This document shows, one piece after another, positions 1-64,000 of a stretch of 64,000 nucleotides of DNA. The stretch is from a virus. Lineage: Duplodnaviria > Caudoviricetes. A program made the translations under genes and the position numbers. The stretch lies in the IMG/VR virus record IMGVR_UViG_3300035507_000332. One strand, given 5' to 3'. Under the pieces are notes generated by a model, which did no database searches, was not told where the DNA came from, and saw only the letters and a program-made list of their open reading frames with translations. Numbering within the stretch: the stretch's first letter is position 1; every line of letters begins with the position of its first letter.

Positions 1-2
1 AA

Positions 3-578
3 ACTTGCTATTGGAGTACTTCTGGAGAGGCTCAAGAGGATACCTATGAAGTAGATGGTATTACGTATTATGGGGTAAAATTCTCAAGCATTGATATTCC
101 CTACTACAAAGATTCTAAAACAGGGTGGAAGGTCTATGCTATCGAGCAGGATGATACAATCTTGCCAAGGAGTTTCCCTGTTTGCGTTTCCAACGGAATC
201 ATTACTGTAAAGCATGTTTACAACAACAGTAACCACAGGTACACGAAAGACTATAACGACAAAAAGAAAGAAATGCTTCAAAACGGTTCTGCAATAGATG
301 AGATCGTGAAACTTACTTATAGCTATCCAGATTTGCCTCCGAGCGAGCCAGAGCATACACGGAATCTTCTTATTGTAGGTGAGTGGTTTGGGCTGTTTTC
401 TACAAACGAATCAAAAGAGTGCAATATCACGTACAACAAGAGAAAATACGGCGTTACAAGACCGATTGTTACAGATTGCTTCTTTAACGCCAACCGAGTT
501 GGTATGTACATGGAACTTGAGCCTTACTGGACGTTTGATAACCCTGTTAAGGTGAAGGGATTCCGCAAGACTTACTAA
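3..578 (+). CDS. hypothetical protein, 5'-truncated by window edge
   Basis: Frame of ORF 162..578 is open back to base 3; followed by a terminator. Confidence 0.75.
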   Translation, partial: TCYWSTSGEAQEDTYEVDGITYYGVKFSSIDIPYYKDSKTGWKVYAIEQDDTILPRSFPVCVSNGIITVKHVYNNSNHRYTKDYNDKKKEMLQNGSAIDEIVKLTYSYPDLPPSEPEHTRNLLIVGEWFGLFSTNESKECNITYNKRKYGVTRPIVTDCFFNANRVGMYMELEPYWTFDNPVKVKGFRKTY

Positions 579-580
579 CA

Positions 581-622
581 AAGAAAAACCGCTAGGTTGC
601 CCTAGCGGTTTTTTCTTTTTCT
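581..622. terminator. bidirectional intrinsic terminator
   Basis: AAAAACCGCTAGG-ttgc-CCTAGCGGTTTTT between convergent genes. Confidence 0.85.
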
Positions 623-1981
623 TTGGTTATTCCTCATAGAGAGGCAGACGCCACCACAATCCCAGATTCTGTTCATCTTAGCTCTTGAAGATCGGCGGAG
701 GCGTTTGTTAGCGAACGCTTGAGAATACCGCTTATTGTCGATGGTATAGAAGAATTCAGGGTGAGACGGAGGCTTCATCGAAAAGCCAGCAGAGGCAAGC
801 TCTTTACCATTATCCCACCGACGATTCAAGCGAGCATAGACATCACCCTTGTAGCGACGGAAGAATTCATCCATGATAACCTTCCAGCAATCTTTGATAT
901 CAAAGTTAGGCAAATGACAATACCGCTCTAAAATCCATTCTGAGGGCACAGATTGCGTCTTCTCGTGCTTAGAGAACGTCATTAGGGCAATTAGTCTATC
1001 TCCGTCATAAAGGCCCATTCTGACGTAACTAGGAGACGGTCCTTCGAGATGATACCGCTTTAGGAATTTTTTAGCATCGGCAGTGAGGACAAGTTTGACA
1101 GTACAGAGGTTCGCATCAATGACATGTTCGTTACGTCCGAGAACGTCCTTCAGCATAGCAGTGACGATAGAACGTTTATTACGCCACTCATCCTCGAAGA
1201 TATGGATAAGGCGAACTCCGTGGGATTCAGCATCCTTCGTTTTAGAAACGTGGTAAAACTTATCCTTGCCACGTTCTTCGGTATGCCAGTAGAGACCGTC
1301 ACATTCAATGCCAAGCTTCTTATTGGGGATGTAGATATCGATTTCTCTATCACCAAGAATTCTCTTAGTATTGGGGACAATGGTAAAGTCCAACGTAGCG
1401 ATATACTCAATGACTTCCTTCTCAAATTGAGAATTGGTAGAGCTATGGCACTTAGGGCAAGTAAGGAATTTGTCTAATTGGGTAGACAGCACCGAGAACG
1501 TTTCATCACAAGAGAGGCAGTGGATTTTGAATTTCTCACGGCAAGCCTTGCCCTTGTACTCCTCCTTCGTAAAAAGAGGCTCTAAACCATTAGCGTGAAG
1601 TCTTTCAGCCAAACGGTTATAACTATTAGCCAGAGCAGCAGGACGCCTTTTCCCACGGTAGATTTCAGACTTGCGCCAACAAGCTTTGCAACAGTAGTCG
1701 CTTGTTGTTTTTACCACCTTCGAGTAAGGAATGAAATTTCCACAGGTGAGGCATCTTCTCAACTCAATACCCTTGATACAGCTATGAAACCACTTAAACG
1801 GCGATTCATAAGCTTTATTGCTATAGAACTTAGACCTACAAAATTTCCTAAGTCTCTTATCTCTTTTAAAGCACTCTCGGAGTTCAGCTAATGATAGACC
1901 AGCATAATATTCTTTGAGGCTTTCTACAGTGAGGTTTTTATCTTCGGGGAAGAGAGGTCTGGGGTTCCAGCGGTTGGACAT
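602..1981 (-). CDS. Hef-like homing endonuclease (Zn ribbons + DUF559/Vsr-like PD-(D/E)xK nuclease + C-terminal domain)
   Basis: Several CxxC pairs; EIDIYIPNKKLGIECDGLYWH...RLIHIFEDEW motif. Confidence 0.8.
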   Translation of the reverse strand: MSNRWNPRPLFPEDKNLTVESLKEYYAGLSLAELRECFKRDKRLRKFCRSKFYSNKAYESPFKWFHSCIKGIELRRCLTCGNFIPYSKVVKTTSDYCCKACWRKSEIYRGKRRPAALANSYNRLAERLHANGLEPLFTKEEYKGKACREKFKIHCLSCDETFSVLSTQLDKFLTCPKCHSSTNSQFEKEVIEYIATLDFTIVPNTKRILGDREIDIYIPNKKLGIECDGLYWHTEERGKDKFYHVSKTKDAESHGVRLIHIFEDEWRNKRSIVTAMLKDVLGRNEHVIDANLCTVKLVLTADAKKFLKRYHLEGPSPSYVRMGLYDGDRLIALMTFSKHEKTQSVPSEWILERYCHLPNFDIKDCWKVIMDEFFRRYKGDVYARLNRRWDNGKELASAGFSMKPPSHPEFFYTIDNKRYSQAFANKRLRRSSRAKMNRIWDCGGVCLSMRNNQRKRKNR

Positions 1982-1984
1982 AAA

Positions 1985-2692
1985 TTAGTTTTTGGAATCT
2001 TCTTTAGCTTCTTGAAGAGCGGAGAGTTTTTCCACAGAGAGGATTCTGTAAATTTTACTTGGTACTTTAGTCATAGCATCAACATCTTCAGAAGACAAGA
2101 TAGTTTTGCGAAGATAATGAATACAAATGAAACCTATAGTAATTCCTTCTTCCGAATTTATAGGTAGAGTGTAAACAGTTTCAGTACCACTGTTAGCAAG
2201 TATTTGAGTGAGATAGGGGTCGTATTCTTCGCTATCAATATCCGATTGAAAAATGTAAGGTTCGGTAGGAGAGCCAACCTTCCAACGACGGAAAATGACA
2301 TAGGGAAGATTTAAAAACCAAGGGGAAACACTACAAACGCCTTGGTCTAACGATTCAAAAGCGCAGGATACTTTTAACAGGTGGTTGCCATTCGCAAAAA
2401 CCTCCCCATTATGGTAAAGAAAAACAAGCACCCTATCTGCGCTAAAGCGTTGTCTTGTATCTGCAAGGAAAGTTTGGATGATTCTATTTTTGCTTATTGT
2501 ATCTCCAACAGTTTTTTGGCTTTTTTTAACACAATTTTCATTGACAGGTTCTTGTTTTTTATCCACTCTTTTCAAGAAGTGATAACCTGTTCCACCGACG
2601 CAAGCGGCAGCGATATAGCCAACAAGATTGGTTATCGAGATAATCGAGTCGTGAACGTTGGAGTCCGCCAGTAAATCTATAAATTCTAACAT
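1985..2692 (-). CDS. putative holin (single N-terminal TM + GAF-like domain, T4 gpT-like architecture)
   Basis: Hydrophobic ISITNLVGYIAAACVGG; ADRVLVFLYHNG and LPI..EG.TIGFICIHY GAF-like strands. Confidence 0.6.
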   Translation of the reverse strand: MLEFIDLLADSNVHDSIISITNLVGYIAAACVGGTGYHFLKRVDKKQEPVNENCVKKSQKTVGDTISKNRIIQTFLADTRQRFSADRVLVFLYHNGEVFANGNHLLKVSCAFESLDQGVCSVSPWFLNLPYVIFRRWKVGSPTEPYIFQSDIDSEEYDPYLTQILANSGTETVYTLPINSEEGITIGFICIHYLRKTILSSEDVDAMTKVPSKIYRILSVEKLSALQEAKEDSKN

Positions 2693-2722
2693 TTTATAAC
2701 CTCACCGCATAAAGATTTAACA

Positions 2723-3520
2723 ATGGGGACAGTTTTTTCTATTATTTACACCGAGGATGAACGGTTACCGTGGTTCTCGGCAGAATCTTTTAGAACAAAG
2801 GTAGAAAAGCACGTCAGAGAAGTGTATCCAGGTAGAGACGTAGAATTTGAAGTGCTACCTAAAAGCAAAGGTACACAAGAATCATTCAATGCTCTGAAAT
2901 TCCGCCACACAAACAAACAAGGCGTGGCTCTCATAGATACGGATTTTCGCTTTGTGACGTTCGATGGTTGGGCATTGTGCATTGAGAAATTCATGCAAGG
3001 CTTTTCAGTAGACCTACCATTCTTCAAGGCGGTACAACAGAACAGCAAAGCAAAAGCATTCCTAGACGACCAGTTCGACTGCTTAGAAAAGAGCGTGGAC
3101 TTCTCCTTACTCAAAGACGAGTCATTGGAAATGCTACGCAAGCGAGGGAATGCCGAAGGCAAGTTGTACATTTACGAATTTTTCTTCACGTGGGAATACC
3201 CCTACTACAGAAAAGTTAGGTCTACAGAAATTATTGCCAAGGGATATACGGAAGTCCGTAGAATCTACTGGATGGAAAATCCACGGATGAGAGAAATCTT
3301 GACTAACGAACTCAAGAAAGAGTTGGCAGAGTTCGCCTTGGCAGATGCACGAGAGTCTACAGATACAACAAACTTCAAGACTCTCATCATATTCAGAAGC
3401 CTAGGGGCAGACGCTCAAGAGGTAGAGATCGACTTGAGCAACAGAGGTTCTCTCATTTGCCGAGAAGCATGGGGAGAAGCGGTATTTGGTTCAGAAGACT
3501 ATGTTTTGAAGAATTTATGA
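2723..3520 (+). CDS. hypothetical protein
   Basis: 265 aa, first of ATGA/GTGA-coupled operon. Confidence 0.75.
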   Translation: MGTVFSIIYTEDERLPWFSAESFRTKVEKHVREVYPGRDVEFEVLPKSKGTQESFNALKFRHTNKQGVALIDTDFRFVTFDGWALCIEKFMQGFSVDLPFFKAVQQNSKAKAFLDDQFDCLEKSVDFSLLKDESLEMLRKRGNAEGKLYIYEFFFTWEYPYYRKVRSTEIIAKGYTEVRRIYWMENPRMREILTNELKKELAEFALADARESTDTTNFKTLIIFRSLGADAQEVEIDLSNRGSLICREAWGEAVFGSEDYVLKNL

Positions 3521-3969
3521 AGATAGACTTGGTTTGCGTATTTGTTCCTAAGCATAGTCCGTATTTTGCAGACGATGCAAAGCTAAAAGAATTTCGGGTA
3601 TGGCTACAGAGATATCACCCTGAAGCCGACATCATATACATGTGCGGAGATTGGAACAGAAGTCAGCAGATAAACGAATTCATCGACTGCGAATTCACCC
3701 CAGAAAAGAAGGACAGCTTCCTTGCTAACGTCATCCGCAACACCCTCTACGAAATCCACAGGAGAGGTATAGACAACGTAAGGCACGTTTATTTGCTCTT
3801 AGATGTAAAACCATTCTACGAGAAAGAGTTGATTACAGACCTAAAGGTAGAAGTAGACGACCACGTGCTATACGGAGAAGTCCTAGACGTAGATGTTCTA
3901 CTAAGCATGACGCTTGGGCGTGAGCCAGAGAAGCATGTAAATTTCAAAGCAAAATCATTCAAGCTGTGA
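3517..3969 (+). CDS. hypothetical protein
   Basis: Start moved to ATG 3517 (ATGA overlap). Confidence 0.75.
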   Translation: MKIDLVCVFVPKHSPYFADDAKLKEFRVWLQRYHPEADIIYMCGDWNRSQQINEFIDCEFTPEKKDSFLANVIRNTLYEIHRRGIDNVRHVYLLLDVKPFYEKELITDLKVEVDDHVLYGEVLDVDVLLSMTLGREPEKHVNFKAKSFKL

Positions 3970-4541
3970 TTCTTCAACTGATTGACGATGGCAAAGCCAC
4001 GAGGCAACAAATCGAGGATGCGCTTAAAGCGATTGAGGCAAAGATAGACGACATACAGAGATTCTACTTTGCCTTTGAGGACAGCGGATTTAACTTCAGC
4101 GATGGCGGAGTCTACTACCGATTCCACGACTACATCAGAATTCCCAACGATATTGACGAGATAAAATTCTCACTCAACAAAAAGAATTTCGAGCGGAATT
4201 TTGACGTATTCTTTTCATTCTTCGGCAAGACAAACCAAGATATCGAAGCTACGTACGACAACGAAAGTTGCCTAAACGGCGTCATCTTAGAGTTGTTTTT
4301 GAAAGCGTGGGATGAGAAGATGTACCCACTAGAGCCACTGTACCTACCAACGTCAGAGACTCTTCATATTATCAGAGAAGGAGAAGATTCTTTCTTTCAG
4401 CTTGAAAAAGCAAAGTTGACTCCACCTAATGGGGTTATTTCCTTACCAGAAGGACCGAACGCATGTGTAGGCGAGAGAATGACTTACATCTATTGGCGTG
4501 ATACCGTCTGGAAGGTAGAAACAAATAGAATATTTTTATGA
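3966..4541 (+). CDS. hypothetical protein
   Basis: 191 aa, 4-nt overlaps both sides. Confidence 0.75.
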   Translation: MILQLIDDGKATRQQIEDALKAIEAKIDDIQRFYFAFEDSGFNFSDGGVYYRFHDYIRIPNDIDEIKFSLNKKNFERNFDVFFSFFGKTNQDIEATYDNESCLNGVILELFLKAWDEKMYPLEPLYLPTSETLHIIREGEDSFFQLEKAKLTPPNGVISLPEGPNACVGERMTYIYWRDTVWKVETNRIFL

Positions 4542-5257
4542 ATGGGCGTTTTAAAAAGATGTGTCCAAAAGTCTACGTAGTCTCATTGCCTACAGACATC
4601 AGGAGACGTGCGCACACAGAGGACATACTCAAACCTTACGCTATTGAGCCAGAATTTATCGACGGCGTAATTGTCGAAGATATAGGCGAGGATATGTTCA
4701 AGCACCCAGGGTTCTACAAAGATATTGGGGATGCTACAGAGGAAGAAGTTCTCACGTACAGAAAGAGAATTTGTGGGGTGACTCAGGCGCATTTGCACGC
4801 ACTAAAGAAAGGCATAGAAAATGCGGAAGAAGAGAACTCTCTGATATTCCTCATTCTGGAAGACGACATCGAACTTTGCGAAGACTTCGACGAAGCAGTT
4901 ATCAACCTTTACGACAAGCTCGAATCCGACAACAGAAATTGGATAGCGTGCAACCTACAGGTGCGCATGTATAGCTCAATGGCAGGCAAAAACAAGAAAG
5001 ACCAGATAGCCAACGATACCTACTACAAAGGCACGACATGGGGACACCAAGGCTACATGTACAATTGCCGTGAATTGCCTAGGCTCAAGGACTTTTACCA
5101 CGTCCTCAAGTACGGATGCCAAGAAGAAATTGACAACTTCTACACACGCTTAGTCAATCACTTCAACCTTTATGGGTCTATTATTCCGATTGTTGCCCAG
5201 AAGGACGACTTCGTATCCAACATTTCCACTAGAAACGACTACATCAACAACATATGA
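4538..5257 (+). CDS. glycosyltransferase family 25
   Basis: VYVVSLP..RR, FIDGV, GVTQAH, LILEDD, GHQGY motifs. Confidence 0.85.
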   Translation: MNGRFKKMCPKVYVVSLPTDIRRRAHTEDILKPYAIEPEFIDGVIVEDIGEDMFKHPGFYKDIGDATEEEVLTYRKRICGVTQAHLHALKKGIENAEEENSLIFLILEDDIELCEDFDEAVINLYDKLESDNRNWIACNLQVRMYSSMAGKNKKDQIANDTYYKGTTWGHQGYMYNCRELPRLKDFYHVLKYGCQEEIDNFYTRLVNHFNLYGSIIPIVAQKDDFVSNISTRNDYINNI

Positions 5258-5568
5258 CCCCTATCTACGGCAAACCAGATTTTGAGAAAATTGTTGAACG
5301 AGGCAAGGGAATTATTGTCGTCAAATTTTGGCGAGAGAATTGTCCGCCATGCCAGAGAGTATCACAGCTCCTTCACGATTGGGAAGACCTGGAAGAAGTA
5401 CCTGCGACCTACTATTCAGTGAATCCAAAGGACAGAGGCAATTGGAACATCTGTAGGAAGTACAAGGTACAATTCTTCCCCACTGTATTGACATTCAAAG
5501 ACGGAGTCCTTATAAATACATGCGAAGGCTCATTACCAAGTAAAAAAATGGTTTTGGGGCTGGATTAA
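5254..5568 (+). CDS. thioredoxin
   Basis: VVKFWRENCPPC; FPTVLTFKDG cis-Pro motif. Confidence 0.9.
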   Translation: MTPIYGKPDFEKIVERGKGIIVVKFWRENCPPCQRVSQLLHDWEDLEEVPATYYSVNPKDRGNWNICRKYKVQFFPTVLTFKDGVLINTCEGSLPSKKMVLGLD

Positions 5569-5592
5569 GTGTAATTATAAATTCATTATCCG

Positions 5593-6105
5593 ATGGCAAC
5601 CAAGCACATAACATTACTCGAAGCATTAGTGGCGATAAAGCGGCTTCACTCAATGAGATTTGAATTGCGCAAGAAGCTAGAGCGACTAAACGTCCACGCA
5701 CCTAAAAATTCTTCTTTAGTATCTTCCATATTCTCCAAGTACATCTTGGTGAGCAGAGCGATGCCCGATCTTCAAGGAAAGATTTGGGACGCCAACCACG
5801 GAACGAACACAATCCTAGCTCACATCAAGCACGCAAAGGAAGAGATCGACTTTTACAACAAGTTGATGGAAGAAAATTCTCAAGAAGAACAATCAACGGT
5901 TAATGGCAAACAGGGTAAGTTACAGTGCTTGCTAACCTTCTCTGAAATTGAAGTGGTTATAGAAAATTTGCAAGCTAAAGTTTTCGAGTGGGAAAACAAG
6001 TTAGCTCAGCACAATTTTGAGCAAACCATTGAAGTAGAAGAAGAGTATCTGAGTCTCATTGGTCCGTACAGCCAAGCGACAAAGCAATACTCAACGGATA
6101 ACTAA
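5593..6105 (+). CDS. coiled-coil hypothetical protein
   Basis: 170 aa helical ORF behind GTGTAA motif. Confidence 0.75.
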   Translation: MATKHITLLEALVAIKRLHSMRFELRKKLERLNVHAPKNSSLVSSIFSKYILVSRAMPDLQGKIWDANHGTNTILAHIKHAKEEIDFYNKLMEENSQEEQSTVNGKQGKLQCLLTFSEIEVVIENLQAKVFEWENKLAQHNFEQTIEVEEEYLSLIGPYSQATKQYSTDN

Positions 6106-6196
6106 GGCGGAGACATCCCCCATTTTTAGAAAAACAACTACAAAGAAAAAGAATTTTCACTAACAACTTTTATAGGGGAAATTTCTTGTAACGCCT

Positions 6197-6238
6197 TGAG
6201 CCTGTGGTTTAGCTAACTGCAGGCTCATTTTTTTATTT
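6197..6238 (+). terminator. intrinsic terminator
   Basis: TGAGCCTGTGGTT...AACTGCAGGCTCA + T-tract. Confidence 0.75.
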
Positions 6239-6328
6239 CACAAAGATTAAAATTTTCCTTGCCTAAAGTGTAAATTTATGTTGCAGACTTCAACAGTCTG
6301 CCAACAACAAACACACGAGGAAAAGAAA

Positions 6329-7150
6329 ATGTACAACATGTTTGGGGGAGGAAGTCCCTATGTGGCAACTATGCCGATGGAGCCAGCAGGCACAGCAAAG
6401 TCAGACAACTCTTGGGGAGCAAACAATCCGTTTGTGTACCTGATTTGGATGTGGGCATTTGCGATGTTCGGTGGTGGCTGGGGTAATGGCTTTGGACGCA
6501 ACGGAAGCGGTTTAGGCCAAGGTTTAGGAATGGCAGAAGGGTTTACCGCTTCACAGGTAGACGACATCCGCACGAAGGTAGGGGAGATAGCCTCCTCGAT
6601 TGAATGTGGCAATAGTGGTCTAATGTCAGCAGCAAACCAGATTGCCGACCAAGCTCGACTTAACGGAATGCAAATTTCCGACGTCAAGTCGTCATTGCTC
6701 AACGCTTGTTGCGAATTGCAACACAATCTTTCCACTCAAGGATTGCAGTTTGCAAACCAGATGCAACAGTGTTGTTGCGCACTTGAAAACAAGATCGGTG
6801 AAGTAGGTTGTGGAATGGAAAAGGGTCTGTTGAATCAAACGATTCAGCTCAACAACAACCATTCTAACACAATGCAAGCTTTCGCCAACATCTCTGCTCA
6901 AATTGATAGACAGACATGTGCGATCAGCGATGGCTTGTGTACGACACAGCGATTGATTTCAGCAGAAGCACAGACGACACGCCAACTAGTTCAAGACTTG
7001 CACATGCAAGATATTCTTGCGCTTAAGGATGCCGAGATTGCAGCATTGCGAGACAAGGTCCAACTAACTCAAAGCGAAAATATTGCGACCGTCGCTTCAA
7101 TGACGGCGGCAGACAAGATTATTGCAGCGTTGAAGACAACCTCTGCGTGA
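6329..7150 (+). CDS. Gly-rich / coiled-coil phage protein with hydrophobic segment and QQCCC motif
   Basis: GGGWGNGFG and ANQMQQCCC typical of a gut-phage family; ATG 6329 follows GAGG (6278 is the alternative). Confidence 0.75.
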   Translation: MYNMFGGGSPYVATMPMEPAGTAKSDNSWGANNPFVYLIWMWAFAMFGGGWGNGFGRNGSGLGQGLGMAEGFTASQVDDIRTKVGEIASSIECGNSGLMSAANQIADQARLNGMQISDVKSSLLNACCELQHNLSTQGLQFANQMQQCCCALENKIGEVGCGMEKGLLNQTIQLNNNHSNTMQAFANISAQIDRQTCAISDGLCTTQRLISAEAQTTRQLVQDLHMQDILALKDAEIAALRDKVQLTQSENIATVASMTAADKIIAALKTTSA

Positions 7151-7187
7151 GAAGAAATAGAACTACCTAACCAAGAAGGAGGTTCAA

Positions 7188-7763
7188 ATGTTCCCGACAG
7201 GAGGATTCAACCCGATGCAGATGGCAGGCTTGAGCGGATTACCAAATCCGTTTGCAAGCGGAGGGTACAGCAACGAACATCAGCTTCAGCACCACAACAA
7301 GGAAATGATGAAGTGGTTCGAGAAGTGCCTAGTAACAATAGTGGAAGAAGGCGAAGGCGAATTCCTGGAAGCTCTGAACAAAAAGATAGGGCAGATGGAA
7401 GAAGCCGAGCAATCATGGATGAGACGACACGCTAGAGAAGTCTACGAAGTCGATTACCCAGACCACCACAAGAAGCACCACAAAAAGAAGCACTACTACG
7501 AGGAGGAAGACGAGGACGAAGACATCAGTCAATTTTGGCTCGAGCTAGAAGAGCTAGAAACAAAGTCCAAGAAAATTCCAGGGTTCAACATTCGTGCGCA
7601 CCTAAAGAATGAGTACAGCAATTTGAACGACGAGGAGTTACGAGTAGTCACGCACCTTTTTGACAAGGGTGGGTTACATAAGCTTGCGAAGGAAGCAGGT
7701 ATGTCCACTAGAGAATTCTTAGAGATTATCTCCGAGGCAGCAGAAAAAATCGACTGCGATTAG
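7188..7763 (+). CDS. hypothetical protein with His/Lys and acidic tracts
   Basis: AAGGAGG SD; HHKKHHKKKHYYEEEDEDED. Confidence 0.8.
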   Translation: MFPTGGFNPMQMAGLSGLPNPFASGGYSNEHQLQHHNKEMMKWFEKCLVTIVEEGEGEFLEALNKKIGQMEEAEQSWMRRHAREVYEVDYPDHHKKHHKKKHYYEEEDEDEDISQFWLELEELETKSKKIPGFNIRAHLKNEYSNLNDEELRVVTHLFDKGGLHKLAKEAGMSTREFLEIISEAAEKIDCD

Positions 7764-7767
7764 TCAC

Positions 7768-7813
7768 AAAAAAAAGGAGTCATCTTTGCGGATGACTCCT
7801 TTAATTATTTTTT
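7768..7813. terminator. bidirectional terminator
   Basis: AAAGGAGTCATC-tttgcg-GATGACTCCTTT between convergent genes. Confidence 0.85.
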
Positions 7814-7824
7814 AGAATTGATGA

Positions 7825-9081
7825 TTAGATATCTTCGTCGTCACCATCAACCGTAGCGGCGGCAGTATTAGTAGCCTTAGCTTCGATTTCAGAGTAACAG
7901 AACACACCGTTTTCAGTATCGGTACGGCTACCGATCTGAGTTTCAAGCGTAAGAGAAGCCGTGGTGTTCTGACCGATAGAAGAGTTAAAGGACTGTTCAG
8001 AGATGGTGCAGTTCTTAACCTTGTATTCGAGAGCGACCTTGGTCTTGTCCTTTGGATTCTTCACGGAGATGATAACATCAACCTTGGGGTTCTCTTCCAA
8101 GATTTCAGAGAGAGACGTGCCAGAGTTGATGCCGTTCATGATAGCTTCGATCTGAACAGAAACCGTCAGAGGGAAGGTAATAGAACGAGCGTAGAAGAAA
8201 CGAGTACCAAGCTTTTGCAAACCTTCACGAGACATAGGAATCGAGATGTTTGCGCTCTGGATGTACGAGCCAGTATCCTTCAGCTGAGCGAAGTCGATAA
8301 GGGTAGCTTCTTGTTCATCGGTCGTGCCGTGCTTCAAAAGCTTAACCGTAACGTCGCCAGGACGAAGGGCAGAAATTTCAGGGCTTTCCGTATCATAGTA
8401 CTTTTGGAAAGTGTTAAGCTGAATTTCCGTAGTGTTAGGTTCGCCAGTAGCCAAGTCAACGTCAGGCATGGTGGTCTTGACTTCGACTTCGTCGTCGCCA
8501 GCTTCGATAAGAACGGCGTTGGTATTAGAGCCTTCAAAAGAAACAGATGCGGTTGGGAATTCACCCACAGCAAAGTTCATAGAGAAGTCAGTAATGTTCA
8601 TACCACCGTAACCGAGGACAGCCACGTTACTAGTAGAGCCAGCAGCCAAGCTCCAAGGCTTAACGTCGGCAAACTTAAATTGGTTCGTATCTTCACCTTC
8701 TTCAGCGATAGCAGAGAAGATGTCGAGGCCAGTGGAAGTATCTTCCAAGTGGCCACCAAGGAAAGAGTCATTCTTGTCCCAAGTACCGTCTTCACCCTTA
8801 GTACCACGGTTTACAACGAAGTTAAGAGCTTCTTCGTTAAAACCTTCAGAGAGGTAGTATTCAGTAGAAGCGGAGACCGTAGGAGCTTCCAAGTTAATAC
8901 GGTCGATAGCAGCGAGCTGACCGAATTCGTTAATATCTTGGAAGGAAATGCTGTTCGTCGATTGGAAAGACTGAACACGATAGAGCTGTTGAAGAGCTTC
9001 TTCTGGATTTTCTGCGGAAGCAGGAACAACCTGAAGCCCGATGCTCTGATAAATCAAACGATTACGCTTGTGTTTTGCCAT
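7825..9081 (-). CDS. major tail (tube-like) protein
   Basis: RNRLIYQS...LYRVQS...INEFGQLAAIDR..LEAPTVS pattern; two beta-rich halves; acidic. Confidence 0.65.
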   Translation of the reverse strand: MAKHKRNRLIYQSIGLQVVPASAENPEEALQQLYRVQSFQSTNSISFQDINEFGQLAAIDRINLEAPTVSASTEYYLSEGFNEEALNFVVNRGTKGEDGTWDKNDSFLGGHLEDTSTGLDIFSAIAEEGEDTNQFKFADVKPWSLAAGSTSNVAVLGYGGMNITDFSMNFAVGEFPTASVSFEGSNTNAVLIEAGDDEVEVKTTMPDVDLATGEPNTTEIQLNTFQKYYDTESPEISALRPGDVTVKLLKHGTTDEQEATLIDFAQLKDTGSYIQSANISIPMSREGLQKLGTRFFYARSITFPLTVSVQIEAIMNGINSGTSLSEILEENPKVDVIISVKNPKDKTKVALEYKVKNCTISEQSFNSSIGQNTTASLTLETQIGSRTDTENGVFCYSEIEAKATNTAAATVDGDDEDI

Positions 9082-9192
9082 GGCTTAGAAAAAAAGCAGG
9101 ATTGATTTGTGAGAAATTCCTCTTTCATGGTTTACACAAAATCCGCTATGATGTGTAATCCTCATATAGGAAACACACCTCAGACACCGCTC

Positions 9193-10158
9193 ATGTCAGA
9201 CAAAAAGATTGAAAATATCGGGATTGTCATCCCTGCTTACAAACGCCCCATTGAGACACGCCAAGCTATTTTTTCAGCACTTCACCAAAGCTATAAGTGC
9301 AAGGTATTTGTCTCAGTAAAGGGATACTCAGAAGACAGTTACAAGCGATTCTTCCTAGAAGAATTTGCCAAGGAAATTGAAGCAGGAGACTTAGTTCTTA
9401 GCTTCTCGACTAACAAAGGGCAAATTTCCAACACGCTCGACTGTATCCGAGATGCAGACATCAGCGATATTGACTACTTCGTAAAGATGGACAACGACGA
9501 CGTCTATCTTAAACAGTACGTGGCAAACGTTGTAGACTTCTTACAGTACGAAGCCGAAAGCGAATTCTACCCCGATGTAGTTGGTACGTTCTCTTGCAAT
9601 ATGGTTTACCGCAATGCACGTGGTGACTTTTTTGCACCTAAGCGAGAAGGCTACCTCCTTGGACCGACAATTTGTTTCTCAAAGAAGGTGGTAGACATTC
9701 TCTTCAAGGTTGAGCAAGGCGACTACAGCGACCTTGAAGAAATTGGTCTTGACATCACGCAGTTCAACAACATTTCCGACGACCGATTCGTCTTTGAACT
9801 TGGCAAGAAGCTTGGCGGAGCAGTTGACTATGGCAAAACCGACTACTTGTATATCAACGAAATCACACCTTCCTGTTGGCGAGGCTCTGACTATATTTCA
9901 GCAGCGAACAAATCCGCAACGCTCGAAGGTAGTTTTGGCTTAGAAGAAGAACAAGTATTGCACGTCTTCCACCCAGGTTGGAGCGGATACCTCATCATCC
10001 AAGGAGAACGATTCACAAGAGAAAACGGAGACCCAGGAGACGTCCTAGAATTCGACAGCGAAGGTATTTGGGTTAAGTGGGACAAATGGGGCAAGGAATA
10101 CTTCCGTCTCAACCCCAACAAAAACTACTATATCTACGAAGGCGAGTCTAAGTTGTGA
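9193..10158 (+). CDS. glycosyltransferase family 2 with C-terminal W-rich beta module
   Basis: IVIPAYKRP; KMDNDD (DxD); start moved to ATG 9193. Confidence 0.8.
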   Translation: MSDKKIENIGIVIPAYKRPIETRQAIFSALHQSYKCKVFVSVKGYSEDSYKRFFLEEFAKEIEAGDLVLSFSTNKGQISNTLDCIRDADISDIDYFVKMDNDDVYLKQYVANVVDFLQYEAESEFYPDVVGTFSCNMVYRNARGDFFAPKREGYLLGPTICFSKKVVDILFKVEQGDYSDLEEIGLDITQFNNISDDRFVFELGKKLGGAVDYGKTDYLYINEITPSCWRGSDYISAANKSATLEGSFGLEEEQVLHVFHPGWSGYLIIQGERFTRENGDPGDVLEFDSEGIWVKWDKWGKEYFRLNPNKNYYIYEGESKL

Positions 10159-11132
10159 ACAGAGACTTTAGATTTGCGCTCCTCCTAACCACCTACAAGC
10201 GGTTATGCGAGGGGCAACTTCAGATATTCAAGATGCTCAACCAGAGCTACGAGAATTTCCATTTATTCGTAGCTGTGAAGGGGTGCTCTGAATACGTATT
10301 CAACAAGAGTTGGCTTCCCTACTTTCAAAAGCACATCGACGAAGGGAAGCTAACTCTGCGTCGATTCCCTAACAAAAACCAAATGAGCAATTTGGTCGAT
10401 TGCGTGCGAGGACTAAACTTGCGAGGGTACGACTACTTTTGCAAGATCGACGACGACGATTTCTACGACGTCAACTACCTCAAGCGATGCAACGAAGCAG
10501 CCAACGAGAGCAACGGCAAAAACTTATTTTGGATGGACAGGTCGTGCCGTCTAGTTGTCAACAGGCACGACGATTTTTACCGCTTCAAAAAGAACACCCA
10601 GTGGAATTCTTACTGGGGGCCAACGCTTTGCGCAACAAGGTTTGTATGGCAGGAATACATGAACTTGGAAAATGGAGAGGAAGACTTGCCCACATACATT
10701 GGCAAGAACAACCTACCAGCGATGCCAAGGCATAAAGACTGCGGATTCCACGAAGACAAACTGCTCTACTCAATGATGAGAGCTTTTGGTGGGGTCTACA
10801 ATATTCGCAAGAATGGTATTCCCTACGTAATGTTCAACGAGAGCAATGCGTCAGTTACACGAGGGGGGTTTGTCAACGGTTGGTTCCAGACAGAAAACTT
10901 TGACGTAACTAAGTCCGAGCTAGCCGAAGAACAAATTTTTTATTGCAAGACCCCCGATTTTGAAGACGACGTACGAGTATTTATGGGGTACGCCTGGGGA
11001 GTAGCAAGCGGAGCAACAGGCAAGGTAATTAGTCTCACAGACACCGAGCTAGAAATCGACTGGGATAAATTCCTACCACAAAAATACATCCGACAAGAAG
11101 ACGGTTCTTGGTGGTCTGACGACCCGATTTAA
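10155..11132 (+). CDS. glycosyltransferase family 2, paralog of preceding gene
   Basis: LLTTYKR; KIDDDD; shared VKG.SE, NK.Q.SN..DC.R, GPT.C. Confidence 0.8.
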   Translation: MNRDFRFALLLTTYKRLCEGQLQIFKMLNQSYENFHLFVAVKGCSEYVFNKSWLPYFQKHIDEGKLTLRRFPNKNQMSNLVDCVRGLNLRGYDYFCKIDDDDFYDVNYLKRCNEAANESNGKNLFWMDRSCRLVVNRHDDFYRFKKNTQWNSYWGPTLCATRFVWQEYMNLENGEEDLPTYIGKNNLPAMPRHKDCGFHEDKLLYSMMRAFGGVYNIRKNGIPYVMFNESNASVTRGGFVNGWFQTENFDVTKSELAEEQIFYCKTPDFEDDVRVFMGYAWGVASGATGKVISLTDTELEIDWDKFLPQKYIRQEDGSWWSDDPI

Positions 11133-11153
11133 CAATCCTCGGTGTAAACTAAG

Positions 11154-11369
11154 ATGATGCACCGTAATTACAAGAAAGAGTTCCAGAGCCACATCCGAGG
11201 CCGCCTCACCAAAGACCAACGCAAAACCCTAATGCTCAGCAGAGAAGCAGATGCCGTGACGGCATTTGCCAAATTGTCTATTGCCGAGCAAACACAAGTT
11301 GTTAGAGACTTAAAAGCCAAGGGTTTTGTGGCTCAAGCGGAATTCTTAGAGAAGAGAATCGGTGAGTAG
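11154..11369 (+). CDS. small basic hypothetical protein
   Basis: 71 aa, behind GGTGTAAA motif. Confidence 0.65.
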   Translation: MMHRNYKKEFQSHIRGRLTKDQRKTLMLSREADAVTAFAKLSIAEQTQVVRDLKAKGFVAQAEFLEKRIGE

Positions 11370-11391
11370 CAATCCAACAGGTTAGAGAAAG

Positions 11392-14300
11392 ATGTCGGAG
11401 TTTTCTTCAGTATATTATGTTGTACACCCATCCAAAGGGCTGATTCCGTTTTACGGAGATTTTGCGTCCAAGAAAGATATTCTTGACGCAATTGGTCAAC
11501 TTGGAGGGACGTTTAAGCCACTTGTCGTATCATCGTTGCCTGATGCAGGGGAGGATGGGTTCATTTATTTTGTACCTAATGGGGTAGATGCAGGGGACAA
11601 CCAACATAACGAGTACTTATATTTCAATGGGCGATGGGAGCTTATTGGGTCAACAGGAATCGACCTAACAGGCTTTGCCACTGAAGAAGCTCTGAACACG
11701 CATACGAGCAACTCATCCATTCACGTCACAGCAACCGACAGGAATAGATGGGACTCGAAACAAGACGCAGGGGACTACGCTACAAACACCGATCTAACGA
11801 CAGGGCTTGCTTCAAAGCAGGACGCAGGAGACTACGCCACCAACACGGCACTAACGACTGGGTTAGCTAAGAAGCAAGACGTCGGCGATTACGCCACAAA
11901 TACTGCTCTAAAAGAAGGTCTAGCCACCAAACAAGACGTCGGAGACTACGCCACAAATTCCGATCTCACCAGTGGGCTTGCGACGAAGGTAAACACAGCG
12001 GAATTTTCCACTCACACAAACAACGGAGATATCCACGTTACCCTCGACGACAAGAGCGTATGGAATTCCGCACCAACCAACTTAAAGCTACACACTGGAG
12101 ATTCTGACATCCACGTTACAGCGAAGGACAAAGCAAAGTGGAATGCGAAACAAGACGCAGGTGACTACGCCACCAACACCGCTCTAACCGAAGGATTAGC
12201 CACAAAGCAAGACGTCGGCGATTACGCCACGAATACGGCACTTACCGAAGGACTCGCCACGAAACAAGCTGTAGGAGACTACGCAACGAATACAGCTTTA
12301 ACAGAAGGGCTAGCCACCAAGCAAGACGTTGGCGATTATGCAACCAACGAAGCTTTGGCGACAGGTCTAGCCACGAAGCAAGATGCAGGTGATTACGCCA
12401 CAACCGACGAACTGACTACCCACACAGGCAACACGGTTATTCACGTCACACAAGAAGACCGAGACCGATGGGACGCAGGTTCAAATGAAGGAGTCGAAGC
12501 CTCAATTGCAGAAGTCTCAGCCAACCTAACCACACATACAGGTAATTCCGACATCCATGTCACAGCAGAAGACAAGGAAAAGTGGAATTCTTTGCCCACC
12601 CAGTTAGATGTAACTAACTCTGTTAATGACGCCAAAGCTTCTCTTCAGTCCGACTTGCTCACCCACACAGGGAACGCAGCGATTCACGTCACCACAGAAG
12701 ACAAAGCAATTTGGAACGCCAAGCAAGATGCAGGTGACTACGCCACGAACGACGCATTGACGGCAGGACTGGCTACCAAACAGGATGCAGGGAGCTATGC
12801 TACAACCGATGAATTGGCAAGCCATACAAGCGACACAGAAATCCACGTCACAGCAGAAGACAAAGCCCGATGGGACGCAGGCTCAAACGAAGGCGTAGAA
12901 GCGTCTATAAGCGAGGTCAAGGACTTTCTTGGCACTCACGTAGGCGACACGTCTATTCACGTCACCACGGACGAGAAAGACGCCTGGAACGCCAAGCAGG
13001 GAGCAATCTCAACCGTCAACGTATCCAAGAGCGATGACGCTTCATCAATTGCCGATGGAGCATTGAACGTCAACTTACCTACGGATTGGTTCACTCAAGC
13101 TGAGATCGACACAAGCGACTTCGTCACCTTAAGCGGAGACCAAACTATTACAGGGAACAAATTCCTCAAGGGTGGCGTTGCCGCTTATTCCGCTGTAATG
13201 TTCGTCAATTCCACGAGTTCAGGAGACGAAACGATTGGCAGTATTTATCCAAGCTCAACGTCATACCCATTTGTATTCCTCAAGCCTGCATACTTCAGTG
13301 GCACGCAAAACGTATTCAAGAACAACGTCATTGTCGGTGGGCAAGTAACAGCAGGAGCTGCTTCTATAGGAAACCTTGCCACAACAGGGTACGCCAAAAT
13401 TGGTACAGACTTGACAGTAGATGGCCACGCTACAATCAATGGGTTGGTCACTACCATCAATAGCCAAGACCTCTATCTTGACGGACATATTCACTTGTCA
13501 AGTTCTGGCGGTAAATTTATTGATGGACACTCTCTTTTCCGAGGCAGGGCTGAATTTTCAGGCTCGGTAGATATTGTCTCCGACACCAAGGTAAACGTCG
13601 ATAGTAGCTCTATCCTTACGGTTGCCAAGATGCAAACCGACACGGCGAAATTTACCTCAGATGAAATTTCCAACCAGGTAACCACCAAGAAGTACGTCGA
13701 TAGCAAGATCGACTATGAAGTAAACACTCCTAGGCAATTTGTTATTTCCAGAGCAGAGTCTTGGAGTTCAGTCGCAGGTTGGTATTCTCAAGGAGAAGGC
13801 TTTTTGAGTATTCCTGGAATCGACACAATCGACTGCTCCTTATACTCTTGCTCATCATGGGACGAAGCGTCGTTCTCCTTTACAACTCAGGGGAATTCCT
13901 CAATGTTGAGTTTGACGATTCCTGTGGGTACGAATTCTTCAGGGAGCACGAACAACGGCACGGTAACTTCAGGCAATTATGTAACGCTTGACACCGACCA
14001 GAATATTTCAGGGAACAAATTCTTTGATGGGCATGTTACTTTCCAAGGACCGTTCGTGGTTTTTGATGTAGACGACATTTCTTTCTCAGGGAGCGTATCA
14101 GTTCGAGACCTTGAAGTTAGAGGCTCTTCTAACTTCTACAGCCAAGCGAATTTTTCTGGAGATGTCAATATCCAAAGCACTGGAAGCTTAAAGAATTCTG
14201 GGAGTACATACCTCAATGGTTACAACAAAGTAAACGGTTGGACATACCTTAATAGCTACAACAGCGTAAACGGTTGGACTGACTTTTATTCAGCAGCTTC

Positions 14301-15687
14301 TTTTCATAACGTAGCTCTTTTTGGTAGCGATGGGCATATTCAAGTAGATTCTAGGTGGGTGGGAATTTCCTCTCCTAACGTCGATTTCTACACGGTCAGT
14401 GACGGTCACGCTCAAAAAATTACCCTTGGAAACAACAGTATCCTAACCGTTGCCCAGGTACAGACAGACTCATCTAAGTTCTCTAGCGACGAACTTAGAA
14501 ACCAAGTCGTGCCTAAATGGTACGTCGATCAGTTGATTGACGGACACTTTGATGGGCATACTTCTACATCTGGGCGGTATGTAGATCTAACATCCAACCA
14601 AGAAATTGATGGTTACAAAACATTTAACAACATCACTTACTTCAAGTCCGACATCAGTGTAGATGGGCATATTTGGCTACAAGACATGTTTTGGGCTAAT
14701 AACGATGCTTGGTTCTATAGCAATGTTTATTTTCAAGGCGTCCCAACTTTCTATAGCGATGTAAATCTTACAACTACGTCAAAGCTTACCTCTAATGGTG
14801 TAGCTAAGTTTAATGGAGTTGCTACTTTTAGTTCTTCAGCTTCTTTCAAAGGTGTAACTTCGTTCGCTGATTCCGTCTATTTCAATGGAGGGAGTAGCGG
14901 AGCAAAGACAATGTTCAATACGTCGGTAACCTTTAGCGGAACAAGTCTTTACATCGGAACAGACGAAACGAGCATTGGTGGGAGCGTAAAATTTATCGCT
15001 GGAGATGTTGCGTTTAACAATCAAAGCGTAGGATTCAACACGCCTGTTACGTTCGACAAGCTTCATAGTACGACTTTCAACGGTAGCACTTCTTTCAACA
15101 AAGACGTCTCTTTCAATGGAGATCTTTCCTTTGGTGGTGAAACAACAACCTTTGCGTCGAGCCTAAGTAAGTTTACAGGAAGCCTAGCGAGCTTCCAGAG
15201 CGATGCGCTATTTGCTTCACAGGTAGACATGAACAGCACGGTAAACAACCGAGGCAAGGTGAATGTTTATGGAGGTATGTACATTGGCAGAGAAGAAGAC
15301 TGGAGTGCACTTGACATTGCTCAAGAGCAAAAACCAGAAGTAACTCAATTCCGGCCTTCTTTAAGAAGCGTCAATGGACAACTCATTGAATTCCCAAGGC
15401 TTGGTTGCGCAGATGGGACTCAAGAAAGTTGGTTCGTGGACAACACGACAAGAGTAACTACTGTCTTCCCATGGTGGCCGACTTCTGGTTATGAATCTGA
15501 CAGCTTCTCTGACGAGAATTTGGAATATTCCAACTATCAGAATAACCTTTACCTTTGCAATGCAGGTATGGTCAAGTACCTAGTAAAATCAGCTTTGGAA
15601 CTCATGGGGTACGACGTTTCAGTACTTAAGCCCGAATACTTCACTAAGGCAGTAGACGAATACTACAACAAATACGGAGAATACTAA
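11392..15687 (+). CDS. long tail fibre / receptor-binding protein
   Basis: 1431 aa; KQDAGDYATN.AL..GLA and HT.N..IHVT repeats; DQTITGNKF-type repeats; F-x5 beta-helix-like C-terminal region. Confidence 0.85.
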   Translation: MSEFSSVYYVVHPSKGLIPFYGDFASKKDILDAIGQLGGTFKPLVVSSLPDAGEDGFIYFVPNGVDAGDNQHNEYLYFNGRWELIGSTGIDLTGFATEEALNTHTSNSSIHVTATDRNRWDSKQDAGDYATNTDLTTGLASKQDAGDYATNTALTTGLAKKQDVGDYATNTALKEGLATKQDVGDYATNSDLTSGLATKVNTAEFSTHTNNGDIHVTLDDKSVWNSAPTNLKLHTGDSDIHVTAKDKAKWNAKQDAGDYATNTALTEGLATKQDVGDYATNTALTEGLATKQAVGDYATNTALTEGLATKQDVGDYATNEALATGLATKQDAGDYATTDELTTHTGNTVIHVTQEDRDRWDAGSNEGVEASIAEVSANLTTHTGNSDIHVTAEDKEKWNSLPTQLDVTNSVNDAKASLQSDLLTHTGNAAIHVTTEDKAIWNAKQDAGDYATNDALTAGLATKQDAGSYATTDELASHTSDTEIHVTAEDKARWDAGSNEGVEASISEVKDFLGTHVGDTSIHVTTDEKDAWNAKQGAISTVNVSKSDDASSIADGALNVNLPTDWFTQAEIDTSDFVTLSGDQTITGNKFLKGGVAAYSAVMFVNSTSSGDETIGSIYPSSTSYPFVFLKPAYFSGTQNVFKNNVIVGGQVTAGAASIGNLATTGYAKIGTDLTVDGHATINGLVTTINSQDLYLDGHIHLSSSGGKFIDGHSLFRGRAEFSGSVDIVSDTKVNVDSSSILTVAKMQTDTAKFTSDEISNQVTTKKYVDSKIDYEVNTPRQFVISRAESWSSVAGWYSQGEGFLSIPGIDTIDCSLYSCSSWDEASFSFTTQGNSSMLSLTIPVGTNSSGSTNNGTVTSGNYVTLDTDQNISGNKFFDGHVTFQGPFVVFDVDDISFSGSVSVRDLEVRGSSNFYSQANFSGDVNIQSTGSLKNSGSTYLNGYNKVNGWTYLNSYNSVNGWTDFYSAASFHNVALFGSDGHIQVDSRWVGISSPNVDFYTVSDGHAQKITLGNNSILTVAQVQTDSSKFSSDELRNQVVPKWYVDQLIDGHFDGHTSTSGRYVDLTSNQEIDGYKTFNNITYFKSDISVDGHIWLQDMFWANNDAWFYSNVYFQGVPTFYSDVNLTTTSKLTSNGVAKFNGVATFSSSASFKGVTSFADSVYFNGGSSGAKTMFNTSVTFSGTSLYIGTDETSIGGSVKFIAGDVAFNNQSVGFNTPVTFDKLHSTTFNGSTSFNKDVSFNGDLSFGGETTTFASSLSKFTGSLASFQSDALFASQVDMNSTVNNRGKVNVYGGMYIGREEDWSALDIAQEQKPEVTQFRPSLRSVNGQLIEFPRLGCADGTQESWFVDNTTRVTTVFPWWPTSGYESDSFSDENLEYSNYQNNLYLCNAGMVKYLVKSALELMGYDVSVLKPEYFTKAVDEYYNKYGEY

Positions 15688-15692
15688 GAAAA

Positions 15693-16541
15693 ATGACGCA
15701 GCACCCTACATTTTGTTGGTTTAGTTTTCGCCGAGACGCTAGCCACCTGTTATACAGCGTGGCTAGCATACGGCGGTTATATCCAGAGTCGCAGAAATTT
15801 GTTTTTGACGACGGAAGTTATCCACTACCCAAGCGAGCCAAGAGAGTTTTGACGAACTGGGGAGTCAACGTCATCACGACAACATTTCCCCGAAAAGGGA
15901 ATTTGCGAGGATGGACATGTGCCTACAAGATAGCCGAATGCTACACATGGCTAGCGAACATCACAGGGAGTGAGATCGTCGTCAAGGTAGACTCAGACAC
16001 CATATGGTTAAAGAAAGGGTGGCTAGAGAAATTTGCCGAAAGCGGATGTGTACTAGGCGGAATGCGGAGCAAATGCCGACGAGGAGTATGTGGCGTCTCC
16101 TACGCACTCAAGCGAGAAGGAATCGACCTTCTCATGGAGAGCTACAAAAACGAGCTAGAATCCCCATATTCCACCGAGGAAGACTTTGAAGTATGCAACC
16201 GCATATCCAAAGCCAAAGGAGGGAATGGAGACGACATCATCTACAAAGCACCCTACAGCCTATGGGGGATACATCCAGAATGCCCCGATGCAGTAGGCGT
16301 GGCGGTAGACTGGGGACAAAACTGCGCCCAGTTCATAGCCGACACAATGGAAGTAGTTGTTTTTGCCTACGACCCACCCAACCCACCAGGGTGTAAAACA
16401 GATGAAAAAGGCCAACCAGTAGCAACCAAAGCAGGAACACCGCTTTGGCTACGAGCAAGACTTTTAAGAGCCTCTTCAATGAGAAACATCTTAAAGCGTG
16501 TAATTCAAAATCAGGACAAAAGATGGCAGACGAACGATTAA
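15693..16541 (+). CDS. GT-A fold glycosyltransferase
   Basis: SVASIRRLYP, VFDDG, VVKVDSD (DxD), GVSYA, EED. Confidence 0.65.
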   Translation: MTQHPTFCWFSFRRDASHLLYSVASIRRLYPESQKFVFDDGSYPLPKRAKRVLTNWGVNVITTTFPRKGNLRGWTCAYKIAECYTWLANITGSEIVVKVDSDTIWLKKGWLEKFAESGCVLGGMRSKCRRGVCGVSYALKREGIDLLMESYKNELESPYSTEEDFEVCNRISKAKGGNGDDIIYKAPYSLWGIHPECPDAVGVAVDWGQNCAQFIADTMEVVVFAYDPPNPPGCKTDEKGQPVATKAGTPLWLRARLLRASSMRNILKRVIQNQDKRWQTND

Positions 16542-16942
16542 CACTACGTTTCCACGGAAACGACTGGGATAAATTTGACATGCAGATTAGTTGGGTAGAT
16601 GCGGATGGATTTTCCATGCTAGCAGACACAACAAGCGAAAGCTTGACAGAAGACCAACTCAAGGTAGTAGCGGCGATTGCAGGCCCATTAGTTGCGTTAA
16701 AAGCAGACTGGATGGCCAAGCAAGTCATTGTGACGAAATTCCGAGACAGCCTCAACCTAATTGTCATTGCCGAAAAAGAAAAGAACGGACAAGTGGCGAC
16801 CAAGGTATTTACCGAAAACGACCTCGAAGAACTGCGCATTACCGACGAAGCGTCAATTGCATTGTTCGACGGCATTGTAGCCTCCGTACGTACGGAAGAA
16901 ACGACCGAAGAAACAGCAGACACCGAAGAAGTTTCCGAATAA
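16523..16942 (+). CDS. acidic hypothetical protein (possible fibre chaperone)
   Basis: Start moved to MADERL; last gene before terminator. Confidence 0.65.
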   Translation: MADERLTLRFHGNDWDKFDMQISWVDADGFSMLADTTSESLTEDQLKVVAAIAGPLVALKADWMAKQVIVTKFRDSLNLIVIAEKEKNGQVATKVFTENDLEELRITDEASIALFDGIVASVRTEETTEETADTEEVSE

Positions 16943-16964
16943 CCAACGCCAAAACATCTTACCA

Positions 16965-16994
16965 AGAGAGGGGCGAGCAACCCCTCTCTTTTTT
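16965..16994 (+). terminator. intrinsic terminator
   Basis: AGAGAGGGG-cgagcaa-CCCCTCTCT + T-tract. Confidence 0.85.
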
Positions 16995-17023
16995 GTCCCT
17001 AGGTGTAAGTATATGAGTAGAAT

Positions 17024-17560
17024 ATGAGCATGAGGATAGCACTTGACATTGGACACGCAAATGGGACAGGCGCACGAGGAAACGGACTAGAAGAACATGC
17101 AGTTGCAAAGACAATCGTATGTGCTTTAGCGTCAAAGTTATCCGCAATGGGGCACGACGTAACCGTCATCGACTTCCCCGAAATGAGCAACCGAGACGAC
17201 CTAAACGCCACGGTAAAAGCAGCGAATTCAGGGAACTACAACCTAGGCATCTCAATCCACTGCGACTGTTCAGACAGTTCAGCTGCAAGAGGGGGACACG
17301 TATGCTACTTCCCTTCATCGAAGAAGGGCAAGGCGTTAGCAGAAGCAATAGCAAAGCCACTTTCAACCTTACTACCTGGAAGAGCTAATACGACGGTAGA
17401 GCGAGGAAATTTGGCAGTATTAAAACAAACCAACCCAGTATGGGTATTGTGCGAATGTGGGTTTATTAGCAACGAAGGAGACGCACAAGTAATGAAGGAC
17501 AATCCTGGAGCAATTGCAGAAGCCATTGCGCAAGGGATTAAAGTTTACCTCGAATCATGA
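17024..17560 (+). CDS. N-acetylmuramoyl-L-alanine amidase (Amidase_3 endolysin)
   Basis: ALDIGH, GLEEH, ISIHCD, LAVLK, VLCECGFISN Zn motifs. Confidence 0.93.
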   Translation: MSMRIALDIGHANGTGARGNGLEEHAVAKTIVCALASKLSAMGHDVTVIDFPEMSNRDDLNATVKAANSGNYNLGISIHCDCSDSSAARGGHVCYFPSSKKGKALAEAIAKPLSTLLPGRANTTVERGNLAVLKQTNPVWVLCECGFISNEGDAQVMKDNPGAIAEAIAQGIKVYLES

Positions 17561-17778
17561 ATACTATAGAATTAGAACTCGGTGAAAAAATTCTTCGAGA
17601 ACATAGCTCTGAGCGCACTCGGTGTACTGTTTACACTCGGGTCATGGGCTACCATCGCCCTGTTGAGACGTTTAATAAGGGCAAGCAAGGAGAATTCGAA
17701 GACCGCACACACTTCATTGAGCCTACCCACGACAATGAGCCGAGCAATCTGCATCATCCCAGCGAAGAAAAACTCTGA
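17557..17778 (+). CDS. nrdD: stand-alone C-terminal glycyl-radical domain of class III ribonucleotide reductase
   Basis: RTRCTVYTRVMGYHRPVETFNKGKQGEFEDR (RVxGY radical motif). Confidence 0.85.
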   Translation: MNTIELELGEKILREHSSERTRCTVYTRVMGYHRPVETFNKGKQGEFEDRTHFIEPTHDNEPSNLHHPSEEKL

Positions 17779-18376
17779 GAGACTACCTCAGAAGAATTTC
17801 TTACCTCTAGGGGGCGTTCCATTGTGGATACACACAGTGGAACATGCCCTCAAGGAAGACTTTGAATTTGTAGTCAGTACCGACAGCCAAGAAATCATCG
17901 ACGAATGCAAGAAAAAAGGTTGGCGATACTTTGAAGAAACGGTTGACGACTCAGACATGAGCAACTGCGTACGCCAAGTCCTCACCGAGTACGAAGACTA
18001 CGACTACTACATCATTCTACAGCCGACCTCACCCTTCCGAGAATACGGCATCTTGAAGTACGTCAAGACGGTACTAGATACCAACCCCGAACTAGACATC
18101 GTATACACAGCCCAGAAGGTAAAGCCTATTGGATTGTGCATTCACAGTGGCAAGGAAAAGTTCATCATCAACAAGCGAGAGCAAGATTCCAAGAGTTTCT
18201 TGTTCCAGTACGACGGCAACACCTTGGCAGGGCGAGTAGACGTATTCAAGCGAGAACAGCAAATCTTTTTCAAGGGTATGAAGTCGAAATTCGTCATCGA
18301 CGCCTACCCATTTTCCATCCAAATTGACACCCTAGAAGAGTATTTATTTTTGTCGAAAATCTATTTCACTCTATAG
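17735..18376 (+). CDS. neuA: acylneuraminate/nonulosonate cytidylyltransferase (NeuA-like)
   Basis: IIPAKKNSERLPQKN, VSTDS, LQPTSPFR, IQIDT; start moved to ATG 17735. Confidence 0.88.
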   Translation: MSRAICIIPAKKNSERLPQKNFLPLGGVPLWIHTVEHALKEDFEFVVSTDSQEIIDECKKKGWRYFEETVDDSDMSNCVRQVLTEYEDYDYYIILQPTSPFREYGILKYVKTVLDTNPELDIVYTAQKVKPIGLCIHSGKEKFIINKREQDSKSFLFQYDGNTLAGRVDVFKREQQIFFKGMKSKFVIDAYPFSIQIDTLEEYLFLSKIYFTL

Positions 18377-18910
18377 GTGATGAACATAGCATTGGTGGGA
18401 AACAAGCAAGTAAATCTGCGAAACAACAGCAAGCTCATAGACTCCTGCGACTTAGTTGTACGAGTGAACAAAATGTGCAACTTAGACACAGGTCTAACAG
18501 GCAAGCGCACGGATTGGTTATTCAACGTTATAAACCCCCACTACTGGACATGTTCGTTTGAGCGAAGGCACGGATTTTTGATACCGCAAATTTCCAAGGT
18601 TTGGGTGAATGGGTATTGGTACAAAATGGCAAGCATCAGAGCCAAGCAAGAAATGCAAGCGTGGAACTTTGAATTTATACCAGGCTATGTATTTTCAGAC
18701 TCAGGGAGGTGGACAACCGCCGCCCATTGCTTGAAATTTGTGCATATGTCATTTCCCGAAGCCCATATCTACTTTGCAGGGCAAGCATCACCGACGACCT
18801 GGAGAAGAGAAAGACACGAAGGCACGTGGCACACAGGAAGCGAAATGCCATTTTACCGAAGATTAGAGCGAGAGGGCATCGTAGAATTTCTTGACGGAGA
18901 AGACGTATGA
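18377..18910 (+). CDS. GT29-like (sialyltransferase L-motif) protein 1
   Basis: IALVGN...LIDSCDLVVRVN...TGKRTD; WTTA. Confidence 0.75.
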   Translation: MMNIALVGNKQVNLRNNSKLIDSCDLVVRVNKMCNLDTGLTGKRTDWLFNVINPHYWTCSFERRHGFLIPQISKVWVNGYWYKMASIRAKQEMQAWNFEFIPGYVFSDSGRWTTAAHCLKFVHMSFPEAHIYFAGQASPTTWRRERHEGTWHTGSEMPFYRRLEREGIVEFLDGEDV

Positions 18911-19440
18911 ACATTGCCCTCATAGGCAACAAAACCATCAACTTGCGAAACAATGGGCGACTTATAGATTCTTGCGACTTAGTGGTTAGGGTGAACAAGA
19001 TGTGCAACTTAGACACCCACCTTACAGGCAGGAGGACAGACTGGCTAGTAACCACAATTACCTACAATTTGTGGTGCCACACAAGAGAAGAGAGGCACGC
19101 CGATTTAATACCCACCATTGACAAAGTATTCATCGACGCAAGAGAATACCCCTTCTTGGATATCAAGCACAAAGCAGAGGTAGACACCTGGAACGCAATA
19201 GCATTACCCTTTTCTACCTACGACAGATTTCCGAAATGGACAACCGCCGCAATAGCATTACGACTATTGCACGAAACCTACCCCGAAGCCCACATCTATT
19301 TTGCAGGGCAAGACAGCCACACGACGTGGCTAAAGAACAGAGACCTCATCACCAAACACGAAGACGGACAAGAACTACCCTACTACAAGTACTTGGAAGA
19401 CAAAGGCGTAGTAGAATTCTTGGACGCCGAAATCTTCTAG
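18907..19440 (+). CDS. GT29-like protein 2
   Basis: Tandem paralog, same motifs. Confidence 0.75.
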   Translation: MNIALIGNKTINLRNNGRLIDSCDLVVRVNKMCNLDTHLTGRRTDWLVTTITYNLWCHTREERHADLIPTIDKVFIDAREYPFLDIKHKAEVDTWNAIALPFSTYDRFPKWTTAAIALRLLHETYPEAHIYFAGQDSHTTWLKNRDLITKHEDGQELPYYKYLEDKGVVEFLDAEIF

Positions 19441-19441
19441 C

Positions 19442-19972
19442 ATGAACATTGCGCTCATAGGCAACAAAGAGACAGGCTTAAGAAACAACAGCCGACTGAT
19501 AGACTCATGCGACTTGGTTGTCAGAGTCAACAAGATGTGCAACCTAGACACAGGATTGACAGGAAAGCGCACAGATTGGCTTATAACCACCCTATACAGA
19601 GACTTGTGGACACACAGTAGGGAAAGACGCCACGCCGATCTCATACCCAAATTAGACAGGGTATTTGTAGACATGACTCGGTTTAACGAATTACGCCCAG
19701 AAGAGAGAGCCGAAGTACTTTCCTGGAAACCGCTCGGAATTCCCACCGAGATGAGGAAGAAATGTTTTTGCTGGACAACCTCAGCGTTAGGGCTTTACAT
19801 GTTGTATTCACTCTTCCCACATGCCCACATCTACTTTGCAGGACAAGACGCACCGAACACGTGGTTACAGACAAGAAACGCATCAGCCATGCAAAAAGGC
19901 TACGAATTACCATTTTTCAAGGCACTTGAAGCTCAAGGAGTTGTAGAATTTTTGGATGAAGATCAATTTTGA
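19442..19972 (+). CDS. GT29-like protein 3
   Basis: Tandem paralog, same motifs. Confidence 0.75.
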   Translation: MNIALIGNKETGLRNNSRLIDSCDLVVRVNKMCNLDTGLTGKRTDWLITTLYRDLWTHSRERRHADLIPKLDRVFVDMTRFNELRPEERAEVLSWKPLGIPTEMRKKCFCWTTSALGLYMLYSLFPHAHIYFAGQDAPNTWLQTRNASAMQKGYELPFFKALEAQGVVEFLDEDQF

Positions 19973-19974
19973 TA

Positions 19975-20003
19975 TTGACTAAATTCCATATCACATGTAT
20001 AAT
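19975..20003 (+). promoter_or_regulatory. sigma70 promoter giving a leaderless mRNA
   Basis: TTGACT-17-TATAAT, ATG 7 nt after -10. Confidence 0.85.
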
Positions 20004-20010
20004 CTGGGGC

Positions 20011-20391
20011 ATGGAAAGCATCCAAAAACCAAATAGTATTATCGGCTACATCTCCACCGAAAACGGCAAGGACCTAGTAGAAGCAATCATCAAGCGATTC
20101 CCACGCCAGACAAACTCAAGTACAGTTATCCAAGTGAATGTTGTGCATTCAAGTTTTGGTTTAGCCCTCTTGAGCATCGAAAGTGAGCAATCGTCTGGAC
20201 TGAGCGTCATTGGTTATGCAGTAGTACCAACAGTACGATTAGCATCCACCTTTGATTTAGTCAAGAACACCGCATCTTTGCGATTCTTCTCAACGGTATA
20301 CGACCAAGCAGAATTCTTTGAAGACTTCAACAAAGCAACACGCTTTTATCAAGAAGAAGCTGCAAAGAAGAATTTGCTACTCGACAAGTAA
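20011..20391 (+). CDS. hypothetical protein
   Basis: Start moved to ATG 20011 at the TSS. Confidence 0.75.
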   Translation: MESIQKPNSIIGYISTENGKDLVEAIIKRFPRQTNSSTVIQVNVVHSSFGLALLSIESEQSSGLSVIGYAVVPTVRLASTFDLVKNTASLRFFSTVYDQAEFFEDFNKATRFYQEEAAKKNLLLDK

Positions 20392-20412
20392 CCCATAACC
20401 CTATCCCTTTGT

Positions 20413-21003
20413 ATGGACGAAAACGCCCCAGGATACGCAGGATACATGCAAACCATGCAGGAGGTTGAAGAAAATCTGCAAGCCAAGCTTGTTAAGAAAT
20501 TTGAAGACCAGATTGCATCCGACGATTCAAACAGCGACGAGTGGCAACCGAAGACAAAATTCTACAACGAGCTACTCAGCCTGTACAACATTCTACAAAC
20601 GTTCATCCTTGACGACGAGCCTTATCTAGGAGCGAACGCCAGAGAAATTGTACACAACATCGACCGTCCTCACCTCGACGAAGAAGATCGAAGCAACGAA
20701 CAGATGATTGAGCTAACAAGTCGGCTCAAGTCCATTAACCGAGCGTTCAGAACACTCCTCCTGGAATATAACGTGCGGTTAATGTGGGAAAAGTGCGACA
20801 GATTCACCTTCAACTACCTACTCTTAGGTACAGAAGACTATAAAGCCATAACCATCTGCAAGTACGCCGACCACCTTGATAACCCAGACTTTATGATACT
20901 CTGGGAAGTCAAGCCCAACCCAGAAAAACACACCCACTACCGATTGAAAATTTCCGATCGAGCCACTATCGACGAGAAAATGCCCAGAGAACTAGAATTT
21001 TAA
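20413..21003 (+). CDS. hypothetical protein
   Basis: 196 aa in operon. Confidence 0.75.
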   Translation: MDENAPGYAGYMQTMQEVEENLQAKLVKKFEDQIASDDSNSDEWQPKTKFYNELLSLYNILQTFILDDEPYLGANAREIVHNIDRPHLDEEDRSNEQMIELTSRLKSINRAFRTLLLEYNVRLMWEKCDRFTFNYLLLGTEDYKAITICKYADHLDNPDFMILWEVKPNPEKHTHYRLKISDRATIDEKMPRELEF

Positions 21004-21008
21004 TTCCC

Positions 21009-21413
21009 ATGAAAAAAAGAAAGAAGCTCTCGATTCCCCCACAGCCGAACGACTTGATATTCTACAGCCAGTTCACAGAAACCTACATCTTAGCCACGCT
21101 CAAGAAAAGTTTCTACGGTACAGCCAGGTTGTACTCACCTATCACAGAAGAAGAAATTCTCTTCAACTATGGTGAGTGGGCAAGCAGGGAATTCGAGAAC
21201 TTCTTCCCTTACTTCCGAGGGCAAGGGGAAACAATAAGTTGGTTTACCGAATGTTTCCTCATTGCCGACGACGACCACCTGAAAATTCAGGCATTCTTCG
21301 ATCGAGTCAACGAACAACTCTACGGACCAAAAGAACGTTGGACGCCTCTCGAAATGCAAATTTTGACAAGAGAGATGTTCGAGGATAGAGTCGGAATGCC
21401 AAACGTCGAGTGA
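21009..21413 (+). CDS. hypothetical protein
   Basis: 134 aa in operon. Confidence 0.7.
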   Translation: MKKRKKLSIPPQPNDLIFYSQFTETYILATLKKSFYGTARLYSPITEEEILFNYGEWASREFENFFPYFRGQGETISWFTECFLIADDDHLKIQAFFDRVNEQLYGPKERWTPLEMQILTREMFEDRVGMPNVE

Positions 21414-22249
21414 AAAACTACCACTACTTTCTCGCCTCAACAGAATTTGCCAAAGCAAAGCGCATAGAAGAGGCTGTAATACGCTACTACCAGAGCCTTG
21501 GACATCACGTCAGGTCTGCTAGAAAAGACGAGGAATACACCGACATAGACGTCATTGTCGAAGACTTCCTCACCATTAGCGTAAAAAACCAACAGGCCGC
21601 ATTGCGCACAGGTAACCTAGCCTTTGAAGTCTCTGATAACAACAAAGACTCATGGTTTATCACAGGAAAACCCAGAGTTTACGCAATCTGTTGGGGTGAG
21701 AAGGTACGTTTTTTCGACGCCTTTCAGCTCAAACAACTTGTCTATCTTTTAGAAAGCAAAGGTCTAACTCAAAGAAAAAGAATATCCTGCCAGCAAAACC
21801 GCAAAAATTACATCCCACGCAAAACAATTAACTTAATTGTTGCAATTTCACACCTGCAGGGTATAATCTTAAACGAAATTGATATAAAAAACTACTTACC
21901 GCATATGAGACAAGGCTTTCTTTTTGAAGATTTTGATAATGCCCCAGAAGAAACGTTGCCCATTCAAGATGAATGGTATAAGTTAATGCAACGAGACGAC
22001 GGAACTTTCTACTTGCGCACCCAAAAAGGCAAAGAATTGCCCATGAATTGCGCAGGAAAAGCTCTCAACGAACTCAAAAAAGAAATCCGTTGGTACGACG
22101 AAATCATCTCCGATACCGACGAGGACGAAGAATGGGTGCGCATCCGTGAAGAACTCCAACAACAAGCTAGTTTTCTTGTCCAGGCAATCCGCCTCTACAG
22201 AGAATTCTCTTCACAAAAAGAAGATGGTGCTAACGACGAAGACTTATGA
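21410..22249 (+). CDS. PD-(D/E)xK nuclease-like N-terminal domain + acidic helical domain
   Basis: TDIDVIV...SVKNQ...RTGNLAFE. Confidence 0.55.
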   Translation: MKNYHYFLASTEFAKAKRIEEAVIRYYQSLGHHVRSARKDEEYTDIDVIVEDFLTISVKNQQAALRTGNLAFEVSDNNKDSWFITGKPRVYAICWGEKVRFFDAFQLKQLVYLLESKGLTQRKRISCQQNRKNYIPRKTINLIVAISHLQGIILNEIDIKNYLPHMRQGFLFEDFDNAPEETLPIQDEWYKLMQRDDGTFYLRTQKGKELPMNCAGKALNELKKEIRWYDEIISDTDEDEEWVRIREELQQQASFLVQAIRLYREFSSQKEDGANDEDL

Positions 22250-22575
22250 AAGACTCTCTTTTTGAGGAGGAAGACCGTATTATCTTCCTCCTACAGAATA
22301 ATAAAGGTGCGTTCTATGCCACAACCACCGACGATAGGTACGCTGAATCTAGGGAATTACGTCTCGCCAAAATTTACACGTCCCTCGAAGCCGTAAAGAA
22401 CGACCAGTACCTCCTAAAACGATTCTCAAAAGCCGAGTGGCACATCCGACCACTCGGCTTTGGAACGTATTGTGAAAAGCTCTTTGAAGAAGCCTACCAT
22501 ACCGTTTTTGGCAAGGACGTCAAAGCCGATGAGGTAGACGAAATTCTCAATGAGCTGGACGATTTGTTTTTATGA
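22246..22575 (+). CDS. hypothetical protein
   Basis: 109 aa, ATGA overlap. Confidence 0.7.
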   Translation: MKDSLFEEEDRIIFLLQNNKGAFYATTTDDRYAESRELRLAKIYTSLEAVKNDQYLLKRFSKAEWHIRPLGFGTYCEKLFEEAYHTVFGKDVKADEVDEILNELDDLFL

Positions 22576-24497
22576 TTCTTCGCTTTCTTCTTCTTCATCA
22601 TCCTTAGGGATGGTGGGGGTGTATGGCTCGGTTGTTTTCTCAATGACGGCATTGTAGCTGAGTGCTTCCATACAACGAAGGAATTCGTCTCCGTCGCCTG
22701 AATAAAACTGATTGTTCTCAATAATGATTGTGCCAGATTTGAAGAGGATACTAGCGAAATTGTTGTAATTCCAGTACAGGTACGGACGACCATACGAAGG
22801 ATTGTTTTTAAATTCTGCAATCTTAGCGAAAGTCTTTTTGGTCTTAGGGTCGAAAGAGTCTGTGTAAACGTGGATATTCCTGTCGCTATCTAGGACGAGG
22901 TAAATGTTACTGAATCCGTTTCTTCTGTATTGGTTTATAGTATCTGTCGTCCAGTAAGTTCCTGTTCTCATGCTTACAATGTTCGTATCTAGAAAGAGTG
23001 GGTAGTCTCCATTTTCTCTTTCTCCAGATCTTCTTACATAAACTACGACTTTTTTTGGATTTGTCATTCCTTCGCTTTTGTCGGGGTCTATAAGGGTAGG
23101 ATATAGAACTATATCAATTAGGCAACCGCCTGAAAATTTTAGATACCATGTAGATGCGCCGTCTGCGCTTATGGGGACATAGGGAAAATCGGTGGTTATG
23201 TCTTTTACTTTAGAAAAAAAAGAGGTCCCAGAACATCCAGAACCATATGAAAAGCAAATGCGGTAAGGGTCGTTGTCGTCTCTTATGGTTATGGGGATGA
23301 TTGCAAAAACAGAATTCTCTTCTCTTATAGGGTAAATGTTTTTAGAGTAGTAGCTACTATTCACAGATACGTATTTAATGGCGTCAGCGTCTACACCAGA
23401 CTTTGCACCCCAGGAGTATTTCATGCCTTTGGCTATTTCATAATATGTACACGTGTCGTTGTTGCTACCTCCAACATAAGTTTTCCCCACAAGGTTGATA
23501 GGATTCATCAAAGTAGCAAGCTTAAAAGAAGCTGCCTCCTGAGACAAAGGAACTCCTGTATTGTTAAGAATAACAGGAGCTTCAAAAGTTTTTTGGCCAG
23601 TGATGGTTTGGTCGGACTCAACGTCGATGTAATTGCCAGCGATTTGTTTAGCGTTCCAAGCGTCGATTTGTTCCTGGGTTAGGTGAATGGACGAGTTGGT
23701 TGTGTGGGCTTCAATCTTGGCATCAGTGGTAGCAATAGCTTCCTTTGCTTCATCAACCTTAGCATCCGTACTAGCTACAGCATCCTTTAGTTCATCAGAG
23801 GTGGCGTAGTCGCCTTTTTCTTGGAAATTAGCCTCGATATAAGACTTGGGCAGGACTTGGTTGGCTAATTGGTCTTCTGTGTAGCTATCTGTATCTGTTT
23901 GAACTTGCTCGACCGTGAGAATGGAATTTTTTTCAACGTTGGCACGTGCGCCTCTAAAGTTAAACCAACCATTGAGCCAACTTGTCTGATAACCGCAAAG
24001 GTGTGCGCCTGTTCCAACCAGAGCAAGCTCTCTGCAAAAGTATTTAGCGGCGTTGATTCTTTGGTAATTAGTTGTCGTATCGACATAATCACCTGCGTCT
24101 TGTTTGGCATCCCAAGTAGTTTTTTGTTGTGCGGTAACGTGGATATCGGAATTTTCCGTGTGTTCAGCGACGGACTTAGAGAGTTCAGCGGTTTGTTCAG
24201 TAGTTGTGTAGTCACTGAGATCGACGCTGGTATGCCCGATAAGTTCAAAGCGACCATTAACCCAAACATACTCATCACAATAGTCGTTTAACCCATTACC
24301 GCTCGACGCATTAGAGACGAAGTAAATCACCCCGATCTCGCCAGAGTCAGGGAGCTTATCAACGACGACAGGCTTCAAAGCCGAGTCCAGAGTCGCCAGA
24401 GCGTCCCGAACTTCCTGCTTAGTAGCGAAGTCGCTCACGAAAGGAATCAACCCCTTAGAGGGTGAATGACATAGTAAGTTGTATTGTTAGTTTCCAT
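22570..24497 (-). CDS. second tail fibre / receptor-binding protein; homologous start ATG 24497 is frameshifted, in-frame start TTG 24450
   Basis: N-terminus homologous to 11392..15687; YYVIHP / SKGLIPF split across two frames. Confidence 0.75.
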
Positions 24498-24582
24498 ACC
24501 CACAAAATTTATGTACGAATGTGAAAGAATTTACACTCTTTGTTTTTACCTAGAATTCCCAGAATTGTGTAATCATTAGCGT

Positions 24583-24846
24583 ATGCAAAAGTGGGCACTC
24601 GATAAAAAGCTTGCCGAAATCCTCGCCATTTTTGAATTCGAATTCGGTGTGGAAGGGCAGAGCTACAAAGAACTGAAAGCACTCGCCGATAAGTTAAAGA
24701 CCGACGAAGTAGTAGACAAGAAAGCCACTACCGTTGCCAGCCCAACGGTAGAAGAAACTACCCCTGCGACGCAAGAAGAGACCGTTGTAGAAGTAGCCAC
24801 AGAAGAAGCACAAGAAGAGACAACCGTGCGTCGCCGACGCAAGTAA
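24583..24846 (+). CDS. small acidic protein with RRRRK tail
   Basis: 87 aa, behind GTGTAA motif. Confidence 0.7.
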   Translation: MQKWALDKKLAEILAIFEFEFGVEGQSYKELKALADKLKTDEVVDKKATTVASPTVEETTPATQEETVVEVATEEAQEETTVRRRRK

Positions 24847-24951
24847 GAGACAACACTTTCTCCACCGCAATTCGCCCTCTCCTGGATTTTTTCTGGGGGA
24901 GGGAATTTTTTTCTTGACGCCTCGGAATCTTCACGTAAAATAATAACCGAC

Positions 24952-26304
24952 ATGAAGAAAAAGAAACAAAAGACGGCGCAACTGCCGCAAGTGTTCGATA
25001 CAGAAGACGGCAAGAGATTATTACAAGCCTTCAGAGCAGGTAAAAACATCTTCTTGACAGGGTGTGGCGGTACAGGCAAGTCCTACCTCACCCGAAAACT
25101 CATCACCCATTGTGAGCCAGATACGTACGCAATCTCTGCCTCAACAGGGATTGCCGCAGTAAACATTGATGGGAAGACCTTGCACAAAACGCTAGGCATA
25201 GGCATTGGTCCGAAGAAAGACGAGACCTTCGAGAAATTTGAAGAATGGCTAGAAACTGGACCGATGAAGCGACGTCACTTGGCAGTCGTCAAGAGATTCA
25301 AGCACAGGCACATATTGTTTATCGACGAAATTTCCATGGTAGACGAACGACTGTTCGACTTTGTGGAATTCCGCTTGCGAAAGATAAAAGGCAACGACCT
25401 ACCCTTTGGAGGGATTCAGCTAGTAGTCATTGGCGACTTCCTACAACTTGAGCCAGTAGAAAAGAATCTCCTAGAGCCAAGATTTGCTTTTGAATCTCAG
25501 GCGTGGAAGAAGGCAAACTTCGAGACCATTTACCTGAAGAAAGTTTTCCGCCAAGAAGACAAAGCTTTTGTCGAACTCCTCGCACGAGTACGCACAGGCG
25601 AACAGACGCCACAAGACATCGAGAAACTCTCCTCACGGATAAAAGACGCCAAAGACGCCTCAGTAACACGAGTATTGACTCACAACGAAATGGTCAACCG
25701 TTACAACAAGGCACAGCTAGAGAAAATCGACAAGCCCATTAAAACCTTCACAGCGGACATCGTAGGAGGTACAGAAGACCAACGCAACGAACTCATCCGC
25801 AACGTCCTTTCTCCCGACGTTCTGACACTCAAAGAAGGTGCAAAGGTAATGTTCACAGCCAACTCCCCGAAAGACAAATTCTTCAACGGAGAAATTGGCT
25901 ACATCGAGTCAATGAAAGACTCAGAAACGACAGGTCTACTAGAAGAAACAGCTGTATTGGTGAGACGAGAAGGAGATAAAAATCCAGTACGAGTTGAGCC
26001 TTACACATGGTACGCCGACAGAGAAGATCCACGAGCCGCCAGAATGACTCAAATTCCGCTTCGTTTAGCCTATGCGGTAACAGTCCACAAGAGCCAAGGA
26101 GTCACCCTCAAAGAAGCCCACGTAGACATTTCCCGATGCTTTGCCAGAGGACAAGCTTACGTAGCCTTATCACGAGTCACAGGACTTGACGGATTGACGC
26201 TAGAAGAGTTCAGTCCGAACGTCATCCGCACCCACAGAAAGTGCGTAGAATTCTACAAAACATTGGACGCTCAGTACTCCAGACCACAAGATGTGGTAGC
26301 ATGA
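24952..26304 (+). CDS. Pif1/RecD-like SF1B helicase
   Basis: GCGGTGKS, IDEISM, GDFLQL, FRQED, AYAVTVHKSQG, GQAYVALSR. Confidence 0.93.
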   Translation: MKKKKQKTAQLPQVFDTEDGKRLLQAFRAGKNIFLTGCGGTGKSYLTRKLITHCEPDTYAISASTGIAAVNIDGKTLHKTLGIGIGPKKDETFEKFEEWLETGPMKRRHLAVVKRFKHRHILFIDEISMVDERLFDFVEFRLRKIKGNDLPFGGIQLVVIGDFLQLEPVEKNLLEPRFAFESQAWKKANFETIYLKKVFRQEDKAFVELLARVRTGEQTPQDIEKLSSRIKDAKDASVTRVLTHNEMVNRYNKAQLEKIDKPIKTFTADIVGGTEDQRNELIRNVLSPDVLTLKEGAKVMFTANSPKDKFFNGEIGYIESMKDSETTGLLEETAVLVRREGDKNPVRVEPYTWYADREDPRAARMTQIPLRLAYAVTVHKSQGVTLKEAHVDISRCFARGQAYVALSRVTGLDGLTLEEFSPNVIRTHRKCVEFYKTLDAQYSRPQDVVA

Positions 26305-26323
26305 AAATTTTTTTAGAAAAAAG

Positions 26324-26352
26324 TTGACGTTTCAAGGCGGATGTCATATAAT
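26324..26352 (+). promoter_or_regulatory. sigma70 early-type promoter followed by 5' hairpin
   Basis: TTGACG-17-TATAAT then GTTGACAGGGAAAGCATCCCTTG. Confidence 0.85.
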
Positions 26353-26415
26353 ACGCAACGTTGACAGGGAAAGCATCCCTTGAAACAAATCGTCCAAATC
26401 AAACCAAGTCCTACC

Positions 26416-27114
26416 ATGATGACTGCCTCCGAAAGAGAAAAGTACCTCGCCGATAAGCTCGCAACCGCTATCTCCCTCGACCCAAGCGTTAAAGAAGCTT
26501 ACGACTACATTGAATCCCGAAAGGAACTTCGCCGCGAAAACCCAGAAGACTCCTACCTTGCACGAGAAGAGCAAGAATTCCAGAACATCACCGACAAGGT
26601 GCTCAGTGGCTTCTCCCTCTACGACGAACCTGCAAAATTCGGAGAATACTACAAGTTGGCCGCCTACATCCGAGAACGCATCGCCGCTTGCATCTGGCGT
26701 CACGGAATCACCAGTGGATATACCATGGTTGTCCGTGGCGAAATCGCCAAACACCTCATCGAGCTTGGCTACGACACAGCCGAGAACGACTTCTACGACA
26801 TGGGGCTAGTTGGAATCCCAACCGACGCCGAAGAATTCTCTCTCTGCAACGTATGCCGAGGAGTGGAACTCCACGAAGACCACACCCGAGCAGCAAGACA
26901 CGCTGTTGAAGTCATGAAGCCATGGAACAGGAACGTTCCAGACTTTACCGATAAGCTCTACACGCTCGCCAAGCTTGAAATGATGAACGGCATCCGCAAT
27001 CATAAGAACCGTGCGCTCGCCGAACTCGAAGTCCAGGGCAAGATTGTCGAAATCGCCCAGGAGTTAGCACCTGCGGACGCCTTCGACGGAGACCTTGTTT
27101 TCAAGAAAGCCTAA
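26416..27114 (+). CDS. hypothetical protein
   Basis: Start moved to ATG 26416 downstream of hairpin. Confidence 0.75.
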   Translation: MMTASEREKYLADKLATAISLDPSVKEAYDYIESRKELRRENPEDSYLAREEQEFQNITDKVLSGFSLYDEPAKFGEYYKLAAYIRERIAACIWRHGITSGYTMVVRGEIAKHLIELGYDTAENDFYDMGLVGIPTDAEEFSLCNVCRGVELHEDHTRAARHAVEVMKPWNRNVPDFTDKLYTLAKLEMMNGIRNHKNRALAELEVQGKIVEIAQELAPADAFDGDLVFKKA

Positions 27115-27162
27115 CCAACCTAACGAGAGGGGAGCAATCCCCTCTCGCAACCAAACTCAACT

Positions 27163-27510
27163 ATGGAACTCCCACAAGTCACAAAAGAAGAAGTCCTCGC
27201 CCTATTAGCCACCAAGTCACGAGATGAAATGTTTCAAGAAACAACATTGATTCTCCAGGAGGCATTCCAGAATCTGTACGTATCCTACAAGTACGCCTAC
27301 GAACGCATCCGAGCAATGAACTCACTAGGCACGGAAAAGGCATTTGTAGTCGATTCTGCAACCGTCCTCATGAGCTTAGAGAAGCCGATGAACGACTTGT
27401 ACGACTTCCTCACCAAGTACAAAGAAGAAATCAACACAGTCAACAACTCATTCTACGGAAACCGCATCAAAGAAAAGAAGGCTAAGACGCCACGAAAACG
27501 AAAGAATTAA
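27163..27510 (+). CDS. hypothetical protein
   Basis: 115 aa. Confidence 0.7.
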   Translation: MELPQVTKEEVLALLATKSRDEMFQETTLILQEAFQNLYVSYKYAYERIRAMNSLGTEKAFVVDSATVLMSLEKPMNDLYDFLTKYKEEINTVNNSFYGNRIKEKKAKTPRKRKN

Positions 27511-27513
27511 ACT

Positions 27514-28416
27514 ATGGACATCCAACGATACATCAGCATCCTAGAATCGACGGCAGACGCCTTAAATCTCGCCTACAGGACTCTCAGCGCAAACAAGTTC
27601 ATCAAGCATGGGAACTACGTCTTAACTGCCGATACAGAAAGCTCCAGGTGGCAACTATTGCGCTCATTGATAGAGACAATGCGCCTGTGCGAAAATCAAC
27701 GCCTTTGCGTCATCCAAGAATGGTTTGAAGAAGAGTTTGAAGCCGAACGCCAAAAGCGCAAAGAAATCTACGCCAAAGAAGCCAAGCAAGGCACAGAGCA
27801 CGTAAGAATTACCGAAGACGTCATTCCACGCTCAGAAGTCAAGGAGATGAGAGCAATCACCATTGAATTGCAGAATCTCCGAAATCGAATCTCCGACATG
27901 CGCAAAAACGACACCAAGAAGATTCAGCTCCTTAGTGAGCAAGAACACGAACTCTCCGTCAAGGAATGGGAAGCGCAGAAAGCACTAGTCATCAAGGCAT
28001 TGGACAAAGTAGGCAAGACACGCTTTTATGCCGAAGAATCCACCGACGAAGTAGTGGAAATGAAAACGCTCATCAAGAGTGACTTCAGTTCGCTACTAGG
28101 GTTTGACGACTACCGAGACGAAAACGGACGCAACCTAGCAACCTGCGCAGTTTGCGTATTATCAGCAGGTTGGGGGCTATTGCTGAATGGTGAACTCAAG
28201 CACTACCGAGACGAAACTCTCTTTGAAACCAAAGATGGTGCAAGAGAATGGCTCATCCACTACAACTACCTGAAGAAAAAACAGCAGGAAGTCGAGGAAG
28301 CCAAGTCCAACATTTGCGAAGAACTCCACCGACGACTCTTTGAAGAGCCAGGCGAATCATATCCCTACCGCCAAGAAGCAGATCGAGTCCAAAATTCAGA
28401 CAAGGAAGGAGATTAG
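27514..28416 (+). CDS. coiled-coil hypothetical protein (paralog A)
   Basis: ST.DALNLAY...YLK.KQQE shared with next gene. Confidence 0.8.
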   Translation: MDIQRYISILESTADALNLAYRTLSANKFIKHGNYVLTADTESSRWQLLRSLIETMRLCENQRLCVIQEWFEEEFEAERQKRKEIYAKEAKQGTEHVRITEDVIPRSEVKEMRAITIELQNLRNRISDMRKNDTKKIQLLSEQEHELSVKEWEAQKALVIKALDKVGKTRFYAEESTDEVVEMKTLIKSDFSSLLGFDDYRDENGRNLATCAVCVLSAGWGLLLNGELKHYRDETLFETKDGAREWLIHYNYLKKKQQEVEEAKSNICEELHRRLFEEPGESYPYRQEADRVQNSDKEGD

Positions 28417-28418
28417 AT

Positions 28419-29267
28419 ATGAACTCAGACAAGTACCTACATACAATTAGCAGCACGATCGACGCACTCAACCTAGCGTACGCCGAGATAAACAAGTTCG
28501 AGACGCTAAAGCACGAATTTTTCGATTTAACGAGGGATACGAGTGAATCCAGACAATTAGCCCTGAAAAAGCTAAAACGAGCTTCTGGGGCATGCGAGAG
28601 GCTTAGAATCGCATTTATGAAGGACATGCTCCAAGAAGCCGAGGCTGAAGACAGAAAATCACGAGCCGAGCAATACATCGCCAACCAGGCACGTATTATC
28701 AAAAACGTCTCAGACATTACAGACGCCGAGAAAGTCTCCGAGCTAAAGCAAATTTCCGAAGAGCTGAACAATCTCTCGCAAAAGATAGGAGACATGCGCA
28801 AGAATTTCTCCAAGAAAATCGACCCACTGGAACAAGAAATTAGAGACCTACAAGCCAAAGCAGGAATTCTCAAAGACGAAATCCTCCGAGAAGTTCTTGA
28901 GCAACATGGTCAAGAAGTCTACTGTGTAGATGCTGACACAAGAAACGTCATCCCACTGAAGATTTTGCCAAAGACGATGTTCCATGGGCCGAGACCCTTG
29001 CCCGATCCGCTAGTAGACTTCCTGTACATAGCAGTTAGCCACGTAGGATTGACAAGAGACGGTCAAATTAAAAACTACCACGAAGACTTGACGTACGACT
29101 CCGAGGAGAAAGCCAAGGAATACGCCAAGCGACAAGAATACCTCAAAGAAAAACAACAAGAGATCGACAACGGACTAACAACCATCGACGAAGAATTCGC
29201 ACGCAGGTTGCACCATCCCGAAGAGATTTACCGTAAATCACAAACAACCGACGATATATATGATTAA
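28419..29267 (+). CDS. coiled-coil hypothetical protein (paralog B)
   Basis: End-to-end similarity to preceding gene. Confidence 0.8.
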   Translation: MNSDKYLHTISSTIDALNLAYAEINKFETLKHEFFDLTRDTSESRQLALKKLKRASGACERLRIAFMKDMLQEAEAEDRKSRAEQYIANQARIIKNVSDITDAEKVSELKQISEELNNLSQKIGDMRKNFSKKIDPLEQEIRDLQAKAGILKDEILREVLEQHGQEVYCVDADTRNVIPLKILPKTMFHGPRPLPDPLVDFLYIAVSHVGLTRDGQIKNYHEDLTYDSEEKAKEYAKRQEYLKEKQQEIDNGLTTIDEEFARRLHHPEEIYRKSQTTDDIYD

Positions 29268-29928
29268 GCTTATTCCTCAATCCGTGCAAATCCTCACTTC
29301 TAAAGAAGAATTAGAAAATGGGGTAAAAAGAATAGAGACAATGGGTAGAATTTGTTGGCAATCCGAGCCGAAGTACGAAGATTCCACGATTCCGTTCGTC
29401 AAGATGCTGATTGGACGACACCACGAAAGCGTCTTGGAACACGCCACGTTGTCCGTAATACTGGAAACAGATCGAGCAACCGCCAACCAGTTGGTACGCC
29501 ACAGACTCTGCTCATTCTCACAAGAGAGCCAGAGATATTGTTGCTATACGAACGCCAAGTTTGCAAGTTGCCTGACTGTTATTAAGCCTCAAAATTGGGA
29601 TACCGTGAGCAACGAGTACCACGAAAAATTCGAGAGCGTATGTGACAACGCCTTCCTAGCCTACCAAGAAGCATTGATGCAGAAGGTAAAGCCAGAGGAA
29701 GCTCGACGATTGTTGCCTAATGCCACCAAGACACAAATTGGCGTAACGGCAAATATCCGAGAATGGCGTCACGTATTCAAGGAACGACTTTGTTCCGCAG
29801 CCGAGCCACAGACGAGGGCATTGATTTTTGGTGTGTACAATTGGCTTAAGGGCAACGGTTTTGAGTACCTCATCGAGGACATTGAAACCTCCGACAAGGG
29901 TATTAACGAATACCCAGTCATCAAGTAA
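29260..29928 (+). CDS. thyX: flavin-dependent thymidylate synthase
   Basis: HESVLEH, QLVRHRLCSFSQESQRY, ARRLLP, NIREWRH. Confidence 0.95.
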   Translation: MIKLIPQSVQILTSKEELENGVKRIETMGRICWQSEPKYEDSTIPFVKMLIGRHHESVLEHATLSVILETDRATANQLVRHRLCSFSQESQRYCCYTNAKFASCLTVIKPQNWDTVSNEYHEKFESVCDNAFLAYQEALMQKVKPEEARRLLPNATKTQIGVTANIREWRHVFKERLCSAAEPQTRALIFGVYNWLKGNGFEYLIEDIETSDKGINEYPVIK

Positions 29929-29937
29929 CCACCATAA

Positions 29938-30741
29938 ATGAAGATAGCACTAGTTCAACTAGCTTTAGGAGAATTCTACTACCAGAGTTGGGACAGCTTC
30001 CACTCACTCACAAAGCAGAATTTCTTGCCAAACCACGATGTAACCATTCATCTGTTCACAGATGCCGAAAAAGTAGCGGTGAGGAAAGGGGTTGAGCTAC
30101 ACAAAATATCTTCCAGAAAATGGCCAGAGCCAACGTTTCTGAAGTACAGCTGTGTTTTACAGGCAATCAAGGATAATGAATACGATTACGTCTACTACCT
30201 AGATTCCGACAACGTTTGTGAAGCACCTGTACCAGAAGCGTTGGCGAAGGACGACTTCTCAATCATCTCACCAACCTCCTGGGGAGCTAAGTATGCAGGA
30301 GCATTTTTTGGAGGCAAAACCAAGTTTGTGACAAAGTTTTGCAAGTTAGTCCAAAAAGAAGTAGATAAAATTTTCCGAGGTGAGAAGTTCCCCGACCGAG
30401 AAAATGACGAGGAACTTATGTGTAAATGTGAAGTGTTGGGGTGTAACGTTACCACGTACCCACTCAACGACGTCTTCTGTTGGTACATCCATGGGAACGA
30501 CCATAGTAATTTTTGGATATCACAAGCCGAAAAAGACTTCGTAAAGTCCCACGGATACGACATGTATGTAGACTTTGGATTCCTTAAGGGTGAAGCTCTT
30601 ATTAACGAGAATCTGAAGCTTATTTGCGTGCTGGACTACAAGTCCTATTCAACGTACGGACGACTTGAGCAGATTGCGCCGAAAAGATATCGGATTACGT
30701 GGCAGGACACAGATCTTGGAATTAGCTACTTGGATGTATGA
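29938..30741 (+). CDS. GT6-like glycosyltransferase 1
   Basis: FLP..DV..HLFTD, WPEPT, YYLDSD, YAGAFFGG, NDEE. Confidence 0.75.
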   Translation: MKIALVQLALGEFYYQSWDSFHSLTKQNFLPNHDVTIHLFTDAEKVAVRKGVELHKISSRKWPEPTFLKYSCVLQAIKDNEYDYVYYLDSDNVCEAPVPEALAKDDFSIISPTSWGAKYAGAFFGGKTKFVTKFCKLVQKEVDKIFRGEKFPDRENDEELMCKCEVLGCNVTTYPLNDVFCWYIHGNDHSNFWISQAEKDFVKSHGYDMYVDFGFLKGEALINENLKLICVLDYKSYSTYGRLEQIAPKRYRITWQDTDLGISYLDV

Positions 30742-31538
30742 AAATAGCCGTCGTGCAACTAGGCGTCAATAGGATGTACTATGATTTGTGCGACTCCTAT
30801 TATTCCACGAATAAAGAGAATTTCTTCCCTGACGAAGAGGTCGATTTTTACATTTTCACCAACGTAAAGCCGACAGTTGCCAGAAGAGGGCAATATGTTT
30901 TTGTCAAAGATTACGAAGGTGTATGGCCAGAGCCGACCTTTAGGAAGTTTGAGTGTATCCTAGAGGCCATAGAGCGTAAGGAATACGACCGAGTTTTCTA
31001 CTTAGATGCTGACAATTGTTTTTTGAGAAGAGCTTTGCTCCGAAAGGAATTCCTAGAGAACGATTTTTCTATTATCTCTCCTACTAGGTGGGGAGTAAAA
31101 TACGGAGGGATGTTCTGGGGAGGCAAAACCAAGTACGTAAAACAGTTTTGTGAGTATGTAAAAAGACGATGCGACAGAATCTTAGAAGCCAAAGAACTCC
31201 CTCTTAGAAATAACGACGAAGAATATTTCTATTGGCTAGACAGCGCAGGATTCAAAGTGACGAAATATTCTTACGACGAAGTTTTTGACGAAGGAGGCAA
31301 GAAATGGCTCTACCAGATTCCGAAGGATTTTCAGCAAGCCCACAGTCATAGAATATACATCGACTATGGCTTTGTGAGAGGATACGCAGCAATCAACTAT
31401 TCAATGAAGCTGATATCAGTCCACGAGACGCATTCTCTTTCTATTTACGGCCGTCTTGAAAATTTAGCAGAAGGGGTATATTCAATTACATGGCAGAATC
31501 CACAATTTCCTAACAGCTTATTAGACTTGAGGAAATGA
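30738..31538 (+). CDS. GT6-like glycosyltransferase 2
   Basis: Tandem paralog; YLDAD, YGGMFWGG, NDEE. Confidence 0.75.
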   Translation: MKIAVVQLGVNRMYYDLCDSYYSTNKENFFPDEEVDFYIFTNVKPTVARRGQYVFVKDYEGVWPEPTFRKFECILEAIERKEYDRVFYLDADNCFLRRALLRKEFLENDFSIISPTRWGVKYGGMFWGGKTKYVKQFCEYVKRRCDRILEAKELPLRNNDEEYFYWLDSAGFKVTKYSYDEVFDEGGKKWLYQIPKDFQQAHSHRIYIDYGFVRGYAAINYSMKLISVHETHSLSIYGRLENLAEGVYSITWQNPQFPNSLLDLRK

Positions 31539-32365
31539 AAATTGCGCTTATACGAGTAGCCACTGGAGAAAAGTATTGGAGCTTTTACGACCACTTCTAC
31601 GAAATCACGAGGGAAAACTTCTTCCCTGAACATGAGTTGCACACTCATGTATTCACAGATTGCGACAGAGTTACGCCAAGGAAGAATCAGATAGTGCATA
31701 AAGTATCATCTGATATCCGATGGCCAGAGCCATGCTTCAGGCGTTACGAATGGACGCTAGAGGCAATGGAGAGCGACGACTACGACTACGTTTACATGAT
31801 GGACGTTGACAATTTTGTAGACGTTCGACCACCAGAAGCTCTGATACAAGAACCATTCTGCATTGTTAGTCCCACAGAATGGCGTGTATTGTATGGCGGA
31901 GGATTCTGGGGAGGATTAACGGAGTTTGTCAGGAGATTTTGCCTGAAGATGAAAGCCGACATCGACGAAATCTTCAACTTCAACAGGCTACCAAGCGATG
32001 CCAACGACGAAGAGTTTCTGTATCATTGCGAGGAGCTAGGATGCAAAGTAAAGAAATTCCATTGGTCAGTTATACACAGAGACCTAAAATGGTCGCCTTG
32101 CTCTCAGAAATGGATGATACAAGTTGGCAAAGACATGCTAGTCGATAGAAAGTTCCAACATAAGGAAGATTGCGACTTTGGATTCTTCAAAGGGCCAGTT
32201 CTGATAAACGAACGAATGAGGGTTGTTTTATGCTTTGAAAAGCGAAGCTTCAACCACTACGGAAGGTACGAAGAAATCGAGCCAGGCAAGCTCAAAATCA
32301 CTTGGCAGGAAGAGCAGTATGGGGTAAGCTACCTAGACCTAAATGCAACAAAAGATAATAATTAG
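31535..32365 (+). CDS. GT6-like glycosyltransferase 3
   Basis: VATGEKY, VFTD, WPEP, MDVD, YGGGFWGG, NDEE. Confidence 0.8.
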   Translation: MKIALIRVATGEKYWSFYDHFYEITRENFFPEHELHTHVFTDCDRVTPRKNQIVHKVSSDIRWPEPCFRRYEWTLEAMESDDYDYVYMMDVDNFVDVRPPEALIQEPFCIVSPTEWRVLYGGGFWGGLTEFVRRFCLKMKADIDEIFNFNRLPSDANDEEFLYHCEELGCKVKKFHWSVIHRDLKWSPCSQKWMIQVGKDMLVDRKFQHKEDCDFGFFKGPVLINERMRVVLCFEKRSFNHYGRYEEIEPGKLKITWQEEQYGVSYLDLNATKDNN

Positions 32366-33809
32366 AGGGACGGAATACACAACAGTAGCCGAAGCGGCAA
32401 AAGCTACAGGAGTAGCACGGACTGCAATGGACAAATTCTTCCGTCGGCAGGGAGGATTTGCGTACGAAGATGCGGTAGCGAGAGGAGACATCAAGTTAAT
32501 TGTCAATGGTGAGCAAGTAGACACGATGCTATTTCTTCCCGAACTTACCGACCGAACGAGAGAATCAGCCAACAAAGAGGTTGTACTCAAAGCTTCCAAC
32601 CTAGAAAACGGCAAAGGAGAAATCCACATCGACACAATTTGGTGCGACAAAAAGAAGTTCAGAAGCTACCGCCAGTTGATGAAGTATCTAAACGCCGACA
32701 GCAGGAGGACACAAACAATTTGCCAAGTGATAAAGCTGTACGGCAAAAAGCTCACCACAAAGAAGTACCGAGAGGCTATCGACAAAAAAGGGTACGCACT
32801 CATTGACGGAGAACTTCTTAGCTACGAAGAAGCCTACGAGAGGTACGGCATGACAGAAAAGAAATTCTTTACGAGCTATGGGACAATTGTATTTCACAAA
32901 GGTAAACCAGGGAGCAAGATGAAAGACATCACGCTCAATGGCAAAAAAGTTTGGGGAAGACAGATAGCCAGAGACTACGGAATTCCCTACTCACGAGTTC
33001 TCAAGTATGTAGACAAGCGAGGAATCACCAACATTACAGACGAAGACATCGAGAAGCTCAAACGCCTTAAGCATTGCAAGAGAATAGAGGTAGAGTTCAA
33101 GGGCATGAGCTTCTGTTCCATGAAAGAATTCACGAAGGTGTTTCCGTCAAAGAACGTCTACAAAAAGCTCAAGAAATTCATCTGCGATGGCGAGGAAGTC
33201 TCCTACGGAAGTTTGCCATTCAACTACAAAGGCCAAACCTACACATTCTCAAAGGGTCAAGACCCCGATACCGTCGAGGAAATGAGAGCGGTAATTGACA
33301 GTATCGACCACGTGAGGTACGTACCATTTGAAGAAGTAGAGCGAAGAGTCCGACATCTCTACCTATGCGACTCGAATTTCTACTCTGCATTGTCAAAGTA
33401 CAAGCACCCGAAGGTGAGGCTATTTGACATCGAATCCTTGCTACAGTACAAACCCATACAAAAGCACGAAGGTATGTGCAGTTTATACTCAGCAAGTAAA
33501 ATCCGAGCAGGTGAAATTAAAGAAAAGCTGGGAATCGACGAGCCACAGATTTTTTCACTGTATGCGAACTTAATTTTTGGCAAGCGACTAAAGCGAGAGA
33601 AGCCCATCTGCGTTAAACGAGGCACGCAAAAAGCAATTTTGTACCCACAAGAGGCAATCCTGGAGTTTATAGATGAAATCCTGGAGAGCTACACAGGCGA
33701 AGAATTCAAGGAAATTGCGCTAAGAGAAACCAGTAGGCGCAAGAACAAGATAATTTTTGATTCAGAATTTCCATCTTATAAAGTTCTTGCCGAGGGAGAG
33801 CTATATTAA
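32343..33809 (+). CDS. basic protein with repeated HTH/NUMOD1-like DNA-binding modules
   Basis: IRGTEYTTVAEAAKATGV; ITLNGK...IARDYGIPYS; VEFKGMSFCSMKEF. Confidence 0.6.
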   Translation: MQQKIIIRGTEYTTVAEAAKATGVARTAMDKFFRRQGGFAYEDAVARGDIKLIVNGEQVDTMLFLPELTDRTRESANKEVVLKASNLENGKGEIHIDTIWCDKKKFRSYRQLMKYLNADSRRTQTICQVIKLYGKKLTTKKYREAIDKKGYALIDGELLSYEEAYERYGMTEKKFFTSYGTIVFHKGKPGSKMKDITLNGKKVWGRQIARDYGIPYSRVLKYVDKRGITNITDEDIEKLKRLKHCKRIEVEFKGMSFCSMKEFTKVFPSKNVYKKLKKFICDGEEVSYGSLPFNYKGQTYTFSKGQDPDTVEEMRAVIDSIDHVRYVPFEEVERRVRHLYLCDSNFYSALSKYKHPKVRLFDIESLLQYKPIQKHEGMCSLYSASKIRAGEIKEKLGIDEPQIFSLYANLIFGKRLKREKPICVKRGTQKAILYPQEAILEFIDEILESYTGEEFKEIALRETSRRKNKIIFDSEFPSYKVLAEGELY

Positions 33810-33850
33810 GTTGACAAACCGCCAAGGAGAATGATAAACTCCTTGACGAA

Positions 33851-34153
33851 ATGTTTCTAGAGGTTAAACCAACCAAGTTAAAGAGTTTGCAGAAGTACGA
33901 CTTCCGTAAACTTGGATTGTACCCTAGTGACAACTACTGCGATTTGGAGACCTTTTGTTTGTATGCAGAAGTCGAGGCTAAAGACTTGTATTTGGCAATT
34001 GAGCAGGGAAAGTTGCCCACGTGGGGAATTAGGTATTATCGAGAAGAAGTGGACAACAGCTACAGAATTGAGATGAACGAGTCAATTTGTGAGTTCATTC
34101 TTGAGAACGTATGCCAGAGAGACTTCTCACTCAAAATTTGGCTAGGGATTTGA
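33851..34153 (+). CDS. hypothetical protein
   Basis: Preceded by TTGACA-18-TAAACT. Confidence 0.7.
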   Translation: MFLEVKPTKLKSLQKYDFRKLGLYPSDNYCDLETFCLYAEVEAKDLYLAIEQGKLPTWGIRYYREEVDNSYRIEMNESICEFILENVCQRDFSLKIWLGI

Positions 34154-34157
34154 AGGC

Positions 34158-34511
34158 ATGGAATACAACTGGAGAATAGAGTACGAAGATTCAGCAGGAA
34201 AGCACGTAGCTTTTGCCGTAACGAAGGAGAAAGCCAACGAGATAGCTAGACTCCTACGCAAGCAAGAAACCGTCAGGAGAGCAAAGGTACTCCGTAATTT
34301 TCAAAATTCCCATACGCACAACGAGCCAGACCCATTGTCTATTTCCAAGCGAAAGGTTTGGGTAGTCTACTTTGTGAGGAGGGTAGAAGGTGAAACCAAG
34401 ACGTCAATTGAGCTGTACGAGGACTTCCGAGACGCTGAAGAAGAAGCTCAGAAACTCAAAGACTTATGCCGATCTGGGAGGGTTTTTCTCTTCGACAAGG
34501 AAATAAATTGA
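34158..34511 (+). CDS. hypothetical protein
   Basis: 117 aa. Confidence 0.7.
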   Translation: MEYNWRIEYEDSAGKHVAFAVTKEKANEIARLLRKQETVRRAKVLRNFQNSHTHNEPDPLSISKRKVWVVYFVRRVEGETKTSIELYEDFRDAEEEAQKLKDLCRSGRVFLFDKEIN

Positions 34512-34531
34512 GAGAAAATTCTAAAAAATTA

Positions 34532-34560
34532 TTGACTTTGTAAGAGACCTCCCTTATAAT
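34532..34560 (+). promoter_or_regulatory. sigma70 promoter giving a leaderless mRNA
   Basis: TTGACT-17-TATAAT, ATG 6 nt after -10. Confidence 0.85.
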
Positions 34561-34566
34561 ACGTCC

Positions 34567-35625
34567 ATGTCCTACAACCAAGACCCACAATCCGCAGTCG
34601 CTTCCTTCAAGTTCACCACAGCTAAAAACCCTGTGTACCGCAAGAAGTTTGAAAGCGACATTCCAGAAGAACTTGAAACCCCACTTGTAAACGAAGGCCT
34701 CGTCCTTGGCGACAAGATGAAGGCATTCAAGCCTAAGAGCAAGAAGCTTGAAGAAATCCTCTTGCCTTGTTCGTTCGCAATGAGCTACACCCCACATGGT
34801 ACGCACTTTCCTTTTGGCGCATGTGAAGACTATCTCCTTGTAACGAACGGAATGGCTGTTATGTACATCAAGAAGAGTCTCATCAACGACCCCGAAGGGA
34901 AGTACAACAGCGGAATTTTCTATCCTGCTACCGATAGTACCAAGGTTAAGTTCTACGACGACGAACAAGGAGCAACCAACGTCATCAACAACGCCTACAA
35001 AATGGCTAAGAACTGCCTGTTCTGGGGAGATATCCCTTCAAGAGTCATGCACAAGACGACTATTGGCGTTGAAGATATCCCTACTCTCTCGAAGGGTGCT
35101 GAAATGTGGTACAGACAAACTAAGGCACGTGGTGGCAGAATCGTCAGCTTGGGCTTAAAGCTCGATGATAGCGTAACTATTCTCCTTAGTTCCTACATGG
35201 AAATGGTCAAGGCTCTCTTCTCACTCATTGGTGACAAGGATTTGCGTCTTGAATCTTCTCACTACATCCGCCCAGGAGACGAAGACAAGAAAGTTGGTTT
35301 AGTCTCATTCCGTGGGGTTGGCTATAGCGAAGGAGATTTTGGCATCTTTGGTATGTGCGACCTCAAGCCAGGCAACCACATTTGCGTACGTCTCGATGGC
35401 AAGGGACAACAAGCAGGTGACTACCTCAAGAAGAACACTAGAGACTACGTAAAGCCTGTTGTAGTAGCCAAGGTTGAGAATAGCTTTGTGACGGTACTTT
35501 CAACAGCAGCTCCTAGTTGTAACTACGACCCGAAGACACGCCAGTTGTATCCATGGGAAATCAACATTGACGAAGCAACAGCTCGAGTCCTCTACGAAGA
35601 ACTTAAATACCGCTTTGAAAAGTGA
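34567..35625 (+). CDS. hypothetical protein
   Basis: 352 aa. Confidence 0.8.
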   Translation: MSYNQDPQSAVASFKFTTAKNPVYRKKFESDIPEELETPLVNEGLVLGDKMKAFKPKSKKLEEILLPCSFAMSYTPHGTHFPFGACEDYLLVTNGMAVMYIKKSLINDPEGKYNSGIFYPATDSTKVKFYDDEQGATNVINNAYKMAKNCLFWGDIPSRVMHKTTIGVEDIPTLSKGAEMWYRQTKARGGRIVSLGLKLDDSVTILLSSYMEMVKALFSLIGDKDLRLESSHYIRPGDEDKKVGLVSFRGVGYSEGDFGIFGMCDLKPGNHICVRLDGKGQQAGDYLKKNTRDYVKPVVVAKVENSFVTVLSTAAPSCNYDPKTRQLYPWEINIDEATARVLYEELKYRFEK

Positions 35626-35888
35626 ATAAAACCGTGACTTTGATAGCGACCTGCCGTTCCTGCGGCAGGTCAGAAAGGGTAAATGTAACAGAGAAAGATT
35701 GGTTGTTCGTCAAAAAACGTGGACAATCGCCTCTAAATGCCTTTCCTTACCTCTCTGAGGACGTTCGCTATAGATTAGCCCATGGGCTATGCCTAACGTG
35801 TTCTAGGGGCAATTCTGAGCCAAGAAATGAAAACCGTGATAATATGTCCTCCGAACAAGAATCCACTAGCAAGCACCCGACTAACTAA
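35622..35888 (+). CDS. small zinc-finger protein
   Basis: CRSCG...AFPYLS...GLCLTC. Confidence 0.65.
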   Translation: MNKTVTLIATCRSCGRSERVNVTEKDWLFVKKRGQSPLNAFPYLSEDVRYRLAHGLCLTCSRGNSEPRNENRDNMSSEQESTSKHPTN

Positions 35889-36462
35889 GTTGGGGTATGA
35901 GTGGGAGACTTTTTGGAGCAATGACATTGAGTTATCGGACACTCGCCAGTCTGAATGCCTAACCTTTATGCGTGGGCGAAGTCTAGAAAACCTAGAGCAA
36001 CGCCCACATGTAAGGCATCTACGTAACAATTGGCAGAAGATTCTCGTCAATTATGCCGATTCTGACGAGAAAGTGCTATTTCTTGAGGAGGACGCATGTC
36101 CCCAGATTACAGCAGAAGACTTAGAAGAAGCAGTTGATAGGGAATTATCCAGCTACAAGGTCGATATCCTGCGCCTGTTCCAGACGTTGGTAAACAGCAA
36201 TGGAGGAAGGCATCTGTTCAGCAAGAATTCTGAATTTGAGTGGTTTAGAGATTCAAGTTTGTGCCAGTATACCGACTACCACTATGGGTCACATGCCTAT
36301 TTTATACCAAAAAGGTCAAGAATTGCCATGGCACGTATCTTCAGTTCGTACCGACTACCAACAGACACAGCAGTAGAAATGGCCTGTGCCAAGGGAGACT
36401 TGGTAATGAGAGTTTCAAGAGACAATCTTTTCACGCAAGGAGTACATGGAAGCACGCTCTGA
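35827..36462 (+). CDS. GT25-like glycosyltransferase
   Basis: HLRNNW, LFLEEDA, DILRL, YGSHAYFI, PTD. Confidence 0.65.
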   Translation: MKTVIICPPNKNPLASTRLTKLGYEWETFWSNDIELSDTRQSECLTFMRGRSLENLEQRPHVRHLRNNWQKILVNYADSDEKVLFLEEDACPQITAEDLEEAVDRELSSYKVDILRLFQTLVNSNGGRHLFSKNSEFEWFRDSSLCQYTDYHYGSHAYFIPKRSRIAMARIFSSYRLPTDTAVEMACAKGDLVMRVSRDNLFTQGVHGSTL

Positions 36463-37132
36463 TAAATCAACGTACTATTGCAAGCACTGCGACTGGAGTG
36501 GCAATGTAGAATTCTACAACGACGGAAACTTCTACTCTGTAGGAAGGGAAAGTGGAAAATTCTATGTCACTAACGGTTGTATTCTCACATTAGCGTGGGA
36601 TAGTTGGCCAGCAGAACAGGTCTACTTGAAAAATTCTAAGTGGATAGGCTCAAGGATGGTACTAACCAAGTTCGACGGACAAACAGACGTCGTTAATCTT
36701 AACCAAAATACTCAAGTTTCCAGTATCAAAGTTGTAGTCTCCGACTGCAATCAGTACAAAGAAGGATATTTCAACGCTGGGCTACCAAACTTCGACTGTA
36801 GAGACCGATTGCCATTTGCCGACAACTCACTTAGCGAACTAGTAATGGAGGAGGGTATTTTCAAAATACTGACGCCTAGCCAGATGTACCTATTTTGTGA
36901 GGATGCACTTAGAATGTTACAGCAGGATGGCAAGCTAGAGCTTCAATTCTCCTCTATCGAAGAACTAACCGCCAAGAAGTCCAACCAAGATGCTGTAAAA
37001 GCTCTAAAGGACTACATGCTAGCAGGGAATCACAAGAATTTTCCTAGCAAAACAGGGTACGTACAGATGCTATCAATTTTAGGCTTTACTGTAAAAGAGA
37101 GCGTAGGAAAAATCACAGCGGTAAAGCAATAA
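36446..37132 (+). CDS. W-rich beta module fused to a degenerate class I methyltransferase-like domain
   Basis: LTLAWDSWP; DCRDRLPFADNS...RMLQQDGKL. Confidence 0.55.
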   Translation: MEARSDKSTYYCKHCDWSGNVEFYNDGNFYSVGRESGKFYVTNGCILTLAWDSWPAEQVYLKNSKWIGSRMVLTKFDGQTDVVNLNQNTQVSSIKVVVSDCNQYKEGYFNAGLPNFDCRDRLPFADNSLSELVMEEGIFKILTPSQMYLFCEDALRMLQQDGKLELQFSSIEELTAKKSNQDAVKALKDYMLAGNHKNFPSKTGYVQMLSILGFTVKESVGKITAVKQ

Positions 37133-37133
37133 A

Positions 37134-37892
37134 ATGGACGAACAAAAACCTATCATAGCTCTAGTATTCAACAATCTGGACCAAGACTACTCTAAGACAA
37201 TCGACAACAACGTCGATTTGGTGGCACGCTTCAATATGTTCCCCACTGGGGGCAAGTACGGCACGAAAACCGATATGGTATTTGCCTACATGCCAGACAT
37301 CGTGGATGAATTATTTGAAGCCGATCTTCCAGGAGTCGATTACTACATGGTAGGAGAGGTGTACAAAGACTCTACAGACGCCTGCAAGAAAAGATTCCCT
37401 AATATCAAAAACCACAAGATGCCTATCGCCAACTGGAGAAGCTTGGCAAAGTCATCAATTCGTGCGTGGGCATTGAATTTTTTATTGTATAAGTACCAAG
37501 ACTATGATATAGGAGTCCTCGGTGACTTACCAAGCAATGCCAGTGAACAAGAGCAGTGGTTTGTAGACAACCTAAAGTCTAGTGGCTTAGTTGGTCAATG
37601 GACGAGAGCTTATGGAGGAGCGCAAGTATTCTCTAAAGTGAACGACCCAGACCGCCAACCACCTCTCTACACGTCGGTCTATTGTGAGACTCCCTATTGG
37701 ACTGACGACATCATTGTCATTGGTTACCGTACCTATCGAAACCAAGCTCCACAGGAAACCGCCATGCTTGTTGAGTATGTACCCAACGAGAAGCTCGTTA
37801 TCCAGTGGGACGGTTATGGAGTCCAAGAATTCAGGATGCACGAAGATGGTCAACGCTTCATCTCTGGACGAGAATTCTACTTCGACTGGTAA
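37134..37892 (+). CDS. divergent GT29-like protein with C-terminal W-rich beta module
   Basis: IALVFN...IDNNVDLVARFN...GTKTD; LVIQWDGYG. Confidence 0.6.
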   Translation: MDEQKPIIALVFNNLDQDYSKTIDNNVDLVARFNMFPTGGKYGTKTDMVFAYMPDIVDELFEADLPGVDYYMVGEVYKDSTDACKKRFPNIKNHKMPIANWRSLAKSSIRAWALNFLLYKYQDYDIGVLGDLPSNASEQEQWFVDNLKSSGLVGQWTRAYGGAQVFSKVNDPDRQPPLYTSVYCETPYWTDDIIVIGYRTYRNQAPQETAMLVEYVPNEKLVIQWDGYGVQEFRMHEDGQRFISGREFYFDW

Positions 37893-37924
37893 AAAGCCAG
37901 TCCAACAAACAATCAAATACTACT

Positions 37925-38248
37925 ATGGCAACTAGCCCCAAATCTATATTTCCGCAATACCACTACGTGCAAGTAAGCAAAACTTCATTCTCCTGTGATA
38001 CCCACCACTTGCAAAAGAACGGCAAAACCTGGTGGATGAAAGTACCTTTTCTTGACAAAGAAACTCAAGAAAGGCAAGAAGTTCGATTTTCTCTAAAGAC
38101 CCCAGACGTCGAAAAAGCCAAGGAACTTCGGGACAAAATGCTCGCTTCTTTGGAAGAACAGTTCGAGGTCGTACAGTACGTACACGGTAAATTGGTCAAA
38201 GGCACGTTGGTAGATCCAACAAAAACGACGCCTGTTACATACTTCTGA
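37925..38248 (+). CDS. small integrase-arm-type (three-stranded beta) DNA-binding protein
   Basis: HHLQKNGKTWW...RFSLKTPDVEKAKELRD; start moved to MATSPK. Confidence 0.55.
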   Translation: MATSPKSIFPQYHYVQVSKTSFSCDTHHLQKNGKTWWMKVPFLDKETQERQEVRFSLKTPDVEKAKELRDKMLASLEEQFEVVQYVHGKLVKGTLVDPTKTTPVTYF

Positions 38249-38288
38249 TGGTACATCCCACAAGTTGGGAACTTGGTTAATTAGGACG

Positions 38289-38332
38289 AACTCCTGCAGG
38301 AAGCCAAAACTTCTTGCAGGAGTATTTTTTTA
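38289..38332 (+). terminator. intrinsic terminator ending the + strand block
   Basis: ACTCCTGCAGGAAG-ccaaaa-CTTCTTGCAGGAGT + T-tract. Confidence 0.85.
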
Positions 38333-38611
38333 TTCTTGTTAAAATACCTCAGAAATTATTTTTTCCATATATTATTCTATACCTATAGAGGGAATAAAAG
38401 AGGGTTTTTAAGGGTATTTATCGCACTGCACAGTATTGTGAAAATATTTGAGAGGTCGGCGGATATGGCTAGCCAGACTTTACTGAGAGTTGCTGATATT
38501 CAAAGAGTTATGGCTATAGATGCTAAGATGCTACGCACTGGATGGTTGGTAATTGTTTCTTCTTTCAATACTCTATAAAACAAGCGACTGTCTTTCCACT
38601 ATACCGTAGCT

Positions 38612-38800
38612 AAGAATTCTACCCTCGAACTTAGTTGCTCAATTTGTTACTTACCACCTCGGAATTCTACCCACCCTTTTATCAATTCTAACCACGAATT
38701 CTCCTTTATTACCTCGGAATTCTAACTGTCCCAAATTTCTGATACACTTGTATACACAGTCGAATACGGAATTCTACCTCGGTTGTACCAAAAATTCTAG
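38612..38800. repeat. degenerate (CTCG)GAATTCTAC array
   Basis: Five GAATTCT and further AATTCTA copies in <200 bp of non-coding DNA. Confidence 0.75.
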
Positions 38801-39174
38801 GCAGTTTGACTCCTTCCAGCTTACCCAAATTCATACGTAACTCATTGCATTATCAATGCTTTACAGATGCCTTACCTTCGCCTTTGCCCTGCCTTCGCCT
38901 CCCCATAGGGTAGCCTTTCTTTTATCTATATTATACTAATACTACGTAGCCCACGAAGTGGTTATCGCTCATTCTAACCTCGCAGAATCGAATATCGAGT
39001 GGTGTGATGAGCTAGCGAAATCCGCCCAAATAAGCGCTATTTTGCTAAATTTGACCTTGTTAGGGGTACAGGGCACTCGGCGGAAACATTGAATATCAAC
39101 GAGTTACGAAGACGCTTTCTGAGAGGGTCGAGAACAGCCGAGGAAAGAGGGTAGTATCAAGGGGTAAGGATACA

Positions 39175-39203
39175 ATTGTACCACATAACGAACAGAAAGT
39201 CAA
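39175..39203 (-). promoter_or_regulatory. sigma70 promoter with no downstream ORF
   Basis: TTGACT-17-TACAAT pointing into ~900 bp with no - strand ORF. Confidence 0.7.
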
Positions 39204-39318
39204 GCACTTAGATGTGAATTTTTCACTTTTTAGAATTTTATACAAATTCGCTTGACAAAAGGGAGGCGAAGTGCATCGAGGGACAGCCGAAGCACAGGAT
39301 GAGGGAGGAGTCAAGCCA

Positions 39319-39399
39319 TTTATGTGTTTATGTGTTTATGTGGTGTTTACTGTTTACTGTTTACTGTTTACTGTTTACTGTTTACTGTTTACTGTTTAC
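39319..39399. repeat. (TTTATGTG)x3 + (TGTTTAC)x8
   Basis: Direct reading; two more TGTTTAC units at 39476-39489. Confidence 0.95.
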
Positions 39400-39492
39400 A
39401 AAATGCACAAAAAGATAGGTTGTCAAGCCTTTTTCAGGCATAGAAGCAGAAAATAGTTGCGCAGGAAGTTCCTACTGTTTACTGTTTACAGC

Positions 39493-40236
39493 ATGTCAAA
39501 AGCAAATTATCCAGATCAGGCGAAGTTGTTCAAGATGTGTTACTACAATCCAGAGAATCCTTCTCTACCATTAGTTCGCAGGAAGACAGGCAAGCCTATT
39601 GGAGGAGTCTATTATCCAGAAGGTAGAAGGGCAGTCACCTACTATCGTCACTACTATAGAGGGACGTTGCAGATTTGCAGATTGGTTTGGGTATATTGGT
39701 GCGGAGTGAATCCCGATCAGAGAATTCTCCGAGAAGACAAGAATCCATTGAACAATCTAATGGAGAATCTATATGTACTCTATCACGGCAAGAAATACTT
39801 CCTGAGAGATATCGTCGAGATGCAGAGAGTGGAGGGAGGGAATTCTGAAAATCAACAGAACAATTATGTGCAACAGAATTCTCCTGCCGAAGAAGAAATT
39901 TCCGACCCTGAAGATAGATACGTCAGTCGCCCAGTGACGAGGGAAGAGATAGAAGAAGCGGAGAGAGAAGTAGCCGAGGCGAATGCCGAAGCCGAGCGAG
40001 AAGAGAGAGAAGCACGAGAACAATCGTTGAGAGCAACTTCCGAGATGGACGAAGAAGTGTACCGTCAATTTGGCAAGAGAAATATTCTTGACGTAACAGA
40101 CGACGAGATACAGGAAATCCGAGAAAGAGAAGTGCGCTCAAAATTCTTGAAGTACCGCAATCAGACACAGCTGATGAAAGAGTTATTAGGAGTGAACGTA
40201 CGAGTGGACGAAGACGACGATGCAATACCATTATGA
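39493..40236 (+). CDS. degenerate HNH-endonuclease-like domain + acidic coiled coil
   Basis: ICRLVWVYWCG.NP...LREDKNPLNNLMENL; catalytic His missing. Confidence 0.6.
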   Translation: MSKANYPDQAKLFKMCYYNPENPSLPLVRRKTGKPIGGVYYPEGRRAVTYYRHYYRGTLQICRLVWVYWCGVNPDQRILREDKNPLNNLMENLYVLYHGKKYFLRDIVEMQRVEGGNSENQQNNYVQQNSPAEEEISDPEDRYVSRPVTREEIEEAEREVAEANAEAEREEREAREQSLRATSEMDEEVYRQFGKRNILDVTDDEIQEIREREVRSKFLKYRNQTQLMKELLGVNVRVDEDDDAIPL

Positions 40237-40724
40237 GGGGTCAACCCACCCATTTTGCAAAAAGAGAATTTTGCGCAATTTTGACGACTTCGACCCCCGA
40301 AAAGGTGAAATTTTCCTTGCAAAACCGAGATTTTGTGCGCTTTAGGGTAGCAGGGGTATTTTTGAATTTTCTTGACAATTGGGCGTAGCTGTGCGTGGGC
40401 TACCCTATTTTTGAATTTTGCATAAAACCAAATTGCCCATTGGGCTGCACTTTAGACGCCCCGATTATTGAAACTTCAGAGCGCAGGAAGTACACCCTGA
40501 TTATTGAAAGTGGGCAGAGAATTTTTCTTGACAGGGAAGTTTGGCACGACCCCCTCATTTTTGAAAACGCACAGCCCCATTATTGAAAACCGAGGTTAGA
40601 AAATCTTGCCACCGATTTTTGAAACGCTGGGGAATATATATGGGCGACGAGTCGACCCACCCATTATTGAAATTTCGCAGGGTATTTTGCAGGGTGAGAA
40701 TTCAGACTTCCCTATATATATATA

Positions 40725-41024
40725 GTGTGGTACAGTAGAGAGGTGATTGCATTACTAGAACTCAACGGTTGGTTAGTGCCATCGGCGGACGAATTGCCGA
40801 TAGTCTTTTGGTACAGCTTCAAGCAATTTGTGCTATACGGAATTCTCCTGCTACTGGTGTGTGAGGTACAGAAGATAGCTACAGGCAACATGAACGTAGT
40901 TCCAGGCAACAAAATTCTGTGTGTGGTCAAGACGTTAGTGACGATAGGAATGACGAGCCACTTATTTTCTTCACTAATATGCTTGACGTACTTGGGCGTT
41001 TTGGGTATAATTGCGGCGTTGTGA
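40725..41024 (+). CDS. possible small membrane protein
   Basis: 99 aa, strongly hydrophobic; its 3' end contains a promoter. Confidence 0.4.
   Translation: MWYSREVIALLELNGWLVPSADELPIVFWYSFKQFVLYGILLLLVCEVQKIATGNMNVVPGNKILCVVKTLVTIGMTSHLFSSLICLTYLGVLGIIAAL
40983..41011 (+). promoter_or_regulatory. sigma70 promoter of candidate sRNA-1
   Basis: TTGACG-17-TATAAT. Confidence 0.85.
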
Positions 41025-41168
41025 GAATCTCTCACAGATGCGTCATAGGAAACTGTGTTGTGCAACCGCATCCGTCTGGAGTTATCATAATCTAACAAAG
41101 GGAAACATATTAGGTAAAAGTTCAACCGTCGGACCTAGAGTTTAGGTTCGGCGGTTGTTCTTTATTTA
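41017..41168 (+). ncRNA. candidate small RNA 1 (~150 nt)
   Basis: Promoter, 5' hairpin TGTGAGA/TCTCACA, stem GATGCG/CGCATC, 15-bp terminator with G:U pairs; only a 35-codon ORF ending in the terminator. Confidence 0.6.
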
Positions 41169-41243
41169 AGCCTACTACTATATATATAGTGTGTGCAAAA
41201 AACTATCTTGCGCCCGAGTACGGTTTTGCTGTAAAATTTAATT

Positions 41244-41906
41244 ATGAGTACCGCATACTTCGTCGGTTCGCTCGACCCGACCAACCTTACGCCATCAACT
41301 GGAATTCTCATCCACGAAAGCTTCATTGACTACTACAGGGAAGGCAAGAAGATCGCCCAGGTACACATCGGACGTTCTTGCAATCACTACCCTTGGTTGA
41401 ATACCGACAAACGAACTGATATCGTCAAGTGGGCGCATGTCGGCGAGTTATATTCTTCCAGAGTCTGGAGAGCTTGCCGTAATGGTGAACTCAACCTGAT
41501 CGACTTCTTGAGCAATGACCGATTCTGGGTGGACGAATCTCTGGTGGCTAACAAGAAGAACGCCTCGCCTGAAGATGTCAAGCAAAAGCGTCTGCTCAAA
41601 AAAAAGAAAAACAAACAAAATAAAAAGCTTGACAAACTCGCAGCTAAAGAGGAATTCTCCGACATGGACTCTCCATCTTGTCAAGAAATTTCTAACCAGG
41701 ACGACTTCACCCACGACCTCCTCGATGATGATTCTCTCGGCGTCCTCGCTGTCTGTCAGACTATCGACTTCCTCGACGACTCGCCCACCGACTACGCCAA
41801 GAAACTGAACGAAGCTCTCTCCAACTCCTCGCCCACTTCAACTTCTGTCCTCACCGACGATTTCATCATTGAAGATTTTTTCACTCCTGAGCAAAAAAAT
41901 TGTTGA
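41244..41906 (+). CDS. hypothetical protein with Lys-rich and acidic tracts
   Basis: 220 aa. Confidence 0.75.
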   Translation: MSTAYFVGSLDPTNLTPSTGILIHESFIDYYREGKKIAQVHIGRSCNHYPWLNTDKRTDIVKWAHVGELYSSRVWRACRNGELNLIDFLSNDRFWVDESLVANKKNASPEDVKQKRLLKKKKNKQNKKLDKLAAKEEFSDMDSPSCQEISNQDDFTHDLLDDDSLGVLAVCQTIDFLDDSPTDYAKKLNEALSNSSPTSTSVLTDDFIIEDFFTPEQKNC

Positions 41907-41931
41907 CTCCTGCGCCCGACTGCGCTATAAT
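41903..41931 (+). promoter_or_regulatory. sigma70 promoter of candidate sRNA-2
   Basis: TTGACT-17-TATAAT. Confidence 0.85.
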
Positions 41932-41936
41932 TCCGT

Positions 41937-42186
41937 CGTTCCAAATAGGAATGAGTTGAGGTCAACCCCAACGGTTTGCCTTTTCGTTCATAGTTCGTCT
42001 TTCCGTTGTCGGCTGAACTCCTCATTCTAATTAGCGAACGGTCTGTCGTCGAGAGACGGTGGTATCCATGATTGAATTGAGTTAAAGCAGGTCTCTTGCT
42101 TCTCGCTCGGATTCTCTGAAGGTTTTTATTGTTGTTTCTTTTCCCTTCTGTGAGTTCGGCTGAAGTAGGAGGCCTGTTTTATTTTT
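41937..42186 (+). ncRNA. candidate structured antisense RNA 2 (~250 nt)
   Basis: Two long hairpins with pyrimidine-rich loops, GAGA tetraloop hairpin, 19-bp closing stem with 4 G:U pairs then U-tract. Confidence 0.75.
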
Positions 42187-42190
42187 CGCT

Positions 42191-42690
42191 AAAAACCCCT
42201 GGGAATTTTTGAAAGCCCTAAATAATGCGTGCGCTCCGCTGCTCGCTCGATTTTTCGGAGGTGCGTACTACTACAGTTGGTAAATTCCCCTGCTGTTGGA
42301 CAAATTCCCCTGCGAATTTTTTGTCGCCTAAATAATAGACCTCGCCCATTTTCTCAAAATTCCCCTGGACTTTTTTCGCTTCCCTAAATATACTTCCCTG
42401 TGCAAAATTTCTGCGCCTAAATAATGTAGGTGCGTATTCGACAAAATTCCCCCGAGATTTTCGTGCGCCCTAAATAATACGTCTTCGCTGAAGGCTCAAA
42501 ATTCCCTGCGAATTTTTTAACGCCTAAATAATGAGCCGAGCCTCGGCTCGGTGCTCGTAAAGGGAGGTGCGTGTTATACATAAAAACCCCTGGGAATTTT
42601 TGAAAGGCCCAAATAATATACGTGCGCACGTGCGTGCGTGATGAAAAGGGAGGTGCGTATAGGTATGGGGGTGCGATAAAAATTTTATAT
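42191..42690. repeat. cluster of ~7 degenerate boundary-element units
   Basis: AAA(TT/AA)CCCCTG(G/C)GAATTTTT...CC(T)AAATAAT; three units end in GGAGGTGCGT. Confidence 0.85.
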
Positions 42691-42945
42691 GCCGAGGCAT
42701 AAAATTTTATACAGCTTGGAATTCTTGACTGCGCAATACATTATTTCTGGGGTCAAGTTTAGAAGCTGATCAGGTACGGTTGAGGACTGAACAGACGATT
42801 GAACAGATCTCCCCACGGATGGGCTAGAAATAGGCTTAAAACTAGCCCTTGCTGTACGGATGGGCAGTTGTTCCACTCCGTACCCTAAGGCGGTTTCTAG
42901 GCTATTCTAGGAGCTTCTGTAGAAACTAGCCACTTCATCAGGGCA

Positions 42946-42975
42946 CAAAAAAACCCCACCCCCGAAGGGGTGGGG
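42946..42975 (-). terminator. C(UUCG)G terminator, representative of a ~7-copy family
   Basis: CCCACCCCTTCGGGGGTGGG + U-tract; also ~44200, 46243, 47006, 47668; no U-tract at 44647, 45013. Confidence 0.9.
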
Positions 42976-42984
42976 CTGAGAGCT

Positions 42985-43299
42985 TCAGAGTTGGTTCTTG
43001 ATGATGAACTTGATTCCGTTCTTCAGTTCGTAAGTTTTGAAGTGCGGATTCTCTCCCCACGCAAGGCAATCAACCATGATTCGAGAGACTGAACGCTTGG
43101 GATTGCGGACATTAAGGACTGCGTCCTTGCAGTTACCGTTGTAAACTCGGATAGTGAATCCGCTTGCTTCTTGGCGCATGGTGATGCGTTCTCCGTACTC
43201 ACCCCAGAACATCTGAGAGTTGATGTAGTCCAGAATTGCTTCCTTGACTCTAGCGACTGCTTCAGCGTCGCTCCGTACTTGTTGTTCTTTTTCAGTCAT
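42985..43299 (-). CDS. early hypothetical protein
   Basis: Own promoter, hairpin and terminator. Confidence 0.8.
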   Translation of the reverse strand: MTEKEQQVRSDAEAVARVKEAILDYINSQMFWGEYGERITMRQEASGFTIRVYNGNCKDAVLNVRNPKRSVSRIMVDCLAWGENPHFKTYELKNGIKFIIKNQL

Positions 43300-43548
43300 A
43301 GCGATGATTGAACTTGTGGTTCAGGCGAAGGGAAAAACCGCTCTCCCTTGCAACTGCGCATATTATAGCCGAACTCTGAACTAAGGTCAAGAACTTTTGA
43401 GAATTTTATTCAATATTTATTTTACAGCAGGAGGAACTTTTCCCTTGACAAAAAAACTTCTTGACAGTGGTTCAGAATTCCAGAGCTTTTGAGCTGATCA
43501 ACCACGGCACAAAAAAACCCCTTGACAGAAGCCAAGGGGTTGAGTGGT

Positions 43549-44034
43549 TTAGAAGCTTTCGTCTTTTGGATACTTACTCGCTCGCTCCTTCACTAAACGG
43601 TTGATGCTTTTGATGAGCTTGTAGTATTTCTTCCAAGTGACTTGAGTTTCATCATTGATGAAGTCGAACTTGGCAACCGTGCGGAATCCGAACTTGTCGT
43701 TCTTTTGGACTTTGCCAAGCATTGCGTATCCCTTGGTCACTTGGTGCTTGCCGTCTTGAGAAAGATTGAAGCTGAACTGAAAGAGTAGTTCCACAAAGCG
43801 GAAGTCCAGATAGTCCATATTGAAAAGCTTTTCCAAGTGGGACAAGTATTCAAAAACGATTGACTTGACGTCTTGACGGCTGAGATTCAGCTTGGGAAGA
43901 ACGGCTTCTGTTCTCTCTGCCACATCCAAGAATTCAAGGAGGCGGTTGAGGTGATAGCGAGTGATGAGCAGGTTTCCCTTCTCATCGGTGATTCCCTGAA
44001 GTGGGAAACGGCGGATATTTCTAGGGTCTTCCAT
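43549..44034 (-). CDS. early hypothetical protein
   Basis: Complete cassette. Confidence 0.8.
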   Translation of the reverse strand: MEDPRNIRRFPLQGITDEKGNLLITRYHLNRLLEFLDVAERTEAVLPKLNLSRQDVKSIVFEYLSHLEKLFNMDYLDFRFVELLFQFSFNLSQDGKHQVTKGYAMLGKVQKNDKFGFRTVAKFDFINDETQVTWKKYYKLIKSINRLVKERASKYPKDESF

Positions 44035-44257
44035 GATAGGAGAATGATTTGAGTTGATTGCAAGGGAAAGCGTATCCCTTGCGAACTGACGGCATTATAC
44101 AGCAGAAGCTTGTGGCAGTCAAGAATTTTTTTAGAATAGAATTCAATTTTTTTGATCAGCGGAAGGAAAGATTTTCCTTGACAGGTACTAACAAAAAACC
44201 GCACCCCCGAAGGGATGCGGTTGGCTAGTAGTTGGCGGTTGTCAAGTAGAAAGTGAA

Positions 44258-44626
44258 TTATTCTACAGTGTAATTTTTTTGCCCAACTGGAAGGATTTGG
44301 CTTGACACGTGAGCATATTCACGAAGGGCGCAGTATCGGCAGAAGTTTTCCAGAAGCAGGTTGTTACCGTCAAAATCTGGTGCGTTCAGAGTAGCTTGAA
44401 AGTACTCATCCCAATCTGCCACGGAGTGGCATTCATCACCAATCAGGAGAAACGATTCTTTCCAGTCTTGGCGGTTGGTTTCCACGACTCGCATTTCAAC
44501 AGAAACTGTTCTTTGGTCATTGATGCCGAAGATGCGGAAGTCATGAATTTTCTTGACATTTGGAATCATGCTAGGATAGGTAGCTTCTGCCGTCATCATT
44601 GCGGAATTTGTGATAGTTTGAATCAT
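44258..44626 (-). CDS. early hypothetical protein
   Basis: Third gene of unit from promoter 45764. Confidence 0.75.
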   Translation of the reverse strand: MIQTITNSAMMTAEATYPSMIPNVKKIHDFRIFGINDQRTVSVEMRVVETNRQDWKESFLLIGDECHSVADWDEYFQATLNAPDFDGNNLLLENFCRYCALREYAHVSSQILPVGQKNYTVE

Positions 44627-44695
44627 AGGATTGAACTTGAGGTTGACCCCACCCCCGAAGGGGTGGGAAGTGCGGTTATTATACAGAAAAGCGGT

Positions 44696-44974
44696 TTAGT
44701 CGTCAAGTAAAAATTCAGTGCCTGGAAGCATACCGTAAACAGTGTGACAATTACAGAACATACGCTTCAAGTAGTTTACTTGTTCTTGCGTTGAGGGATG
44801 CCCGAAGTAGTGAGAAATTTTCATGGCGTACCATTCAGGGATAACCATTGCTTGAGGGAATTTCTTGAGTATCTTAGAAGCAACAGTTTCTGTTGTGATA
44901 ATAACCGCTTCATTGAACTTTTGGTGAGTTCTGGAATCATAGATAGGAGCAAGAACGAAGGTCTCTATTTTCAT
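44696..44974 (-). CDS. early hypothetical protein
   Basis: Start moved to MKIETF. Confidence 0.7.
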   Translation of the reverse strand: MKIETFVLAPIYDSRTHQKFNEAVIITTETVASKILKKFPQAMVIPEWYAMKISHYFGHPSTQEQVNYLKRMFCNCHTVYGMLPGTEFLLDD

Positions 44975-45042
44975 TTCTAGGAGGGGTTTAGATGCTAAGT
45001 GGGGAAGAGTTGCCCACCCCCGAAGGGGTGGGCTTGTAGGCT

Positions 45043-45708
45043 TTAGTATGAGCCAGGAACTGAGTTGCAGTGCGTATGCCCTTCTGTGTACTTGCTGAGG
45101 TGATAACGTCCGTTGATTGCACCACTGAAGCAAGCCTTGCCATTGCAACCACGGTATACCGTGAGGCGGATCTTCTGAGGTTCACCCACAATGCGTGAGG
45201 GGTCAGGGATGATTTCTTCATACATGCGGTCAGAGGAAACAACCTTGTGCCCAATTTCCACGATTTCAGCGGTCATACCCTTGACGGAAAGCACCTTGTA
45301 GAAGTCGGTAAGGGTGCAGTCATAACCGTATTGAGAAACAAGGATTGCGCCTGCCTTGAAGTACCCACGAGCGTTTGGTTCTGAGTTGGCAAGGGCTTCT
45401 TCCTTGAGGGCTTGACGTTCTGCCTTGGCTTGGTCACGCTTGGCTTGCTTCTTGGCTTCCTTGCGTGCGAAGTAGGCTTGCACATCAGAGATTGTTGAGT
45501 TGGTGAAGCACTTGGCGTTGGAAGTGCACCACTTAGACATGAGCTTGGAAACGTTCATGCTGTAGACGTCTGAGCCAATAGCAAGGAGGACTTCTGAGCC
45601 GTTGGCGGTGAATGCGGTTTCAACTTCAGCAGGGATTTCCACGTAGTGGCGAGCGAGGAAAATCTTGGCTTCAGTGACGATATCGGAGGTTGCGAACTTG
45701 TGGTTCAT
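45043..45708 (-). CDS. early protein with G.IL...YGYD.T..DFY.V domain
   Basis: Complete cassette; motif recurrent in phage hypotheticals. Confidence 0.8.
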   Translation of the reverse strand: MNHKFATSDIVTEAKIFLARHYVEIPAEVETAFTANGSEVLLAIGSDVYSMNVSKLMSKWCTSNAKCFTNSTISDVQAYFARKEAKKQAKRDQAKAERQALKEEALANSEPNARGYFKAGAILVSQYGYDCTLTDFYKVLSVKGMTAEIVEIGHKVVSSDRMYEEIIPDPSRIVGEPQKIRLTVYRGCNGKACFSGAINGRYHLSKYTEGHTHCNSVPGSY

Positions 45709-46279
45709 GGTAATCTAGGAATTGAGTTTGTGTATCAGGTGACCATCACCTTCAACGCCGTTTATTATATCCGAAGTTGACGAGAGAGTCAAGAAGTTTT
45801 GAGAAAATAATTCAATATTTTTTCAGCACCCAAAAAACAGGGGTAGATCATGGAACAGCCGAAGTTGGTTTGACGTGTCAAGTGAAATTTTGTCAAGCAG
45901 AAAATTCATCTGAGCAGATCAACCCCACGCTATCGAAGAAGCTGTTCTGCCGTTGGTCTGTCAAGAGAAAAGTTCAGTGGCAAAAGTGAGGGGTTCAGCA
46001 AAAGCCTGTCAAGAGAAATTTTCAAGGGGTAGATCAACGGTATAGTTCAATTCCCTAGTTCAACTACAGAGTTCAACTAGGCGGTTGAAGTTGGTAGATC
46101 AACCTTGGTGACATCGGATGCTATTTCTTGGCGTTGGTACGTACCAACGGAAGGCGTCAAATTGCCCTTCTTAGGCGTTGGTACGGTCAAGGGGTAGATC
46201 AGCTAGCGAGATCTCACCAAGGCTATTTCTAGGCACAAAAAAACCCACCCCCGAAGGGGTGGGCTGAATGGTGGGCGGT

Positions 46280-46663
46280 TTACTTAGTTTGGAACTTTTC
46301 AACGAACTCCAGAACACAAGGTCTGCCGACTCTCAAAAGCCAATAGATAGCGTCTTCATAGTTGCGTGCCCTCTCCAGGCGCATGTCGTAGTAGGCTTCC
46401 CAAACGTTCATTGTTTCAGTTTCCAGAACGTAAGCCTTGAAGCGTACCAACTCCATGTCTCCATCCTTGAAGGTGAACAGTTCCACGGGTTCAGAGATAG
46501 GCAGGAACTGTCTTTCGTCAAACTCAAGTTCAACGATACCTTGGCAAGCAAGGAAGAACTTGAGGCGGTCAAGCTCAACCGTCTGGTTGGCAACGGATGT
46601 GAACTGACTCCAAGGGAACGTACCGTCGGCGAACTCTGCGCCGTTGTTAACTAGTGAACTCAT
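46280..46663 (-). CDS. early hypothetical protein
   Basis: Complete cassette. Confidence 0.8.
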   Translation of the reverse strand: MSSLVNNGAEFADGTFPWSQFTSVANQTVELDRLKFFLACQGIVELEFDERQFLPISEPVELFTFKDGDMELVRFKAYVLETETMNVWEAYYDMRLERARNYEDAIYWLLRVGRPCVLEFVEKFQTK

Positions 46664-47039
46664 AATCTCTAAGGGATGAGGTTGGCGTTGAGGTGAAACC
46701 TTATCACCTGCAACGTGCCCATATTATAACCGAACTTGCCTCCAAGGTCAAGAACTTTTGAGAAAAAAATTGAATATTTATTTTCACGGCATGGAAAAGT
46801 TTTCCTTGACAAGGGTTCAGAAAATCAGCTGATCAGCTACAGGCGCAGGCGTAAAAAAACACTTGACAGGGGTTCAGAATTTTTCACAAATTGCGACGAT
46901 CGACTACAGGCGCAGGTTAATTTTTCACTTGACAAGCTTCTTGAATTTCAGCGAATCGACTACAGGCGCAGGCGAACTTTTCACTTGACAAGGGCACAAA
47001 AAAAGCCCACCCCCGAAGGGGTGGGCTGAGTTGGTCACC

Positions 47040-47399
47040 TTAGGCGATATAGAATTCCGTGCTCATGTAGCTGAGCGTATTGCGGAAGGAATCAACCTCC
47101 CAACAGAATGTCTTTTCAGGGTAATGAGTCCCAAAGATGATTTGGCGGAGATCGTCAAGGAGTTCGTCCAGGACAAGGGCTTCAGCCTTCTTTTCTTCAC
47201 TGTAGCGAACTTCAGCGGAGACTTCATAGTAGGTGCGGTTATCGTCTTGAATCTCGATGAGGTCAAGGCGTGAATCGGAGTCAAGCAAGTCCTTCACAAT
47301 GGCGGAGTCAAGCTTGATTGAGGCTTCCTTTACCAAGGCTTGAATTGCTTCAAATTGCTTGGCGGAGACGGCAACGGCGGTATCGGCGATATCTAACAT
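47040..47399 (-). CDS. early protein, paralog of 50115..50477
   Basis: MLDIA...Y.VS....Y.EE...L..LL..L..I. Confidence 0.8.
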   Translation of the reverse strand: MLDIADTAVAVSAKQFEAIQALVKEASIKLDSAIVKDLLDSDSRLDLIEIQDDNRTYYEVSAEVRYSEEKKAEALVLDELLDDLRQIIFGTHYPEKTFCWEVDSFRNTLSYMSTEFYIA

Positions 47400-47701
47400 A
47401 ATCGTGCGGAATTGAGGTTCGTTGTAGATCCAACGTCTTGTTGGTCTCACAACAGGGCGTATTATATCCGAAGTTGAAACTAGAGTCAAGAACTTTTGAG
47501 AATTTTCTCTAATATTTTTTTGATCAGGGCAAAGAAACTTTTCTCTTGACAGGCTTTTGAAAATTGAGCTGATCAGCTACAGGCGAGCGCAAAAAATTCT
47601 CTTGACAGGGGTTCAGAAAATCGACTGTTCAGCGATGAAACTTTTCACTTGACAAGGTACAAAAAAACCCACCCCCGAAGGGGTGGGCTGAGCTTTGGGG
47701 T

Positions 47702-48100
47702 TTAGGCGTGAAACTTAGCCTTGGTGGGAATCCATTCTTCAGTGTAGATTTTCATCTCCTTGTGGACTCGTTCCAGTAGCTCGATGAATTGCTCAACCTC
47801 GTCCAGGTTGTGGAGGATGTATCCCTTCTCGTCCTTGGTCCAGGTCATGACGCATTCATCCATCACATAGCCGAATCCAGAACTTAGAACTTCAAGGGAA
47901 GTGCGGAACTTTTCATATGTGAAGTTGAACATTTCCAAGAGGTCAAGCGAGCAGGTGGCGAAGCTGAGCGTTATCTCAAAATCACGTTGGCTTCTTTTGC
48001 CGTTGCGGACTTCTTCAAGGCGAGTGCGAAGCGTCTTTGCGGACTTCTTCAACCAAGTTGAGACATAGGAGCGAGAGTAGTTTTTGGGCAACTTGCGCAT
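47702..48100 (-). CDS. early protein, paralog of 50847..51221
   Basis: YSRSY...LK..A..L; TWT; NL....FIE. Confidence 0.8.
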   Translation of the reverse strand: MRKLPKNYSRSYVSTWLKKSAKTLRTRLEEVRNGKRSQRDFEITLSFATCSLDLLEMFNFTYEKFRTSLEVLSSGFGYVMDECVMTWTKDEKGYILHNLDEVEQFIELLERVHKEMKIYTEEWIPTKAKFHA

Positions 48101-48372
48101 AATGGTGTATGATTTGAATTGAGGCGTTGAGGTGAAACCTTATCATCTCGAACGTGCCCATATTATACAGCAGGAAAGAACGAACGTCAAGAACTTTTGA
48201 GAATTTTGTGCAAATTAAGCTGATCAGCCACGGCAAAACTTTTCACTTGACAAGGGGTCACAATTTAGGCGGATCAGCTATCAGCAGGAGCTTAAAAAAC
48301 ACTTGACAAGGGTTCAAAAAACCCCCACTTCTGATGAAGTGAGGGCTGAGATCGTCGCTTGGTGAGAAGGGT

Positions 48373-48672
48373 TCAGATTGCGCCTATAACTTGGGATTGC
48401 CATCTTGTGCCGTCTTCACTAGGCTTGAAGTTCAAGGCTATTCCTAGGAGCTTCTGAGCTGATTGTTGAAGCGTACAGATGAACTTTTCAACGTTTGGAT
48501 ACTGGTTCGTTCTGTCGTTGATGAGGACTTGGAAGCCTGTTTCTTCAGCGGATACTAGCTCACAATAGATAGAGCCGAATCTCTTTCCTTGGCGACTAGC
48601 AGAATCATTTGTCGAGTCAAGAAGGTTGGCGAGATCGTAGATAGTGGCAAGTTGGGTGTAGTAGGTAATCAT
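48373..48672 (-). CDS. early hypothetical protein
   Basis: Start moved to MITYYT after intergenic hairpin. Confidence 0.7.
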   Translation of the reverse strand: MITYYTQLATIYDLANLLDSTNDSASRQGKRFGSIYCELVSAEETGFQVLINDRTNQYPNVEKFICTLQQSAQKLLGIALNFKPSEDGTRWQSQVIGAI

Positions 48673-48729
48673 AGTTTTTTGAGGGTAAAGGTTACCCCTT
48701 GGCTTGGTAGCCAAGGGGTGAGGGTTGAT

Positions 48730-49134
48730 TTACTTGGTGCGGTCAAGGAGTCCAAGCTCATCAAGGAACTGAACTTGTGTGGTGATTGCTTCCTTGAGTT
48801 CGTTGTAGAAGGTGCGGAAGCGTTCAATTTGAGCTTGGGAAGGCTTCCCATCCTTGGCGAGCTTGAGGAGCTTGTAGGAGAAGGAGGACTTGCAAAGCCC
48901 TGTTGCAATGTCGGCAACGTGAACGGTTACGTTCAGCTTTTCAGCGGAGAGTGCGGAGATCTCAAACTGAATGCCAAGGGCAGGAACTTTTGCCGTGCGG
49001 ATAGCGAGCAGGCGGATAATCTTTGCCATGTTTTCGCTTGAAAGGTCAAGGAAGTAGTAGGCGATGTGCTTATCTACAATCTTGAGGGAGTCGCAGATGA
49101 CGATGAGGGCGTAGGCAGAAGCGGATGCGGTCAT
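48730..49134 (-). CDS. early hypothetical protein
   Basis: Start moved to MTASAS. Confidence 0.75.
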   Translation of the reverse strand: MTASASAYALIVICDSLKIVDKHIAYYFLDLSSENMAKIIRLLAIRTAKVPALGIQFEISALSAEKLNVTVHVADIATGLCKSSFSYKLLKLAKDGKPSQAQIERFRTFYNELKEAITTQVQFLDELGLLDRTK

Positions 49135-49424
49135 AGTAATGAATGATTGAATTGATTGCTGAGGTGAAACCTTATCACCTTCAACGCCGTCAATTATAAC
49201 CGAACTTGTGGGCAGAGTCAAGAACTTTTGAGAATAAAATTGAATATTTTTTCAGAGAGTAGATCAACCGCCTAAAAATAGATCAACTGTAGAGTTCAAT
49301 TCCAGAGTTCAACTAAGCAGTTCAACTAGGCGGTTAACTTGTGTGAATAACTTTTCCCTTGACAAGTGGGCACAAAAAACCCCTTGACATGAGCCAAGGG
49401 GTTGGGCGGTTCAGTTGTTAGGGT

Positions 49425-49862
49425 TTAGATTCTAAGTCCTTGGTGACGGACTCTGTTTTCTGTATCCCTGACAAGATAGAAGTCTGAGCGGATAGAATTG
49501 AAGCCGAACTCGTCTTCTTGCCCTACTCTGTAGCCGAACTCAAAGTTCTCTGGAACTTCACCTTCAAGCTTGCTGAGCAGGAACTTTTCAATCGTTGCCG
49601 TCAAGTCTGCCATGAATGGTTCAAAGATTGGGAGGTCGTCTGAGCCGTTGGTCAAGAACAGATGAACAAAGCCTTCAACGTTGGTGAGATCAGCCTTGCC
49701 GTTGGCGGTACACTTAAGCAGGTTGAATGCTGAGGTGTAGGAGCGGACAATCTTTTCAATGCCTTTATACGTTTCATAGGAAACGTAGATTCTGTTGTTG
49801 TCGGCGTCGAATTGAACAGGAGCGACTGGATTGACTGATTGAGTTGTCTTTGCGTTTGACAT
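49425..49862 (-). CDS. early hypothetical protein (leaderless)
   Basis: ATG 6 nt after TATAAT. Confidence 0.8.
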   Translation of the reverse strand: MSNAKTTQSVNPVAPVQFDADNNRIYVSYETYKGIEKIVRSYTSAFNLLKCTANGKADLTNVEGFVHLFLTNGSDDLPIFEPFMADLTATIEKFLLSKLEGEVPENFEFGYRVGQEDEFGFNSIRSDFYLVRDTENRVRHQGLRI

Positions 49863-50114
49863 GCCCATATTATACAGCAGGTTGTTTCTAAGGTCAAGAA
49901 TTTTTTAGCATAAAATACAATATTTTCGTGAGGGTAGAATCTGCCGTTGGTGCGAACAGTGAGGAGATCAGCCAAGATTGTTTCTTGGCGTCTAGAATCG
50001 ACTGTAGCAGGGGTTCAGGGGTTGAGGGGTGTAGTTGTTAGGCTTGCGGTTGATCAGCTTCAGCAGGGCACAAAAAAACCCCTTGGCGAGTGCCAAGGGG
50101 TGAGGGTCATTTTC

Positions 50115-50477
50115 TTACTTCAGCAGGCGGTTCACAAAGAGAGATGAACTAGTCAAGGTAACTGAGCCATGAAAGCGGTTTCTGTTCCAGGTGAGCTTCT
50201 TATCCGTTATCTCCTTTAGTTGGTTGAGGAGGTCATTGAGGAAAATCTCGTTCACCCTTCTTTCTTCAGCGTAGGCGAAGTTAACAGAGACTTGATAGAG
50301 GAATGCGCCTTCATCGGTTTCTAGCTCGAGAATCTCAATTGAGGTGATATCATCAAGGATTGAGTTTTCAACGGAGAATTGAGCCTTGAGGGTTGCTTTA
50401 TCAACGGCGGTTTCGATTTCATCGAACTGTTGAACGGCAATGGCGAGGGCGTCGTATTTGGTGGCGATATCTAACAT
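50115..50477 (-). CDS. early protein, paralog of 47040..47399
   Basis: Similar protein and GTTGTGAGAC leader. Confidence 0.8.
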   Translation of the reverse strand: MLDIATKYDALAIAVQQFDEIETAVDKATLKAQFSVENSILDDITSIEILELETDEGAFLYQVSVNFAYAEERRVNEIFLNDLLNQLKEITDKKLTWNRNRFHGSVTLTSSSLFVNRLLK

Positions 50478-50660
50478 GATTTGATTGATTGGGTTGGCGT
50501 TGTGAGTCTCACAACAGGGCGTATTATACAGCAGATTGTTTCCAGGGTCAAGAACTTTCTAGCATAAAGTGCAATATTTTTTTCAGGAGTGCGGATTTCT
50601 GAAAAGTGCCGTTGAATGAATCTGTGTCAAGTGAAAAGTTCAAGGGTGCGGAATTTTCCT

Positions 50661-50751
50661 AGTTCAACTGTCTAGTTCAATTGTCTGATTCAACTTCATA
50701 GTTCAATTGAGCAGTTCAACTAGCTAGTTCAACTAAGCAGTTGAAGTCTAG
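50661..50751. repeat. 13-bp-period array of AGTTCAA(C/T)T x7
   Basis: Shorter arrays at ~46044-46091 and ~49281-49340. Confidence 0.9.
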
Positions 50752-50846
50752 GCAAAGAAAAACTTCTTGACAATGGTTCAAGCTTTAGGCTGATCAGCTA
50801 CAGCTAGGCACAAAAAACCCCATCCCTTAGGGGTGGGGTTGGGGGT

Positions 50847-51221
50847 TTAGCGGTTGGTTGGGATTCTGTCCCACTTCAGTTTCAAGAACTGTTTCCTTAC
50901 TTCCTTGAAGAACTCAATAAAGGCTTGAGAATCGGCTAGGTTGATGAATCTGTCTTGTCGGTCATTGCGTGTCCAGGTGAACTTGGAACTCATGACTTCT
51001 TGCCCTTCTTGGTTTACCAAGGCGAACTCAAAAGCGTCAATCTCTCTTCTGAACTTGAAGCATTGCAAGCGGTTCAGCTTGATTGAGGCGGTTTCAGCTG
51101 AAATCACAAACCAAGCTTGGGGGTGATTCCACTTGATAATGCCGTCCAAGTCCTTCTGAAGCTGATCAGCGTCATTCTTAAGGCACTTGGCGATATAGGA
51201 ACGAGAATAGGAATCTCTCAT
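50847..51221 (-). CDS. early protein, paralog of 47702..48100
   Basis: Complete cassette. Confidence 0.8.
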   Translation of the reverse strand: MRDSYSRSYIAKCLKNDADQLQKDLDGIIKWNHPQAWFVISAETASIKLNRLQCFKFRREIDAFEFALVNQEGQEVMSSKFTWTRNDRQDRFINLADSQAFIEFFKEVRKQFLKLKWDRIPTNR

Positions 51222-51457
51222 AGTATCTAACAGTTGGGATTGGGAGCAGGCGAAAGACTATCACCTGCGAACTGGGCTTATTATACAGCAGGAGCTTGCT
51301 AGAGTCAAGAAGTTTTTCAGAATTTTGTGCAACATTTATTTTTAGGTACAGCAGATGAATTCACTTGACAAGGGTTCAAGAAAATAGCTGATCAACCACG
51401 GCAAAGAAAAACTCCTAGGATTGCTCCTAGGAGTGGGGTTCGTTGTTGGTTGGCTAA

Positions 51458-51757
51458 TTATTCAGCAAGAGAAAACAAACAGTTCAAAACGGCAGTTTCT
51501 GCGCTTTCATCGAAGAACTCCAACTGTTCCAGGTCAAACTTCTTTAGCTTGGCGTTGGCTAGCTTCTTGAAGATTTTCTTCAGTCCTTCAGGCGTGCCTT
51601 CTTTCCACGTGACGGTCAAGGCGATATCAGCAGGAAATATGTTCAGCGTGCGGACTTTAGCTCTAATGGGTTCAGCAGTCTTTCCAAGTTCAGCGATGAG
51701 TTCATCCAGTTTAGAGGAAGCAAGGGCTACTGTGTGAGGGAAATCAGATACTTTCAT
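51458..51757 (-). CDS. early hypothetical protein
   Basis: Start moved to MKVSDF. Confidence 0.7.
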   Translation of the reverse strand: MKVSDFPHTVALASSKLDELIAELGKTAEPIRAKVRTLNIFPADIALTVTWKEGTPEGLKKIFKKLANAKLKKFDLEQLEFFDESAETAVLNCLFSLAE

Positions 51758-51872
51758 TTTAGATTCTGGTTGGGGGTTGGTCTGTGGGGTTGTGGGCTTG
51801 ATGATGTAATACATGCTTGAGGATTGTTCTCCCTTGGCTGATCATTGATCAGCCAAGGGGTTGTGTTGCTTC

Positions 51873-52265
51873 TTAGTCACCATAGCAGAACACGCCGAAG
51901 GTGTGCTTCTTCTCCTTGTGTTCTAACTTCTGGAACTTGTAGGCTTCCTTCTCGGTGAGTTCGTCAAGGAGTCCAGAAGCCTTGATTGTAGCTAGGAAGG
52001 TGTACGTTTCCTTGTGGGTGCTGTAGGAATAACCGCCTGTCAAGTCTTTTTTGACTACGAAAACAGGGTTCTTACGTGCGGACTTGGCATAGCTGATTTT
52101 CACGATCAGGCTTGAGCCAAGGCGGAGGAACTGAAGCTTCTTTACAGCGTTGAGGTCAAAATAATCTGCCTTGGTGCAGAGGAGTTCGCAGATTTCGTCG
52201 GTGATGAGACGATTGCGGAGGATGAGCGATTGAAGGCTCACGGTTTCAGGCTTGCGGTTTTGCAT
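51873..52265 (-). CDS. early hypothetical protein
   Basis: Start moved to MQNRKP. Confidence 0.75.
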   Translation of the reverse strand: MQNRKPETVSLQSLILRNRLITDEICELLCTKADYFDLNAVKKLQFLRLGSSLIVKISYAKSARKNPVFVVKKDLTGGYSYSTHKETYTFLATIKASGLLDELTEKEAYKFQKLEHKEKKHTFGVFCYGD

Positions 52266-52414
52266 GGTCTTATGGGGTTGATTTGGTTGGCGTTCCATCC
52301 AGTGGGAACAGGCGTATTATATAACAGAGTGACTACAGAGTCAAGAATTTTTTAGAATAAAGTTGAAAGTTTTTCCCTACCCCCATTTCTGGGGGTAGGT
52401 CATTATTTACTTAC

Positions 52415-52810
52415 TTAGCACAGAAGATGAGCAATACAGAAGTCTTTCTCTAATCCCTTGGCTGTATCCTTGAGGAACTCAGCAGGTTCTGAAAGCTTCT
52501 GTTCAAGGGCGGTTCTGGCGTTGTTGTAGAGAGCCTTGAGGAATACGTACTTGGTTACCTTCTCACCTTCAGAAAGAGTTCTGAAGCTGTAGGAGAACTG
52601 TTCCTTGAGGTTGGCAGGGAGCTTTGCAATTGACTTGTCAAGAGTTTCTTGCATTGAGGCTACCGTGTCGGCATGGGTGCGATCTCCGCCGAACGTTGCG
52701 TTCCCTTGGCGTGTAAGGTGGGCGATGTAGAGGTAGGCGTTGGCTACTTCATAAGTTACCCAATCGGCTACCTTGGTTGAGCCGAACAGTGATGAGGTTG
52801 TGAGGCACAT
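52415..52810 (-). CDS. early hypothetical protein
   Basis: Complete cassette. Confidence 0.8.
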   Translation of the reverse strand: MCLTTSSLFGSTKVADWVTYEVANAYLYIAHLTRQGNATFGGDRTHADTVASMQETLDKSIAKLPANLKEQFSYSFRTLSEGEKVTKYVFLKALYNNARTALEQKLSEPAEFLKDTAKGLEKDFCIAHLLC

Positions 52811-53177
52811 AATTGTTGTTCTTTTGGTTTGGCGTTGTGGCGAAGTCCTATCACCTGCAACGTGCCCATATTATACAGCAGGAGCTTGCGAAGGTCAAGG
52901 AGTTTTTTTGAAAATTTCATAAGATTTTTTCAGCGGATATTGTGAGGGTGTGTCAAGTGAAATTTTTGGTGGCAGAAGTGAGGGCTTCAGCAGAAGCTTG
53001 TCAAGAGAAATTTTTGGGGGTGAAAACAGGGGTTTCTGGGAATACGTGTCAAGAAGAATTTTCAGTGGGCTGATCAGCGCAAAAGTTGGTTTCTGCGGAT
53101 ACTGTGTCAAGAGAAAAGTTTCTGGTGAGGACACAAAAAAAACCCCTTGACAACTGCCAAGGGGTGAGGGTCATTTT

Positions 53178-53501
53178 TTAGCTTAGTTGCTCATAACAGA
53201 ATTGAGCGTGTACCAAGGTTAGGAATCGGCTTGCCGTTGCTCTATCTTCTGGCGTCAGTTTCTCCTTGTTCCAGAGGTTGGGAAACTCTTGGCGGATGTG
53301 ATTGTAGTAAGCCAAGCAATCATCTGTAAAGGTGAATCCATAGATGAAGCTCTCGAACTTCTGAAGACTGTAGCCAAGCTCCTTGGGGGTTGTCTCGAAG
53401 CACCCCTTGCCGTCGAGGAGAGAGATAGTTCTCAGGAGGTCATCAGCGATTGCTTGCTTCAGTTCTCGGCTTGATTTTAGCGTCTGTGGATTGTTGCTCA
53501 T
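53178..53501 (-). CDS. early hypothetical protein
   Basis: Start moved to MSNNPQ. Confidence 0.75.
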   Translation of the reverse strand: MSNNPQTLKSSRELKQAIADDLLRTISLLDGKGCFETTPKELGYSLQKFESFIYGFTFTDDCLAYYNHIRQEFPNLWNKEKLTPEDRATASRFLTLVHAQFCYEQLS

Positions 53502-53565
53502 AGTTTGTCTGATTGTTGAGGGTTGATCCAACCCCTTGGCTTGAAGCCAAGGGGTTGGGGGTTGA

Positions 53566-53925
53566 TCAGCGGATTCTCACGAAGTCGAGGTGCTTAGCAA
53601 TTGCGAGTGCGAGGTCTTCCAAGCCTTTCAAGTTTTGAGGGGTGAACTTGTGCTTCTTGGCGGTAGCGGTCAAGTACACCAACATTGAGAAAGAACGGCG
53701 AGCGTGTGCGATAGAAGAAACAGAGTTCTTTGAAGCATAGGAGGAGGTGATTCTCTGAATCTCAGGAAGCCACTTTTCAGCGTCTGCGGTAGCCTTGAAT
53801 TCAGCGATATCTTCTTGTGTCCACTGTTCCAAGAGTTGGCGGTTCGTCTTGGATTCACGGATTCTAGCGGATTCCATCTCCTTGATGAGGAGGGATTCAA
53901 TTTCTTTTCCAGTTGCGGTCAACAT
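53566..53925 (-). CDS. early hypothetical protein
   Basis: Own promoter and hairpin. Confidence 0.8.
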   Translation of the reverse strand: MLTATGKEIESLLIKEMESARIRESKTNRQLLEQWTQEDIAEFKATADAEKWLPEIQRITSSYASKNSVSSIAHARRSFSMLVYLTATAKKHKFTPQNLKGLEDLALAIAKHLDFVRIR

Positions 53926-54147
53926 AGCGGATTCTTTTTTGAGGTTAGAAGCAGGTGAACTATCACCTGCGAACTGGGGATATTATACAGCAGGTTGTTT
54001 CTAGAGTCAAGGGGTTTTTTTGAATTTTATTCAACTTTCTAGTTCAGCTCAAAAAACTGTTGACAACTGCCAATCTTTTGAACTGATCAGCTACAGGCGA
54101 GGGTACAAAAAAACCCCTTGGCTGATCAGCCAAGGGGTGAGGGTTGC

Positions 54148-54552
54148 TTAGTCAATGATTCCAAGCTCAACGGCAATGTCTTTAGCTTCTGCGATTGTGA
54201 ATTGCTTCAGCGCATAGGCTCTGATGAAAATCATCTTGCGGAGTTGCTTGAGGTTCTCAGGCGTGTATTCATTTTCCATGCACCATTGCGCCATGGGCTT
54301 ATAGAGTTGGTACTCTTTGCGGAATTGTGCTTCAGTGTCACGCTTAGCCCCGAACATTTCAAGGAGGTTCATCACTTCCTTTTGCCATTCTTGGTCAACC
54401 TTGGGCATCTCGTCGAGGGTGATTTTTGCGATCAAGCCCTTGAGGATTTGCTTGGTACTGATTGCCTTGTTAGATTCCTTGAGGAGCTTCAAGGTATCGA
54501 TGAGTTCTTTTTCAGCGAGGCGATCAGCTTTGGCGGATTCAACAGTCTTCAT
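54148..54552 (-). CDS. early hypothetical protein
   Basis: Complete cassette; TP.NLK.L shared with 53566..53925. Confidence 0.8.
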   Translation of the reverse strand: MKTVESAKADRLAEKELIDTLKLLKESNKAISTKQILKGLIAKITLDEMPKVDQEWQKEVMNLLEMFGAKRDTEAQFRKEYQLYKPMAQWCMENEYTPENLKQLRKMIFIRAYALKQFTIAEAKDIAVELGIID

Positions 54553-54930
54553 AGCGGATGATTGTTTTGGTTGTGGGTTGGCAAGTGAAACTCTATCACC
54601 TGCGAACTGCCCATATTATAACAGGGGTGCTTGTCGAAGTCAAGGGGTTTTTTGAAAAAACTACAAAATTATTTTCAGCACCCGATTTTCTAAATTGCAC
54701 CCCCAATTTTCAACCCACCCAATTATAGAAATGTCAAGGAGAATTTTTCACACCCCCATAAATGAAATGTCAAGCGGTTTTTTATTGCGCCCCGATTTTC
54801 CAACTTGTCAAGGAATTATTTTCAGGCGAGAGAATTCAGATCAGGCGAAGAATATTTCTTGACAAAAAAACAACCTGCGCCAGATCAGCGCAGGTTGTGG
54901 GGTTGGCGGTTGTTCAGTACAGCGGATTTC

Positions 54931-55680
54931 TTACTTCAGAACTCTTGACTTGTATTCACCAGTCAAGCGGTTTTGATTGTACCAGTGGTTCACGTTGAAG
55001 TTGTCAAGGCTCAGGGTGTGTTCCTTGGAAAACTTGCGAACTGGAAACTTGCCGTATCGACTTTCTCCCTTGTGGTTGATAACCCCTTGTGAAGCGAGAA
55101 TTTCCAGTGTCAAGGTAATTTCTTTGCTTCCTTGCGTTGTGGCGTTGTTCATGACTTCAGCAATCTTTGCCAGAATGGCGTTCACAGGGAAGCGTTCAAA
55201 ACTGTTCTTGACAATTGCGGAGGCGTCGCCGTACTGGACTCTCAGGCAGAAAGAAAAGTGTCCAAGTCCAAGTTCACGCAACTGTTCCTTGGCTAGCTTC
55301 AGCTCAAGCTGAACTTGTGTGCTAAAGTCACAGATGAATTTAGGACGCCAGTTTGTCAAACCGCCCATGATTTTAGCGTTGGCTTGGTCAACTTCAATTG
55401 CTTCTGGGTGTGAGCGCAGGTAGCGTTCCATCTCGAATCTGTCAAGGAATTTTTTGACAACTGGATTTCCTTTCTTGTCCAGAACTGGAATATTGTTTCT
55501 AAGGTCAAGTGTCCAGTAATACTTCTTACGACGAACAGGCGGAGAAAGTTTCTCAGCAGGTGAGGTCAAATCCTTTGCCGTTGTCAAGAGATTTTTTTTA
55601 GGAGCAGGTGAATCTGGAATCTCGAACTTGTCAGGGTGCGAGGTCATCAGGTCAAGAATATTGCGGTTGGGTGTGGTCAT
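54931..55680 (-). CDS. basic hypothetical protein
   Basis: Start moved to MTTPNR. Confidence 0.75.
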   Translation of the reverse strand: MTTPNRNILDLMTSHPDKFEIPDSPAPKKNLLTTAKDLTSPAEKLSPPVRRKKYYWTLDLRNNIPVLDKKGNPVVKKFLDRFEMERYLRSHPEAIEVDQANAKIMGGLTNWRPKFICDFSTQVQLELKLAKEQLRELGLGHFSFCLRVQYGDASAIVKNSFERFPVNAILAKIAEVMNNATTQGSKEITLTLEILASQGVINHKGESRYGKFPVRKFSKEHTLSLDNFNVNHWYNQNRLTGEYKSRVLK

Positions 55681-55708
55681 TGTGGTTGGTTGGTTAGAAG
55701 TTGGTGAA

Positions 55709-56506
55709 TCAGCGGTTGTTCTTCTTGAGGTTGGCGAAGTGGCGGAAGTACAGCATTTCTTGCTCATCTCGTATGTGCCAATTGCGCAGAATAGCCTTGT
55801 CTCGTTTGTATCCGTGCGAGGAGTAACAGTAGGCTTCAAGTGCGTAGGTCAGTTCACGGAGGGGCTCACAGTTGGCGAGGTTGATTCTAGTTCCTTGGTA
55901 CTGGGGCAGATCAGCCCTTACGATGTGGATTTCTGAAGCGCAGGGAACGAAGTCTAGGGATTCTAGTCTCTCAGGGTGTAGTTCATCTTTCAATTTGCGC
56001 AGTGGGCGTTCAGCGTCTGCCAACTGAAATTCTAAACCTTGGTTGTGGTAGCCCATTGAGGAGAATTCAGGGATTTCTAGCAGTGCGTTCAAATTCTCTT
56101 CAAAGCTCAGTCCAAAACAGAAAGCCCTTCTGTCCAGATTGTCGCAACGGTAGACAATTGTTTCTGGATTGCCGTCTTCAACGTAGCGGTACAGATCAGC
56201 GTCAGGGTTGAATGTCAAGAGAATTCTGTTCACCAGTCCGAAAAACTGTTGTGCCTTCTCAGGAGTACCAAGACAAGTTAGGCAGGCTAGTTCAGCAGGG
56301 GTGCGATCAGCGTTTCTCAGTACAGCGGAGTTTCTGCCGTTGTCTTCAGCGTTCAACCAGTCAAGCATTTCTCCTTCAAAACCCCATGCGTCTTTTCTGT
56401 CTTTGTCGAGGTGTACCAAGCGGTACTTGTCAAGCAAAAACTTCTGTTCTTCTGGGGTGAGGTCATGGACTGATTCCAGTTCAGCGAGTGCGGTTTCTTT
56501 TCTCAT
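55709..56506 (-). CDS. hypothetical protein
   Basis: 265 aa behind TTGACA-16-TATAAT. Confidence 0.8.
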   Translation of the reverse strand: MRKETALAELESVHDLTPEEQKFLLDKYRLVHLDKDRKDAWGFEGEMLDWLNAEDNGRNSAVLRNADRTPAELACLTCLGTPEKAQQFFGLVNRILLTFNPDADLYRYVEDGNPETIVYRCDNLDRRAFCFGLSFEENLNALLEIPEFSSMGYHNQGLEFQLADAERPLRKLKDELHPERLESLDFVPCASEIHIVRADLPQYQGTRINLANCEPLRELTYALEAYCYSSHGYKRDKAILRNWHIRDEQEMLYFRHFANLKKNNR

Positions 56507-56650
56507 AGCGGTTGATTTGTGCCACTCATTATAAGAATAAAATTCAAAATGTCAACAACAAAATGATAATTTTTCAGAAAACCGCAGTCGGCGGTATCGA
56601 AGAACGGCACAGATCAACAACGTCAGAAATTTCTTTTCCCCACAGGTCAA

Positions 56651-56837
56651 GAATTCCCTGCAAATTTTTATGCGCCCAAATAGAGGCAAAAACCCCTGGG
56701 AATTTTTAGAAAGCCCAAATACAGTACACGTGCGCCGTGCGCACGTGATGAAAAGGGAGGTGCGTATATAGTAGGGGGTGGGTGCGCTCGGTCGGGGTCG
56801 GGTCGGGGCTGTTTATAAAATTTTATAAAAATTTTAT
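56651..56837. repeat. boundary element copy + TTTATAAAATTTTATAAA palindrome
   Basis: Matches 42582-42690. Confidence 0.9.
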
Positions 56838-57004
56838 GTGCGAGGTGTTCGAGCTGACAAGTTGATAAAGTGCATTACTCACTCACTCGGTTGATTCACT
56901 TCCTGACGTCATTTTGTGGCTTCAGTTTGTGGCGTCATTTTGTTTCCTGATGAAGTCATGCGGTATTTCCTGACGTCATTTTGTGGCACGTCATTTTGCG
57001 GTAT

Positions 57005-57020
57005 TGTTCCACGTGGAACA
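57005..57020. promoter_or_regulatory. parS site (ParB-binding palindrome)
   Basis: TGTTCCACGTGGAACA, perfect 16-bp palindrome. Confidence 0.85.
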
Positions 57021-57600
57021 TTCAATTTTTAGAGCGTGGAATTTTTTGCTTGACGTGGTGAGTATTTTGTGCGTACCGTGTTTTCTTCCTTTCGTCATTT
57101 TGTGGGGAAGCTGTCAAGTGAATTCGTCATTCAGGCGTGAAAAAATTATTTTGCGCAATGACATAAAAAACTATTGACAACTTGAAAGAAAAATGCTTCA
57201 CGTGCGCACGTGCGAGCTTGCAGCACGGCTCGAAAATCGAAATTTTGGCACTGTCTGACGTCACCAGATTGTCACCACAATTGAACGGTTGATGTGTCGA
57301 TTGATTGCACGCTTGCGTGCGTGCGTATGCGTGCGTACGTGCATGATTGCGCACGTGCATGATTGCGCACGTGAGAGAGTCCCCAGATAGAATCCCAGAA
57401 TAGCACCTTGGAACTAGATTGCCATCATTTGCCCCAGAATTGCCCTTAAATCATGCCCTTACTGTCCACGTGGGCACTTACTAAGCCCAGACGTCAAAAC
57501 GAGCTTCTAGGGGCATTTTTGGGGCATTTTGCATTTTGGGCGTTATCTGAGGGCAAAAAAAATACCCCTCGGATTTCTCCGAGGGGTGAGGGGTGAGGGT

Positions 57601-58035
57601 TTATTTCTCGAACTTTTCAATAGCTAGCTTGATTCGTTGCAAGTCCGTATCTTCTCCCCAGGATTCGTTGTAGATCTCATAGGGTGAGTCGGATTCGTAC
57701 CATCTTTCTTCCCCTTCTCCGTAGGCATAGGATACGTAGCACGTGTCGTCATAGTATCTGTTGCTTTCTTCGTTAACGCTCGAGAGCCATTCAAGTTCCT
57801 TGTCGTCTTCTTCGTTTGCGCCCATGAGGTGGAAGCACTTTACGATGTCGGCGAACTTGTTGTAGATGTCCTTGAGTTCGTCAGCTGTAAGCTCTTCGTT
57901 GTCAAGGATGAAGTCTGCCATCTCGTTGACTTTATCGGCTTGCTCTTCGTTCGTCTTCTTGCTATTGCAAGCGTAGGCGAAAGCGTCAAGGATGAGGTCT
58001 CGGAGGTCGGCGGTGTAGGATTCGGATTCGTTCAT
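57601..58035 (-). CDS. highly acidic early protein
   Basis: Start moved to MNESES; very D/E rich. Confidence 0.8.
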   Translation of the reverse strand: MNESESYTADLRDLILDAFAYACNSKKTNEEQADKVNEMADFILDNEELTADELKDIYNKFADIVKCFHLMGANEEDDKELEWLSSVNEESNRYYDDTCYVSYAYGEGEERWYESDSPYEIYNESWGEDTDLQRIKLAIEKFEK

Positions 58036-58338
58036 AATTCGTGTGCCCTTGTTCGTGGGCGATGGGCATATTATAAGCGATTCCAGTGTTTCAGTCAATA
58101 ACTTTTTAGTATTTTCTACAACTTTTTTTTGTGAGGGTGCGGAATCCCTTATTTTTCAAGGGTTTAAGGGCACGAAATTTTTTGAGGGGTATTTCTCAAA
58201 TTACCCCAGAACTGCCCTTGATGGGGGTATTTATCGAACTGATGGCAATCTTTCCAGGGGTGCGGAATAACGCTCCTATTGATGAATTTCAGGGCAAAAA
58301 AATACCCCTTAGGGATTGCTCCCTAAGGGGTTGAATAT

Positions 58339-58779
58339 TTAGGCGATAGGTAGTTGGGCAAGTCGTCCGTTCACCTTTGCAGGGATGAGTTTCTTGCCGT
58401 TGTATTTGTCAAGCGGAAAGATTCTATCTGGCTTCTCGATATCGATTTTCTTAGTAGTTCCAAACGCTGTAAAGCGGTATTTGTAAATCCAAGAACATCC
58501 CTGAAACTCCTTGCCTAATTTTGTTTCTGGCATGTCGTATTCCATGCGGTGGATGAGGTCGTTATCATCCGCCATATAAACCACAATACAGCGTTTTTCG
58601 GTGTCGTATTCTCCGCTTTCACAGAAGAAATAGGAACAAGTCTTAGACTTAGTTTTGACCGTCCTTGAGCTGATGGCGATATTCCAACGGTAACGCTTGC
58701 CGTTGATAATGACGTTCTGAAAAACAGCGGTATCCCCTAGGGAATATTCGATTTTCTGGATGGTGTAGGAGCGCAACAT
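58339..58779 (-). CDS. early hypothetical protein
   Basis: Complete cassette. Confidence 0.8.
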   Translation of the reverse strand: MLRSYTIQKIEYSLGDTAVFQNVIINGKRYRWNIAISSRTVKTKSKTCSYFFCESGEYDTEKRCIVVYMADDNDLIHRMEYDMPETKLGKEFQGCSWIYKYRFTAFGTTKKIDIEKPDRIFPLDKYNGKKLIPAKVNGRLAQLPIA

Positions 58780-58957
58780 AGCGTTATTTCTTTTTGTGGT
58801 GATGAGGGAGCAACTTGTTCCCTCGTGACGTGCATAATTATATCAAAATGACTCACCAAGTCAACACAAAATTGAAAAAAGTGCAATTTAGCATTTTAGG
58901 CTTGACTTAGGGTAAAAAATACCCCTGAGGATTGCTCCCCAGGGGTGAATCTGTTGG

Positions 58958-59284
58958 TTAGTCGTTGGTCTCGAAATCCGAGGATATCCAGTGGGATTCT
59001 CCCTTATACCCAGGGGTGAATGGGAATCCATAGGAGAAGTTGACCCCCAGGGATAACGCTTGCTCGTGGATGGGGTTGATGAGGAGCTTCTCAAACTTCT
59101 CTACCTCTGCCGTGTCGTCCTTGGTGACTCCGTGCCAGAAGTAAACCGCCTTGCCGTTTACCGTGCTCATCTGTAGGGTTAATTCAGCGGTATTGCTGAG
59201 TTGATTGCGGACTTCGCAAAGCTGATTCGTAACTATTGCGCAGAGCTTCTTGAGGGTGTCGGTGGTGACTGAGTGCTTAGCCAT
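58958..59284 (-). CDS. early hypothetical protein
   Basis: Start moved to MAKHSV. Confidence 0.75.
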   Translation of the reverse strand: MAKHSVTTDTLKKLCAIVTNQLCEVRNQLSNTAELTLQMSTVNGKAVYFWHGVTKDDTAEVEKFEKLLINPIHEQALSLGVNFSYGFPFTPGYKGESHWISSDFETND

Positions 59285-59467
59285 GATGTGCGGAATTGAT
59301 TGTTGAATGCCCGATCTCGTGGGCGATGGGCGTATTATAGCGGAAGTCGTCCCCAGTGTCAACAACAAACTAGAAAAAAGTGCAATATTTGTTCTCTGAC
59401 GGCAAAAAAAGCATCCCCAGGGATTGCTCCCCAGGGACTTGAATTTTTAGGCTTGACAAGTTCGCTA

Positions 59468-59725
59468 TTACTTGCGCTTGGTGAATTTATAGATGGTATA
59501 GAATAACCATTCTTCTTTGATGTCACCCAGTGCGATGTTCTTTGGAGCACGTCCAGGAAATACCGAGAATGGAATTTTAGCCTTGACTTCCCAGATTTCA
59601 CCGTCCTGAGTTTCAACCCACCATCTGTAGAGGTGCGCCTGGTTGGCATCATCACGGAAAAACCAGCGTGCGTTTTCATTGATAGGTGACGAGATAGCCA
59701 GAATTTCGTAGTCGCTAGCGTCCAT
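59468..59725 (-). CDS. early hypothetical protein
   Basis: Start moved to MDASDY. Confidence 0.75.
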   Translation of the reverse strand: MDASDYEILAISSPINENARWFFRDDANQAHLYRWWVETQDGEIWEVKAKIPFSVFPGRAPKNIALGDIKEEWLFYTIYKFTKRK

Positions 59726-59920
59726 AGGATTGTTTCTTTTCTTCTTGTTTGGCGATGAGGGAAACACCGTGTCTCGCTCAATCACGTGCCATATTATACC
59801 CAGATTTTATGCCGTGTCAACAAAAAAAATGAAAAAAGTACAATATCCATTTTCTGACTTGACAAGATACTAGAAAAGTGCGTGCGGAAAAATACCCCTG
59901 CCGTGGAACTATTCCATCAG

Positions 59921-59936
59921 TGTTCCACGTGGAACA
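59921..59936. promoter_or_regulatory. parS site
   Basis: Second TGTTCCACGTGGAACA. Confidence 0.85.
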
Positions 59937-60176
59937 ATTTTGTCGGCGTGTCGTGCCTTCCTGTCCGTGCGTGTCCGTCCTGCCCTGCCACATCATCCAC
60001 CCATTATGCAAAAAATGATGTACCACAAAACACTGACCCATTACCTAAAATCAACACCCAATTTTTCAACTGCCCCATTACCGAAATGCAAGCTCTAATT
60101 TTTCAAAATGCGCACTCATTTTTGAACTCCGAGATATCTTGAGTTGAGAACCCGATTTTTGAATTCCGAGGGCGAT

Positions 60177-60282
60177 TTTTATAAAATTTTATAAGCCAAA
60201 AAACCCTGGGAATTTTTCAAAAGCCCAAATACGGTTTCGTGCGCCCGAGCGCACGTGAGCCGAAGGGAGGTGCGTATATAGT
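60177..60282. repeat. boundary element copy
   Basis: AT palindrome then AAAAACCCTGGGAATTTTT...AAGGGAGGTGCGTATATAGT. Confidence 0.9.
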
Positions 60283-60803
60283 ATTCTCGCCGAGCCGTTT
60301 TTCAGTATTGTTGACTGCGACGGTTTAGATTTAATTTGAGGTTGTTTTTGTGCTGGCTAGATCGTCCCAAAATGACGTTTTTTTGCACCCTAAAAATTGT
60401 CTTCCTGGCAATCACTTTTTGCACTTCCACAACGTCGATTTTTTTACCCCCAAAATGACGCCCAAAATGACGGCATGAAAAAATTGTGTGGGGTGATGTG
60501 GGAAGTCATGCGTAACGTCATTTTTAGAGCTGTAACCTAAACTGAGTTACAGCGTAAAAATCAGAGTGCCGACAGCTAGCCATCTTTCTTGCCCAAAAAG
60601 TGCCGTTCTCTGATTTCGCCCAAAAATGCCCCTAGAACAGCGTTTTGAACGTTGGGCTTAACGAGTGACCGCCCGGACAGCAAGGACACGTTTTAGACCT
60701 ATTTCTGAGCCAAATTTCGGATTTCTGAAAAAGCTGCGGAATCACACATCCAAAAAAAAGGCACTCCCGAAGGAGTGCCTGAGCGTCATTTTGTGGGGAT
60801 GAC

Positions 60804-61241
60804 TTATTGTATTGTTGGGATGAGCCAGAATGACTGAGTGGCGAAATCAAATTCATCGTCATCACTCGTGAGATCTCGCCCCGAACCGTAGATTTCTTGT
60901 GGATCGACGCCCAAAGCTTTGGCAATGATAGAGGCGATCCAGTAGCCAGAACCGCCATCAAATTCGCATGATTGAGCGTAAAAATCAGCACTTGGTACTA
61001 ACTCGATAGAATAGACAGTTTGACCGCTTGGCAAGTCCATTTCGTACGTAATTGTCTCGAGCGTCATCGACGTTCTAGATGTGTTCCACTTGTCGTTCAT
61101 TTTGCGATTGACTCTATCGACAGCGGAAAGAATAGCCGTCATGGTGACGTCTACAGAGTAGAGATTGCCACCTTTCCAAAAAGCTTGTTCCTTTGCGGAT
61201 TCAATGGCGGATTCAGTGAGAGTAATAGGGTTGGTATACAT
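60804..61241 (-). CDS. acidic early hypothetical protein
   Basis: Start moved to MYTNPI; UUCG terminator ~60762-60780. Confidence 0.75.
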   Translation of the reverse strand: MYTNPITLTESAIESAKEQAFWKGGNLYSVDVTMTAILSAVDRVNRKMNDKWNTSRTSMTLETITYEMDLPSGQTVYSIELVPSADFYAQSCEFDGGSGYWIASIIAKALGVDPQEIYGSGRDLTSDDDEFDFATQSFWLIPTIQ

Positions 61242-61364
61242 GGTCGTGATTGATTGGATTGATTGCCCCAACGTTGGGAACTAAGAATGTTGTATCAAAT
61301 TCTAGAAAATTGACAAGACTTTTTTTGGAGGTGACTTGCGCCACCCCCATCTTGCCCTTGATTT

Positions 61365-61829
61365 TTAGGCGATTGCGACGATTTTTTCAACGTCAAATGA
61401 ACGGAAATTTGAGCCGTAAACTGCTTTGTTACCTGCTCGCTTGGCTTCGATTTGAGCTCTCACGGCTTCGCCATCAAGTTGATTGCCGTCAGCGTCGAAA
61501 AACGTGTCCTGAGCGGTACTAACGTTGATTCTAAGCATGAGTTTACCGCTTTTTTGAGAGCGGAAAAGGTGACCTTTGATGTGGTCGTATCCTTTGCTTG
61601 CGCCCACTTCAAAGCCTCTATTCTTAACACTCGAAAGAGCGGAATATTCACAGTCTTGAATCTTGTATCGTGTAACCTTGGTTACACCCTTGATTTCACG
61701 ACATGCGGAACAGTAGGTCACGTAATGGATTTGACCCTTATTAGTGAGAGCGTCAATTGCGTCGAGGATTGCGCTTTGGCTCATTGCGTCACTCATGACG
61801 CCCGACAATGTTGTTGTTGTCTTTTTCAT
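61365..61829 (-). CDS. early hypothetical protein
   Basis: Start moved to MKKTTT behind TTGCAT-17-TATTAT. Confidence 0.8.
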   Translation of the reverse strand: MKKTTTTLSGVMSDAMSQSAILDAIDALTNKGQIHYVTYCSACREIKGVTKVTRYKIQDCEYSALSSVKNRGFEVGASKGYDHIKGHLFRSQKSGKLMLRINVSTAQDTFFDADGNQLDGEAVRAQIEAKRAGNKAVYGSNFRSFDVEKIVAIA

Positions 61830-62028
61830 GACGGAGGGAATAATAGCTCTTTTTTCTCTTTCATGCAATACTTTTTTTCATATTTTCAGAATTTTTTTCT
61901 CACAGCCAGCTTTTCGGCAGTATCAAAATTAGCCTAACCATCAGCCCAAAATTAGTTCAGCCTAACAGCTCATTTTGTCGCTCTTCACGGCTCGATTTTT
62001 TACCCTTCGCCGTTCGATTTTTTCGCCC

Positions 62029-62248
62029 GAATTCCCTGCAAATTTTTACGTGCCCAAATACGCTCTTTTTCATATTGCCAAAATTCCCCTGGGAATTTTT
62101 TAGAAGCCCTAAATAACACGCAGGCGTGCGCCCAGCGCACGTGCGCAGAAGGGAGGTGCGTATTCAGTATGGGAAAATTTTATAAAATTTTATGTCTTGC
62201 GACATAAAATTTCATTTCTATGAATTTTATAGTAAATTTATAAATTTA
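62029..62248. repeat. boundary element copy with AT-rich palindromes
   Basis: Same layout as 56651-56837. Confidence 0.9.
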
Positions 62249-62388
62249 CGACAGGCGACAGGACGAGCGACAGGCGACAGGACGAGCGACAGGCGACAGG
62301 ACGAGCGACAGGCGACAGGACGAGCGACAGGCGACAGGACGAGCGACAGGCGACAGGACGAGCGACAGGCGACAGGACGAGCGACAGG
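62249..62388. repeat. 19-bp tandem repeat (CGACAGGCGACAGGACGAG)x7.4
   Basis: Perfect copies. Confidence 0.97.
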
Positions 62389-62434
62389 AAGACAAAAAGA
62401 AAGGGCACTGTCACCAGTGCCCTTTCTGCTTTTT

Positions 62435-62860
62435 TCATAGCCTTTCGAGTAGCTTTTCTAGCGTTTCTCGTATCTCCTCTGTTTCTATCTTTTGCATGAT
62501 CTTTTGCGTTTCAACTGCCCTTGCCCTTTCATTGTAGAATTTCAGAAATTCAACTTGCTCCCTTGCCCTCAAAAGGCAATCTTCTATTTTTCGCCATTGC
62601 CTATCGAAAAGGGGACTGTCTTCTTCTTCCATACTTCTTCTTATTTCGTGAATCTCACTATCTGCCCTCAAATAATTGTCAAAAGCTGTGTTTCTTAAGG
62701 GATAAGCTTTTTTCCAAAAGTGCAAAAGTGCATTTCTTGCGACAAGCAAAAGCGTTTCGTTCCTTTCGAGATTGCGAAATCTTACGTAAGTTCTGAAAAG
62801 GTAGGCTTCGATGCTTTCGAGCTCCGAAATAGTCTTATTGTAGCTTTTGATACTGAACAT
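62435..62860 (-). CDS. early helical hypothetical protein
   Basis: 141 aa followed by terminator. Confidence 0.75.
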   Translation of the reverse strand: MFSIKSYNKTISELESIEAYLFRTYVRFRNLERNETLLLVARNALLHFWKKAYPLRNTAFDNYLRADSEIHEIRRSMEEEDSPLFDRQWRKIEDCLLRAREQVEFLKFYNERARAVETQKIMQKIETEEIRETLEKLLERL

Positions 62861-62934
62861 AACAAAAAAGGATAGGATAGAATTAGTAGTTTGTTATTTC
62901 TTCCCCCCCCTTTTGAGGGGGGGGGAAAAGGTGT

Positions 62935-63294
62935 TTAAATGAAACGCATTCCGTTCAGCTCTACTAAACCGACGCATTCCTGACGATATGCCCTTTTTGT
63001 AAGACATATTAAATGATCGACCTTTTGCGGTTCGTCTGTCGATATGTGGACAATAGCGGTTTCTTCCATGTCGTGTAATGGATAGCCTTGCGTGTCAAAA
63101 GCGTTTCTATAGACATAATACCCTTTTGACATGGTGAGAGTAAAACAGGGGAATACTTTTCCTACTACTCGCATAATATCCTTTTCTCGGTAGGTAGGAA
63201 CTCCGTTAACATTACACCCTATATAAAGAATATAAGTGCAATCTCCTTTTTGCGTATCTCCCAAAAGGGAGCATTTTCTAGCGTAATTGAACAT
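62935..63294 (-). CDS. putative SAM lyase (T3 SAMase / DUF3574-like)
   Basis: FT....GYY...EETAIV...RQECVGL parallels T3 GCY...EEKTVRV...EQDCVLV. Confidence 0.65.
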   Translation of the reverse strand: MFNYARKCSLLGDTQKGDCTYILYIGCNVNGVPTYREKDIMRVVGKVFPCFTLTMSKGYYVYRNAFDTQGYPLHDMEETAIVHISTDEPQKVDHLICLTKRAYRQECVGLVELNGMRFI

Positions 63295-63363
63295 ACTTTG
63301 TTGTCTTTCTTTTCGTTTGGATTGTCCCTACTCTCTCGAGTGAGAGAGTAGGGAATTGTCTTG

Positions 63364-63720
63364 TTAGGCTAGCAATTCTAGTTCCTTATCTATCGTTGCT
63401 AGAATGGTACGGAGTGACTTTTCCGACAAGTCCACTAGTTGCATAATGTCGGTACTTTCTAGCATTTCATATATCTTTTCTAGTGAGTCCATTTGCTCGA
63501 TTATCACCTTGTAAAGGTGAGTATCGTTTGACATGGCTTTGTAGAGCATGTCAAATTCATTTGTTTCATAATCGATTATCTCCCAAATAATGCTAGCGAG
63601 ATAATGGGAACTCTCCTCGTATCGATACAAGGAACGCAAAGAATTCAGTCTTTCTTGCATGGCTTCTCTTGCTAGGACAAGTTCCTTGCAAGCCGTTTGA
63701 TTGTTTAATGGGGTATCCAT
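63364..63720 (-). CDS. early acidic helical protein
   Basis: Start moved to MDTPLN. Confidence 0.75.
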   Translation of the reverse strand: MDTPLNNQTACKELVLAREAMQERLNSLRSLYRYEESSHYLASIIWEIIDYETNEFDMLYKAMSNDTHLYKVIIEQMDSLEKIYEMLESTDIMQLVDLSEKSLRTILATIDKELELLA

Positions 63721-63874
63721 AATTTGATGTGTCGTTTGTTCTGACGACAAGGCAAGACTAGTATATCTTTTTTCTCTCGTCAAATAAATTTCGTATCTTT
63801 TCATCACTTTTCTTTCTCTCACTCTCGAAAGTAGTTTGTTTTTAGTGAGTTATGGAGAGAAAAAAATTTCACTT

Positions 63875-64000
63875 CCTGGCAACGTGACGCCCTGGCAACG
63901 TGACGCCCTGGCAACGTGACGCCCTGGCAACGTGACGCCCTGGCAACGTGACGCCCTGGCAACGTGACGCCCTGGCAACGTGACGCCCTGGCAACGTGAC
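63875..64000. repeat. 16-bp tandem repeat (CCTGGCAACGTGACGC)x>=7.9, runs off window
   Basis: Perfect copies. Confidence 0.97.

Follow-up and report, generated by a model that had tools for sequence, protein, structure and literature searches.

A large uncultured phage encodes a conserved glycan-building toolkit, with GT6-like and miniature GT29-like paralogs, that may glycosylate its virion

Mycobacteriophages of the Che8, Corndog and Myrna type reportedly carry GT-A enzymes near their structural genes, with capsid or tail glycosylation in the cytoplasm thought or shown to occur. The large phage described here resembles them in encoding GT-A enzymes near structural genes, but where the mycobacteriophages have one to four GT2-type enzymes it has about twelve, of the GT6-like, GT29-like, GT25 and GT2 types, along with a CMP-sugar synthetase and a module, common to several of the proteins, that looks suited to docking (virion glycosylation in mycobacteriophages is cited in PMC11256854). 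Chlorovirus PBCV-1, too, brings a large set of glycosyltransferases (A64R and others), with which it assembles its capsid glycan without recourse to host export pathways; however, it and the giant viruses have eukaryotic hosts and unrelated sequences, and our phage has one sugar-nucleotide synthetase, with no sugar-synthesis pathway found. GT6 is already known as a phage-borne family: the GT6 of Prochlorococcus phage P-SSM2 and BoGT6a of Bacteroides ovatus share with the present proteins the fold, the N-terminal core and the lack of a membrane anchor. BoGT6a is metal-independent, with NxN replacing DxD (PMC3516806), whereas the phage triplet keeps DxD like the vertebrate enzymes and adds a C-terminal WDxWG module. 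Bacterial GT29 sialyltransferase-like proteins (PMC5811610) have in common with ours motif L, S- and VS-like elements, and no transmembrane segment or conserved disulfide, while plant GT29 members, which are putative CMP-Kdo transferases (PMC11288761), offer the parallel that the donor may be CMP-Kdo and not CMP-sialic acid. Our miniature proteins (mini-GT29) differ from both in length, at ~170-177 residues where the Pfam domain spans ~270 positions, and in forming a family of their own that is very often fused to a cytidylyltransferase. A fused multi-GT operon of Akkermansia-associated loci contains homologous domains and the same WDxWG module, but in the phage the genes are separate and GT6 and GT29 are expanded to triplets. 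Finally, phage DNA glycan hypermodification, in which GT-A-fold enzymes can make di- and oligosaccharides on 5hmC (bioRxiv 10.1101/2023.12.21.572611), also employs several GT-A enzymes in succession, but it requires 5hmC- or 5hmU-forming enzymes, not found in relatives of this phage, and the GT families differ.

The window, a stretch of 64,000 nucleotides, is of phage origin, as the first-pass annotation had it, and encodes about a dozen sugar-adding enzymes of an uncultured large phage (Table 1). Between 4538 and 37892 the glycosyltransferase-type genes are densely packed plus-strand ORFs with frequent overlaps. Every ORF of the earlier inventory (two GT25, two GT2, a DxD protein, a NeuA-like enzyme, four GT29, three GT6 and a methyltransferase-like gene) is present, and profile and structural evidence bears out the GT6-like, GT29-like, GT25, GT2 and CMP-sugar synthetase calls. 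For GT6 and GT29, profile searches and confident structure models both support the proposed kinship, the best PDB matches of the models being exclusively GT6 and GT29 enzymes. The toolkit's enzymes begin at the catalytic core, without the N-terminal membrane anchor or stem of their eukaryotic relatives.

Table 1. Features of the glycan toolkit in the window.
Feature	Position	Strand	Evidence and remarks
GT25-family glycosyltransferase	4538..5257	+	Pfam PF01755 5e-7, 30.2 bits vs cut-off 24
GT2-like a, C-terminal WDxWG module	9109..10158	+	Pfam PF00535 5e-6, 26.9 bits vs cut-off 23.3
GT2-like b, paralog of a, C-terminal WDxWG module at 269-321	10155..11132	+	BLASTP 2e-26 to 9109-10158
Long tail fibre, candidate acceptor	11392..15687	+	PHROG tail-protein matches; repeat-rich; between GT2b and DxD protein
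Putative GT-A-like DxD protein	15693..16541	+	Invariant DD (39-40) and DSD (100-102) in 5 homologs
Strong terminator-like hairpin	16964..16990	+	10-bp stem, 6 GC pairs, then T run; closes GT2a-GT2b-tail fibre-DxD unit
CMP-ulosonic-acid (Kdo or nonulosonate) cytidylyltransferase	17735..18376	+	Pfam CTP_transf_3 4e-16
Mini-GT29 a, 177 aa	18377..18910	+	His-Glu pair at motif VS position
Mini-GT29 b, 177 aa	18907..19440	+	H-x4-E motif; protein modelled
Mini-GT29 c, 176 aa	19442..19972	+	Motif VS His replaced by Met
GT6-like a (DSD)	29938..30741	+	C-terminal WDxWG module at 220-267; protein modelled
GT6-like b (DAD), with WDxWG module	30738..31538	+	NCBIfam Gltr_6 2e-9; phrog_3317 3e-13
GT6-like c (DVD), with WDxWG module	31535..32365	+	Profile match to GT6
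GT25-like protein, tentative family	35827..36462	+	Atlas: viral GT25 clusters make up 28/30 named neighbours (score 0.96)
WDxWG module (N-terminal, 35-83) + methyltransferase-like (MT-like) domain	36446..37132	+	Degenerate motif I
Mini-GT29 d, 252 aa	37134..37892	+	C-terminal WDxWG module; motif VS His absent
Strong terminator-like hairpin	38290..38323	+	14-bp stem, 7 GC pairs, then T run; closes 34567-38248 unit

When compared with the PDB, the GT6-like profile matched human ABO transferases (3e-9) and BoGT6a (2e-8). The AF2 model of GT6-like a (pLDDT 88) returned GT6 enzymes for all of its top ~50 Foldseek matches and VIA Z scores of 16.7 and 14.3; its third-best structural neighbour is A64R, the capsid-glycosylating enzyme of PBCV-1 (Z 12.5). 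The DxD motif aligns with D211-V-D213 of GTA and 'YGGxFxGG' with GTA 264-272. DxD and NDEE are unchanged in all copies, and at the donor-specificity positions 266/268 the paralogs read A/A, G/M and G/G. Identity to solved GT6 structures is just 14-19%, and the triplet falls below the Pfam and NCBIfam family cut-offs.

An exhaustive profile search recovered 164 homologs of mini-GT29, some of which pass Pfam GT29; judged by these matches, proteins of ~170 aa constitute a widespread family in their own right, whose phage members have, as far as our literature search shows, not been described before. The AF2 model of mini-GT29 b (pLDDT 94.9) has ST6GalNAc2, ST8SiaIII and ST3Gal-I as its top Foldseek matches (E 5e-6 to 5e-4), with VIA Z scores of 12.1, 11.6 and 10.4 to GT29 sialyltransferases. 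In length the proteins fall ~100 residues short of canonical GT29 catalytic domains, and in two of the four (c and d) the presumed catalytic His is missing; motif L is near-invariant. Over the first 47 residues the tandem triplet is 85-89% identical in protein but just 72-76% in DNA, with about half of the codons for identical amino acids differing synonymously; this segment is under purifying selection. Its middle third is only 27-40% identical, and the conserved N-terminal part set against this divergence suggests that the three copies use the same donor on different acceptors.

That this donor is a CMP-sugar is indicated by the cytidylyltransferase gene directly adjoining mini-GT29 a, by the cytidylyltransferase/mini-GT29 fusions that make up 29 of the 60 longer homologs, and by another large phage record (L019) with a cytidylyltransferase next to three tandem mini-GT29 genes. 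The cytidylyltransferase gene probably begins with the ATG at 17735, since 17557-17775 is a separate gene in a different frame. The label NeuA-like proved too specific for what is a CMP-sugar cytidylyltransferase, as PseF, KdsB and NeuA models score alike (NCBIfam PseF 6e-15, KdsB 5e-13; PDB NeuA 2e-6, KdsB 3e-5). A search of two related phage records (G004 and G005, which may not mirror the part of this genome outside the window) turned up neither NeuB nor KdsA; together with the ambiguous subfamily, this makes Kdo as likely as sialic acid, and the earlier identification of the acidic sugar as sialic acid is not supported. Kdo is an LPS sugar and the likeliest donor to be supplied by a Gram-negative host.

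Among the remaining enzymes, the GT25 protein matches the phrog_2835 glucosyltransferase and has a 42% identical ortholog in G004; GT2-like a carries a module HMM match at residues 290-342 and has a 45% ortholog in the same phage, and GT2-like b shares 34-35% identity with the middle domain in the Akkermansia fused 790-aa proteins. While Pfam confirms this first GT25, the second is tentative: language-model look-alikes and domain homology speak for it (37-40% identity to the N-terminal domain of the same fused proteins, 39% to G004), but it has no Pfam or PDB match, and hhalign did not link it to the GT25 alignment. The proposed glycosyltransferase beside the tail fibre does have conserved DD and DSD motifs, but no match in Pfam, NCBIfam, PHROG or PDB, and its atlas neighbours are nameless clusters from viruses and Verrucomicrobiota. 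Similarly, the methyltransferase-like gene is present, and its homologous domain in the Akkermansia-associated prophage L017 weakly matches Methyltransf_11, but motif I is lost (SDC where homologs have LGCG) and the protein looks inactive. Seven of the toolkit proteins share the WDxWG module, a block of ~50 residues modelled as beta strands (pLDDT ~80-94). Near-consensus sigma-70-like promoters at 26324 and 34532 (11/12 matches each) lie upstream of the GT6 triplet and of the GT25-like/MT-like/mini-GT29 d unit, amid replication and nucleotide genes (ThyX, helicase), suggesting early or middle rather than late expression of these units.

The syntenic 173-kb phage G004 (33% GC, against 45% here) keeps GT25, GT2a, GT2b, GT6-like, GT25-like, MT-like, mini-GT29 and cytidylyltransferase genes. 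Four Akkermansia-associated loci (L003, L011, L013 and the prophage L017) hold the fused multi-GT operon, with proteins of 764, 791 and 1085 aa in which homologs of the GT25-like, GT2-like, GT6-like, MT-like, cytidylyltransferase and mini-GT29 domains are linked by the WDxWG module and accompanied by GT31, GT11, GT10, GT4 and CgtA-like domains. A small nrdD-linked gene of our phage has a match specific to Akkermansiaceae DNA, and the host is therefore probably a member of this family, that of the mucus-eating gut bacterium Akkermansia.

The best explanation, to which we assign a probability of roughly 45%, is that the toolkit builds a glycan on the virion. For the sugar identities, the order of steps, the role of the WDxWG module and the acceptor we infer the following scheme. 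The cytidylyltransferase would take a keto-acid sugar of 8 or 9 carbons from the host, either Kdo or a nonulosonate resembling sialic acid, and activate it as the CMP-sugar. The four mini-GT29 proteins, as stripped-down sialyltransferase-fold domains, would bind this CMP-sugar through motif L and pass it on to acceptors that differ between them. With UDP-sugars as donors, the three GT6-like enzymes, which retain DxD and have a different donor pocket each, would attach Gal- or GalNAc-type residues in alpha linkage, and the two GT2-like proteins would lay the inner residues together with GT25 and its GT25-like counterpart. The product would be a branched, acid-capped oligosaccharide made in the cytoplasm, most likely on a structural protein of the phage, either tail fibre or capsid, and the WDxWG module may dock the enzymes on one another or on a common acceptor.

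Several observations favour the virion as acceptor. The genes for GT2a, GT2b, the tail fibre and the DxD protein are neighbours, and no strong plus-strand terminator-like hairpin interrupts them ahead of the one at 16964-16990; in prophage L017 the fused operon lies ~2.7 kb upstream of a tail-tubular-B-like gene; and the structural neighbour A64R acts in capsid glycosylation. The predicted early or middle expression of the GT6 and GT25-like units weakens this reading, as do the two mini-GT29 proteins without His, the apparently inactive MT-like protein and the lack of any Ser/Thr-rich acceptor tail that stands out among the structural proteins. In temperate phages, moreover, such glycosyltransferases usually modify the host surface.

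Remodelling of the host surface is the main rival, though we consider it the less likely of the two. Here the enzymes would act on precursors of the host that are lipid-linked or bound for the periplasm, namely those of LPS core, O-antigen, capsule or glycoproteins, and the cell surface altered in this way during infection or lysogeny would bring superinfection exclusion, less adsorption of progeny to debris, or mucin/blood-group mimicry by lysogens. In its favour, GT25 is a family of LPS or LOS biosynthesis, Kdo is itself an LPS sugar, some GT units may be expressed early, and the homologous fused operons are present both in Akkermansia genomes and in a prophage, with flanks that vary between MAGs, as in a mobile conversion cassette, which also counts against a virion acceptor. 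Furthermore, Akkermansia capsule loci adjoin prophages, from whose insertions phage targeting of the capsule has been inferred (PMC13343947). On the other hand, the two related phage records yielded neither an initiating phosphoglycosyltransferase nor a Wzx flippase, which favours the virion, and Pfam and PHROG scans of the window ORFs revealed no integrase or lysogeny genes. The tail fibre shares a predicted transcription unit with GT2a and GT2b, and a phage-borne acceptor more easily explains why the toolkit is retained in two phages whose GC differs (33% and 45%) and whose hosts are probably not the same.

It is improbable that the paralogs are duplicated remnants or structural, lectin-like proteins that make no elaborate glycan. 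The missing motif VS His, the lost motif I and the small size of mini-GT29 would fit decay, but strong purifying selection maintains motif L in each of the three tandem copies, no GT6-like copy departs from DxD or NDEE, the 170-aa form is widespread, all ORFs are intact and tightly coupled, and G004 retains orthologs. Least probable, by a little, is that some of the enzymes, especially the GT6 triplet that directly follows ThyX in a replication-gene neighbourhood, glycosylate modified phage bases against restriction: despite the precedent of oligosaccharides on 5hmC, neither a ThyA-type hydroxymethylase nor a Tet/JBP dioxygenase was found in the related records (the latter a weak result, as the Tet control also gave no signal), the Akkermansia fusions with GT10, GT11 and GT31 point to glycan elongation, and we know of no precedent for GT6, GT29 or CMP-sugar enzymes acting on DNA.

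The likeness of the product to mammalian glycans is hypothetical, and the antibody evasion and 'bait' roles proposed earlier for the phage glycan are speculation. The window itself holds a genuine glycan-building toolkit, conserved in the phage lineage. Core, H, A/B, Lewis and sialyl epitopes are synthesised by enzymes of the families GT31, GT11, GT10, GT6 and GT29, and with Akkermansiaceae as the probable host and GT31, GT11 and GT10 in the homologous fused proteins, the idea that these phage enzymes form a mucin-type toolkit gains indirect support.

All the genes that the first-pass annotation had read as a phage-encoded glycan factory are present in the window as intact, densely packed plus-strand ORFs, many of them with 4-nt overlaps; three of the listed genes (GT25, GT2 and CTP_transf_3) have direct Pfam support. 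The window itself is a portion of a large tailed phage, with fibres, an Amidase_3 endolysin, a PIF1-type helicase, ThyX and a homing endonuclease. Megablast of 20 kb against INPHARED (50,697 deposited phage genomes) brought up no close relative, tblastn with the putative major capsid protein (7825-9081, -) gave no match, and one window protein has been recorded on a 141,971-bp contig. The GAF-domain gene at 1985-2692 (-; Pfam 7e-6) adjoins the homing endonuclease gene at 602-1981 (-) and has an ortholog, 49% identical, in the related IMG/VR phage record G004.

We begin with the genes that had been called GT29-like: mini-GT29 a-c (176-177 aa), which follow the cytidylyltransferase gene, and mini-GT29 d (252 aa, 37134-37892). 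None of the window proteins has a Pfam match (GT29, PF00777) at E<0.1, and their sole PDB sequence match is a weak one, at E 1.5, to motif L of pig ST3Gal-I (residues 101-144). An exhaustive HMMER run over 1.84 billion representatives retrieved 164 homologs at E<=1e-3; 10 of the 60 longer homologs pass the Pfam GT29 test, and the homologs P0116, P0100 and P0079 score 66, 48 and 32 bits where the cut-off is 23. Since homologs pass and the window copies do not, the Pfam link of the window proteins to GT29 is transitive. The AlphaFold model of mini-GT29 b (18907-19440; pLDDT 94.9, pTM 0.91) has only GT29 enzymes at the top of the Foldseek matches (ST6GalNAc2 at 5e-6, ST8SiaIII and ST3Gal-I, with TM scores of 0.51-0.67 normalised to the query), followed by the Pasteurella multocida sialyltransferase and Campylobacter GT42. 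Structural alignment with VIA-align gave Z scores of 12.1, 11.6 and 10.4 for three GT29 structures, with 158-167 of the 177 residues aligned, compared with 8.9 for GT42 CstI and 8.8 for the flagellin nonulosonate transferase Maf. The predicted fold is that of a sialyltransferase (a GT-A variant), nearest to the GT29 structures.

An alignment of 58 family members shows N8 and R28 without variation, D24 in 56 and G41 in 57; a motif S-like TT-x3-A...G is conserved, as is a motif VS-like H-x4-E (H151 in 46 of the 58, E156 in 48), and by this alignment the family carries sialyl motifs L, S and VS. The motif VS His is present in a and b, is Met in c and is missing in d. At 177 residues, the domain is about 100 residues short of the ~270-residue catalytic domain, and by eye no conserved Cys pair, corresponding to the L-S disulfide of the opisthokont enzymes, was seen; bacterial GT29 is likewise reported to have no such disulfide (PMC5811610). 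Given the shortness and the missing Cys pair, we refer to a GT29-fold mini-family rather than to members of GT29: of the original call, the fold, the motifs and the kinship to Pfam-positive homologs survive, while the window copies miss the Pfam cut-off and are not full-length domains.

In the a-c triplet protein identity is 85-89% across the 47 N-terminal residues, which hold the donor-binding motif L, and 27-40% in the middle, a pattern that argues for one donor and different acceptors among the three tandem copies. The DNA of the conserved first part is only 72-76% identical, with about half of the conserved codons synonymously different, which indicates purifying selection and excludes gene conversion as the source of the near-identical N-termini. 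Tblastn with a window copy and with P0167, a homolog from a common cluster, gave no match in phages. The locus scans were run with a 12-sequence subset of the mini-GT29 alignment, the full 58-sequence alignment being too divergent. In G005, a related 147-kb phage record with a GC content of 37%, a cytidylyltransferase gene adjoins three tandem mini-GT29 genes (L019:8109-10573), so that the triplet layout recurs.

The cytidylyltransferase had been described as a NeuA-like CMP-sugar synthetase. It matches CTP_transf_3 at 4e-16 (scanned as ORF 17582-18376), and it is at this superfamily level that the description holds. PseF scores 55 bits (cut-off 206), the KdsB models 28-49 bits (cut-offs 155-281) and the PDB profile search gives NeuA at 2e-6 and KdsB at 3e-5; that is, the PseF, KdsB and NeuA models score alike and all far under their equivalog cut-offs. 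A CMP-activated donor for the mini-GT29 enzymes is nevertheless strongly implied by gene arrangement, because the cytidylyltransferase gene adjoins the mini-GT29 genes and a CTP_transf_3 domain is fused to the mini-GT29 domain in 29 of the 60 longer homologs. Neither NeuB nor KdsA turned up in two related phage records (one CheckV-complete) or among the scanned window ORFs, and the sugar must therefore be supplied by the host. All Gram-negative hosts make Kdo. The GT29 members of plants are putative CMP-Kdo transferases (PMC11288761); together with the universality of Kdo and the even scores of the synthetase models, this precedent leaves the 'sialyltransferase' label, and sialic acid as the donor, not established, and Kdo is no less likely than a nonulosonate. 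A membrane-anchored form of the cytidylyltransferase, starting at GTG 17582 with a hydrophobic N-terminus, was ruled out, as this stretch belongs, in another frame, to a conserved small gene at 17557-17775; an RNA gene at 17611-17723 was likewise ruled out, there being no Rfam match and the conservation being at the protein level.

The GT6 assignment of the triplet GT6-like a-c (267, 266 and 276 aa; b and c are 41-43% identical to a) was borne out by profile and structure comparison, although the curated cut-offs are missed: there is no Pfam match at E<0.01, and NCBIfam Gltr_6 gives 2e-9 and 37 bits, far below its family threshold of 250. The proteins match phrog_3317 'glycosyltransferase' at 3e-13, and a profile of the triplet run against the PDB retrieves human ABO transferases (3e-9), BoGT6a (2e-8) and bovine alpha3GalT (1e-4), with hardly anything besides solved GT6 enzymes. 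The fused Akkermansia GT6 homolog described below is above the Pfam threshold (2e-32). Among the best ~50 Foldseek matches of the AlphaFold model of GT6-like a (pLDDT 88.4) there are GT6 structures only, at E 4e-13 to 4e-10, and the structural search VIA gives Z 16.7 for BoGT6a and 14.3 for GTB, versus ~11 for generic GT-A folds. The model thus predicts a GT-A fold with GT6 enzymes as the closest solved structures.

The triplet has an invariant DSD/DAD/DVD motif that falls, in the alignment, on the DVD shared by human GTA and GTB (GTA D211-V-D213), which means that the metal-binding motif of vertebrate GT6 is retained; the Bacteroides GT6 enzyme, in contrast, is metal-independent (PMC3516806). 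An invariant NDEE (156-159) lies ~5 residues past the end of the HMM alignment (BoGT6a residue 187), the catalytic Glu being E303 in GTA and E192 in BoGT6a. The 'YGGxFxGG' segment is aligned with GTA 264-272, and positions 266/268, which we take to choose between UDP-GalNAc and UDP-Gal in ABO enzymes, read A/A, G/M and G/G across the triplet, as would be expected if the three enzymes used different donor sugars. An IMG/VR scan with the GT6-like alignment gave no match. ThyX and the GT6 triplet are immediately preceded by two adjoining genes (27514-28416 and 28419-29267, +) for paralogous coiled-coil-like proteins of 300 and 282 aa.

The two GT2 calls stand: GT2a (9109-10158) is above the Pfam PF00535 cut-off (26.9 bits versus 23.3), and GT2b (10155-11132) is GT2 by paralogy to GT2a only (2e-26). 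Of the two GT25 genes that had been proposed, the one at 4538-5257 passes PF01755 (30.2 bits versus 24), while the GT25-like gene at 35827-36462 falls below that test and has only look-alikes in Atlas, a set of language-model clusters; its domain was negative both as a profile against the PDB and in hhalign against a GT25 alignment. The DxD protein encoded next to the tail fibre has no match, as a single sequence or as a profile, in the PDB, Pfam, NCBIfam or PHROGs. The GT25 gene shares its last 4 nt with a thioredoxin gene (5254-5568, +), and this pair is kept in G004.

Seven window proteins have in common a segment of ~50 residues with a W-D/Q-x-W/Y-G core, the WDxWG module, which is absent from Pfam. 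An HMM derived from the seven segments recovers them at 1e-16 to 1e-25, a circular result since they are the seeds, and finds no other window ORF better than E 0.02; independent support comes from its matches after or between GT domains in multi-domain homologs elsewhere. In the model of GT6-like a the module is a beta domain of its own (residues ~209-266, with a block pLDDT of roughly 80-94), which is left uncovered by the VIA and Foldseek matches, as these span residues 1-204 only. The module may dock the enzymes onto a common acceptor or onto one another.

Coordinates and composition of tail fibres, WDxWG modules and fused-GT loci
Feature	Coordinates	Strand	Description
Tail fibre, 1431 aa, repeat-rich	11392-15687	+	PHROG tail matches, sequence
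Second tail fibre	22570-24450	-	N-terminal domain in common with the 11392-15687 fibre
Module in GT2a	9979-10134		C-terminus
Module in GT2b	10959-11117		C-terminus
Module in GT6-like a	30595-30738		C-terminus
Module in GT6-like b	31386-31535		C-terminus
Module in GT6-like c	32201-32347		C-terminus
Module in methyltransferase-like (MT-like) protein	36512-36658		N-terminus
Module in mini-GT29 d	37691-37858		C-terminus
Fused-GT operon	L017:1065-9789		Also in L003, L011, L013
Fused protein, 764 aa			GT31 + MT-like + GT11
Fused protein, 791 aa			GT25-like + GT2-like + module + GT6 (Pfam 2e-32)
Fused protein, 1085 aa			GT10 + cytidylyltransferase + mini-GT29 + module
Separate proteins of fused-GT loci			GT4, CgtA-like

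The gene set recurs both in phages and in Akkermansia-associated loci. G004 (173,439 bp, GC 33%) is a relative in synteny with the window; its capsid-like protein is 63% identical, and it retains GT25, GT2a, GT2b, one GT6-like gene, the GT25-like and MT-like genes, one mini-GT29 and the cytidylyltransferase; a GT11-like gene is found in both G004 and G005. The ends of the G004 record form an exact inverted repeat of 43,476 bp, probably an assembly artefact, which would put the real genome nearer 130 kb. In a collection of species-representative genomes, 10 of 16 mini-GT29 loci are in assemblies of Akkermansia, Akkermansiaceae or Verrucomicrobiales. In the Akkermansia-associated loci the separate genes of the phage occur as giant fusions (BLAST, Pfam), and the fused operon covers the GT families for synthesis of H, A/B, Lewis and acid-capped epitopes. 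Among these loci, L017 comes from an IMG/VR provirus in which a homolog of podovirus tail tubular protein B (1135 aa) is encoded ~2.7 kb downstream of the GT operon. The flanks of the operon vary among the other loci, and tblastn of the flanking ORFs of L011 and L013 gave unannotated fragments only.

A small gene provides a host marker. The 72-aa ORF at 17557-17775 (+), which overlaps the amidase stop and the cytidylyltransferase start, carries a glycyl-radical-type 'TRVMGYHRP' motif and is the phage copy of a 70-aa Akkermansiaceae gene located between nrdD and nrdG (L031:1467-1679, -). Its DNA has matches in 20 of 201 Akkermansiaceae genomes (72-80% identity over 75-116 bp), in none of 201 Bacteroidales and in none of 200 genomes from the class of G207, a Faecousia assembly. 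The product resembles a glycyl-radical segment split off from anaerobic ribonucleotide reductase and may be a spare part. Two window proteins have Verrucomicrobiota clusters as their Atlas neighbours, and the host of the phage probably belongs to the Akkermansiaceae; the main doubts are the GC content of the window (45% versus 51-59% for the Akkermansia loci) and the existence of low-GC relatives. The tail fibres encoded at 11392-15687 (+) and 22570-24450 (-) are alike in their N-terminal ~90 residues (phrog_24103) and unlike in their distal parts, which suggests two receptor specificities.

What the glycan would be attached to was considered from gene context. Virion proteins are the candidate acceptor: GT2a, GT2b, the long tail fibre and the DxD protein are encoded together, with no strong plus-strand terminator-like hairpin before 16964-16990, and in the L017 prophage the GT operon lies close upstream of the tail gene. 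In the same direction point the conservation of the GT set between phages of very different GC content, the failure to find an initiating phosphoglycosyltransferase or a flippase in the related phage records, enzymes that by eye begin at the catalytic core without a membrane anchor, and the precedents for capsid glycans built by viruses. The enzymes may instead remodel the host surface, a rival reading with support of its own. The GT6 triplet and the last unit are downstream of near-consensus sigma-70-like promoters amid replication genes, GT25 and Kdo are both part of LPS chemistry, the fused operon acts like a mobile cassette in Akkermansia genomes, and the structural proteins have no evident Ser/Thr-rich acceptor tails, which counts against virion proteins. 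Glycosylation of phage DNA is a minor alternative: GT-A phage enzymes are able to build glycans on 5hmC (bioRxiv 10.1101/2023.12.21.572611), but neither a hydroxymethylase nor Tet/JBP was found in the relatives, and the Tet control was silent.

Returning to virion glycosylation, our boldest reading is that phages of the mucin specialist Akkermansia surround their virions with an oligosaccharide resembling those of mucin or of histo-blood groups, branched with alpha-Gal/GalNAc and capped by Kdo or a sialic-acid-like sugar, made by modular cytoplasmic GTs that dock via the WDxWG module, and that this glycan serves as bait for the mucin-binding and uptake machinery of the host or as a mucus anchor. 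We would give this full reading a little less than one chance in five; if true, it would constitute a new mode of phage adsorption and a new phage-mammal mimicry. The family calls of the first-pass annotation agree with the tests, while sialylation and mucin mimicry stay unproven. The gene content is unusually rich and specific, and the ecological story is plausible, if as yet unproven.

Phage glycosylation is known chiefly from the GT2-type genes of mycobacteriophages, O-antigen conversion and DNA glucosylation. Where mycobacteriophages have one to four GT2-type genes, this lineage has about a dozen GTs, a CMP-sugar synthetase and a docking-like module, and the GT families concerned make blood-group and sialylated epitopes in animals. 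Several of the components have been reported before: GT6 in phages (cyanophage annotations), bacterial GT29 (PMC5811610), prophage GT11 (PMC12748750) and phage virion glycosylation (PMC11256854 and its sources). In the literature searched we found no report of phage GT29-like genes, which also had no tblastn match in phages, of a mini-GT29 family of 170 residues that is systematically fused to cytidylyltransferase, of the WDxWG module, or of an Akkermansia-associated fused operon combining GT31, GT11, GT6, GT10 and GT29.

Whatever the biology turns out to be, the compact 170-residue GT29-fold family could serve as a minimal CMP-ulosonic-acid transferase, and the three GT6-like paralogs, since they differ at positions 266 and 268, offer a natural experiment, open to test, on how GT6 enzymes select their donors. 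Fused counterparts with GT31, GT11 and GT10 are found in loci of Akkermansia, which degrades mucin in the gut. Should virions or lysogens display a mucin-like glycan as the product, it would bear on phage persistence in mucus, on the mutual recognition of Akkermansia and its phages, and on microbial mimicry of host glycans.

Follow-up and report, generated by a model that had tools for sequence, protein, structure and literature searches.

The c4 RNA of phages P1 and P7 (immI) is a structured RNA whose loops block translation by pairing in trans with the ribosome-binding region on an mRNA of the same phage, and c4 depends on its structure to expose the complementary segments (PMC12197685). Small cis-antisense RNAs, namely lambda OOP and P22 sar/sas, likewise control phage genes by pairing (PMC12197685, reference list). 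Here we analyzed a window of 64,000 nt, the whole stretch of DNA under study, which derives from a large uncultured phage and in which a structured RNA of ~250 nt is predicted between genes on one strand and early cassettes on the other. Its exposed stretches mirror the start regions of early genes, and thus the RNA probably damps early-gene translation by base-pairing. In the reading that we favor, with a rough probability of 0.5, it would act in trans as an antisense RNA whose three seeds keep ribosomes from binding to about half of the early mRNAs.

The c4 RNA, to which the CI RNA of P4 is related, is the closest known mechanism, and the RNA described here is not a member of that family. 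Similar to c4, it has exposed loops with predicted complementarity to the ribosome-binding regions of its own phage. However, it possesses its own promoter and terminator, whereas c4 is processed from its target operon; its three seeds are directed at about ten unlinked cassettes on the opposite strand, 1–21 kb away, whereas c4 addresses one downstream mRNA; and nothing points to an immunity or lysogeny context. It is also longer, at ~250 nt against ~77 nt for c4. An Rfam cmscan of the RNA yielded nothing at gathering scores, and at E<=5 only chance miRNA and snoRNA matches appeared across 40600–42300; the RNA matches none of the models of C4 (RF01695), 6S RNA, GOLLD, ROOL, HEARO and OLE.

In bacteria, trans-acting sRNAs derived from a 3'UTR may be transcribed from a separate promoter located where the upstream gene ends, as exemplified by MicL and DapZ. 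The present RNA resembles this type in that its promoter reaches into the 3' end of the preceding coding sequence, an intrinsic terminator with a U-tail is shared, and the single-stranded seeds are predicted to be directed at start regions. Unlike MicL and DapZ, it is encoded by a phage and aimed at the phage's own genes, it carries three seeds on a much larger scaffold, and its host probably does not use Shine-Dalgarno sites. It also differs from lambda OOP and P22 sar/sas, which overlap their targets, in lying 1–21 kb from its own; opposite the RNA there is only an unsupported 77-aa frame (41792–42025) without a promoter. Phage RNAs that act by base-pairing are a known kind, and what is new is the set of multiple seeds aimed at the phage's own early cassettes. 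Textbooks describe how virulent phages shut off their early genes at the transcriptional level, for example by modifying RNA polymerase or through anti-sigma factors and nucleases. To our knowledge, no RNA silencing its own early mRNAs in trans has been described for a large, probably virulent phage.

The genes on the plus strand up to 41906 encode tail proteins, a Dda-like helicase, HNH endonucleases and many glycosyltransferases. On the minus strand, from 64000 down to 42985, there are ~20 small orphan genes, termed early cassettes, each composed of a TTGACN-17-TATAAT promoter, a ~50-nt leader, an ATG and a G+C-rich terminator. The leaders are C/A-rich and devoid of a Shine-Dalgarno sequence, and some genes are leaderless; none of the early proteins tested gave a Pfam family. 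Shine-Dalgarno motifs are rare throughout the phage (6 of 30 plus-strand genes, with a loose motif). This scarcity, along with the sigma70-type promoters, suggests that the host starts translation without Shine-Dalgarno pairing. That this host is a cyanobacterium is only a guess. No DNA relatives were retrieved from INPHARED using 41000–43500 as the query, and scans of IMG/VR with the neighboring protein, the helicase and a 24-nt word of the RNA gave no match.

To compare the locus among related phages, we used seven variants of the neighboring 220-aa protein (at least 90% identity, from public metagenomes), which led to 21 contigs. The RNA was compared in 20 of them, the twenty-first ending within the RNA, and occurs as nine distinct sequence variants, including that of the window. 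A plus-strand unit from promoter to terminator, containing no ORF downstream of the promoter, is present as claimed in the preliminary description, starting with TTGACT-17-TATAAT at 41903–41931 and ending in a U-tract. The features of the locus, all on the plus strand, are as follows.

41244–41906, plus strand: orphan gene of the 220-aa protein, preceded by the motif TATATATAGTGTG; its transcript would run into the RNA
41903–41931, plus strand: promoter TTGACT-17-TATAAT, sigma70-type, with an upstream A-tract and 11 of 12 matches
41938–42186, plus strand: predicted non-coding RNA of ~250 nt, also the 3'UTR of the gene 41244–41906, based on fold, lack of an ORF and conservation
41938–42039, plus strand: hairpin 1, with an uncertain apex (an open 28-nt loop or two small hairpins)
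41975–42002, plus strand: loop 1, 28 nt within hairpin 1, invariant in all variants
42040–42066, plus strand: hairpin 2, with a GAGA tetraloop at 42051–42054 and 11 pairs, all invariant
42061–42083, plus strand: linker seed region, invariant
42083–42181, plus strand: hairpin 3, the terminator hairpin, with a 20-bp base stem including four G·U pairs
42123–42143, plus strand: loop 2, the 21-nt apical loop of hairpin 3, with an opening cost of 0.2 kcal/mol, invariant
42177–42186, plus strand: terminator U-tract TTTTATTTTT, kept in all variants with a 1-nt length change

Both hexamers of the promoter are invariant among the nine variants, and its A-tract context is that of the ~20 early promoters on the minus strand. 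The -35 box and the stop codon of the upstream gene (41904–41906) overlap. As there is no terminator between this gene and the RNA, the latter also represents the 3'UTR of the gene; a single terminator at 42083–42186 serves both, a layout of the 3'UTR-derived sRNA type. The U-tract that closes the unit reads UUUUAUUUUU. The unit at 41903–42186 probably represents a gene for a non-coding RNA of ~250 nt.

Folding of the 261-nt segment 41930–42190 revealed a minimum free energy of -86.1 kcal/mol for the plus strand (z -4.86), which was reached by 0 of 200 shuffles. The minus strand gave a weaker fold of -65.3 kcal/mol (z -3.47). Hairpin 1, the GAGA hairpin, the linker, hairpin 3 and the U-tract, all of which had been proposed previously, were each found in the plus-strand fold. 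The proposed assignment to the plus strand also holds. The base stem of hairpin 3 comprises 20 bp, and its four G·U pairs would be A·C mismatches on the minus strand, and thus fit the plus strand only. Moreover, all six transitions at paired positions keep the pairing of the plus strand, whereas four of the six would break that of the minus strand. Two long hairpins and a GNRA hairpin would in this way form a scaffold that keeps loop 1, the linker and loop 2 single-stranded. Compensatory double changes were not seen in the RNA pairs of the nine variants, because the diversity is too shallow, and covariation supports neither side. Three singleton transversions break pairs, which counts against silencing in trans, and so does the RNAalifold prediction, whose preferred fold for the apex of hairpin 1 leaves the loop-1 seed partly buried in most variants. 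The cost of opening this seed varies by variant from 1.1 to 6.5 kcal/mol.

The 20 contigs share 96.5–100% identity over the RNA. Across lineages, the RNA differs by 0.4–3.6%, against 7–17% at the third codon positions of the neighboring gene, corresponding to a 5–7 times lower divergence. For the most distant lineages, the differences amount to 2.4–3.6% in the RNA, 16–17% at the adjacent third codon positions and 10–23% in the flanking repeat arrays. Pooling of the variable sites gave 15 of 249 positions for the RNA versus 61 of 221 third codon positions (P = 2e-10). All 15 of these sites lie outside the 72 exposed nucleotides that make up loop 1, the linker and loop 2 (P = 0.005). In structured RNAs, loops ordinarily drift faster than stems; the opposite pattern seen here indicates that the exposed sequence itself is under selection. 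These data support purifying selection on the RNA, most strongly on the exposed segments. The neighboring 220-aa and 352-aa proteins yielded only clusters of at least 90% identity and no relatives below 90%. All nine variants are close relatives with invariant seeds, leaving no seed change to be compared with the targets.

We then examined the complementarity of the RNA to early start regions. To define the early starts without reference to the RNA, we took the first ATG that opens an ORF downstream of each consensus promoter; the start at 63720, which has the usual 5' hairpin and leader, was added. The five matches listed in the preliminary description are all literally present. In the early start windows, allowing at most one G·U pair, matches of at least 11 nt number six and those of at least 13 nt four, whereas 0.6–0.7 and 0.05, respectively, are expected from shuffles. 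Neither any of the 300 dinucleotide shuffles, the control proposed earlier, nor any of the 300 shuffles of 12-nt blocks reached these values. Among 326 equal-length windows of the same genome, the maxima were four and one, respectively. Counted by target, runs of at least 10 contiguous pairs occur at 10 of the 20 early starts, and runs of at least 13 at 4 of the 20, counts that no control attained. The corresponding expectations are 2.1 (maximum 7) and 0.06 for block shuffles, 1.0 (maximum 5) and 0.03 for the 326 genome windows, and 0.6 and 0.01 for an order-2 Markov model trained on the antisense of start regions. The three exposed segments alone account for 9 of the 20 early starts with at least 10 pairs, versus 0.6 under the Markov model, a value reached by 0 of 400 simulated sets.

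Within the RNA, the matches concentrate in its three unpaired segments. Of the matched nucleotides, 79% are unpaired in the RNA fold, compared to 37% over the whole RNA, and on the mRNA side the matches extend from -21 to +13, the window of ribosome binding. The four best pairs have net energies, as the sum of helix energy and opening costs, of -10.5 to -13 kcal/mol. Full-length RNAduplex hybrids (-30 to -43 kcal/mol) contain long loops and were dropped as unrealistic. The start regions of plus-strand genes show no comparable excess, with three matches against ~1.5 expected, and the neighboring promoter-to-terminator unit at 40983–41165 has no such matches to early starts. The putative target sites, all on the minus strand, are listed below.

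58027–58042, minus strand: target 1, start region of a 144-aa early gene; the loop-1 seed 41983–41998 is antisense to -7 to +8
63712–63724, minus strand: start region of the gene starting at 63720; linker, positions -4 to +8
49143–49155, minus strand: leader of the gene starting at 49134; linker, -21 to -9, 13 perfect pairs
59729–59741, minus strand: leader of the 85-aa gene starting at 59725; loop 2, -16 to -4
58783–58794, minus strand: leader of the gene starting at 58779; loop 2, -15 to -4
43304–43314, minus strand: weak candidate at the start 43299; linker, 11 bp
52812–52821, minus strand: leader of the gene starting at 52810; 10-bp match to loop 2
56493–56502, minus strand: +4 to +13 of the gene starting at 56506; 10-bp match to loop 2, retained in the contig L036
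45719–45728, minus strand: leader of the gene starting at 45708; 10-bp match to the linker

The duplex of loop 1 with the 58035 start comprises 16 bp including one G·U pair, with a helix energy of -20.5 and a net energy of about -11 kcal/mol. The linker is antisense to leaders of the CTCAATTCAATCAT(GG) type, found at the starts 43299, 44626, 45708, 49134 and 63720, and loop 2 to an A-rich GAAAAGAAA(C/U)AA leader family at the starts 52810, 56506, 58779 and 59725. Thus the few targets per seed claimed previously were real matches but too low a count, since the linker and loop 2 match about five starts each.

Conservation of the targets was compared in a shallow population with a mosaic early region. 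The 16-nt site at 58035, the strongest target, and the whole leader are identical in L036, which carries the most divergent homolog (66% amino-acid identity); the conserved block at this start spans ~75 nt, and thus the 16-nt site is not singled out by its conservation. Three diverged versions exist of the leader of the 85-aa gene, each of which forms 12–15 bp with loop 2 in a hand alignment. The site at 43299 carries a 1-nt deletion in eight related contigs and is therefore probably no real target. In a sister lineage, the genes starting at 58035 and 58779 were not found on the early-region contigs (L022–L029). L022, one of these contigs, shares its sample of origin with L004, and the RNA of L004 is 100% identical to that of the window; the sister lineage thus probably lacks both genes, and loop 1 may have no known target there.

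These features enable us to propose a putative model, in which the transcription of the RNA, its pairing in vivo, the repression and the biological role are inferred. The RNA would be transcribed by the host sigma70 RNA polymerase from its early-type promoter, probably with the 3' end of the mRNA of the gene 41244–41906 as a second source, and its own 3' end would be set by the terminator of hairpin 3 and the U-tract. Each exposed segment mirrors in antisense one type of early leader or start codon, on cassettes located on the opposite strand 1–21 kb away. Pairing over 10–16 bp within -21 to +13 would block binding of the 30S subunit on about half of the early mRNAs, which in turn would limit or end their translation; repression is here assumed over other outcomes. 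The RNA may in this way damp toxic early proteins, bring about a gradual shut-off as a stable RNA builds up, or block the early genes of a superinfecting genome. As its promoter belongs to the same host-sigma70 early class as those of the targets, the RNA should be made together with them, which fits damping, gradual shut-off or superinfection exclusion, and a late switch less well. The antisense excess in exposed segments and the purifying selection partly support the multi-target silencing put forward in the preliminary description, but the shut-off timing found no support, and a simple late shut-off timer is doubtful.

If this model is true, it would add a post-transcriptional layer to phage timing, explain why the "plug-and-play" early cassettes have conserved leader words, and show that such control can work without a Shine-Dalgarno tag. 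The three seeds would make the RNA a compact natural multi-guide regulatory RNA. More tentatively, and at somewhat less than even odds, the three-seed RNA, with its rigid scaffold, might silence about half of the early cassettes at the step of ribosome binding and belong to a class of phage "anti-leader" RNAs, widespread yet undescribed, by which the translation window of early genes is set. In the present phage, whose host would dispense with Shine-Dalgarno sites, the RNA would therefore have to recognize individual leader words instead of a common ribosome-binding tag.

Alternatively, the RNA or 3'UTR might be real and conserved for its structure only, as a terminator or stabilizer at convergent transcription, with antisense segments that are leftover inverted leader fragments from cassette recombination and exert no regulation in trans. 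The unit is indeed located at a convergent junction, contains the sole terminator for the gene 41244–41906, and displays the promoter and the 5' start style of the cassettes. Furthermore, the early cassettes are mosaic and their leaders share words of 10–20 nt with one another, so that the matches could stem from inverted leader copies instead of selection for pairing, and the RNA and its targets show no covariation. Such an origin explains the source of the seeds, but not their exposure and invariance. Three separate leader-like pieces lie within 170 nt, all in unpaired regions, and they constitute the most conserved part of the RNA, whereas neutral relics would drift first; a terminator, moreover, needs no consensus promoter of its own. 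We consider this explanation unlikely. Distinctly less probable is that the RNA acts mainly on other partners, either host mRNAs whose leaders are similarly rich in A/C, or an RNA-binding protein of host or phage, which it would sequester. Host leaders may look alike in view of the scarcity of Shine-Dalgarno sites in the phage (the 6 of 30 plus-strand genes given above), and the U-rich loops and the U-tail resemble those of protein-binding sRNAs. However, the matches exceed the null expectation for leader composition, and are thus specific to the leader words of the phage and not generically A/C-rich.

The locus is also part of a module (40240–42740) flanked by inverted arrays of palindromic 37-nt repeats, and long palindromic DNA can act as a protein or replication signal. 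The segment could accordingly be a DNA-level element, such as an origin, a packaging site or a regulator-binding region, with an incidental fold. We give this only a slim chance: the G·U pairs make the hairpins strand-asymmetric, whereas DNA cruciforms would carry mismatches, all transitions preserve the RNA pairing of the plus strand, and the fold is bracketed exactly by a consensus promoter and a U-tract. Hardly any weight falls on the minus-strand mini-ORFs (MNEKANRWG and MDTTVSRRQTVR) as the expressed products. Both start in leader-like contexts, but they are only 9 and 12 codons long, have no minus-strand promoter upstream (the only candidates on that strand, with 9 of 12 matches, lie inside or downstream of the unit), and show a W-to-R change and an altered stop codon among the variants, as read by hand; the fold of their strand is also the weaker one. 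Trans-acting silencing by three seeds remains our preferred reading. In addition, a single decayed early cassette on the minus strand of the locus was considered and rejected, as the leader-like pieces are three within 170 nt and form the best-conserved part of the RNA.

A role as an RNA chaperone is conceivable for the 220-aa protein encoded upstream. Neither a Pfam or PHROG family nor a usable Atlas match was obtained for it, and its AlphaFold model, with a mean pLDDT of 35, shows no usable fold. Variation in its gene is concentrated at the third codon position, with 8, 9 and 61 variable sites at the first, second and third positions, respectively. Exact copies of the motif TATATATAGTGTG that precedes the gene are present only at 40717 and 41181.

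At the locus of the predicted ~250-nt noncoding RNA, the sequence has the look of a duplicated module, in which a motif, a gene, a promoter, an RNA and a terminator follow one another. The locus comprises the following features:

40240-40700 and 42190-42740, in mutually opposite orientation: arrays of ~37-nt repeat units, flanking the two-gene, two-RNA module
40712-41024 and 41178-41243: stretches of the module holding the copies of TATATATAGTGTG, the motif lying directly ahead of a + strand gene
40983-41165, + strand: second promoter-to-terminator unit, with the early-type promoter TTGACG-17-TATAAT
41244-41906, + strand: gene of an orphan 220-aa protein, located between the two RNA genes

The exact motif TATATATAGTGTG occurs twice within the 64 kb, at 40717 and 41181, and nowhere else. 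Both copies immediately precede a + strand gene that has a promoter-RNA-terminator unit downstream of it. Between 40725 and 41024, variation follows a 3-nt period (6/3/18), indicating that this stretch is protein-coding. The coding frame is probably a hydrophobic + strand ORF of 99 aa, although its wobble positions are shared by an antisense frame. Within the unit at 40983-41165, which is conserved in relatives, the promoter is followed by a ~150-nt folded stretch and a 15-bp terminator (z -5.0). The sole ORF of this unit has 35 codons, and no complementarity to early start regions was found in it. In the 220-aa protein, an acidic tail comes after the lysine-rich stretch KKKKNKQNKK; neither a family nor a confident fold was found for this protein. 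Given the position of its gene between two RNA genes, the protein is a candidate RNA-binding protein worth testing.

Each unit of the flanking arrays consists of a palindromic core (AAAATTCCC..GGGAATTTT) plus TAAATAAT. The arrays diverge rapidly, with numerous indels between relatives. Weaker alignments of the related locus L036 to the window reach ~60194-60284 and ~62029-62173. The units resemble arrayed operators or iterons that a dimeric DNA-binding protein would bind.

Comparison of the early region (42950-64000) with the related metagenome loci L022-L033 and L036 revealed mosaicism among closely related phages. Entire cassettes are swapped, yet promoters, 5' hairpins and leaders remain near-identical. 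For instance, the genes downstream of the 85-aa early gene are different, those of L022 encoding products of 179, 108 and 157 aa. In L036, the homologue of the early gene starting at 58035 has an identical leader and initial 10 codons, yet the protein is only 66% identical.

Across the window, Shine-Dalgarno motifs are scarce ahead of both + strand genes (6 of 30) and early genes. Moreover, three genes, with 49862, 20011 and 34567 among the examples, start 0-1 nt past the predicted transcription start and are thus leaderless. Together, these features suggest a host using Shine-Dalgarno-independent initiation.

The 5' arm of hairpin 3 in the ~250-nt RNA (42092-42114) is 87% complementary across 23 nt to 39988-40010, which falls within the HNH endonuclease gene (39457-40236, + strand). 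By a rough count, such a match within 4 kb is unlikely to arise by chance.

Follow-up and report, generated by a model that had tools for sequence, protein, structure and literature searches.

Two perfect palindromes in the early-type region of a phage genome raise the question of which protein reads them, and to what end. In the window, by which we mean the whole 64-kb stretch of phage DNA that was analysed, the 16-bp palindrome TGTTCCACGTGGAACA occurs in two exact copies, at 57005-57020 and 59921-59936. A preliminary description of this DNA had reported two perfect palindromes, both intergenic and together flanking four cassettes, and all of this was confirmed. When up to three mismatches were allowed, the only further match was at 43829, with three mismatches. 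Since ~1.5e-5 exact copies of one such 16-mer are expected by chance per 64 kb, the presence of two copies is not a chance event.

Arrangement of the locus

The two sites, which are 2.9 kb apart, and the elements around them were located as follows.

54931..55767, minus strand: conserved neighbour gene of 278 aa, by which the parS of the relative G234 was placed in synteny
56556..57563, no strand: left spacer, with parS-1, a boundary module, a repeat array and GCGCACGTG repeats
57005..57020, no strand: parS-1, perfect 16-bp palindrome TGTTCCACGTGGAACA, intergenic
57601..58035, minus strand: cassette gene 1, 144 aa, very acidic, without family match
58339..58779, minus strand: cassette gene 2, 146 aa, without family match
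58958..59284, minus strand: cassette gene 3, 108 aa, without family match
59468..59725, minus strand: cassette gene 4, 85 aa
59821..60758, no strand: right spacer, with parS-2, a boundary module and inverted ACGTCATTTTGTGG copies
59903..59909, no strand: extra exact half-site GTGGAAC, 11 nt left of parS-2
59921..59936, no strand: parS-2, perfect 16-bp palindrome TGTTCCACGTGGAACA, intergenic

The left spacer (~1000 nt) extends between a terminator (57587-57564) and a promoter (56555-56528), the right spacer measures ~940 nt, and no promoter-to-terminator unit was predicted in either of them. parS-1 is embedded in an array of ACGTCATTTTGTGG repeats (families D6 and D10), ~228 nt to the right of a boundary module (56684-56777). 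parS-2 lies ~100 nt upstream of the -35 element of a promoter (59820-59793) and ~234-258 nt to the left of another boundary module (60170-60287). Between the sites, each of the four minus-strand cassettes consists of a TTGAC(A/T)-16/17-TATAAT promoter, a gene and a strong hairpin terminator, and the region that holds the two sites is of an early type that would be transcribed by the host RNA polymerase. Two of the four cassette genes have start regions with unusual complementarity to an RNA at 41903-42186; the earlier claim of three sRNA-2 target genes in this block thus held for two of the four genes only.

Several other properties of the locus were examined. The palindromes were rejected as plus-strand terminators, their stems being 6 bp versus 10-12 bp in the real terminators of the phage, and an enrichment of half-sites in the window was also rejected (13 found versus 7.9 expected). 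CACGTG was over-represented in both spacers, in other repeat contexts as well (26 found versus 11 expected). The conserved neighbour gene has homologues in G234 (10803-11378) and on a host contig (G172:C19, 1954-2622); its family comprised just four clusters among 1.84 billion representative proteins, had no Pfam hit, and yielded nothing as a clue to function.

The palindromes match the parS of the probable host

TGTTCCACGTGGAACA matches the parS consensus tGTTNCACGTGNAACa, a 16-bp palindrome, and is identical to parS2 and parS3 of P. aeruginosa, the highest-affinity ParB sites (PMC4368675). Pseudomonas and some Bacteroidota use the same parS variant as the phage. The phage itself probably infects Akkermansia, a gut bacterium. 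The host group was anchored on an Akkermansiaceae MAG found by the AM1 (Akkermansia) 16S primer site. The phage helicase was 75% identical to a gene of an Akkermansia-genus MAG, and a chromosomal contig of that MAG carries, side by side, homologues of two adjacent phage early genes with 40-45% identity; the host assignment is an indirect one. The comparison with host parS sites, which had been proposed as a check, found the exact 16-mer in 107 of the 154 Akkermansia-type genus genomes, with 1-4 copies each on one contig, and the reversed control in none (0/154). At the family level, 73 of 81 genomes carried the 16-mer at ≤1 mismatch. The host clusters were origin-proximal, in or beside gidA, holA, ribD and dnaN, and the listed spacings of host sites ranged from ~0.08 to 4.5 kb, with many values close to 3.2 kb. 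Judged by this identity with both the Pseudomonas sites and the origin-proximal parS of the host clade, the phage 16-mer is a genuine chromosomal parS sequence, as its fit to the consensus had led the preliminary description to claim.

The proteins that read and move such sites were present in the host group. A canonical ParB was found in one region in each of the three Akkermansia-type genomes checked, with ParB_N and HTH_ParB in all three regions and ParB_C in the two cleanly called proteins, and the ParA of these genomes was Soj-like and 256 aa long. The suggestion that SMC would be loaded as well found no support: two SMC models gave nothing significant in the three genomes, and a published survey found A. 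muciniphila to be without a condensin homologue (PMC10197239).

A match to parS may still mislead if the palindromes are not ParB sites in vivo, and are instead CACGTG-core palindromes for another phage or host factor, recombination scars or passenger host DNA. The CACGTG enrichment in other spacer repeats, such as GCGCACGTG, leaves room for another CACGTG-reading protein, and a further 10 of 11 bases on the right flank of parS-2 agree with one host parS locus, a hint that the site was captured from host DNA. However, homology between the phage sites and host DNA ends at ~27-31 nt, and both phage sites are perfect, whereas many host sites have one mismatch. A 6-bp core is also insufficient to account for a 16/16 match to host parS that occurs twice here and once more in a relative of very different base composition. 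Moreover, a permuted palindrome with the same core (TTGTCCACGTGGACAA) was >100 times rarer in viral contigs than the 16-mer. We consider it highly unlikely that these are not ParB sites. When positions 44-64 kb of the window were searched against 151 host-genus genomes, the CRISPR-spacer-like matches were the parS sites themselves and weak matches only.

The 16-mer was not confined to this phage. In IMG/VR, at least 120 viral contigs carried it, versus 3 and 1 for two composition-matched control palindromes, and most of the viral copies had no ParB gene in their vicinity, with intergenic positions favored. This enrichment suggests that the phenomenon may be general. We tentatively raise the possibility, on these sequence counts, that orphan host-type parS sites are widespread and overlooked phage cis-elements, well outside the phi29 family too. 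In hosts that do not sporulate, phages might thereby put their DNA under host ParA/ParB for positioning, inheritance of stalled infections or centromere takeover, with the Akkermansia-type lineage as a conserved example.

The sites lack linked partition genes and recur in a distant relative

The claimed absence of parAB from the window was upheld by phmmer and hmmsearch with Akkermansia-type ParB and ParA, which returned nothing at E≤10 among all ORFs of ≥40 aa. With two host-type ParB sites and no ParB gene in 64 kb, the phage therefore probably borrows the host machinery. In the ~144 kb of a distant relative, represented by contigs G226 and G234, searches for a ParB_N domain, for ParA or ParB and for a tyrosine integrase were likewise negative. 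None of the 154 host-genus genomes contained a conserved marker protein of the phage lineage (7825-9081 in the window); this speaks against life as a prophage, and the phage is probably virulent.

These searches bear on the alternative that the sites are read by a ParB-type protein encoded by the phage outside the window, in a self-contained partition system like P1 ParABS or N15 SopABC. There is room for such a gene, as at least ~46 kb of phage DNA lies beyond the window, and partition systems carried by plasmid-prophages are well established. However, neither ParA nor ParB was found in the window or in the ~144 kb of the relative, and elements with their own partition normally differ from the host in centromere type, which avoids incompatibility. 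The layout of consensus early cassettes, the integrase-free relative and a lineage not represented in host genomes also suggest virulence. We regard a phage-encoded reader as very unlikely.

The preliminary description had named conservation in relatives as a point on which its reading could fail, and the outcome was positive. One exact copy of the 16-mer was found at the syntenic early-region position of G234, a relative with a GC content of 32.5% in which the proteins common to both phages are collinear and 25-64% identical. This copy lies in an operon, within a 33-nt gap directly upstream of a gene; the small gene ~20 nt downstream of it is followed by the homologue of the conserved neighbour gene. 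Because the neighbour protein is only ~26% identical between the two phages, conservation of the 16-mer greatly exceeds that of the sequence around it. The local arrangement differs between the phages, since G234 has a single site, which is inside an operon and not in a spacer. Five large IMG/VR contigs related by helicase had no parS; one of the five, G226, is without the first 14.5 kb of its genome, and the overlapping contig G234 carries the site. Near-identical relatives were seen as proteins (P0001, 95%; P0002, 98%; P0122, 99%, on a 9,077-nt JGI contig). Neither the phage itself nor a close relative was found among GenBank phages, no close relative was found in IMG/VR with single proteins or an exact 37-mer, and a metagenome scan for relatives returned the same distant lineage only (contig UMFX01032794.1).

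Possible consequences of loading host ParB

With moderate confidence, we favor the explanation that the two 16-mers mimic the host centromere, offering high-affinity loading sites for host chromosomal ParB in the early-type region of a probably virulent phage. The ParB binding, spreading, ParA-driven movement and phage benefit that we infer would proceed as follows. Once phage DNA enters the cell, the palindromes would be bound by host ParB dimers, which with CTP would become sliding clamps and spread across the ~3-kb block and the spacers. The host Soj-like ParA would recognize the resulting partition complex, and phage genomes would be positioned on the nucleoid or divided between daughter cells, no longer being distributed at random. 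The benefit would be largest if lytic growth stalls in a slow-growing gut host (a carrier state), a non-sporulating counterpart of the phi29/Spo0J strategy. By analogy with phi29, positioning or inheritance is the most likely purpose of ParB loading, which would probably also titrate ParB and locally damp the four cassettes between the sites. One argument against centromere mimicry is that partition would seem of little use to a virulent phage whose infections are not often delayed.

Damping could also be the purpose itself. Host ParB may be recruited for gene control, its spreading serving to damp or insulate the four early cassettes and neighboring promoters as a brake that depends on the state of the host. 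The block that the sites enclose is indeed discrete, with repeated boundary modules as its limits, and the proximity of parS-2 to a consensus promoter (100 nt) and of the G234 site to an operon gene fits such a role. Promoters beside parS3/parS4 of P. aeruginosa are repressed by ParB excess, and a plasmid with a perfect parS is not maintained under ParB excess (PMC5521831, PMC4368675). However, ParB silencing around chromosomal parS is weak or absent in most species studied (PMC5521831). One would also expect strong transcription from consensus promoters to dislodge sliding clamps, and the position of the site relative to the promoter differs between the two phages. We rate gene control as rather unlikely to be what the sites are for.

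Titration can likewise be taken further, with the sites acting as a ParB decoy. Phage replication would then yield hundreds of perfect sites, which would draw ParB away from the 1-4 host sites and break up the partition complex at the origin; host chromosome segregation or the cell cycle would be upset, to the benefit of the phage. In number of perfect sites, one phage genome equals an entire host chromosome, and the host may depend more on ParABS because it is without a known condensin (PMC10197239). Yet nothing indicates that loss of ParB function helps a phage, 1-2 sites per genome are few for a sponge, and a decoy needs no particular position, although the site is syntenic in the relative. 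A decoy appears distinctly unlikely.

Comparison with known systems

If host ParB does load on these sites, ParABS hijacking would extend to a different phage lineage, to a different phylum that includes an abundant gut mucin degrader, and to a spore-free host. It would also imply another purpose, such as inheritance in a carrier state, placement within the cell, timing of early genes or a decoy for the centromere machinery, and the match between phage and host parS variants could serve as a host-prediction signal. To our knowledge, no phage besides phi29 and its relatives has been shown to use the host's own centromere sites, and our literature searches found no further case. We also know of no sporulation in Akkermansia.

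Like the present phage, P1 (ParAB-parS) and N15 (SopAB) carry centromere-like palindromes on the phage genome, and those of N15 are dispersed among phage genes. P1 and N15 encode their own ParA and ParB and have centromeres distinct from that of the host, whereas here the window has no ParA/ParB and the palindromes have the sequence of the host's own sites. The P. aeruginosa parS2 and parS3 sites share the identical 16 bp and are clustered within a few kb (PMC4368675), but they lie beside the chromosomal origin, whereas the sites described here are on a phage with no cognate parAB linked. SGI1 is also a mobile element that uses the ParAB of another replicon, in that it hijacks the parABS of its IncC helper plasmid; it is a genomic island exploiting a plasmid system (PMC10954446), whereas here a phage would exploit the system of the chromosome.

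The phi29 precedent cited in the preliminary description is real. phi29 has five parS sites, and Spo0J takes part in bringing the phage genome into the prespore (work cited in PMC2731898). The likeness probably lies in a virulent lifestyle and the lack of a ParB of its own (none in the 64-kb window here), together with several host-type parS copies through which the host segregation machinery would handle the phage genome. phi29 is a 19-kb, protein-primed phage of a spore-former, with spore entrapment and Spo0A repression as the benefit. In contrast, the phage described here is unrelated and >110 kb, and its host is probably a non-sporulating Verrucomicrobium without SMC; its two sites lie 2.9 kb apart in an early region, and nothing comparable to the spore stage is known in this case. 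If Akkermansia is non-sporulating, the mechanism would be common to both phages, and its purpose must differ.

parS sites of the window

A scan of the 64-kb window located the palindrome TGTTCCACGTGGAACA exactly at 57005-57020 (parS-1) and 59921-59936 (parS-2), with no further match at ≤2 mismatches anywhere in it. The chance expectation for an exact 16-mer palindrome was ~1.5e-5 per 64 kb, and the parS pair is real and non-random. The window, which derives from a large uncultured phage, carried plus-strand tail, glycosyltransferase, and helicase genes over its first ~42 kb and minus-strand cassettes over 42-64 kb. The preliminary description had reported two perfect, intergenic parS palindromes bracketing four cassettes, and each of these points was borne out. 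Both sites were located in ~1-kb spacers without a predicted promoter-to-terminator unit, and the four minus-strand units between them each had a promoter of the form TTGAC(A/T)-16/17-TATAAT together with a hairpin terminator of 10-12 bp. Each parS lay ~230-260 bp inward of one boundary module.

Features of the parS-bracketed block and its neighbors
54931-56506, minus strand: adjacent early genes with homologues on an Akkermansia-genus contig; no function assigned
56684-56828 and 60170-60287: directly repeated boundary modules marking the ends of the 3.5-kb block
57601-58035, minus strand: cassette gene 1, promoter-gene-terminator unit
58339-58779, minus strand: cassette gene 2, promoter-gene-terminator unit
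58958-59284, minus strand: cassette gene 3, promoter-gene-terminator unit
59468-59725, minus strand: cassette gene 4, promoter-gene-terminator unit

parS-1 was embedded in a ACGTCATTTTGTGG repeat array between terminator 57587-57564 and promoter 56555-56528, and parS-2 was 100 nt upstream of the -35 element of promoter 59820-59793. ParB bound at these sites might silence or insulate the flanked early cassettes, and promoters beside parS3/4 in Pseudomonas are indeed repressed by ParB excess (PMC5521831); we consider this role unlikely here.

Several repeats were observed around the block. The ACGTCATTTTGTGG repeats (56900-57105, 60444-60480, and 60783-60799) comprised 5-6 direct copies around parS-1 and, rightward of parS-2, further copies in inverted orientation; GCGCACGTG repeats occupied 57195-57385. 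CACGTG was enriched in the window (26 found versus 11 expected), mostly in the parS spacers. An imperfect 97-nt inverted repeat (57427-57523 versus 60619-60715, 73% complementary), accompanied by shorter inverted pairs, had one arm on each side of the parS-bracketed block. Two perfect tandem arrays were located between early cassettes, one with ~8 copies of a 19-nt unit (62230-62407) and the other with a 16-nt unit (63843-64000) continuing past the window end. The plus-strand RNA region 41903-42186 had perfect 10-nt and 12-nt complementarity to the start regions at 58035 (gene 1) and 59725 (gene 4), and 8 nt to that of gene 2; among 500 random 37-mers, complementarity of ≥10 nt occurred in 2.4% and of ≥12 nt in 0.2%.

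Comparison with parS sites of the probable host

TGTTCCACGTGGAACA matches P. aeruginosa parS2/parS3 in every letter; these perfect palindromes are the sites with the strongest ParB binding (PMC4368675). The host anchor genome was the Akkermansiaceae MAG G001, matched by the AM1 16S primer. When ≤1 mismatch was allowed, 73 of 81 genomes of its family had a site, usually 2-3 sites within 1-5 kb, with the reversed control near zero; TGTTCCACATGGAACA was the commonest host variant among the matches listed. Exact sites were present in 107/154 genomes of its genus (reversed control, 0/154), at 1-4 copies always on a single contig, and the window therefore holds as many perfect sites as a whole host chromosome. 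In sequence, the palindromes are thus of the genuine chromosomal parS type. The sites might instead serve as a decoy that draws away host ParB, a purpose that we regard as distinctly unlikely.

gidA and dnaN are classic origin-proximal genes, and in three Akkermansia-type genomes (G056, G066, and G231) the parS sites clustered in or adjoining them. The complete genome G056 had an exact parS inside gidA/mnmG and a one-mismatch parS just beyond dnaN, and both exact copies of the Akkermansia-genus MAG G172 were inside gidA. The 2.9-kb spacing of the phage sites fell inside the range seen for host clusters. Furthermore, the right flank of parS-2 (59921-59947, ATTTTGTCGGC) matched one orthologous host parS locus (ATTTTGTTGGC, L166/L167) at 10/11 bases (p roughly 0.01, multiple comparisons allowed for), a similarity that might be left over from the acquisition of host DNA.

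In each of the three host genomes checked, one ParB region with ParB_N and HTH_ParB was present; ParB_C was matched as well by the two proteins that could be called cleanly. In G056, ~1 Mb separated parB from the parS cluster and ~86 kb separated it from parA; a Soj-type ParA of 256 aa was found in host genomes. The preliminary proposal that SMC would also be recruited is unlikely in this host, since no SMC was found in the three host genomes with TIGR02168 or a hinge-domain model, in agreement with the report of ParABS homologues and no known condensin in A. muciniphila (PMC10197239).

Because Pseudomonas and some Bacteroidota share the parS variant (an Acidaminococcus genome had other variants), it does not by itself name the host. 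The Dda/PIF1-like helicase (24952-26304, plus strand) was 75% identical to 25675-26946 of a 30.9-kb contig (C13) of G172 that had no other gene in common with the phage, which looks like a single-gene exchange; named homologues at ~40% identity were mostly from Verrucomicrobiota. The adjacent early genes 55709-56506 (40% identity) and 54931-55767 (45% identity) had adjacent homologues in the same order on a G172 chromosomal contig (L239, 1080-2622) that also encodes secretin and SurA-type genes. Across 1.84 billion representative proteins, the 278-aa family of gene 54931-55767 formed only four clusters, and the neighboring 265-aa gene was an orphan whose known copies were all near-identical. 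The conserved phage-lineage marker protein (7825-9081) was absent from all 154 host-genus genomes, which argues against a prophage. We infer from these gene matches an Akkermansia-type host genus.

Recurrence of parS in viral contigs

Exact TGTTCCACGTGGAACA was present in at least 120 IMG/VR viral contigs, compared to 3 for the reversed palindrome ACAAGGTGCACCTTGT and 1 for TTGTCCACGTGGACAA, in which the core was kept and the outer bases permuted (composition-matched controls; loci L001-L120 and L256-L259). Among the matches listed, only 3/120 loci had a ParB-like ORF, none had origin genes of the gidA, dnaN, holA, or ribD type, and sites favored intergenic DNA (55% inside ORFs ≥100 aa, versus 78% for random positions). 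On these counts, orphan parS of the host type appears to be common in these contigs and under selection. That some different factor reads the sites, or that they are non-functional, is the least probable of the alternatives.

A distant relative was represented by two IMG/VR contigs, G226 (IMGVR_UViG_3300045988_183135, 173-kb record) and G234 (..._181608), with a GC content of 32.5% and ~20 collinear proteins 25-64% identical to those of the window. The label of G226, a complete genome with inverted terminal repeats, did not hold, in that the assembly contained a 43.5-kb inverted duplication and lacked the first 14.5 kb seen in G234; the true genome is probably ~144 kb or more. Within the stretch missing from G226, collinear with window 39-56 kb, G234 had one exact TGTTCCACGTGGAACA (11613-11628; chance expectation ~2e-5). 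This single site had a different local context from the window, in a 33-nt gap between 113-aa and 71-aa minus-strand ORFs, directly followed by a homologue of window gene 54931-55767 (best local match ~26% identical). The strongest indication that the 16-mer itself is under selection is its perfect preservation at a syntenic position, next to neighbors so diverged that they are barely recognizable.

A ParB encoded by the phage outside the window could read the sites. No window ORF resembled ParB or ParA, as the preliminary description had it, and the ~144-kb union of G226 and G234 had no ParB_N domain, ParA/ParB match, or tyrosine integrase; we find a phage ParB very improbable. Silencing, decoy, and phage ParB all keep a ParB or ParB-type reader and change the purpose.

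Relation to phage phi29

Judged by sequence, the most fitting description of the feature is a mimic of the host centromere. Host ParB would load at the two sites on incoming and replicating phage DNA and build a partition complex, which host ParA would then position or segregate; we favor this course as the likely one. By analogy with phi29, stalled infections would be inherited by both daughter cells. The phi29 precedent, already invoked in the preliminary description, is the one experimental case: five parS sites, acting together with host Spo0J, assist entry of the phi29 genome into the prespore while lytic growth is suppressed (PMC2731898). The window would extend a phi29-type strategy to a new phage lineage and a new host phylum, and the viral contigs hint at a wide occurrence. 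Whereas phi29 has five parS sites and a sporulating host, the window has two sites and the phage probably a non-sporulating gut host.
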